Source of the DNA: Leidyana gryllorum EB-2025a
Taxonomy: Eukaryota; Protista; Apicomplexa
NCBI GenBank assembly: GCA_048772705.1
Contig: JBLWGC010000129.1
Coordinates: 1-36,111, forward strand
Direction of reading: 5' to 3'
DNA length: 36,111 nucleotides
Shown: positions 1 to 36,111 of the stretch, piece after piece
Numbering within the stretch: position 1 is the stretch's first letter
Layout: each line of letters starts with the position of its first letter
Translations under genes and position numbers: made by a program
The notes under the pieces: model-generated
Told to the model about the DNA's origin: nothing
The model's input: only the letters and a program-made list of their open reading frames with translations
Databases searched by the model: none

Positions 1-61
1 GGAATCGAACCCAGGACTTCTTCCACCCGAAGGAAGAATCATACCACTAGACCAAACAGCC
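1..61 (-). tRNA. trnP: tRNA-Pro(CGG), 3' end outside window
   Basis: rc GGCTGTTTGGTCTAGTGG...CTTCC-TT CGG GT-GGAAG...GGTTCGATTCC. Confidence 0.9.
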
Positions 62-149
62 GCCTGTCGGTCATGCAACCCGCTGAGGACAGTTTAGATA
101 GTGGTCATACTATGTTGAGAACCAACAAATGCGATGGGGTGTGCACAAG

Positions 150-222
150 GGGCGACTAGCTCAAATGGTAGAGCGCTCGCTTAGCATGCGAAGCGTACTG
201 GGATTGATGTCCAGGTCGTCTA
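150..222 (+). pseudogene. degenerate tRNA-Ala(AGC)
   Basis: Ala 5' half intact; T-loop GGATTGAT and 3' stem mutated. Confidence 0.8.
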
Positions 223-503
223 AACTCCGTAGTGCTGCAACTGCGGTATTTGACTACAGAGTTGAGAGCTTTCCAGGGTGCCCCGTATCCCTTCTATAGA
301 CGTTGGCACCGCCGTATGTGTGGAGGTTGCCTCAGAGCCCGGATCTCCGAATTTGTAGTTGACAACCACACGCTCTGCCAACTAAGATACAAAAGCCACT
401 GCCAATATTTCAGAGAGTGGTGGAGAGACTTGTGTTGCATGTGTCCAGTTGAGGGAGGGCTAGTCTGGATGGCTTTACCAACTCTTTTGGGAAGGACTGA
501 ATG

Positions 504-575
504 GGTTGCGTGGTGTAGTGGTTAGCACTGGAGACTCTGAATCTCCCGACCTGGGTTCGATTCCCGGCGCGACCT
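504..575 (+). tRNA. trnQ: tRNA-Gln(CTG)
   Basis: GGTTGCG...GGAGA-CT CTG AA-TCTCC...GGTTCGATTCC...CGCGACCT, intact. Confidence 0.95.
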
Positions 576-638
576 CGAAACTAGTGCTCACTATTTTGTG
601 AAACCTCGCCAATTCTCTTGGTCTGCGGGACCTTCCGT

Positions 639-1137
639 GCGGCCATCCTCTAGTGGTCACGACGTCTGCTTCACATGCAGCAGCTCCTGACTTCAATCCT
701 CGGTGGCTGGGGCTCGCAACTGGGCGAGAAGCAGGGGAGACAATCTTAAGCGGAACCATCTAAGTGTGCTCCGAGACCTGGAATCGAACCCGGGTCTTCC
801 GCCTGACAAGCGGAAATACTGACAACTATACTATCTCGAACGCTCTGGACATGCCGGCCTCCAACCCCAAAAGTCCTTCCATTTTGAGATTCCAAGGACA
901 GAAAACGCATGGAGCGGCGAGCCAACAATATCCCGGCAAGATGGCCGAGTGCTCGAAGGCCCTGTGTGCAGGGCACAGTCCGAAAGGCTGTGGGTTCGGA
1001 ACCCAGTCTTGTCAGCCATGGTATCGGCACTCGGTCAGCCACTGGGTGAAATAGGTCTTCCATGTTTTACGCATGGGCGGCTAGATCAGATGGTGGAGCG
1101 CTCGCTTTGCATGTGAGAGGTACTGGGATCGACAGCC
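639..1137. pseudogene. Decayed Val(CAC)+ 639-711, Asp(GTC)- 769-840, Leu+ 935-1014 and truncated Ala(TGC)+ 1075-1137
   Basis: Align to intact copies elsewhere in the window, with multiple stem and box mutations. Confidence 0.8.
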
Positions 1138-1220
1138 ATGCAACTTTGGCTGCAGTGAAACGACTGGCGCGTGGTCCAAAAATGTAAATGTTGATATTTC
1201 AATCTAGTCGAAAAGCCGCG

Positions 1221-1293
1221 GCCTACGTGGCGCAATGGATAGCGCGTTGGACTTCTAATCCAAAGGTTGCGAGTTCGAGTCTCGCCGTAGGTA
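1221..1293 (+). tRNA. trnR: tRNA-Arg(TCT)
   Basis: TTGGA-CT TCT AA-TCCAA; intact cloverleaf; only copy seen in the window. Confidence 0.95.
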
Positions 1294-1357
1294 GCCAAAT
1301 GCTCAACACTTTACTTCGATGATTTGGCTGACTAGCTGCCTTCGCTGAGGAATGTTG

Positions 1358-1587
1358 TCCACTGTAGTCTGAGTGGCTAGGATATGCGGCCTCACCCGCA
1401 AGCTCCGGGCTCAAGTCCGGCACTGGAAGTCAGTGGCTGAAGTCAGTGGAATACTTGGGCAAAGTGCCCAGCAATCTCCGGCAATAGTGTCTGATTCGTG
1501 ATCTTCGGCTTGCATTGCCTTCTTAGCTTGTGGCAGAGGATCCGCTTAGTAAGCGAAAGGTCGCCGGTTCGATTCCAGCAGAAGGCT
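1358..1587 (+). pseudogene. degenerate Glu (1358-1428) and Thr(AGT) (1517-1587)
   Basis: Anticodon-loop deletion in Glu; D-arm and anticodon-stem changes in Thr. Confidence 0.78.
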
Positions 1588-1786
1588 CGACTGCATCGAC
1601 TCGGCACCTGCAAAGCTTAAGTCTCTCAAGCTCCAATCATCGTAGGTGAGCCTCGTATCTCAGCCAGCAGAGGGTAAGTCTCTCAGCCACAAAGTCGCAG
1701 GACTGGCTGCTGCCAGTACCTGAGGCACCCACTAGCTCAACGCAGACTGCGGCCGAGTCTCATGGTGCTGAAGCTCTTTCCCAAGT

Positions 1787-1857
1787 GAATTTGTGGTCCA
1801 AGGGTAGGATGCGAGCTTCCCATGCTCGCAGCCCGGGTTCGAGTCCCGGCAGGTGCA
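1787..1857 (+). pseudogene. tRNA-Gly(CCC) with damaged acceptor stem
   Basis: CGAGC-TT CCC AT-GCTCG; 5' GAATTTG against 3' CAGGTGC. Confidence 0.8.
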
Positions 1858-1936
1858 GCCGATCGTACAGACTTGACCATGGCTGCAACGATATTTTCAA
1901 CATTTCAGGGCGAAGAGCAATGCACTTTGGACTGCT

Positions 1937-2008
1937 TGTCCGAGCCAGGAATCGAGCCTGGGTTTGCACGGCCACAACGTGCTGTCCTAACCACTAGACG
2001 ACTCGGAC
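1937..2008 (-). tRNA. trnH: tRNA-His(GTG)
   Basis: GCACG-TT GTG GC-CGTGC; A73, no encoded G-1; T-loop has C54. Confidence 0.88.
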
Positions 2009-2306
2009 AATCTTTGAGCGAGGCTTTAGAGGTAGCGAAGCATCGATCAGGATGGAATGGAACAGGAGCCTCAGACGAATTACGTTGTAAGAAGTCCACT
2101 CCTCAACTCCCGGTGGGACGGCATTTACCCGTCGAATATCTGATGCCACCACTACATTCAGATGGGTTGTAATGTAAGCACCCCAGGCCGTGAGAGTACT
2201 TCGGGGCGGTACACCGCACCCAGAACGACATCTTCAACCCCAAAAGCCTCCCTTCTCGAGACTTCACGAACAGAAAACGTGTAAAGTGGCGAGCCAAGAA
2301 CACTCC

Positions 2307-2386
2307 GGCAAGATGGCCGAGTGGTCCAAGGCGCTGTGTTAAGGCCGCAGTCCGAAAGGTCGTGGGTTCGAATCCCACTCTTGTCA
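2307..2386 (+). tRNA. trnL: tRNA-Leu(AAG)
   Basis: CTGTG-TT AAG GC-CGCAG, long variable arm, A73. Confidence 0.9.
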
Positions 2387-2454
2387 GCCGTTGTATCGGC
2401 CCTCGGTCAGCCACTGGATGCAATAGGTCTTCCATTCAGAGCGGACGAGCGGAT

Positions 2455-2527
2455 GGGCGGCTAGCTCAGATGGTAGAGCGCTCGCTTCGCATGCGAGAGG
2501 TATTGGGATCGATACCCAGGTCGTCCA
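2455..2527 (+). tRNA. trnA: tRNA-Ala(CGC)
   Basis: CTCGC-TT CGC AT-GCGAG; G3.U70; Ala-type GGATCGAT T-loop. Confidence 0.92.
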
Positions 2528-2642
2528 AAGTACGTACGTCTGCACGTGGCGGGATCCAAACAAATTTACATCTTTGAAGGGTCGCGGGCCACAAGTGCCA
2601 TTCGGAGAGCAGCGCAGTCAGTGTTTAGTGTGCCTCTGAAAC

Positions 2643-2715
2643 CGGTCCTGGCAGGTTTCGAACCTGCGACTTTGTGGTTAACAGCCACACGCTCTGCCGA
2701 CTGAGCTACAAGACC
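2643..2715 (-). tRNA. trnN: tRNA-Asn(GTT)
   Basis: TGTGG-CT GTT AA-CCACA; intact. Confidence 0.95.
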
Positions 2716-2829
2716 CAGCTACAATGGTTCAGAGGTTAGTATAGAGATCCTCCTTTTCCTACCACAGGATTCTGCAATCACGTCTTGTCAAGACGGTGCT
2801 CTCGGCCGAAGCCCCAACTCAACCACTCG

Positions 2830-2902
2830 TCCACTGTAGTCTGAGTGGCTAGGATATGCGGCTTCTGCCCGCACGATCCGGGTACAAGTCCCGGGAGTGG
2901 AA
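2830..2902 (+). pseudogene. Glu-derived pseudogene (loop CTTCTGC)
   Basis: Glu body; T-loop GGTACAAG broken. Confidence 0.8.
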
Positions 2903-2951
2903 ATCCAGCAGAGTGTGGTTGTAGGTAACGGCTTCCAGAGACATTAATTTG

Positions 2952-3024
2952 CACCGCCCGCGGGGCTCGAACCTGCGACTGCAAGATTGAAAGTCTTGCG
3001 CTCTACGGACTGAGCTAGGGCGGC
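2952..3024 (-). pseudogene. tRNA-Lys(TTT)-type body carrying a TTC anticodon
   Basis: rc GCCGCCCTAGCTCAGTCCGTAGAGCG CAAGA-CT TTC AA-TCTTG; G18 changed to C. Confidence 0.75.
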
Positions 3025-3125
3025 AACGAAGCTCTGAAGTGAGTTACACCCTATTTGCCGTTGGGTGGAGCCCTGGATCCGTTCGACCGGTGGAACAATG
3101 AGCTTCAGTAACTTCCGTTAACATT

Positions 3126-3196
3126 GCCTTCTTAGCTGGTGGCAGAGCATTCGCTTTGTAAGCGAAAGGTCGCCGGTTCGATTCCGGCAGAAGGCT
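3126..3196 (+). tRNA. trnT: tRNA-Thr(TGT), D-loop 1 nt short
   Basis: TTCGC-TT TGT AA-GCGAA. Confidence 0.75.
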
Positions 3197-3290
3197 TTGC
3201 TGACGCACTTAGGCTTTTCTGACTGGTCTCTCAGTCTCGATAAGGATCTGGAGAGGTTTGGAGGGGAGTTGCAATGCACTTTGGATTGGT

Positions 3291-3362
3291 TGTCCAAGTC
3301 AGGAATCGAGCCTGGGTTTGCACGGCCACAACGTGCTGTCCTAACCACTAGACGACTCGGAC
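3291..3362 (-). tRNA. trnH: tRNA-His(GTG) variant
   Basis: As 1937-2008 with two 3'-side changes. Confidence 0.78.
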
Positions 3363-3578
3363 AAATCTTTGAGCGAGGCTGTAGAGGTAGCGAAGCATCG
3401 ATCAGGATGGGATGGAACAGGAGCGTCAGACGAACTGCGTTGCAAGAAGTCCACTCCTCAACTCCGGGTGGGACGGAATTTACTCGTGGAATATCTGATG
3501 CCACCACTACAGTCAGATACGTTACCATCTAAGCACCCCGGGCCGTGATAGTACTTCGGGGCGGCACACCGCAGTTAG

Positions 3579-4196
3579 TGTTGTAACCCCAAGTCGCTAC
3601 TCAAGGGGAACGAGGCCCAGTTCTCATCTCTGCATACTTTCGACCACAAGTCAGACTTAGAACCAAGTTAGTATTTTTGCCGACAAGTCTACCACGAATA
3701 TGTCGCACACGACGGCGCAAAACAAGAACTACGGCTTGTTCTACCAAGTGCAAAAGTTATCTTAGGCCGCCTCTTGCCTAGGCCGCCTCTTGCCTAGTCC
3801 AACTCTGACTTAGCCAACTTTGCTTGCGTGTGTCTCTCACTCTGGTGTCTCTCTCACTCCACCCATGTGCCAGTCGCTCGCACTCTTGCGGAGCCTCGCG
3901 CTGGACACACACGGTAGTTCTCCCCGACACCACACTCTGATCATTCATGCGAGTGTCTGCACAGTTACACTGTCGCAGAGAGTTCAGACCACTAGGGTGC
4001 ATTAGCCTTTACGCTTTAGTAGTAGTTGCTTTACGTTCGTTAATAATGCCTTTTCACCATCTTATACATGCCCCTATATAAGTGCCAAATATGTAGGGAA
4101 GTACCCAGATGGATGTTAATTCGATTGGAAATTTCATCAAGTCGAATTTGGCCACCCGATAGGAAGTTGACCATCAGGCAAACACGAACTACAACA
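3579..4196. mobile_element. Putative solo LTR (Ty1/copia-like termini)
   Basis: Longest tRNA-free island; begins TGTTGTA and ends TACAACA (7-bp inverted termini); TATA-like CTATATAA at ~4074; no matching TSD. Confidence 0.55.
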
Positions 4197-4197
4197 C

Positions 4198-4269
4198 AGG
4201 GCACGCGCGGAGTTGGACCACGGACTTGCTGATCTGCAGTCAGCTGCTCTACCACTGAGCTACGTACCC
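4198..4269 (-). tRNA. trnC: tRNA-Cys(GCA), B-box mutated (possible pseudogene)
   Basis: GCTGA-CT GCA GA-TCAGC, U73; T-loop GGTCCAACTCC. Confidence 0.78.
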
Positions 4270-4535
4270 ACAAAATACCTGTCATACTCGCTCAACTCGA
4301 TTCTGTCTTCTTATTTGAAGCAAAACGGCCGTTATTGTGCACGTGCTTGAACAATAACGTGTCACGCATCTGTGGCCTAGACCAGCCCGTCTGATGTTGT
4401 TGACTATGCCACGTCTCTCCAAGGTCGGCTAAGATACGCGGCTCCCACCCGTACAATCCCGGATGAGGTCCAGACCAGCTGAGACAAAATCTGAGCTGCA
4501 GCAGTTGTGAGGGGCTGGAACCCGACCCCTCGCCC

Positions 4536-4608
4536 AGACGCCACTGGGACTCGAACCCAGAATCCCCGGTTCCGTAGACCGATGCCATATCCATTAGGCC
4601 GTAGCGCC
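4536..4608 (-). tRNA. trnR: tRNA-Arg(ACG)
   Basis: TCGGT-CT ACG GA-ACCGG; U8 changed to C. Confidence 0.82.
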
Positions 4609-4697
4609 GATTAACGCGGGCATCAAATGGATGTGTGTGGTGATCAAGCGTTGTTGATCGAGGCAAGAGGTTTCCATCCAAGACACCGGAGACATAC

Positions 4698-4768
4698 TGT
4701 CCGGGCAGGAATCGAGCCTGGGTTTGCACGGCCACAACTTGCTGTCCTAACCACCAGACGACTCGGAC
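4698..4768 (-). pseudogene. degenerate tRNA-His(GTG)
   Basis: 1-nt deletion and anticodon-stem mismatch. Confidence 0.78.
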
Positions 4769-4917
4769 AATATTCGGAGTGAAACTATAAAGGTAGCGGA
4801 CCATCACTTAGGATGGGATGCAACAGGGAGCTACTTCAGGCGGTCCAATTTCTTGAGGCTCATCAGGATATGTGTTTCCAGAGATACACGCCCCTTTTCC
4901 CAGTCCGGAAGCTCCGT

Positions 4918-4990
4918 GCAGCCATGGTCTAGTGGTCACGACGTCTGCTTCACACGCAGAAGGTCCCGAGTTCGATCCTCGGTGGCTGTA
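4918..4990 (+). tRNA. trnV: tRNA-Val(CAC)
   Basis: TCTGC-TT CAC AC-GCAGA; intact. Confidence 0.93.
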
Positions 4991-5045
4991 GCTCGCAACT
5001 TCCAGCGAGAACCAAAGGAGAGAATCTCAAGCGAAACCAACTGCG

Positions 5046-5550
5046 TTTCGAGACCGGGAATCGAACCCGGGTCTTCCGCGTGTCAGGCGGAAATACTAAC
5101 CACTATACTATCGCAAACACGCCGGCCTCCAACCCCAAACGTCCTTCCAATTTTGAGATTCCAACGATAGAAAACGCGTGGAGCGGCGAGCCAACAACAT
5201 CCCGGCAAGATGGCCGAGTTGTCTGAGGCGCTGTGCTCAGACCGCAGTCCGAAAGGGCGAGGATCTGGGATTGAGCCTTCCGAACCCCGGCGCAGTTGGA
5301 CGGCCGGAGTAGCTCAGTTGGTCGAGCATCCCACTGTAGTGCTGGCACCAGATAGTCGGCGGTTCGATTCCGTCCCACCGGAAGTAGAGGGGTGATCGGC
5401 AAACTACTACTCAACCTGATGGACAGCGTTGATAGGCCAACTAGACTACTCCGGCGAGGGTTCCATCTATGTAGCTTGGATGGGCTGGGAATCGATCCCA
5501 GAACCTTTCGTATACTAAGCCACTGTCTCATCATCTGGGCTAGCCTCCCT
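5046..5550. pseudogene. Decayed Asp-, truncated Leu+, Tyr+ (5304-5382) and Ala-derived relic-
   Basis: Same gene order as 30118-30560 and, inverted, 27938-28455. Confidence 0.75.
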
Positions 5551-5638
5551 TTGTGCCCACCTCATGGGATTGAGTAAGACTTCACATAGTGAGACGAGTC
5601 TCTCGACTGTACCCAGCGGGTTGAACCCCCGGGTAGGC

Positions 5639-5710
5639 GGCTGTTTGGTCTAGTGGTATAATCCTTCCTTAGGGTGGAGAGAGTCCTGAGTTCGATTCCC
5701 AGAACAGCCC
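5639..5710 (+). tRNA. trnP: tRNA-Pro(AGG), partly degenerate
   Basis: Loop TT AGG GT; anticodon-stem and T-stem mismatches. Confidence 0.7.
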
Positions 5711-5851
5711 TCTTGGTCGTCGGTTGACCCGACGGGACGAGTTGCCCTCTGAATCAACACAGCCACCTCGTTAGCCCACTTCGGTAGGGCAGTCAGCGCA
5801 ACTAACCTCTCAAAAATTGCATTTCGGCTCCCTCTTCCACGTTGCAGACTA

Positions 5852-5923
5852 AGCAGTGTAGCTCAGTGGAAGAGTGTTGGGCTCATAACCCAAAGGTCCG
5901 TCGATCGAAACGACGCACTGCTA
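5852..5923 (+). tRNA. trnM: initiator tRNA-Met(CAT)
   Basis: A1-U72, three G-C pairs in the anticodon stem, T-loop ATCGAAA (A54/A60). Confidence 0.96.
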
Positions 5924-6246
5924 AGCGTCAGCAGGAGGACACACTTACAGAAATGATACAGGCGTCTTTTTGCTTCAAGAGCTGCCCGATCTGGCTATCG
6001 ACCCCTACACGTTTGGCGTGCAAAGTCACCTCTCTACCACTTGAAATAGCCGCCGACCGGCCAAACCCAAGTGAACTTTCCCCGCCTCGGTTCCTCAACA
6101 GTGGCACTTCGAGCTCTCAAGCTCAACGCTGCGGGACAGATCGTGGGGTGGTCCGAGGTGCCAAACTCGAATTTGGATACCGCACCCCTGCATGGCTCCG
6201 AATGGCAGCCACTCTTCTCGATTCCACGGTTGAGCGGGACCACGAG

Positions 6247-6319
6247 AACGGTGGGCGGGACTCGAACCCACAACCTTTGCCTCCGGAGGGCAACACGCTA
6301 TCCATTGCGCCATCACCGC
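6247..6319 (-). tRNA. trnR: tRNA-Arg(CCG)
   Basis: TTGCC-CT CCG GA-GGCAA. Confidence 0.87.
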
Positions 6320-6779
6320 ACAACCCACAGCCTCACTGTCTTAAACACCTGAGTCGTCAGTATCGCCTGGCCCCACTGGTTCGAATCTAGCAGCTGTCGA
6401 GTGACGTGGTAGGCGGAGTTCGAAAGACTCGTCATCGTATTTGAGACAGGGGATGCGTGTATCAACTCTCTTAGACCCTCGTCAGTGGCTAGCAAAAAGG
6501 CTGTTTTAGGAATCGAACCCAGGACTCCTTCCACCCCCTAAGGAAGGATCATACCACTAGACCGAACAGCCGAATGTTAGGGGGATCCACGATGTAATGG
6601 CCAATTCCGCCCTGGAATGAGTACCGTTGCACAGAATGGGATTCGCACCCATGCAGACTTGCGCCTACCAGAATGTGGCAAGATGCCCTAGTGGGCAAGG
6701 CGCTGTGTTCAGACCCCACTCACATGGTCGGCACTGGCTACCCGCAGGAACCCCAGACTACTTATTTCGATGCTGCATT

Positions 6780-6859
6780 GCGAGAATGCCCGAGAGGTTA
6801 AGGGGTGGCCTTAAGATCCACTGGTTAATTCCGCGTGGGTTCGAACCCCACTTCTCGCA
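6780..6859 (+). tRNA. trnL: tRNA-Leu(TAA), slightly degenerate
   Basis: Loop CT TAA GA, long variable arm, GGTTCGAACCC, GCGAGAA/TTCTCGC acceptor stem. Confidence 0.78.
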
Positions 6860-6905
6860 TAAGGAGGCAAGTGTCGGAGGGGGAATCGGATGACAATGCA
6901 ACGGT

Positions 6906-6985
6906 TGACAAGAGCGGGATTCGAACCCACGCCCTTCCGAACTGCGGCCTTAACACAGCGCCTTGGTCCACTCGGCTATCATGCC
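6906..6985 (-). pseudogene. degenerate tRNA-Leu(AAG)
   Basis: Several stem mismatches relative to the 2307 copy. Confidence 0.78.
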
Positions 6986-7125
6986 GGAGTGTTCTTGGCT
7001 CGCCACTTGACAGGTTTTCTTTTCGTGAAGTGTCGAGAAGGGAGCACCCGGGTACGATTCCCGGTCTTGGAGACACTTAGTTTTTCCGCTTTAGATTTCG
7101 TGGTGCTCACCTGAAAAATGCGACT

Positions 7126-7198
7126 TACAGCCACCGAGGATCGAACTTGGGACCTTCTGCGTGTTAAGCAGACGTCGTGACCACTAGACCATGGCTGC
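7126..7198 (-). tRNA. trnV: tRNA-Val(AAC)
   Basis: TCTGC-TT AAC AC-GCAGA; one T-stem change. Confidence 0.85.
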
Positions 7199-7261
7199 AG
7201 CGAAGGTCCCGCAGACCACGAGAAGTGGCGAGGCTTCACGGAAAAGTGAAGACCAGTTTCG

Positions 7262-7333
7262 AGGTCGCGCCGGGAATCGAAGCTAGGTCGGGAGATTTAG
7301 AGTCTCCAATGCTAACCACTACACCACGTAACC
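7262..7333 (-). pseudogene. Gln body with CTA (amber) anticodon, T-arm damaged
   Basis: rc GGAGA-CT CTA AA-TCTCC; T-stem CTAGC/CCCGG. Confidence 0.75.
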
Positions 7334-7611
7334 GATTCAGTCCTTCCCGAAAAAGAGTTGGTAGAGCCATCCGGACTAGCGCTCCTCAACTGGACACATG
7401 CAGCACGCGTCTCTCTACTGACCTTTGAAATATTGTAATCGGCTCTTGTGTCTTAGTCGGCAGAGTGTGTGTTTGTAAAATACAAACTCGGAAATCCGGG
7501 CTCAGAGGCAACCTTCACACATACTGCGATGCCCAGGTCTGTCCAAGGGCTACAAGGCACAATTATCCCAGCTCGGGAAATAAATAGCGGCAGGTGAAGC
7601 CGTACGAAGTT

Positions 7612-7684
7612 TGGACGACCTGGGCGTCGATCCCAGTACCTCTCGCATGCTAAGCGAGCGCTCTACCATTTGAGCTAGTCGCCC
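7612..7684 (-). tRNA. trnA: tRNA-Ala(AGC)
   Basis: CTCGC-TT AGC AT-GCGAG; G3.U70. Confidence 0.92.
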
Positions 7685-7771
7685 GTTGTGCAGATTCCGT
7701 CGATTTTTTTGTTCTCAACATCGTATGACCACTCTCTCGACTGTACTCAGCGGGTTGCTCGACCGACAGCC

Positions 7772-7843
7772 GGCTGTTTGGTCTAGTGGTATGATTCTTC
7801 CTTCGGGTGGAAGAAGTCCTGGGTTCGATTCCCAGAACAGCCC
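7772..7843 (+). tRNA. trnP: tRNA-Pro(CGG)
   Basis: Intact cloverleaf, C73. Confidence 0.94.
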
Positions 7844-7924
7844 CGTTGGTTGTCGGTTGACCCGACGCTCTATCTCATCTCAAGATGGTACGGCTCTCGT
7901 CCAAAGCTGCAGCTGAGGAAGTTG

Positions 7925-7996
7925 TCCACTGTAGTCTAAGTGGCTAGGTTATGCGGCTCTCACCCGTACATCCGGGTTCAAGACCCGGCAGTGGAA
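7925..7996 (+). tRNA. trnE: tRNA-Glu(CTC) variant
   Basis: TGCGG-CT CTC AC-CCGTA; D-stem change and 1-nt variable-loop deletion. Confidence 0.72.
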
Positions 7997-8064
7997 GCTA
8001 CTCGAGCAAAGTGCCTCAGTAATCCCCGTCAATAGTGACTGATTCTTGATCTTCGGCCTGGATT

Positions 8065-8136
8065 GCCTTCTTAGCTTAGGGGCAGAGCATTCGCTTAGTA
8101 AGCGAAAGGTCGCCGGTTCGATTCCGGCAGAAGGCT
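8065..8136 (+). tRNA. trnT: tRNA-Thr(AGT)
   Basis: TTCGC-TT AGT AA-GCGAA; intact. Confidence 0.94.
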
Positions 8137-8228
8137 CGACTGCATCGACTAGGCACCTGCAAGCGGTAAGTCTCTTAGCCACGAAGCCGCAGGTTTGGAA
8201 CCTGCCGGTACCTGAGGCACCCACAGGG

Positions 8229-8300
8229 GGCTGTTTGGTCTAGTGGTATGATTCTTCCTTCGGGTGGAAGAAGTCCTGGGTTCGATTCCCAGAACAGCCC
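8229..8300 (+). tRNA. trnP: tRNA-Pro(CGG)
   Basis: Identical to the 7772 copy. Confidence 0.94.
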
Positions 8301-8381
8301 CGTTGGTTGTCGGTTGACCCGACGCTCTATCTCATCTCAAGATGGTACGGCTCTCGTCCAAAGCTGCAGCTGAGGAAGTTG

Positions 8382-8453
8382 TCCACTGTAGTCTAAGTGG
8401 CTAGGTTATGCGGCTCTCACCCGTACATCCGGGTTCAAGACCCGGCAGTGGAA
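8382..8453 (+). tRNA. trnE: tRNA-Glu(CTC) variant
   Basis: Identical to the 7925 copy. Confidence 0.72.
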
Positions 8454-8521
8454 GCTACTCGAGCAAAGTGCCTCAGTAATCCCCGTCAATAGTGACTGAT
8501 TCTTGATCTTCGGCCTGGATT

Positions 8522-8593
8522 GCCTTCTTAGCTTAGGGGCAGAGCATTCGCTTAGTAAGCGAAAGGTCGCCGGTTCGATTCCGGCAGAAGGCT
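8522..8593 (+). tRNA. trnT: tRNA-Thr(AGT)
   Basis: Identical to the 8065 copy. Confidence 0.94.
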
Positions 8594-8685
8594 CGACTGC
8601 ATCGACTAGGCACCTGCAAGCGGTAAGTCTCTTAGCCACGAAGCCGCAGGTTTGGAACCTGCCGGTACCTGAGGCACCCACAGGG

Positions 8686-8757
8686 GGCTGTTTGGTCTAG
8701 TGGTATGATTCTTCCTTCGGGTGGAAGAAGTCCTGGGTTCGATTCCCAGAACAGCCC
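8686..8757 (+). tRNA. trnP: tRNA-Pro(CGG)
   Basis: Identical to the 7772 copy. Confidence 0.94.
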
Positions 8758-8838
8758 CGTTGGTTGTCGGTTGACCCGACGCTCTATCTCATCTCAAGAT
8801 GGTACGGCTCTCGTCCAAAGCTGCAGCTGAGGAAGTTG

Positions 8839-8910
8839 TCCACTGTAGTCTAAGTGGCTAGGTTATGCGGCTCTCACCCGTACATCCGGGTTCAAGACCC
8901 GGCAGTGGAA
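8839..8910 (+). tRNA. trnE: tRNA-Glu(CTC) variant
   Basis: Identical to the 7925 copy. Confidence 0.72.
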
Positions 8911-8978
8911 GCTACTCGAGCAAAGTGCCTCAGTAATCCCCGTCAATAGTGACTGATGCGTGATTCGCGGCTTGCATT

Positions 8979-9050
8979 GCCTTCTTAGCTTAGGGGCAGA
9001 GCATTCGCTTAGTAAGCGAAAGGTCGCCGGTTCGATTCCGGCAGAAGGCT
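8979..9050 (+). tRNA. trnT: tRNA-Thr(AGT)
   Basis: Intact. Confidence 0.94.
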
Positions 9051-9097
9051 TGCTCACGAGCCAATCTATCCTACAACTGTTCCCTTGTGCGCACACT

Positions 9098-9169
9098 TAG
9101 CAGTGCGTCGTTTCGATCGACGGACCTTTGGGTTATGAGCCCAACACTCTTCCACCGAGCTACACTGCT
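9098..9169 (-). tRNA. trnM: initiator tRNA-Met(CAT), A14G variant
   Basis: As the 5852 copy with one D-loop change. Confidence 0.85.
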
Positions 9170-9465
9170 TAGTCTGCAACATGTCAGAGGTAGCCGAAAT
9201 GCGATTCTCGAGAGGTTAGTTGCGCTGACTGCCCTACCGAAGTGGGCTAACGAGGTGGCTGTGTTGGTTCTGGGGCAACTTGTCCCATCGGGTCAACCGA
9301 CGACCAAGAGGGCTGTTCTGGGAATCGAACCAGGACTCCACCCTGAGGAGGGGTCACAGCACTAGACCAAACAGCCGACCGTTTGGTGGTGCAAACCGCT
9401 GAGTACAGTTGAGAGAGTGGTCATACTATGTTGAGAACCAACACATGCGATGAGGTCTGCAGAAC

Positions 9466-9538
9466 GGGCGACTAGCTCAAATGGTAGAGCGCTCGCTTAG
9501 CATGCGAGAGGTACTGGGATCGATGCCCAGGTCGTCCA
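9466..9538 (+). tRNA. trnA: tRNA-Ala(AGC)
   Basis: Intact consensus copy. Confidence 0.95.
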
Positions 9539-9679
9539 AACTTCGTACGGCTGCACCTGCCGCTATTTATTTACCGAGTTGAGAGCTTTTAATTGTGCTG
9601 TGCAGCCCTTGGACAGACCTGGGCACCGCAGTATGTGTGAACAAAATCTGAGTTGCAGCAGTTGTGATTGCTGGAACTG

Positions 9680-9751
9680 CTCCGAGACCGGGAATCGAAC
9701 CCGGCTCTTCCGCGTGACAGGCGGAAATACTGACCACTATACTATCTCGGA
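9680..9751 (-). tRNA. trnD: tRNA-Asp(GTC)
   Basis: TCCGC-CT GTC AC-GCGGA, G73. Confidence 0.87.
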
Positions 9752-9912
9752 CGCTAGTAAACACGCCGGCCTCCAACCCCAGAACTCCTCGCATTTTGGT
9801 ATTTGACGGACAGGAAACGGGTAACACTTCGGCAAGATGGGCGAGTGCTGTGTGCAAGCCGCCGTCCGAAAATGCGGGCGGAGAATCGCAACCATGTTAG
9901 GCTGATGACTGA

Positions 9913-9984
9913 AGCCTACTGCTGGAATCGAACCGGCGACCTTTCGCTTACTAAGCGAATGCTCTGCCCCTAAGCTAAGAAGGC
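9913..9984 (-). tRNA. trnT: tRNA-Thr(AGT) with two 3'-side mismatches
   Basis: Anticodon arm intact. Confidence 0.78.
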
Positions 9985-10251
9985 ATTCGCTGTCTCGATC
10001 CATATGAGGGTTTGATGCTGGGAATAGCATCATCTCCACCACAGAATTCATGCGTGAGTTGGTGTCTGACCCCTCTAATCACATCGCACGACAACTGCTG
10101 GATCTGCACCAGAGCGGCCCAGGCCCAGCTGAATTCCCCGCTTCCCTACTCGGGCAAGTTGACAACTGTCGATTCCGGCATGCGGCGAGGAGTGGCCCCA
10201 CATACGGCCGCGATAAGTGCTTATTTTCACCGCCTCCCGTGACTACCTACC

Positions 10252-10324
10252 GCCTCGGTAGCTCAGTTGGGAAAGCGCCAGACTGAAGATCTGAAAGTCC
10301 CGTCTTCGACCCACGGCCGAGGCA
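10252..10324 (+). pseudogene. degenerate tRNA-Phe(GAA)
   Basis: D-stem, anticodon-stem and G53 changes relative to the 12121 copy. Confidence 0.78.
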
Positions 10325-10593
10325 GAGAGGTTGTGACATTTGGTGTCATCCCTCGCACCCCCGTGCGACTCGAGCTTGCCAGCAGCGTTCCGCAGATTTT
10401 CAATGGGCAGTCGTCCACTCATCAAGCACGGCATGCAATAGCTCTTCGAAGTTGGAGACCGCTAGCTCAAAGGGTAGAGTGCACAGATTGGGTGGTGACC
10501 CGCGGTGCCGAACTTGAGTTTGGATGGCGCAAGTCTGCATGGCTCCGAATGGCAGCCACTCTTCTCGATTCCACTGTTGAGCGAGACCACGAG

Positions 10594-10666
10594 AACGGTG
10601 GGCGAGACCCGAACCCACAACCTTTGCCTCCGGAGGGCAACACGCTATCCATTGCGCCACCACCCC
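10594..10666 (-). pseudogene. degenerate tRNA-Arg(CCG)
   Basis: T-arm and acceptor changes relative to the 6247 copy. Confidence 0.75.
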
Positions 10667-10981
10667 GCACAACCCACAGCCTCACTGTCTCAAACGCCTG
10701 AGTCGTCAGTATCGCCTGGCCCCACTGGTTCAGATCTAGCAGCTGTCGAGTGACGTGGCAGGCGGAGTTCAAAAAGACTCGTTACCTTATTTGAGACAGG
10801 GGATGAGTCAAGCTTGCTGAACCGTATGTGAAGCCACTGGCCGCTAAATGCCGAGTTCGACAGGTGGCAACTTGCCCGAGTGTTCAAGGGGGTAGACTAG
10901 AAATCTACTGGGCCTGGCCAACGAGGTGGCTGTGTTGGTTCTGGGGGCAACTTGTCCCGTCGGATCCACTGACGACCAATA

Positions 10982-11053
10982 GGGCTGTTCTGGGAATCGA
11001 ACCCAGGACTTCTTCCACCCGAAGGAAGAATCATACCACTAGACCAAACAGCC
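10982..11053 (-). tRNA. trnP: tRNA-Pro(CGG)
   Basis: Intact. Confidence 0.94.
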
Positions 11054-11279
11054 GCCTAGCCGGTGGTTCAACCAGCTGGGTAAAGTCGAGAGACTTGTCT
11101 CACTACGTGAAGTATCACTCAATGCCATGAGGTAGGCTAACCCAGATGATGAAATGGTGGCTTACTATACGAAAGGTACTGGGATCGATTCCCAGCCCAT
11201 CCGAGTTACATCGATGGAATGTTCGCCGGAGTAGTCTACTTGGCCTATCAACGCTGTCTGCCGAAACCACATCGCTACT

Positions 11280-11359
11280 TCCGGTGGGACGGAATCGAAC
11301 CGCCGACTACCTGATGCCAGCACTACAGTCAGATGCTCTACCAACTGAGCTACCCCCGG
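11280..11359 (-). tRNA. trnY: tRNA-Tyr(GTA) with 7-nt intron
   Basis: TCTGA-CT GTA G[TGCTGGC]A-TCAGG; C1-G72, A73. Confidence 0.88.
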
Positions 11360-11553
11360 CCGTTTAACTGCTCCGGGGTTCGAAAGGCTCAACCCCAGAT
11401 CCTCGCCCTGTCGCACTGCGGTCTGAGCACAGCGCCTTAGAGAAATCGGCCATCTTGCCGGGATGTTGTTGGCTCGCCGCTCCACGCGTTTTCTGTGCTT
11501 GGAATCTCATAATGGAAGAACTTTTGGGGTTGGAGGCCGGCGTGTTCAGAGCA

Positions 11554-11625
11554 TTTGAGATAGTATGGTGGTTAGTATTTCCGCCTGTCACTCGGAAGAC
11601 CCGGGTTCGATTCCCGGTCTCAGAG
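11554..11625 (+). pseudogene. degenerate tRNA-Asp(GTC)
   Basis: Acceptor, D-loop and anticodon-stem changes. Confidence 0.75.
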
Positions 11626-11823
11626 CAGTTCCAGCCCCTCACAACTGCTGCAACTCAGATTTTGTTTCAGCTGGTCTGGCCCCCTGTGGGCGCCTCAGGT
11701 ACTGGCAGGTTCCAAACCTGCGACTTTGTGGCTAAGAGACTTACTCTGCTGGCTGAGCTACGAGGCTCAGCTACGATGATTGGAGTTTGCGATAAGCTTG
11801 CAGGTGCCTAGTCGATGCAGTCA

Positions 11824-11895
11824 AGCCTTCTGCCGGAATCGAACCGGCGACCTTTCGCTTAGTAAGCGAATGCTCTGCCCCTAAGCTAAGAAGGC
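11824..11895 (-). tRNA. Thr body with ACT anticodon (otherwise identical to Thr-AGT)
   Basis: rc TTCGC-TT ACT AA-GCGAA; the shadow ORF reads SLTK instead of SLSK. Confidence 0.8.
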
Positions 11896-12120
11896 AATTC
11901 AAAAAGGAAATGACGCATCTAACCCCGTTGAGGGAGGTTACTGAAGCACTCCAAGGAGCTCCACTGCCGGCCCTTGAACCCGGACCGTGCGGGTGAAAGC
12001 CGCATATCCCAGCCGGCCTCAGCCAGACCCTCATGTGATCGAGACAGGGCCTGCCTGGTTAGCTGAGGGGCAAAACGCTCGCATGGGTGCGAGGGTTGAC
12101 ACCAAATGTCACAGCCTCTC

Positions 12121-12193
12121 TGCCTCGGCCGTGGATCGAACACGGGACTTCCAGATCTTCAGTCTGGCGCTCTCCCAACTGAGCTACCGAGGC
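12121..12193 (-). tRNA. trnF: tRNA-Phe(GAA)
   Basis: CCAGA-CT GAA GA-TCTGG, G20, A73; intact. Confidence 0.95.
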
Positions 12194-12403
12194 GGTAGGT
12201 AGTCAGGACAGGCGGTGAAAATAAGCACTTACCGCGGCCGGCCACTCCTCGCCTCACGCCGGAATCGACAGTTACCAACTTGCCCGAGTGGAGGGTAGAT
12301 TTGAATTCTACTGGGCCTGGGCAGATCCAGCAGTTGTCGTGCGATGTGGTGGAAATGATGCAATTCGCAGCATCAAAAACTCATATGGGTCGAGACAGGG
12401 AAT

Positions 12404-12475
12404 GCCTCCTTAGCTTAGGGGCAGAGCCTTCGCTTTGTAAGCGAAAGGTCGCTGGTTCGATTCCGGCAGGAGGCT
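12404..12475 (+). tRNA. trnT: tRNA-Thr(TGT)
   Basis: Loop TT TGT AA; compensatory C5-G68 pair relative to the AGT isoacceptor. Confidence 0.87.
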
Positions 12476-12652
12476 TCAGTCATTAGCCTAAACATGGTTG
12501 CGATCATCCGCCCGCATTTTCGGACGGCGACTTGCACACAGCACTCGGCCATCTCGCCGAAGTGTTGTTGGCTCGCCGTTCCACCCGTTTCCCGTCGTGT
12601 AATCTCAAAATGCGAGGACTTCTGGGGTTGGAGGCCGGCGTGTTTACTAGCG

Positions 12653-12724
12653 TCCGAGATAGTGTAGTGGTCAGTATTTCCGCCTGTCACGCGGAAGACC
12701 CGCGTTCGATTCCCGGTCTCGGAG
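12653..12724 (+). tRNA. trnD: tRNA-Asp(GTC) variant
   Basis: Anticodon arm intact; T-stem mismatch. Confidence 0.78.
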
Positions 12725-12778
12725 CACAGTTGCTTTCGCTTGAGATTGTCTTTTTGGTGCTCGCTGAAAGTTGCGAGC

Positions 12779-12851
12779 TACAACCAACGAGGATCGAACT
12801 CGGGACCTTCTGCGTGTTAAGCAGACGTCGTAACCACTAGACCATGGCTGC
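12779..12851 (-). tRNA. trnV: tRNA-Val(AAC) variant
   Basis: Loop TT AAC AC; two 3'-side changes. Confidence 0.8.
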
Positions 12852-13240
12852 ACGGAGCTTCCGGACTGTGAGAGGGGCGTGGTCTCGGGAACACACATAT
12901 CATGAACGCTCCAAGTTCGAGTAGGTCAATGCGATCCCAGTGGATTACTCCAGCATCGCCTTCTGCCCACCGGATGGCCGGACTGGAGCAGGCGTCACTG
13001 GAACTCGAGCACAGAACCCCCACTTCGCTAAAAGGATACCATATCCATCAGGCCATGGTGCCGGTCGACGGGGGGAGTAAGCTGAGGTACGTGGGGAAAT
13101 AACACCCAAGCTTGCGGTGGGATAGAAATGAACCGCAAAAGATGCGGGAGCCTGATTGTCATCTACGGACCTGTAATTTACAGAAATGGGACGGGCTGTA
13201 GTAGTACTCATTACTTTGTGGTCAGGAATGGAAGTGTCAC

Positions 13241-13311
13241 GCATCTGTGGTCTCTTGGTAGAATGTGTCGTTGCCACCGAGACGACCCAGGTTTGCTTCC
13301 CGGCAGATGCA
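13241..13311 (+). pseudogene. degenerate tRNA-Gly(GCC)
   Basis: A- and B-boxes damaged. Confidence 0.78.
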
Positions 13312-13379
13312 GAGGAGATGGCACAAGGTTGATTGCGCCTTCTACGTGAATTGGTGTCTGACCCTCCAGTCACATCGCA

Positions 13380-13470
13380 CGACAACTGCTGGATTTGAAC
13401 CAGCGCGGGCCAGGCCCAGCCAGGCCCAGTAGATTTCTAGTCTACCCCCTTAACCACTCGGCAAGTTGCC
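13380..13470 (-). pseudogene. tRNA-Ser(AGA) with 10-nt duplication at the variable arm
   Basis: ccaggcccag present twice; 1-nt D-stem deletion. Confidence 0.8.
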
Positions 13471-13705
13471 ACCTGTCGGACTTGGCATCTTGCGCCCCGT
13501 GGCTTCACATACGGTTCAGCAAGCTTGAGTCGGACTGCTCGCGCTGCCCGAAGCCGCGGTCTCTCCATTGAAAGTCTAGGGGTCTACCGACGGAGCTGGC
13601 GCGGCAAGGAAGCTCGGACTTAGTAACTAGTTCCTCCCGTATTGGTCGCAGAATGTTGGGGCTTCCTCGGGTCCAGAGCAACTATTTATCAGAGATCCAC
13701 TCACT

Positions 13706-13779
13706 TGGTCACGCCCGGGCTCGAACCGGGGACCTTGAGCTTATTAGGCTCACGCTCTAACCGACTGAGCTACGCGACC
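13706..13779 (-). tRNA. trnI: tRNA-Ile(AAT)
   Basis: TGAGC-CT AAT AA-GCTCA; intact. Confidence 0.95.
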
Positions 13780-14281
13780 ACTTCTGCGACGACAGATGGC
13801 ACCGACCCGGATGCTGGATCCCCCCTGCGCTAGAATCAAACATCAGAGCCATTCAGACACTGGCAAGAAGCTGTAGACGGCGCAAAGCGCTGGAAGGGCG
13901 TCGGCCCGAATCCCACTCTTCTCAAATTGCGCCCCATACGGGAAAAACATGAGGTCTAATTGAGTGATTCGAACGCCCAGTTTTCTAAGCTGAAGTCAGA
14001 CCCGCTATGTTCCGCCACAGGCCCCGCTCCAGACTCATTGCATCGTGATCAGGAATGGAGATCCAACATCTTTGAGCGTTTCAGGTCATCTTCAGAGCAC
14101 CCGCGGAGTTCAACCACGGGCTTGCGCTGACAAGCTGCTAAACCACTGAGCTATGTACCCACGAACTGTACGTACCCACAAACTGCCCGTCATGGTCGTT
14201 CAACCCAGTTTTATGATTCCCTTCGTTCAGAAAAATAAAAACGGCCGTTACCGTGTACGAGCTTCAACAACAAGGTGACAT

Positions 14282-14352
14282 GCATCTGTGGTCTAGTGGT
14301 AGAATGTCTCGTTGCCATCGACACGACCCGGGTTCGATTCCCGGCAGGTGCA
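14282..14352 (+). tRNA. trnG: tRNA-Gly(GCC) variant
   Basis: Loop TT GCC AT; one anticodon-stem mismatch. Confidence 0.82.
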
Positions 14353-14425
14353 GAGAAGATAATCCATGGTTGATTTCGCCAATGTTTCACGCCTCATTTA
14401 GTGTCTGACCCTCAAGCACATCGCA

Positions 14426-14507
14426 CGACAACTGTTGGATTTGAACCAGCTCGGGCCAAGCCCAGTAGATTTCGAGTCTACCCCCTTAACCACTCGGGCA
14501 AGTTGCC
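14426..14507 (-). tRNA. trnS: tRNA-Ser(CGA)
   Basis: GTAGA-CT CGA AA-TCTAC, long variable arm, G73. Confidence 0.83.
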
Positions 14508-14651
14508 AACTGTCGAACTCGGTATGCCGCAGACAGTGGCTACGTATACGGCTCTCGCGCATGACAAGCACGCTGCGTGATATGTGGTCTTGGGCTCTTC
14601 AAAGGTCGTAACTTCGAGTACTAAATACGGTGGGTGCACCCGTACGAAGTT

Positions 14652-14724
14652 TGGACGACCTGGGTATCGATCCCAGTACCTCTCGCATGCGAAGCGAGCG
14701 CTCTACCATTTGAGCTAGCCGCCC
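14652..14724 (-). tRNA. trnA: tRNA-Ala(CGC)
   Basis: Intact. Confidence 0.94.
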
Positions 14725-14820
14725 GTTACGCAGACACGCTAGCGATTAGGGGCCTTGACATACTATGAGGTGTTTCGAAGAGGGTACGGCTCTCGGCCAA
14801 AGCTGCGGCTCAGTGACTTG

Positions 14821-14893
14821 TCCACTGTAGTCTAAGTGGCTAGGATAAGCGGCTCTCACCCGTACGATCCGGGTTCAAGTCCCGACAGTGGAA
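14821..14893 (+). tRNA. trnE: tRNA-Glu(CTC) variant
   Basis: Loop CT CTC AC; two stem mismatches. Confidence 0.78.
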
Positions 14894-14976
14894 GTCATTG
14901 AAGTACTCGATCAAAGTGCTCCGATAACTTCCGTCGATGACTGATGCGTGATTCCCGGCTTGCATTGGCTTGCATT

Positions 14977-15048
14977 GCCTTCTTAGCTTAGGGGCAGAGC
15001 ATTCGCTTAGTAAGCGAAAGGTCGCCGGTTCGATTCCGGCAGAAGGCT
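14977..15048 (+). tRNA. trnT: tRNA-Thr(AGT)
   Basis: Intact. Confidence 0.94.
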
Positions 15049-15097
15049 TTGGTCACGACCCAATCAATTCTATAGCTGTTTCCCTCCTGCGCACACT

Positions 15098-15169
15098 TAG
15101 CAGTGCGTCGTTTCGATCGACGGACCTTTGGGTTATGAGCCCAACACTCTTCCACTGAGCTACACTGCT
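15098..15169 (-). tRNA. trnM: initiator tRNA-Met(CAT)
   Basis: Identical to the 5852 copy. Confidence 0.96.
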
Positions 15170-15501
15170 CGGTCTGCAACATGGAAGAGGGAGCCGAAAT
15201 GCGATTCTTGAGATGTTAATTGCCTTGAGTGCGAAGTCTGCTAACGAGCTGGCTGCGTTGGTTCTAAAAACTGCTTATCTCATCGGGTCAACCGACAACC
15301 AAGAGGGCTGTTCTGGGAATCGAAACGAGGACTTCTTCCACCCGAAAGAAGAATCATATAACTAGACCAAACAGTCCGCTGTGGGTGCCTCAGGTACTGG
15401 CATTGTGGCTGAGAGACTTACGCTCTGCTGGCTGAGCTACGAGGCTCAGCAACGACGATCGGAGTTTGCGATAAGCTGCAGGTGCCTAGTCGATGCAGTC
15501 G

Positions 15502-15573
15502 AGCCTTCTGCCGGAATCGAACCGGCGACCTTTCGCTTATTAAGCGAATGCTCTGCCCCTAAGCTAAGAAGGC
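15502..15573 (-). tRNA. Thr body with AAT anticodon (otherwise intact)
   Basis: rc TTCGC-TT AAT AA-GCGAA. Confidence 0.8.
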
Positions 15574-15649
15574 AATCCAGGCCGAAGATCACGAATCAGT
15601 CACTATCAACGGGGATTCCTGAGGCACTTTGCTCGAGTAGTCCAATGAC

Positions 15650-15722
15650 TTCCACTGCCGGTACTTGAACCCGGATCGTGCGGGTGAAAGCCGCATATAC
15701 TAGCCACTTAGACTACAGTTGA
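15650..15722 (-). pseudogene. degenerate tRNA-Glu(TTC)
   Basis: Acceptor, D-stem and B-box changes. Confidence 0.75.
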
Positions 15723-15867
15723 CAAGCTCCCGAGCTGAGGCTTCGGATGAGAGCCGTACCATCTTGATCTGAGGTGGAGCGTCGGGTGAACCAACAATAA
15801 AGGGGTTGCAGAATCCTGCGGTAGAAAGAGGAGGGTGTCTCTACCAACCTCTGAAACATTGTAGCTA

Positions 15868-15939
15868 GGTCTTGTAGCTCAGTCGGCAGAGCGTGTGGCT
15901 GTTAACCACAAAGTCGCAGGTTCGAAACCTGCAGGACCG
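15868..15939 (+). tRNA. trnN: tRNA-Asn(GTT) with 1-nt 3' deletion
   Basis: CCTGC-AGGACCG here against CCTGC-CAGGACCG in the 2643 copy. Confidence 0.75.
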
Positions 15940-16053
15940 TTTCAGGGGCACCCCAGACACTGACTGCCCTGCTCTGGCAATGGCACCTTTGGTCTGCGAC
16001 CCTTCAAAGATATAAGTTTATTTGGCACCCGCCACGTGCAGCCGTACGTACTT

Positions 16054-16126
16054 TGGACGATTTGGGTATCGATCCCAGTACCTCTCGCATGCGAAGCGAG
16101 CGCTCTAGCATCTGAGCTAGCCGCCC
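16054..16126 (-). pseudogene. degenerate tRNA-Ala(CGC)
   Basis: D-loop G lost; T-stem and acceptor mismatches. Confidence 0.75.
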
Positions 16127-16186
16127 ATCCGCTCTACATGGAAGACCTATTGCATCCAGTGGCTGACCGAGTGCCGATACAACGGC

Positions 16187-16266
16187 TGACCAGAGTGGGA
16201 TTCGAACCCACGCCCTTTCGGACTGCGACCCTAACACAGCGCCTTAGACCACTCGGCCATCTTGCC
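16187..16266 (-). tRNA. Leu body with AGG (Pro) anticodon
   Basis: rc CTGTG-TT AGG GT-CGCAG; A/B boxes, variable arm and A73 intact; A4.G69 mismatch. Confidence 0.75.
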
Positions 16267-16748
16267 GGAGTGTACTTGGCTCGCCACTTTACACGTTTTC
16301 TGTTCGTGAAGTCTCGAGAAGAAAGACTTTTGAGGTTGAAGACCCGGGCCCGATGCCCGTTTCGAAACAAGGTCGATTCCGCTTAAGATTGTCTCCTTTG
16401 GTTGCCGCTGGAAGTTGCGAGCTACAGCCACCGAGGATTGAACTCGGGATCGTCTGCGTGTGAAGCAGACGTCGTAACCACTAGACCATGGCTACACGCA
16501 TGGTACCCGCAGCCCAAGAGAAGTCGCGGAGTTTCAGGGAGTAGTGAGGATCAGTTCCAAGGTCGCGCCGGAGATCGAACCAGGTCGGAAGATTAAGAGT
16601 CTCCAGTGCTAAACACTACTTCACGCAACCCATTCAGTCCTTCCCAAAAAGGTTGGTAGAGCCATTCCGACTAGCGCTTCTTTAAGCAGTGGGCCCACAT
16701 ACGGCCGCGGTGAGTCCTTCTTTTCACCGCCTTCCATGGCTGTCTAGC

Positions 16749-16821
16749 GCCTCGGTAGCTCAGTTGGGAGAGCGCCAGACTGAAGATCTGGAAGTCCCGT
16801 GTTCGATCCACGGCCGAGGCA
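16749..16821 (+). tRNA. trnF: tRNA-Phe(GAA)
   Basis: Intact. Confidence 0.95.
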
Positions 16822-17404
16822 GAGAGGTTGTGAAATCTGGTGTCAGAACCCCCGCGCCGGTGCGAGCGTTCTGCCCCTCAGCTAACCAGGCAGGCCCTGT
16901 CTCGATCACATGAGGGTATGGCTGAGACCGGCTGGGATATGCGGCTTTCACCCACACGGTCCGGGTTCAAAGCCCGGCAGTGGAACTCCTTGGAGTGCTT
17001 CAGCAATCTCCCTCAACGGGGTGAGATGCGTAATTTCTTTGGCGGATTTCCTTCGTAGCTTAGGGGCAGAGCGTTTGCTTCGTAAGCGAGACGTCGGCTG
17101 CTCGATTTCGACAGTGCATCCATAGGCTCTCTAAACAGCGGCTGTCACCACGTACAAGATGCAGCAACATCGTGTCCTGCATCTGTGGTATAGTGATAGA
17201 ATGTCTCGTTGCTATCCGGACGGCCCGGGTTCGATTCCCTGCAGATCCGGAACCCACGCCTCAAACCGCTGTGGCAAATTGTCAGCGAGTCAAACACGTC
17301 GCTGACAAGCTTGGTCGGCACGAGCCCGGCGCATTCTGACACTTGATGTAACAATCCCCCCAGATAGATTCGAATATGGGTGACGCGGTGGCACGGCGGT
17401 GATC

Positions 17405-17478
17405 GCTCCCCTAGCTCAGCTGGTTAGAGCATCGGCCTTATGTGCCGAAGGTCGAGGGTTCGATCCCCCCGGGGAGCA
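17405..17478 (+). tRNA. trnI: tRNA-Ile(TAT), intronless
   Basis: TCGGC-CT TAT GT-GCCGA; GCTCCCC/GGGGAGC acceptor stem. Confidence 0.9.
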
Positions 17479-17866
17479 AATCAGTTCAATGACAGCCGAA
17501 CGCGACCCTGAGTGCATAGCAGGAGACCTCGGACGCTACAGTCATAAGCCCAAAACTCTCGCACTGAGTTCCACTACTCCAGCGTCGGATATCATGAAGG
17601 AAGCCAAATGTGGTTCTTGAGATGCGGACTGATTTTACACCTATGAGGGCAGGCCGACCAGGGGGCTGTTTGGTCTGCAGGTATGATTTTTCCTCGCTTG
17701 GAAGAAGATTGCAACTGGGTCTTGTAGCTCATCGGCAAAGCGTGTAGCTGTTCACCACAAAGTCGCAGTTTCGAAGCCTAGCAGTGCCGGGAGCTGCGAT
17801 ATGCGACGCTCTCTTAGAGGTCGCAACTCTATATTTACCTACCGGCAGGTGCCGCCCTACTGAGTT

Positions 17867-17939
17867 TGGACGACCTGGGTATCGATCCCAGTACCTCTCG
17901 CATGCAAAGCGAGCGCTCTACTATCTGAGCTAGCCGCCC
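17867..17939 (-). tRNA. trnA: tRNA-Ala(TGC), D-loop G18A
   Basis: Loop TT TGC AT. Confidence 0.78.
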
Positions 17940-17997
17940 ATCCGCTCTACATGGAAGACCTATTGCATCCAGTGGCTGACTGAGCCGATACAACGGC

Positions 17998-18076
17998 TGA
18001 CAAGCGTGGCTTCGAACCCACGCCCTTTCGGACTGCGGCCTGAACACAGCGCCTTAGACCACTCGGCCATCTTGCC
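17998..18076 (-). pseudogene. tRNA-Leu(CAG) with damaged T-arm
   Basis: Loop TT CAG GC; 3' side altered. Confidence 0.75.
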
Positions 18077-18167
18077 GCAGTGTTGTTGGTTCGTCCCTCC
18101 ACGCGTTTCTTGTCCGTGAGCCGAAATAGAAAGACTTCTGGGATTGGAGGCCGGCTTGTTCAAAGGG

Positions 18168-18239
18168 TCCGAGTTAGTATAGTGGTTAGTGTCTCCGCCT
18201 GTCACGCGGAAGACCCGGGTTCGATTCCCGGCCTCGAAA
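18168..18239 (+). pseudogene. degenerate tRNA-Asp(GTC)
   Basis: Acceptor mismatches, G73 lost. Confidence 0.72.
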
Positions 18240-18294
18240 CGCAGGTGGTTTCGCTTAAGATTCTGTCCTTTGGTTGTCGCTGAAAGTTGCGAGC

Positions 18295-18367
18295 TACAGC
18301 TACCGAGGATCGAACTCGGGACCTTCTGCGTGTGAAGCAGACGTCGTAACCACTAGACCATGGCTGC
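18295..18367 (-). tRNA. trnV: tRNA-Val(CAC)
   Basis: One acceptor mismatch. Confidence 0.85.
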
Positions 18368-18430
18368 ACGGCAAGTCCCGCAGACCAAAGCAAGTGGGGA
18401 GGTTTCACGAAGTAGTGAGGACTAGTTTCA

Positions 18431-18502
18431 AGGTCGCGCCGGGAATCGAACCCAGGTCGGGAGATTCAAAGTCTCCAGTGCTAACCACTACACCACGCAA
18501 CC
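18431..18502 (-). tRNA. trnQ: tRNA-Gln(TTG)
   Basis: GGAGA-CT TTG AA-TCTCC; intact. Confidence 0.94.
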
Positions 18503-18775
18503 GATTTAGCCCTTCTCAAAGAGTTGATAGAGCCATCCGGACTAGACCTTCCCCACACATGCAAAACGGGTTTTTCTACTAACCTCCAAAATATTCAATT
18601 GGCTCTTGCAGCGCAGTGGGCAAAGCGTGTGATTGTTGAATACTAAGTCGCAGGTCCGCGGTCTCAGGCACCCTAGACCGTATTGCGATGCCAAAGTCTA
18701 TCCAAGGGCTACAAGGCACAATCAAAGGCTCTCAACTCGGTAAATACATAGCGGCAGGTGCAGCCGTACGAAGTT

Positions 18776-19007
18776 TGGACGACCTGGACATCGATCCCAT
18801 ACCTTTCGCATGCTAAGCGAGCGCTCTACCATCTGAGCCAGTCGCCCGACGTGCAGTCCCCATCGCATTTATCGGTTGTCAACATAGCATGACCACTCTC
18901 TCGACTCTACCCGCGGATTGCACCACCGACCAGTCAGCTGTTTGGTCTAGTGGTATGATCCTTCCTTAGGGTGGAAGGAGTGTTGGGTTCGATTCCCAGA
19001 ACAGCCC
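18776..19007. pseudogene. degenerate divergent pair: Ala(AGC)- and Pro(AGG)+
   Basis: Multiple stem changes; standard Ala-Pro spacer. Confidence 0.75.
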
Positions 19008-19082
19008 GCTTTGTTGTATCTTGACCCAACCTGCCTGGCAGCATGGTTCTGGGTTCGGGTGATTCTTCGGAGACAGTCGGGG

Positions 19083-19155
19083 GGGCGTGTAGCGCAGTCG
19101 GTAGCGCGTAGGTCTCATAATCCTGAAGTCTAGAGTTCGATCCTCTCCACTCCCA
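19083..19155 (+). tRNA. trnM: elongator tRNA-Met(CAT)
   Basis: Loop CT CAT AA, normal TTCGA T-loop; C4 and T49 mismatches. Confidence 0.8.
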
Positions 19156-19337
19156 GGGTCGGAATCGAAATCGCCGACAAACTCATCATGCTATCGTTTT
19201 GCATCTGTCGGGAATCGCACACGGGTTATCTTGATGGCAGCGAGAGACTCTTCCACTAGACCACAGATGCAGAACACGATCCTGTTGACTCTTGTACCTG
19301 GTGACAGCCATTCTTTATAAGCCTATCAATGCGTCAA

Positions 19338-19409
19338 AGCCTTCTGCCGGAATCGAGCCGGCGCCTTCTCGCTTACGAAGCGAACGCTCTGCCCCTAAGC
19401 TTCGAAGGC
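19338..19409 (-). pseudogene. degenerate tRNA-Thr(CGT)
   Basis: Loop TT CGT AA; U8 and T54 lost. Confidence 0.75.
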
Positions 19410-19485
19410 AATGTAAGTTGGAGATGACGAAACAGTCTCTATTGACGGAGATTACTGGAGCACTTTGCTCGAGTATTTCAATGGC

Positions 19486-19558
19486 TTCCACTGCCGGGAC
19501 TTGAACCCGGATCGTGCGGGTGAGAGCCGCATATCCTAGCCACTTAGACTACAGTGGA
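19486..19558 (-). tRNA. trnE: tRNA-Glu(CTC)
   Basis: Intact consensus copy. Confidence 0.95.
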
Positions 19559-19790
19559 CAAGTCCTCGAGTTTAGGCTTCGGCCGAGAGCCGAACCGTCT
19601 CGGAAAGATTCCACCATCAATACGACTGGAATTTGTTACCAAGTCCGAGCTTTCTTGCCGCCCCAACTCCGTCGGTAGAGCGCAAGACTTTTGAAGGGAG
19701 AACCGCGGGTTCGGGCGGCGCGAGCAGTCCTAGTAAAGCTTGCTGAACCGTATGTGAAGCCACTGGCCGCAAAATGCCAAGTTCGACAGC

Positions 19791-19872
19791 GGCAACTTGC
19801 CCGAGTGGTTAAGGGGGTAGACTAGAAATCTACTGGGCCGTGCCCGTGCTGGTTCAAATCCAGCAGTTGTCG
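19791..19872 (+). tRNA. trnS: tRNA-Ser(AGA)
   Basis: GTAGA-CT AGA AA-TCTAC, GGGC/GCCC variable arm, G73. Confidence 0.92.
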
Positions 19873-19947
19873 TGCGATGTGGTTGGAGGGTTAAACACCA
19901 ACTCACGCATGAATTTCTGAATGGTGGAAAAGCAACCATGTGTCCTC

Positions 19948-20018
19948 TGCATCTGCCGGGAATCGAACCCGGGTCGTCTCGATGGCAACGAGACATTCTA
20001 CCACTAGACCACAGATGC
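19948..20018 (-). tRNA. trnG: tRNA-Gly(GCC)
   Basis: TCTCG-TT GCC AT-CGAGA; intact. Confidence 0.95.
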
Positions 20019-20191
20019 GTGACACCTTGTTGTTGAAGCTCGTACACGGTAACGGCCGTTTTCTGAACGAATGGAATGTCCGTGGCGTGTTCAGAGCGTC
20101 CGAGATAGCATAGTGGTTACTATTTTCGCATGTCAGGCCTAAGAAGCAGGCCCGATTGCCGGTAAATGAGTCTGGAACGGGGGATGGTTTT

Positions 20192-20263
20192 GGGCCTATG
20201 GCGCAACGGTAGCGCGTCTGACTCCAGATCAGAAGGTTGGGTGTTCGAATCACTCTGGGCTCA
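20192..20263 (+). tRNA. trnW: tRNA-Trp(CCA)
   Basis: TCTGA-CT CCA GA-TCAGA; T5 run ~14 nt downstream. Confidence 0.95.
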
Positions 20264-20473
20264 ACCGGACTCTATGTTTTTCCCGTTTGGGACGCAACCT
20301 GACAAAAGTGGGATTCGAACCCACGACCTTTCGGACTCCGGTCTGAGCACAGCGCCTCAGACCACCCGGTCATCTTGCCGGGATGTTGTTGGCTCGCCGC
20401 TCCACGCGTGTTCTATCCCTGGAATCTCAAGATGGAAGGACTTTTGGGGTTTCAGGCCGGTGTGTTCGGAGCG

Positions 20474-20545
20474 TCCGAGATAGTATAGTGGTTAGTATTT
20501 CCGCCTGTCACGCGGAAGACCCGGGTTCGATTCCCGGTCTCGGAG
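20474..20545 (+). tRNA. trnD: tRNA-Asp(GTC)
   Basis: Intact consensus copy. Confidence 0.95.
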
Positions 20546-20600
20546 CACAATTGATCTCGCTTAAGATTGTCTTTTTTGGTGCCCGCTGAAAGTTGCGAGC

Positions 20601-20673
20601 TACAGCCACCGAGGATCGAACTCGGGACCTTCTGCGTGTTAAGCAGACGTCGTAACCACTAGACCATGGCTGC
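20601..20673 (-). tRNA. trnV: tRNA-Val(AAC)
   Basis: Intact. Confidence 0.95.
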
Positions 20674-20964
20674 ATGGATGGTCCCCGCAGCCCAAGAGAA
20701 GTGGCGAAGCTTCAGGGAGTAGTGAGGACCAGTTCAAGGGTCGCGCCGGGATCGAACCCAGGTCGCAAAATCCAAAGTGTCGAGTGCTAACCACCAAGGA
20801 CGCAACCGGTTCAGCCCATCCCAGAAGAGTCGGACTAGCGCTTCCTCAACTGGACACATGCAACACGGGTCTTGTATACAGACCCCAGCGTCAAGAATTG
20901 GATTCGAGTCGGGCAAAAACCTCAGTTCAATCATTCAACCAGTTGCGCTCTCCCCGAATGCTAC

Positions 20965-21046
20965 CGACAAGGGTGAGATTCGAACTCACGCGGGTGGCAC
21001 CCAACGGCTTAGCAGGCCGCCGCCTTAACCACTCGGCCACCTTGCC
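20965..21046 (-). tRNA. trnS: tRNA-Ser(GCT)
   Basis: GCGGC-CT GCT AA-GCCGT, long variable arm, G73. Confidence 0.94.
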
Positions 21047-21231
21047 GACGACATCTCTTACTCGCTGGCACTTTTCACAACGGTTTGGGGTCCTAGTCAA
21101 GCTTGCTTAACCGTATGTGACATCACTGGCCGCAAAATGCCGAGTTCGACAGGTGGCAACTTGCCCGAGTGGTTAAGGGGGTAGACTAGAATGGGCCTGG
21201 CGTGGCACAATCAACCAGGTGCCATCTCCTG

Positions 21232-21302
21232 TGCATCTGCCGGGAATCGAACCCGGGTCGTCTCGATGACAACGAGACATTCTACCACTAGACCACAGAT
21301 GC
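21232..21302 (-). tRNA. Gly body with GTC (Asp) anticodon, otherwise identical to Gly-GCC
   Basis: rc TCTCG-TT GTC AT-CGAGA. Confidence 0.8.
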
Positions 21303-21605
21303 GTAATAACTTGTTGCGCTAGTCGCTCGGTGTGCAGACGCCACAGCATTTCGTGATTCTTCATAGCATAGTTGCACCACCATCCGTTCGGCTGTTTGGT
21401 CTAGTATGTTCCTTCCTTGGGTGGAAGGAGTCTGGGCTCGATTTCCAGAACAGCACGTCTTACAATTGTTGTCTCACTCCGCGTCTCTCCAAGGTCGGCT
21501 AAGATATGCGGCTCTTACCCCGTACAATCCCGCATGAAGTCTAGACAGCTGAGACAAAATCTGATTTGCATCAGTTGTGAGGGGCTAAAACCCGACCACT
21601 CGCCC

Positions 21606-21678
21606 AGACGCTACTGGGACTCGAGCCCACAATCCCCAGTTCCGTGGACCGACGCCACATCCATTGGGCCATACCGCC
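21606..21678 (-). pseudogene. degenerate tRNA-Arg(ACG)
   Basis: U33, T54 and stems altered. Confidence 0.75.
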
Positions 21679-21765
21679 GATCAACGGGGGCGTCAAATGA
21701 GAGTGTGTTGGGATCAAGCGTTGTCGATCCGGCAAGAGTTCCCATCCGAGAATCCAGAGACATAC

Positions 21766-21837
21766 TGTCCGAGCCAGGAATCGAGCCTGGGTTTGCACGG
21801 CCACAACGTGCTGTCCTAACCACTAGACGATTCGGAC
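21766..21837 (-). tRNA. trnH: tRNA-His(GTG)
   Basis: As the 1937 copy, with G7A. Confidence 0.83.
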
Positions 21838-22036
21838 AATCTTCAGGTGTGGGGCCACTCCTCGCCACATGACGGAATCGACAGTTGCTAACTTGCCCGA
21901 GTGAGGAACTAGTGCAGATCCAGCAGTTGTCGTGCGATATGATTGGAGGGGTCAGACACCAACTTACGCATGAATCCTGTGGTTGAGCTGATGCTATTTC
22001 CAGCATCAAACCCTCATATGGATCGACACAGGGGAA

Positions 22037-22108
22037 GCCTTCTTAGCTTAGAGGCAGAGCATTCGCTTTGTAAGCGAAAGGTCGCTGGTTCGATTGCGGC
22101 AGAAGGCT
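22037..22108 (+). pseudogene. degenerate tRNA-Thr(TGT)
   Basis: B-box TTCGATTG. Confidence 0.72.
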
Positions 22109-22369
22109 GGACTGCATCGACTGGGAAGCTACAAAGCTTGAGTGTTTCGAGCTCCAATCAGCCTAGCTGAGTCTGTTAGCTCCGTGGGCAGAGGATAAGT
22201 CTTCTAGCCACACAGTCGCAGGTTTGGAACCTGCAGTAGTGTGACGCACCCACAAGCTCAACGCAAACTCCGCCCGAGTCTCGGGTAGAAGTCCAAGGGT
22301 AGGATGCGAGCTTCCCATGCTTGGAGCCCGGGTTCGAGTCCCGGCAGTCTCGAATAAAAAACCCTTGCC

Positions 22370-22442
22370 GGCGCTATGGCCTAATGGATATGGCATCGGT
22401 CTACGGAACCGGGGATTCTGGGTTCGAGTCCCAGTAGCGTCT
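22370..22442 (+). tRNA. trnR: tRNA-Arg(ACG)
   Basis: Intact. Confidence 0.94.
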
Positions 22443-22649
22443 GGGAAAGTTGTGGGCTTGCAGCCCCTCACAACTGCTGCCACTCAGATTTTGTCTCAGC
22501 TGGTCTGGACTTCATTCGGGATTGTACGGGTGAAAGCCGCATATCCTAACCACTTGGACTACAGTTGACAAGCTCCCGAGCTGAGGCTTCGGATGAGAGC
22601 TGTACCATCTTGATCTGAGGTGGAGCGTCGGGTCAACCGACAACCAACG

Positions 22650-22721
22650 GGGCTGTTCTGGGAATCGAACCCAGGACTTCTTCCACCCGAAGGAAGAATC
22701 ATACCACTAGACCAAACAGCC
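22650..22721 (-). tRNA. trnP: tRNA-Pro(CGG)
   Basis: Intact. Confidence 0.94.
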
Positions 22722-22855
22722 GTCTGTCGGTCGTGCAACCCGGTGAGCACAGTCGCGAGAGTGGTCATACTATGTTGAGAATCAACAAAATGCGACGGGG
22801 TCTGCACAACAAAATGGAAGGACTCTTGGGGTTGGAGGCCGGCGTATCCAGAGCG

Positions 22856-23055
22856 TCCGGGATAGTATAGCGGTTAGGATTTCCGCCTACCACGCGGAGG
22901 ACCCCGGTTCGATTCCCGGTCTCGGAGCACACTTGGTTTCGCTTGAGATTCTCTCCTTTGGTTCTCGCTGAAAGTTGCGAGCTACAGCCACCAAGGATCG
23001 AACTCGGGAACTTCTGCGTGTGAAGCAGACGTCGTAAGCACTAGACCATTGCTGC
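22856..23055. pseudogene. degenerate Asp+ and Val(CAC)-
   Basis: Asp anticodon loop shortened; Val has several changes. Confidence 0.72.
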
Positions 23056-23164
23056 ACGGAGCTTCCGGACTGTGAAAGCGGCGTGTGTCTCTGGAAACAG
23101 GTATCTGATGGAGGCAGAAGGCTCGCACGGGTGCGAAGAATGACACCGAATGTCACACCCTCTT

Positions 23165-23237
23165 TGCCTCGGCCGTGGATCGAACACGGGACTTCCAGAT
23201 CTTCAGTCTGGCGCTCTCCCAACTGAGCTACCGAGGC
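23165..23237 (-). tRNA. trnF: tRNA-Phe(GAA)
   Basis: Intact. Confidence 0.95.
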
Positions 23238-23654
23238 GGTAGGTAGTCATGGAAGGCGGTGAAAATAAGCACTTATCGCGGCCGTATGTGAGACCCACTC
23301 CTCGCAGCATGACGCAATCGACAGTTGCCAACTTGCCCGAGTGAGGAACTAGTGTAGATCCAGCACATCTTGCGCCCTGTGGCTTCACATACGGTTCAGC
23401 AAGCTTGACTAGGGCTGCTCGCGCGGCGCGAAGCCGCGGTTTTCCCTTAAAAAGTCTGGCGCTCTACCGACGGAGTTGGGGCGGCAAAAAAGCTCGCCCT
23501 GTACCCAGGAAAGCGCAAGATTCCACGATCAATACAAATGGAATTTGTTACGAAGTCCGAATCTGTGTCAGAGATTTATTCACTTGGTCACGCCGACATA
23601 CCATTCTTTCCAAGACGATACGGCTCTCGGCCGAAGCCTCAACTCGAGTACGTG

Positions 23655-23727
23655 TCCACTGTAGTCTAAGTGGCTAGGATATGCGGCTTTCACCCGCACC
23701 ATCCGGGTTCAAGTCCCGGCAGTGGAA
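23655..23727 (+). tRNA. trnE: tRNA-Glu(TTC)
   Basis: TGCGG-CT TTC AC-CCGCA. Confidence 0.9.
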
Positions 23728-23803
23728 GTCATTGAACTAGTCGACCAAAGTGCCACACTAATCTCCGTGAATAGCCATTCTTTCGTTATCTCCGGCTTAC
23801 AGT

Positions 23804-23875
23804 GCCTTCTTAGCTTAGGGGCAGAGCATTCGCTTAGTAAGCGAAAGGTCGCCGGGTCGATTCCGGCAGAAGGCT
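23804..23875 (+). tRNA. trnT: tRNA-Thr(AGT), T54G
   Basis: Single B-box change. Confidence 0.75.
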
Positions 23876-23889
23876 TTGATGCATCAAGA

Positions 23890-23962
23890 GGGCTGTTCTG
23901 GGAATCGAACACAGTACCTCTCGCATGCTAAGCGAGCGCTCTACCATTTGAGCTAGTCGCCC
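23890..23962 (-). pseudogene. In-register Ala(AGC)/Pro chimeric tRNA gene
   Basis: Ala sequence up to the T-stem, then Pro TTCGATTCCCAGAACAGCCC. Confidence 0.85.
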
Positions 23963-24077
23963 ATTCAGCAAATCTCAGTACATCCAGTTCTTTTCACATG
24001 GTATGACCAATCTCCCAACTGCATCGATCACTTTCACCAGTTTGTGCTCCACTTTGCACGAACGAAGGCACGCAGGA

Positions 24078-24150
24078 AACGGCTGGAGGGACTCGAACCC
24101 TCAACCTTTGCCTTAGGAGGGCAACGCGCTATCCATTGCGCCACAACCGC
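24078..24150 (-). tRNA. trnR: tRNA-Arg(CCT)
   Basis: TTGCC-CT CCT AA-GGCAA; intact. Confidence 0.94.
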
Positions 24151-24250
24151 ATTCGGCACGCATCCGACTTTTGACTGGGACGAACGCGGGCTGCCCCGAG
24201 GTGTCTCCTCTTTCACCCAACCAGTATCCAGATGACCGAAGCCTATCCAT

Positions 24251-24323
24251 GGTGCGGTGGCCTAATGGATAGGGCATCGGTCTTCGGAACCGGGAGTTGT
24301 GGGTTCGAGTCCCATCCGCATCA
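24251..24323 (+). tRNA. trnR: tRNA-Arg(TCG)
   Basis: TCGGT-CT TCG GA-ACCGG. Confidence 0.92.
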
Positions 24324-24631
24324 TAGCCTCTCACTCGGAAGACGTTCCGTTTCGACCGAGGCAAGCTTGCTAGCTGTATGGGGAGCCACTGCCGCGCATG
24401 TCGAGTTGAAGTGCTAGTGATATGATTTTCCTTCGCTTGTGGGAGTGTTCGATTCGATTCCCGAGCAGTCTGTTTTTGAGTATGTTGCAGACAGCTCAAC
24501 GCAGAAAACGCCCGAGTCTCTCGGGGTGCTGCAGCTCTTACGAAATTGCACTTGTGGTCTAAGGGTAAGTTACGACCTTGGAAGGGTCCAAGAGAACAAG
24601 GGCCGTTGAGAGTGTACACCGTCGCACAACC

Positions 24632-24704
24632 CGGTCCTGGCAGGTTTCGAACCTGCGACTTTGTGGTTAACAGCTTCACGCTCTGCCGACTGAGCTACGA
24701 GACC
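24632..24704 (-). pseudogene. tRNA-Asn(GTT) with anticodon-stem damage
   Basis: TGAAG/CCACA stem. Confidence 0.72.
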
Positions 24705-24854
24705 CAGTTACAATGTCCTTCCACCCGAGGAAGAATCATCCACTAGACCGAACAGCTCCCGTTACGGCACTGAGAGGTGGGAGAACTGTCCGCATCTCAA
24801 CAGCCAGCGTTTCCGCTTCCTTCATCATGTCCGCGAGTGAGATGTCAGAATCTA

Positions 24855-24926
24855 TGATGCGGATGGGACTCGAACCCACCACTCCCGTTCCGCAGCCAGA
24901 TGCCCCATCCATTAGGCCACCGCACC
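24855..24926 (-). pseudogene. degenerate Arg(TCG)-type gene
   Basis: Acceptor and T arm match the 24251 copy; anticodon arm broken. Confidence 0.75.
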
Positions 24927-25391
24927 ATGGACAGGCTGCGCTGAGTTCGATTCCCAGAACCAGCCCGTTTTGCTCTCGATCGACCCGACACTCCACCTTT
25001 TTTAAGACGATACAGCTCTCCACCGAGGCTCCACTTCCCGGATCTTGTCCACTACAGTCTAAGTGGCCAGGTATGCGGCTCTCACCGGCACGCTTCAAGT
25101 TCGAGTAGGTCAATGCGATCCCAGTGAATTACTCCAGCATCGCCTTCTGCCCACCGGACCGCCGGACTGGAGCAGGCGTCACTGGAACTCCAGCACAGAA
25201 CCCCCACTTCGGTAAAACGATACCATATCCATCAGGCCATGGTGCCGGTTGGCAGGGGGAGTAAGCTGAGGTACCTGGGAGAAATAACACCCAAGCTTGC
25301 GGTGGGATAGAAACGAACCGCAAGAAATCCGATGCCACAACCATCCACAATGCGGGCGGAGGATCGCAACCATGTTTAGGCTGATGACTGA

Positions 25392-25463
25392 AGCCTCCTG
25401 TCGGAATCGAACCAGCGACTTTTCGCTTATAAAGCGCATGCTGTACCCCTAAGCTAAGGAGAC
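25392..25463 (-). pseudogene. degenerate Thr(TGT) body with loop TT TAT AA
   Basis: Multiple changes including G35A. Confidence 0.72.
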
Positions 25464-25527
25464 ATTCCCTGTCTCGACCCATATGAGTTTTTCATGCTGG
25501 GAATTGCATTAGTTCCACCACATCGCA

Positions 25528-25609
25528 CGACAACTGCTGGATTTAAACCAGCGCGGGCCACGCCCAGTAGATTTCTAGTCTACCCCCTTAACCACTCGGG
25601 CAAGTTGCC
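25528..25609 (-). tRNA. trnS: tRNA-Ser(AGA), C56T
   Basis: T-loop TTTAAAT; otherwise intact. Confidence 0.75.
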
Positions 25610-26155
25610 ACCTGTCGAACTCGGCATTTTGCGGCCAATGGTTTCACATACGGTTCAGCAAGCTTGAGTTCTCGCGCTGCCCGAACCCGCGGTCTCCCCT
25701 CAAAAGTCTTGCGCTCTATCGACGGACTTGGGGCGGCAACGAAGCTCGGACTTAGTAACAAATTCCATTCGTATTGATCGTGGAATCTTGGGCCTTCTTC
25801 GGGTACAGGGCGAATCTGTATCAGAGATCCACTCACTTGGTCACGCGCGGGCTCCAGTCGCGGACTCGGAAGTTATCAGGCTCACGCTCCAACCGACTGG
25901 AATATGTGACCGCTTCAGAGTTGAGGTGAACAGTCACTAGCCGAAGGAGCGAGTGATGTGCACGGCAAAACCCCCATGACTGGGATTGAAGCGGCCGCTC
26001 AGACCTTCGTCCACCCCGCCAAACAGTCATTCCGAGAGCCAAATACTGACATCGAGAAGGGGGTGTACCTACACCACTGACAGTTCGCACGGAACCCCGA
26101 TGGAAGGTGCGCTGGTCCGGATGGCTGTACCGACTCTTTTGGGATGGGCTGAGCC

Positions 26156-26361
26156 GGTTGCGTCGTGTAGTGGTTAGCACTGGAGACTCTGAATCTCCCG
26201 ACCTGGGTTCGATTCGCCGCGCGACCTTGGAACTGGTCCTCACTACTCCCTGAAACTTCGCCATGTCTTGGGCTGCGGAGACCATCCGTGCAGCAATGGT
26301 CTAGTGGTTACGACGTCTGCTTCGCACGCAGAAGTCCCGATTTCGATCCTCGGTGGTTGTA
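26156..26361 (+). pseudogene. degenerate Gln(CTG) 26156-26227 and Val body with CGC loop 26290-26361
   Basis: T-arm damage in both; mirrored at 28511-28722. Confidence 0.75.
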
Positions 26362-26579
26362 GCTCGCAACTTTCAGCGAGAACCGAAGCAGAGAATCTCA
26401 AGCGAAACCACCTGCGTTTCGAGACCGGCAATCGAACCCGGGTCTTCCGCGTGACAGGCGGAGGCACTAACCACCATACTAACTCGGACCCTCTGAACAC
26501 GCCGGCCTCCAATCCCAGAAGTCTTTCTATTTCGGCTCACGGACAGAAAACGTGTAAAGTGGCGAGCCAAGAACGCTCC

Positions 26580-26659
26580 GGCAAGATGGCCGAGTGGTCT
26601 AAGGCGCTGTGTTCAGGCCGCAGTCCGAAAGGGCGTGGGTTCGAATCCCACTCTTGTCA
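26580..26659 (+). tRNA. trnL: tRNA-Leu(CAG)
   Basis: CTGTG-TT CAG GC-CGCAG; intact consensus copy. Confidence 0.95.
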
Positions 26660-26825
26660 GCCGTTGTATTGGCACTCGGTGAGCTACTAGGATCCATATC
26701 CAGTCTTACCAGAACTTGAGTCTGGCACCTCGGACGACCCCTAAATCTGCGGCCTAGTTGAGAGCTTGAAGTGTCACTGTCGAGGTTCTGAAGTTGAGCC
26801 TGCGAACCTCGACGCGGTTGGCCGG

Positions 26826-26905
26826 CCGGGGGTAGCTCAGTTGGTAGAGCATCTGACTGTAGTACTGGCATCAGATAGTCGGCGGTTCGATTCCGTCCCA
26901 CCGGA
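26826..26905 (+). tRNA. trnY: tRNA-Tyr(GTA) with 7-nt intron
   Basis: TCTGA-CT GTA G[TACTGGC]A-TCAGA. Confidence 0.9.
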
Positions 26906-27299
26906 AGTAGAGAGATGGTTTGAAAACTACTACTCAACCTATGTGCCAACTGGATTTAATCTGGCGATGATTCTATAGATGTAGTTTGGATGGGCTAGGG
27001 ACCGATCCAAGTACCTTTTGTACGCTAAGCGACCGCTTAACCATCTGAGCTGGCCGCCCGCCGTGCCTACCCCATACCATTGGCTTCTACTTTACATATT
27101 ATGAACAGTCTCTTGATTGTAAAGCGGGTTTAAACACCGACCAGGCGGCTGTTTGATGTAGTGGTATAATTTTTCCTTCGTGTACAAGAACTCCTGAGTT
27201 CGATTCCTAGAACAGTCCCGTTGCTTGTCGGTTGGGCCGACGCTCCACCTCATCTCAAGATGGTACGGCTCTCGTCCGAAGCCTCAGCTCGGGAGCTTG

Positions 27300-27372
27300 T
27301 CCACTGTAGTCTAAGTGGCTAGGGTATGCGGCTCTTACCCGCACGATCCGGGTTCAAGTCCCGGCAGTGGAA
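27300..27372 (+). tRNA. Glu body with CTT (Lys) anticodon
   Basis: TGCGG-CT CTT AC-CCGCA; A24G, otherwise intact. Confidence 0.75.
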
Positions 27373-27448
27373 GTCATTGGACCATTCGAGCAAAGTGCTG
27401 CAGTAACCTCCGTCAAGAGTGACTGACTCGTGATCTTTGGCTTGCATT

Positions 27449-27521
27449 GCCTTCTTAGTTTAGGGGCAGAGCATTCGCTTAATTAAGCGAAAGGTCGCCG
27501 GTTCGATTCCGGCAGAAGGCT
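27449..27521 (+). pseudogene. Thr body with 8-nt loop TTAATTAA
   Basis: TTCGCTTAATTAAGCGAA is a perfect palindrome. Confidence 0.75.
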
Positions 27522-27570
27522 TTGGTCACGACCCAATCAATTCTATAGCTGTTTCCCTCCTGCGCACACT

Positions 27571-27642
27571 TAGCAGTGCGTCGTTTCGATCGACGGACCT
27601 TTGGGTTATGAGCCCAACACTCTTCCACTGAGCTACACTGCT
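27571..27642 (-). tRNA. trnM: initiator tRNA-Met(CAT)
   Basis: Intact. Confidence 0.96.
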
Positions 27643-28112
27643 TAGTCTGCAACATTGAAGAGGGAGCAGGAATGCGATTCTTGAGATGTTATTTGCCTTG
27701 AGTGCCGCAGTCTGCTAACGAGCTGGCTGCGTTGGTTCTAGAAACTGCTTATCTCATCGGGTCAACCGACAACCAAGAGGGCTGTTCTGGGAATCGAACC
27801 AGGTCTCCTTCCACCCTAAGGAAAGATCATACCGCTAGACCAAACAGCCGCCCGTCTGTCGTGCAACCTGCTGGGTACACTCGAGAAAGTGGTCATACTA
27901 TGTGAAGTACCACTAAATGCGATGGGGTCTGCACAGCGGGAGGCTAGCCCAGATGATGAAACGGTGCTTAGTATACGAAAGGTTCCGGGATCGATTCTCA
28001 GCCCATCCGAACTACATAGATGGAACCCTCCCCAGAGTAGTCTAGTTGGCCTATCAACGCTGTCTGCCAAAACCATCAGGTTGAGTAGTACTCTGCCAAT
28101 CACCCCTCTACT

Positions 28113-28192
28113 TCCGGTGGGACGGAATCGAACCGCCGACTATCTGATGCCAGCACTACAGTCAGATGCTCTACCAACTGAGCTACCCCCGG
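28113..28192 (-). tRNA. trnY: tRNA-Tyr(GTA) with 7-nt intron
   Basis: Intron TGCTGGC. Confidence 0.9.
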
Positions 28193-28903
28193 CCGTCCAA
28201 CTGCTCCGGGGTTCAAAAGGCTTAACCCCAGATCCTCGCCCTTTCGGACTGCGGCCTGAACACAGCGCCTTAGACCACTCGGCCATCTTTGTCGCAGTCT
28301 TGTTGGTTCGTCGCTCCACGCGTTTTTGTCCGTGAGCCGAAATAGAAAGACTTCTGGGATTGGAGGCCGGCGTGTTCGGAGCGTTCGAGTCAGTATAGTG
28401 GTTAGTGTCTCCGCCTGTCACGCGGAAGACCCGGGTTCGATTCCCGGTCTCGAAATGCAGGTGGTTTCGCTTGAGATTCTCTGCTTCGGTTCTCGCTGAA
28501 AGTTGCGAGCTACAACCACCGAGGATCGAAATCGGGACTTCTGCGTGCGAAGCAGACGTCGTAACCACTAGACCATTGCTGCACGGATGGTCCCCGCAGC
28601 CCAAGACATGGCGAAGTTTCAGGGAGTAGTGAGGACCAGTTCCAAGGTCGCGCGGCGAATCGAACCCAGGTCGGGAGATTCAGAGTCTCCAGTGCTAACC
28701 ACTACACGACGCAGACGCAACCGGCTCAGCCCATTCCAGAAGAGTCTGTTCCTCAACTGGACACACGCAACACGGGTCTCTACTGACCTCTGAAATATTT
28801 TAAGTGGCTCCTGTATAAAGCGCCCAGCGTAAGCGTTGGATTTGGGTGGGACAGAAAGCTCACTTAAATCCTTGAAGCAGTTGCGCTTTTTCTCAAATGC
28901 AAC

Positions 28904-28985
28904 CGACAAGGGTGAGATTCGAACCAACGCGGGTGAAACCCACCGGCTTAGCAGGCCGCCGCCTTAACCACTCGGCCACCTTGCC
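28904..28985 (-). tRNA. trnS: tRNA-Ser(GCT) variant
   Basis: Loop CT GCT AA; T-stem changes. Confidence 0.78.
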
Positions 28986-29079
28986 GAGAGTGGAACGGGC
29001 TACACATTCCATCGGGAATCCCGTGCGAATTAACTTCTCGAGAATCGCATTTCGGCTACCTCTTTCATAAGGCACATTG

Positions 29080-29151
29080 AGCAGTGTAGCTCAGTGGAAG
29101 AGTGTTGGGCTCATAACCCAAAGGTCCGTCGATCGAAACGACGCACTGCTA
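29080..29151 (+). tRNA. trnM: initiator tRNA-Met(CAT)
   Basis: Intact. Confidence 0.96.
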
Positions 29152-29200
29152 AGTGTGCGCAGGAGGGAAACAGTTATAGAATTGATTGGGTCGTGAGCAA

Positions 29201-29272
29201 AGCCTTCTGCCGGAATCGAACCGGCGACTTCTCGCTTACGAAGCGAACGCTCTGCCCCTAAACTAAGAAGGC
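29201..29272 (-). tRNA. trnT: tRNA-Thr(CGT)
   Basis: TTCGC-TT CGT AA-GCGAG. Confidence 0.87.
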
Positions 29273-29348
29273 AATGGAAGCCGGAGATGACGAAACAATC
29301 GCTATTGACGGAGATTAGTGGAGCACTTTGCTAGAGTAGTTCAATGAC

Positions 29349-29421
29349 TTCCACTGCCGGGACTTGAACCCGGATCGTGCGGGTGAAAGCCGCATATCCT
29401 AGCCACTTAGACTACAGTGGA
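29349..29421 (-). tRNA. trnE: tRNA-Glu(TTC)
   Basis: Intact. Confidence 0.95.
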
Positions 29422-29838
29422 CGAGTGGTTGAGTTGGGGCTTCGGCCGAGAGCCGTACCGTCTTGGAAAACATGGTATGTCGGCGTGATCAAGTGAGTGG
29501 ATCTCTCATACAGATTCGGACTTAGTAACCAATTCCATTTGTATTGATCGTGGAATCTTGGGCCTTCCTCGGGTACGGGGCGAGCTTCCTTGCCGCCCCA
29601 ACTCCGTCCGTAGAGCGCCAGACTTTTGAAGGGAGAACCGCGGCTTCCCGCCGCGCGAGCAGTCCTAGTCAAGCTTGCTGAACCGTATGTGAAGCCACAG
29701 GGCGCACGATGTGCTGGATCTGCACCAGTTCCTCACTCGGGCAAGTTGGCAACTGTCGATTCCGTCATGTGGCGAGCAGTGGGCTCACATACGGCCACGA
29801 TAAGTGCTTATTTTCACCGCCTTCCATGACTACCTACC

Positions 29839-29911
29839 GCCTCGGTAGCTGAGTTGGGAGAGCGCCAGACTGAAGATCTGGAAGTCCCGTGTTCGATCCA
29901 CGACCGAGGCA
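29839..29911 (+). tRNA. trnF: tRNA-Phe(GAA) variant
   Basis: One D-stem and one T-stem mismatch. Confidence 0.78.
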
Positions 29912-30002
29912 GAGAGGTTGTGACATTTGGTGTCATTCCTCGGCACCCATCAGATACCTGTTTCCAGAGACACACGCCGCTTTCACAGTCCGGAAGCCCC
30001 GT

Positions 30003-30395
30003 GCAGCCATGGTCTAGTGCTTACGACGTCTGCTTAACACGCAGAAGTTCCCGAGTTCGATCGTCGGTGGCTGTAGATCGCAACTTTCAGCGAGAATCTC
30101 AAGCGAAACCAACTGTGCTCCGAGACCGGGAATCGAACCCGGGTCTTCCGCGTGACAGGCGGAAATACTAACCACTATACTACCTCGGACGCTCCGATCA
30201 CGCCGGCCTCCAACCCCAAAGTTGGCCGAGTTGTCTAAGGCGCTCTGCTCAGACCGCAGTCCGAAAGGGCGAGGATCTGGTGTTGAGCCTTTCGAACCCC
30301 GGAGCAGTTGGACGGCCGGGGGTAGCTCAGTTGGTAGAGCACCTGACTGTAGTGCTGGCATGAGATAGTCGGCGGTTCGATTCCGCCCCACCGGA
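30003..30395. pseudogene. degenerate Val(AAC)+, near-intact Asp(GTC)- (~30118-30189), Leu fragment and Tyr+ 30316-30395
   Basis: Standard cassette order with lesions. Confidence 0.75.
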
Positions 30396-30826
30396 AGTAG
30401 AGGGGTCATCGGCAAACTACTACTCACACTGATGGACAGCGTTGATAGCAACTAGACTACTCCGGCGAGGCTTCCATCTATGTAGTTCGGATGGGCTGGG
30501 AATCCATCCCAGAACCTTTCGTATACTAAGCCACCGTTTCATCATCTGGGCTAGCCTCCTATGCCTACCTCATGGCATTGAGTGATACTTCACATAGTGA
30601 TACGAGTCTCTCGACTGTACCGCCAGGCTTCGAAACTGCGACTTTGTGGTGAACAGCTACACGCTTTGCCGACTGAGCTACAAGACCCAGTTGCAATTTC
30701 TTTTAAGCGAGAAAAATCATACCTTCAGACCAAACAGCCTCCTGGTCGGCCTGCCCGGCTAGGCCACTCATAGGTGTCAAATGCTGGAGTACTCGGCGGT
30801 CGCGTTCGGCTGTCATTGGGTTGATT

Positions 30827-30900
30827 TGCTCCCCGGGGGGATCGAACCCTCGACCTTCGGCACATAAGGCCGATGCTCTAACCAGCTGAGCTAGGGGAGC
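30827..30900 (-). tRNA. trnI: tRNA-Ile(TAT)
   Basis: Identical to the 17405 copy. Confidence 0.9.
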
Positions 30901-30990
30901 GATCACCGCCGTTCCACCGTGTAACTCACATTCAATTCTATCTCAGGCAACGGAAGCCGTTTGCACGCTGAAACTCAGAAGGGAAGTAAC

Positions 30991-31074
30991 GCACAGATGC
31001 CCGAGTGGTCTAAGGGGCCAGACTCAAGTTCTGGTAGGCGCAAGTCTGCATGGGTTCGAATCCCATTCTGTGCA
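30991..31074 (+). tRNA. trnL: tRNA-Leu(CAA), intronless
   Basis: CCAGA-CT CAA GT-TCTGG, long variable arm; intact. Confidence 0.94.
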
Positions 31075-31549
31075 ACGGCGATCATTACCAAAAATAGGCT
31101 GGAAAAGGCCACAGTAGATTCGAGTCTCCATCCGTATATCCGGTTGCATGCACCGAAGTATTCGGCTGTTGTTGTGGATCCTTCCTTGGGGTGGAAGGAG
31201 TCCTGGGTTCGATTCCCAGAACAGCCCTCTTGGTCGTCGGTTGACCCGACGGGACAAGTTGCCCTCAGAACCAACACAGCATTTCATTAGCCCACTTCGG
31301 TAGGGCAGTCAGGGCAACTAACATCTGGAGAATTGCATTTCGGCTATTTCTTCCATGTTGCAGACTGAGCAATGTAGCTCAGTGAAAAGTGTTGAGCTCA
31401 TAATCCAAAGGTCGTGTCGGGAATCGAATCCAGGTCGGGAGATTCAAAATCTCCACAGCTGACCACTGTGCCGTAGGGGGGCAGGCTGAACAGGCGGCTG
31501 TCTGGTCTGGTGGTATGATTCTTCCTCGGGTGGAAGAACATTGTAATTG

Positions 31550-31621
31550 GGTCTTGTAGCTCAGTCGGCAGAGCGTGTGGCTGTTAACCACAAAGTCGCA
31601 GGTTCGAAACCTGCAGGACCG
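31550..31621 (+). tRNA. trnN: tRNA-Asn(GTT) with 1-nt 3' deletion
   Basis: Copy of 15868. Confidence 0.75.
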
Positions 31622-31868
31622 TTTCAGGGGCACCCCAGACACTGACTGCCCTGCTCTGGCAATGGCACCTTTGGTCTGCGACCCTTCAAAGATATAAGTT
31701 TATTTGGCACCCGCCACGTGCAGCCGTACGTACTTTGGACGATTTGGGTATCGATCCCAGTACCTCTCGCATGCGAAGCGAGCGCTCTAGCATCTGAGCT
31801 AGCCGCCCATCCGCTCTACATGGAAGACCTATTGCATCCAGTGGCTGACCGAGTGCCGATACAACGGC

Positions 31869-31948
31869 TGACCAGAGTGGGATTCGAACCCACGCCCTTT
31901 CGGACTGCGACCCTAACACAGCGCCTTAGACCACTCGGCCATCTTGCC
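31869..31948 (-). tRNA. Leu body with AGG (Pro) anticodon, second copy
   Basis: Identical to 16187-16266. Confidence 0.75.
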
Positions 31949-32430
31949 GGAGTGTACTTGGCTCGCCACTTTACACGTTTTCTGTTCGTGAAGTCTCGAG
32001 AAGAAAGACTTTTGAGGTTGAAGACCCGGGCCCGATGCCCGTTTCGAAACAAGGTCGATTCCGCTTAAGATTGTCTCTTTTGGTTGCCGCTGGAAGTTGC
32101 GAGCTACAGCTACCGAGGATTGAACTCGGGATCGTCTGCGTGTGAAGCAGACGTCGTAACCACTAGACCATGGCTACACGCATGGTACCCGCAGCCCAAG
32201 AGAAGTCGCGGAGTTTCAGGGAGTAGTGAGGATCAGTTCCAAGGTCGCGCCGGAGATCGAACCAGGTCGGAAGATTAAGAGTCTCCAGTGCTAAACACTA
32301 CTTCACGCAACCCATTCAGTCCTTCCCAAAAAGGTTGGTAGAGCCATTCCGACTAGCGCTTCTTTAAGCAGTGGGCCCACATACGGCCGCGGTGAGTCCT
32401 TCTTTTCACCGCCTTCCATGGCTGTCTAGC

Positions 32431-32503
32431 GCCTCGGTAGCTCAGTTGGGAGAGCGCCAGACTGAAGATCTGGAAGTCCCGTGTTCGATCCACGGCCGAG
32501 GCA
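32431..32503 (+). tRNA. trnF: tRNA-Phe(GAA)
   Basis: Intact. Confidence 0.95.
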
Positions 32504-33086
32504 GAGAGGTTGTGAAATCTGGTGTCAGAACCCCCGCGCCGGTGCGAGCGTTCTGCCCCTCAGCTAACCAGGCAGGCCCTGTCTCGATCACATGAGGGTA
32601 TGGCTGAGACCGGCTGGGATATGCGGCTTTCACCCACACGGTCCGGGTTCAAGGCCCGGCAGTGGAACTCCTTGGAGTGCTTCAGCAATCTCCCTCAACG
32701 AGGTGAGATGCGTAATTTCTTTGGCGGATTTCCTTCGTAGCTTAGGGGCAGAGCGTTTGCTTCGTAAGCGAGACGTCGGCTGCTCGATTTCGACAGTGCA
32801 TCCATAGGCTCTCTAAACAGCGGCTGTCACCACGTACAAGATGCAGCAACATCGTGTCCTGCATCTGTGGTATAGTGATAGAATGTCTCGTTGCTATCCG
32901 GACGGCCCGGGTTCGATTCCCTGCAGATCCGGAACCCACGCCTCAAACCGCTGTGGCAAATTGTCAGCGAGTCAAACACGTCGCTGACAAGCTTGGTCGG
33001 CACGAGCCCGGCGCATCCTGACACTTGATGTAACAATCCCCCCAGATAGATTCGAATATGGGTGACGCGGTGGCACGGCGGTGATC

Positions 33087-33160
33087 GCTCCCCTAGCTCA
33101 GCTGGTTAGAGCATCGGCCTTATGTGCCGAAGGTCGAGGGTTCGATCCCCCCGGGGAGCA
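33087..33160 (+). tRNA. trnI: tRNA-Ile(TAT)
   Basis: Copy of 17405. Confidence 0.9.
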
Positions 33161-33548
33161 AATCAGTTCAATGACAGCCGAACGCGACCCTGAGTGCATA
33201 GCAGGAGACCTCGGACGCTACAGTCATAAGCCCAAAACTCTCGCACTGAGTTCCACTACTCCAGCGTCGGATATCATGAAGGAAGCCAAATGTGGTTCTT
33301 GAGATGCGGACTGATTTTACACCTATGAGGGCAGGCCGACCAGGGGGCTGTTTGGTCTGCAGGTATGATTTTTCCTCGCTTGGAAGAAGATTGCAACTGG
33401 GTCTTGTAGCTCATCGGCAAAGCGTGTAGCTGTTCACCACAAAGTCGCAGTTTCGAAGCCTAGCAGTGCCGGGAGCTGCGATATGCGACGCTCTCTTAGA
33501 GGTCGCAACTCTATATTTACCTACCGGCAGGTGCCGCCCTACTGAGTT

Positions 33549-33621
33549 TGGACGACCTGGGTATCGATCCCAGTACCTCTCGCATGCAAAGCGAGCGCTC
33601 TACTATCTGAGCTAGCCGCCC
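33549..33621 (-). tRNA. trnA: tRNA-Ala(TGC), D-loop G18A
   Basis: Copy of 17867. Confidence 0.78.
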
Positions 33622-33976
33622 ATCCGCTCTACATGGAAGACCTATTGCATCCAGTGGCTGACTGAGCCGATACAACGGCTGACAAGCGTGGCTTCGAACC
33701 CACGCCCTTTCGGACTGCGGCCTGAACACAGCGCCTTAGACCACTCGGCCATCTTGCCGCAGTGTTGTTGGTTCGTCCCTCCACGCGTTTCTTGTCCGTG
33801 AGCCGAAATAGAAAGACTTCTGGGATTGGAGGCCGGCTTGTTCAAAGGGTCCGAGTTAGTATAGTGGTTAGTGTCTCCGCCTGTCACGCGGAAGACCCGG
33901 GTTCGATTCCCGGCCTCGAAACGCAGGTGGTTTCGCTTAAGATTCTGTCCTTTGGTTGTCGCTGAAAGTTGCGAGC

Positions 33977-34049
33977 TACAGCTACCGAGGATCGAACTCG
34001 GGACCTTCTGCGTGTGAAGCAGACGTCGTAACCACTAGACCATGGCTGC
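33977..34049 (-). tRNA. trnV: tRNA-Val(CAC)
   Basis: Copy of 18295. Confidence 0.85.
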
Positions 34050-34112
34050 ACGGCAAGTCCCGCAGACCAAAGCAAGTGGGGAGGTTTCACGAAGTAGTGA
34101 GGACTAGTTTCA

Positions 34113-34184
34113 AGGTCGCGCCGGGAATCGAACCCAGGTCGGGAGATTCAAAGTCTCCAGTGCTAACCACTACACCACGCAACC
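34113..34184 (-). tRNA. trnQ: tRNA-Gln(TTG)
   Basis: Copy of 18431. Confidence 0.94.
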
Positions 34185-34792
34185 GATTTAGCCCTTCTCA
34201 AAGAGTTGATAGAGCCATCCGGACTAGACCTTCCCCACACATGCAAAACGGGTTTTTCTACTAACCTCCAAAATATTCAATTGGCTCTTGCAGCGCAGTG
34301 GGCAAAGCGTGTGATTGTTGAATACTAAGTCGCAGGTCCGCGGTCTCAGGCACCCTAGACCGTATTGCGATGCCAAAGTCTATCCAAGGGCTACAAGGCA
34401 CAATCAAAGGCTCTCAACTCGGTAAATACATAGCGGCAGGTGCAGCCGTACGAAGTTTGGACGACCTGGACATCGATCCCATACCTTTCGCATGCTAAGC
34501 GAGCGCTCTACCATCTGAGCCAGTCGCCCGACGTGCAGTCCCCATCGCATTTATCGGTTGTCAACATAGCATGACCACTCTCTCGACTCTACCCGCGGAT
34601 TGCACCACCGACCAGTCAGCTGTTTGGTCTAGTGGTATGATCCTTCCTTAGGGTGGAAGGAGTGTTGGGTTCGATTCCCAGAACAGCCCGCTTTGTTGTA
34701 TCTTGACCCAACCACTAGAGGATGGCCGCACGGAAGGTCCCGCAGACCAAGAGAATTGGCGAGGTTTCACAAAATAGTGAGCACTAGTTTCG

Positions 34793-34864
34793 AGGTCGCG
34801 CCGGGAATCGAACCCAGGTCGGGAGATTCAGAGTCTCCAGTGCTAACCACTACACCACGCAACC
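34793..34864 (-). tRNA. trnQ: tRNA-Gln(CTG)
   Basis: Inverted copy of 504-575. Confidence 0.95.
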
Positions 34865-35306
34865 CATTCAGTCCTTCCCAAAAGAGTTGGTAAAGCCATC
34901 CAGACTAGCCCTCCCTCAACTGGACACATGCAACACAAGTCTCTCCACCACTCTCTGAAATATTGGCAGTGGCTTTTGTATCTTAGTTGGCAGAGCGTGT
35001 GGTTGTCAACTACAAATTCGGAGATCCGGGCTCTGAGGCAACCTCCACACATACGGCGGTGCCAACGTCTATAGAAGGGATACGGGGCACCCTGGAAAGC
35101 TCTCAACTCTGTAGTCAAATACCGCAGTTGCAGCACTACGGAGTTTAGACGACCTGGACATCAATCCCAGTACGCTTCGCATGCTAAGCGACCGCTCTAC
35201 CATTTGAGCTAGTCGCCCCTTGTGCACACCCCATCGCATTTGTTGGTTCTCAACATAGTATGACCACTATCTAAACTGTCCTCAGCGGGTTGCATGACCG
35301 ACAGGC

Positions 35307-35378
35307 GGCTGTTTGGTCTAGTGGTATGATTCTTCCTTCGGGTGGAAGAAGTCCTGGGTTCGATTCCCAGAACAGCCC
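35307..35378 (+). tRNA. trnP: tRNA-Pro(CGG)
   Basis: Intact. Confidence 0.94.
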
Positions 35379-35624
35379 CGTTGGTTGTCGGTTGACCCGA
35401 CGCTCCATCTCATCTCAAGATGGTATGGCTTTCGTCCAAAGCTGCAGTTGATGAAGTTGCCAAGTGTAGTCTAAGTGGCTAGGATATGCGGCTCTCACCC
35501 ACACGATTCGGGCTCAAGTCCCGGCAGTGGAAATCCAGCAGTTGTCGTGCGATGTGGTTGGAGGGGTCGGACACCAACTCAAGCTTGAATCCCTGGAATG
35601 GTGGGAAAACAATCATGTGTCTTC

Positions 35625-35695
35625 TGCATGTGCCGGGAATCGAACCCGGGTCGTCTCGATGGCAGCGAGACATTCTACCACTAGACCACAGATGC
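35625..35695 (-). tRNA. trnG: tRNA-Gly(GCC) variant
   Basis: Loop CT GCC AT; one acceptor mismatch. Confidence 0.8.
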
Positions 35696-35910
35696 AGAAC
35701 ACGATCCTGTTGACTCTTGTACCTGGTGACAGCCATTCTTTATAAGCCTATCAATGCGTCAAAGCCTTCTGCCGGAATCGAGCCGGCGCCTTCTCGCTTA
35801 CGAAGCGAACGCTCTGCCCCTAAGCTTCGAAGGCAATGTAAGTTGGAGATGACGAAACAGTCTCTATTGACGGAGATTACTGGAGCACTTTGCTCGAGTA
35901 TTTCAATGGC

Positions 35911-35983
35911 TTCCACTGCCGGGACTTGAACCCGGATCGTGCGGGTGAGAGCCGCAAATCCTAGCCACTTAGACTACAGTGGA
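35911..35983 (-). tRNA. trnE: tRNA-Glu(CTC)
   Basis: Copy of 19486 with one change. Confidence 0.88.
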
Positions 35984-36111
35984 CAAGCCCTCGAGTTTAG
36001 GCTTCGGCCGAGAGCCGAACCGTCTCGGAAAGATTCCACCATCAATACGACTGGAATTTGTTACCAAGTCCGAGCTTTCTTGCCGCCCCAACTCCGTCGG
36101 TAGAGCGCAAG

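Follow-up and report, generated by a model that had tools for sequence, protein, structure and literature searches.

A non-tandem field of tRNA genes in a gregarine-like apicomplexan that likely turns over by recombination between dispersed tRNA copies

The stretch of DNA analysed here (the window, 36,111 nt, contig C129) raises the question of how tRNA genes of many families come to share a locus in which their order keeps changing. The window contains 238 tRNA-derived segments from 28 families, distributed over both strands, and 62 of them are structurally intact. This count takes in decayed copies; ARAGORN called 143 tRNA genes, and Rfam matches numbered 134. Once the decayed copies are counted, tRNA-derived segments make up 43% of the bases, which bears out the share of about 40% given in the original prediction. 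Protein-coding content was rejected, as the 43 open reading frames of 100-188 amino acids overlap tRNA genes. The window is a single contig out of a nuclear field of tRNA genes, multi-megabase in size, that belongs to a gregarine-like apicomplexan. Extrapolation from motif counts, which may include haplotype redundancy, puts this field at about 2.5 Mb and about 16,000 segments within a 15.5-Mb genome. By the same extrapolation, working and dead genes together occupy roughly one sixth of the assembled genome, above the 10% that marks the Entamoeba type. The gregarine-like affinity of the genome is suggested by its HSP70, for which the best named matches of normal length were Gregarina and Protomagalhaensia (77%), with other alveolates at 75-76%. 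Look-ups of exact protein sequences gave no match.

Junctions and adjacencies were surveyed in a sample of 161 kb, or about 6% of the field. This sample displayed 170 types of signed adjacency, among them Glu-Thr (49 occurrences), Leu-Asp and Ala-Pro (48 each), Asp-Val (46), Val-Gln (39), Pro-Glu (27), Gly-Ser (23), Thr-iMet (18), Pro-iMet (16) and Ser-Phe (9). Cassettes thus recur in changing order and orientation, as had been proposed, and multi-isotype sub-clusters in varied order, a feature of the fission yeast type, are present. The Leu-Asp-Val-Gln cassette was found, whole or partial and in both orientations, at all 13 sites where it had been reported, including a complete copy at 17998-18502 and a copy reversed to Gln-Val-Asp-Leu at 504-1014. 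A regular tandem array was rejected, in agreement with the earlier reading: in addition to the 170 adjacency types, the only sizeable tandem repeat of the window is a Pro-Glu-Thr(-dead Asn) unit of 457 bp, present 2.8 times at 7772-9050 on the forward strand. Its core is 100% identical from nucleotide 1 of Pro (7772/8229), and its exit crossover lies at 8951-8957, in the Glu-Thr spacer. No short tandem repeat spacers were found between the tRNA genes of the window. The window also holds a solo LTR (TG...CA) at 3579-4196, whose flanks do not match; a 95% copy of it in contig C61 has a 5-bp target-site duplication and an empty site in C175.

The ends of young duplicates provided insights into how this order changes. 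In the 161-kb sample, 26 of 71 such ends lie at the far edge of an in-register tRNA common to both copies, against an expectation of 12% (p=8e-8), and the same position is taken by 11 of the 21 ends of copies at least 99% identical. The predicted enrichment of junctions at tRNA genes is therefore above chance. These ends are balanced between the two sides of the gene (12 at the 5' edge, 14 at the 3' edge), and simulated random joins placed 13.8% at tRNA edges, with overlaps of at least 40 bp in 1.75%. Among 62 junctions with two parents, a count that leaves out nine whose donor runs off a contig end, 47 overlap in homology that contains tRNA and none in spacer only; the remaining 15 are microhomology or blunt joins. 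Where the overlap is a single gene, it holds the whole gene in 20 of 25 cases (5.9 expected). In 34 of the 46 junction rows tested, left-parent alleles give way to right-parent alleles with at most one discordant site, although the roles of parent and recombinant are putative for most junctions. SINE-like or retroposed tRNAs were rejected as a source of the copies, given that the duplicated units are multi-gene, mixed-strand DNA of 0.3-6 kb, that the edges are balanced (12:14) and that A4 downstream is at chance level.

Several of these exchanges can be followed within the window. A segment of 3.2 kb (15868-19031, forward strand), which also has a copy in C61, was duplicated at 31550-34713 in the same orientation (99.8% identity, core from nucleotide 1 of Asn at 15868/31550). 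The parents of the junction at 31537-31621 (forward strand) have only this Asn gene in common, and the crossover falls at 31550-31563, within Asn nucleotides 1-14. Likewise, the Pro gene is the sole homology common to both parents of the junction at 15305-15379 (reverse strand, 75-bp overlap). A young copy (99.5%) of 19253-19686 begins at nucleotide 18 of Gly and runs from 35678 to 36111 (forward strand), where it leaves the contig; its crossover interval, at the 5' end of the Gly copy in a Gly-Thr-Glu homology tract (19253-19284), is marked by 12 left-parent followed by 13 right-parent sites. Another crossover interval lies inside a Thr gene at 29209-29228 (reverse strand), with two 99.8% parents in C61. 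The segment between two direct Asp-Val copies (20474-23055) is present in C61 both undeleted and in a joined, deleted form that switches inside Val. Finally, positions 1-657 (forward strand), which end at nucleotide 19 of a decayed Val, have an inverted young copy at 34711-35367 (reverse strand, 99.8%). There, a spacer 24 nt behind a Pro gene is joined to the D-loop of the decayed Val over a microhomology of 3 bp (34711-34713). The four junctions named in the original prediction thus all lie at the bases given for them, but the one at 657/34711 is a microhomology join of a Val copy to spacer, and hence of a different class from the other three.

Collectively, these observations support the proposal that tRNA genes act as portable homology through non-allelic recombination, with same-family genes standing in register in the junction overlaps and parents switching cleanly. 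Every tRNA family occurs in many neighbourhoods and in both orientations, so that genes of 71-84 bp and multi-gene cassettes alike provide dispersed homology. We consider it likely that the field turns over by ectopic homologous recombination between these dispersed tRNA copies and cassettes. Young segments of 0.3-6 kb are seen to switch parent inside common homology, and these switches have produced new neighbours, deletions, tandem copies and inversions, while about a quarter of the junctions rely instead on microhomologies of 0-7 bp or are LTR ends. The exchanges themselves may be unequal crossovers, single-strand annealing or template switching, all of which would leave an identical footprint.

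The original prediction had also cast tRNA genes as fragile sites. The data do not support this: of the non-homologous ends, 13 lie inside tRNAs and 31 in spacers, which is no enrichment (null share 42.5%, p=0.09), and crossovers within multi-gene homology show no preference for tRNAs (55% in tRNA against 57% expected, p=0.58). Both results show where exchanges lie, and not where the initiating breaks fell. Gene order would thus change through recombination between copies of one tRNA gene, and not through breakage inside genes at a rate above chance. It is still conceivable, if on balance unlikely, that tRNA genes occupied by Pol III are the break sites, through fork pausing and R-loops at unterminated head-on genes, and that homology merely resolves the breaks. 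Such breakage is known in yeast (PMC7990762, PMC2652664); before meeting a first T4, transcripts of 73% of the intact genes would cross another copy, and those of 67% an antisense copy; and overlaps of a single gene make up 25 of 47, against 42% of the available homology (p=0.07). Both fragile-site results speak against it, as does the state of the junction genes, several of which are dead and which as a group are intact no more often than other full-length copies (p=0.38). Breakage of this kind would be compatible with recombination between tRNA copies, as its upstream step. Much less probable is that the mosaic is largely an artefact of assembly or library, made of chimeras, unpurged haplotypes or strains of a simpler array. 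Indeed, 62% of the window has a copy at least 99% identical elsewhere, the field is split over many small contigs, and the three youngest junctions of the window (15305, 31537 and 34711) do not recur in the sample. However, copies range from 70 to 100% identity, and recurrence was seen for 49 of 67 homologous junction forms, with all three forms recurring in copies less than 99% identical in 15 cases (the recurrence and crossover-position tallies used a junction list that still included the nine with incomplete donors). An independent metagenome contig also displays a similar mixed, decaying layout. The size of the field could be overestimated through such an artefact, but the pattern cannot have arisen from it.

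Recombination between copies is accompanied by extensive decay. Only 283 of 1040 copies are structurally intact, about 73% being damaged or partial, in line with the birth-and-death amplification that had been proposed. The youngest pairs have diverged nearly as much in tRNA as in spacer (ratio 0.88, p=0.39), whereas in old pairs the ratio is about 0.5. Stem transitions that preserve or break pairing are equally common (69:70), so that selection on individual copies is not directly seen. Selective retention of A and B boxes was rejected, since their invariant positions prove as variable as those of stems and loops. Position 35 or 36 is changed in 104 of 821 full copies, 91 of these in otherwise damaged genes, and the unusual anticodons seen (an amber Gln, a Pro on a Leu body and an Asp on a Gly body) were read as decay of redundant copies. 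Meanwhile, the master sequences of the 28 families are canonical cloverleaves, and a contig from a relative carries three intact genes 93-97% identical to masters amid unalignable spacers. Single copies therefore decay near-neutrally while the masters stay canonical. Selection may act on the pool, keeping enough intact genes per isotype, and not on each copy, probably aided by conversion between gene bodies. Oligo-T terminators are not above chance: T4 occurs within 20 nt in 6% of cases against 4.7% in shuffled sequence, at a median distance of 350 nt, and genome-wide it lies within 8 nt at 64 of 5178 B-box sites. Pol III probably transcribes the field without adjacent T-runs, and tRNAs would then be cut from precursors that are long or read-through.

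Does such a field supply the tRNA of the cell? An exact-pattern search of the assembly found no terminated dispersed iMet or Phe gene outside the field, and the primer-binding sites of young gypsy retrotransposons show matches of 11 and 14 nt to field iMet plus CCA, which suggests that the field is probably the main tRNA source. Three dispersed terminated genes (Cys, Gln and Gly) do exist, which leaves room for a conventional set that the exact patterns failed to pick up or that the assembly lacks. That the field is mostly silent, satellite-like DNA, with a small dispersed set making the tRNA and conversion alone homogenising gene bodies, seems improbable to us. It would agree with the near-neutral decay, the absence of structural bias among variants, the chance level of terminators and the fact that, of 151 Cys genes, just the dispersed one has a terminator. 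The mere three dispersed terminated genes found, iMet and Phe not among them, the canonical masters conserved in a relative and the retrotransposon primer sites all argue against it.

The chromosomal setting of the field offers only suggestive evidence of a further role. On contig C38, an 11-bp satellite is followed by young chromodomain gypsy elements and then by the field, which also occupies the first 5 kb of the gene-rich contig C2, an end of a contig and not of a chromosome. Reading at base level covered a single boundary of the field. No canonical telomere repeat was found in the assembly. Speculatively, the field may lie in repeat-rich regions of heterochromatin type. It is rather unlikely that a chromosomal job (pericentromeric or subtelomeric cap, boundary, or TFIIIC/condensin anchor) is what mainly maintains it, with tRNA supply secondary. 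The neighbours on C38, the position on C2, the missing telomere repeat and a copy number far in excess of the 14-231 genes of related apicomplexans (PMC9250747) would fit such a job, for which Entamoeba chromosome ends and fission yeast centromeres are precedents, but A and B boxes that vary like the rest of the gene would not. A broader conjecture, which we regard as doubtful, is that gregarines of this lineage make most of their tRNA from a terminator-less, self-recombining field read as long precursors, and that this field doubles as centromeric or chromosome-end chromatin.

These findings have implications beyond this genome. Thousands of non-tandem copies of all isotypes within 15.5 Mb add to Entamoeba a second case with a different architecture. 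In the field, nature has also left a record of recombination on homologies of 70-100 bp that can be counted. The field allows the tRNA gene as homology to be separated from the tRNA gene as fragile site, two roles that breakpoint studies usually blur. The absent terminators make Pol III termination and pre-tRNA processing directly testable in this lineage, and the field is a candidate for a gregarine centromere or chromosome end.

We found no paper describing a non-tandem, all-isotype field of this kind. The tRNA-STR arrays of Entamoeba comprise 25-28 homogeneous tandem units of 1-5 genes with STR spacers and no clear pseudogenes (PMC2652664; bioRxiv 10.64898/2026.07.06.736064), whereas this field has neither repeat unit nor STRs, mixes isotypes on both strands in 170 adjacency types and is about 73% damaged. 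The Tyr-Tyr-Ser array of Arabidopsis, for which unequal crossing-over is the model (PMC2886086), and the human 1q23 tRNA VNTR (PMC4041453) also change the copy number of tRNA gene units, but with a fixed head-to-tail unit, whose sole counterpart here is the 457-bp stretch. The number of tRNA copies normally rises with genome size (PMC9858662). Gregarina niphandrodes resembles this organism in genome size and GC content (13.9 Mb, 53.8% GC; PMC9250747), and its HSP70 is 77% identical; tRNA genes number 231 in its draft, 14 in Porospora, 45 in Plasmodium and Cryptosporidium and 150 in Toxoplasma (PMC9250747, Table 1), against thousands in the field, although draft assemblies could have collapsed such a field. 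The centromeric clusters of Schizosaccharomyces are similar in that sub-clusters of 2-3 different tRNA genes recur in them, variously combined and oriented and close to LTRs and repeats (PMC6538654), but they consist of tens of intact genes flanking CENP-A domains, in contrast to thousands of mostly decayed copies without preserved A and B boxes. In budding yeast, tRNA genes and solo LTRs likewise supply the short dispersed homology found at rearrangement breakpoints, among them those of inversions between genes in opposite orientation (PMC7990762, PMC5911963). What is there a rare event among dispersed genes is in this field the dominant, repeated mode, countable and on a megabase scale.

The window, which makes up the entire contig C129, is a mosaic of structurally intact and decayed tRNA gene copies of mixed isotypes on both strands. 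ARAGORN called 143 tRNA genes in it and Rfam 134. From 644 calls on five contigs holding 161 kb of this field, we derived 28 family masters, each the canonical sequence of one tRNA family. These are canonical cloverleaves that together represent all 20 amino acids and initiator Met. Annotation with the masters yielded 238 segments in the window, equal to 43% of its bases, and 1045 in the 161-kb sample. Intact copies, defined as lacking indels, broken pairs or box changes, made up 62 of 236 in the window and 283 of 1040 in the sample. The sample contained 170 signed adjacency types with balanced strands, and the sole real tandem repeat was a 457-bp unit present 2.8 times. The original prediction of a mosaic tRNA field rather than a regular tandem array is thus confirmed, as are the positions of Leu-Asp-Val-Gln and the other recurring cassettes. 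Four Tyr(GTA) copies (11280-11359, 26826-26905, 28113-28192 and 30316-30395) carry a 7-nt intron 3′ of position 37, which is very short among eukaryotic tRNA introns. Anticodon variants also occur: amber on a Gln body (7262-7333), Pro on a Leu body (16187-16266) and Asp on a near-perfect Gly body (21232-21302).

The ends of recent duplications provided insights into how this mosaic is assembled. We considered near-identical duplicate cores of at least 250 bp, excluding contig ends and merging repeated views of one event, and scored ends lying at most 10 bp from the far edge of a tRNA of one family that both copies share in register. At ≥96% identity, 26 of 71 ends fell at such shared edges (12 at 5′ and 14 at 3′ edges) versus 12% under a uniform expectation (p=8e-8) and 13.8% under simulated random joins; at ≥99% identity the count was 11 of 21 (p=8e-6). 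A 5-bp margin left the result unchanged. The remaining ends comprised 13 inside tRNA and 31 in spacers, with no intragenic excess (p=0.09, the trend being towards depletion).

Junctions for which both parents could be compared displayed the same dependence on tRNA. After dropping nine cases whose donor ran off its contig, 62 unique junctions were left. The parents overlapped in one tRNA gene at 25 of these, in multi-gene cassettes at 22, and by less than 30 bp at 15 (three of them LTR ends); none of the 62 had a spacer-only overlap of 30 bp or more. Random joining gives overlaps of at least 40 bp in 1.75% of cases. The whole gene was contained in 20 of the 25 single-gene overlaps, against 5.9 expected, and none of 2000 shuffles reached this value. 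Relative to their share of available homology, single-gene overlaps were in slight excess (p=0.07), with detection biased towards them. Informative sites mostly indicated a single parent switch, as at 31550-31563 (Asn nt 1-14), 29209-29228 (inside Thr), 19253-19284 (Gly 5′ end) and 8951-8957 (spacer).

It had been proposed that tRNA genes drive these rearrangements either as portable homology or as fragile sites. The first part of this proposal stands, since junctions overlap in shared tRNA. The second found no support: the remaining duplicate ends showed no excess inside the genes, within multi-gene overlaps the switch lay in tRNA in 55% of cases versus 57% expected (p=0.58), and the proportion of intact genes at junctions was no higher than among other full copies (p=0.38). 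Fork stalling is possible because the initiating break may be distant from the point of exchange. A position about 24 nt behind Pro genes (window 5734, 7866, 10958, 19030, 22627 and 35401), where a short inverted repeat ends, is a frequent endpoint of older alignments and is also used by the microhomology join at 34711; it may be a recurrent break point or a single ancient junction.

One-off chimeras cannot explain this pattern, because at 15 junctions all three forms recur in copies less than 99% identical. Homologous junction forms recurred elsewhere in the sample for 49 of 67 junctions, both counts coming from the list before the nine off-contig donors were removed. The three youngest junctions of the window (15305, 31537 and 34711) had no second occurrence in the 161-kb sample. 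An independent metagenome contig from a relative (JGI Ga0116231_10140136, 1426 bp) has a similar mixed, decaying and unterminated layout. Its intact genes (Pro, Phe and Glu) share 93-97% identity with the field masters and are accompanied by a partial Arg as well as several fragments; the spacers show no resemblance to those of the field, and T4 does not occur within 60 nt.

Mutations accumulate in single copies with little constraint, whereas the pool as a whole remains near the canonical masters. The ratio of tRNA to spacer divergence fell from 0.88 among the youngest pairs (p=0.39) through 0.78 at 92-97% identity to about 0.5 among older ones. Values were similar for boxes (0.54), stems (0.48) and loops (0.56), with no sign in these data of preferential retention of the TFIIIC boxes alone, and stem transitions kept or broke pairing in a 69:70 ratio. 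Anticodon positions 35-36 had the weakest protection (0.78). Wobble position 34 differed between duplicates 1.4-3.9 times as often as spacers on all contigs, in line with conversion that swaps isoacceptors or with tolerated change. We infer that selection acts at the level of the pool, together with conversion.

T4 terminators lie near field genes at about chance level. Only 6% of intact genes had a T4 within 20 nt, versus 4.7% after shuffling, and the median distance to T4 was 350 nt; 73% of predicted transcripts would run into another copy and 67% into an antisense one. Genes lacking a T4 close by are known among human tRNA genes (PMC3141230), but are not known to be the rule for a whole set. 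Genome-wide, 64 of 5,178 B-box sites had a T4 within 8 nt, three of which belong to isolated genes (Cys, Gln and Gly) far inside large contigs (C104:807078, C202:192630 and C230:1499803; T4-T5). The isolated Cys gene, whose T arm and acceptor stem deviate from the field master, is the only one of 151 Cys genes with a T4 within 25 nt; conventional terminated genes are therefore present in this organism. Searches with exact patterns for dispersed, terminated genes of initiator-Met or Phe came up empty, and the primer-binding sites of two young gypsy elements are complementary, over 11 and 14 nt, to the field initiator-Met with CCA added; both observations provide indirect evidence that the field probably makes tRNA.

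The field extends well beyond the window. Three further contigs and part of C38 have equal tRNA density (C61, C175, C166), and an exact-match search for a B-box motif gave 5,178 sites genome-wide (control 66; sample 325). Extrapolation puts the field at about 2.5 Mb with some 16,000 segments, some 4,400 of them intact genes, and the initiator-Met and noisier Cys motifs give 2.2 and 4.9 Mb, figures that unpurged haplotypes could inflate. Related apicomplexans have 14-231 tRNA genes (PMC9250747). The assembly is eukaryotic (15.5 Mb, 237 contigs). Its HSP70 has its best named normal-length matches in Gregarina niphandrodes and Protomagalhaensia (77%; other alveolates 75-76%), affinities that are compatible with a gregarine.

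The field is attached to the nuclear genome, as it fills the first 5 kb of the gene-rich contig C2. On C38, a diverged 11-bp satellite gives way to a nest of Ty3/gypsy elements that encode chromodomain integrases and whose LTR pairs are 99-100% identical (C38:1-19700); this nest, in which two primer-binding sites match the field initiator-Met, directly abuts the field. Such a location would fit heterochromatin-type regions, and does not in itself identify a centromere or chromosome end. The whole assembly contained no triple TT(A/T)AGGG telomere repeat, even allowing one mismatch. Also on C38, a 1.4-kb retrotransposon gag-protease fragment (24994-26432) is joined to the field at Ala nt 56. A solo LTR in the window (3579-4196) has no target-site duplication here but has one in its C61 copy, possibly because two LTR copies recombined or a deletion occurred beside it.

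The field has the defining properties of neither a fixed-unit array nor SINEs, and it matches Entamoeba arrays in scale but not in what defines them. Our literature search found no description of a comparable field in a gregarine. Its layout is similar to that of fission-yeast centromeric sub-clusters, and its working principle is the one known from yeast, namely ectopic recombination between tRNA genes.
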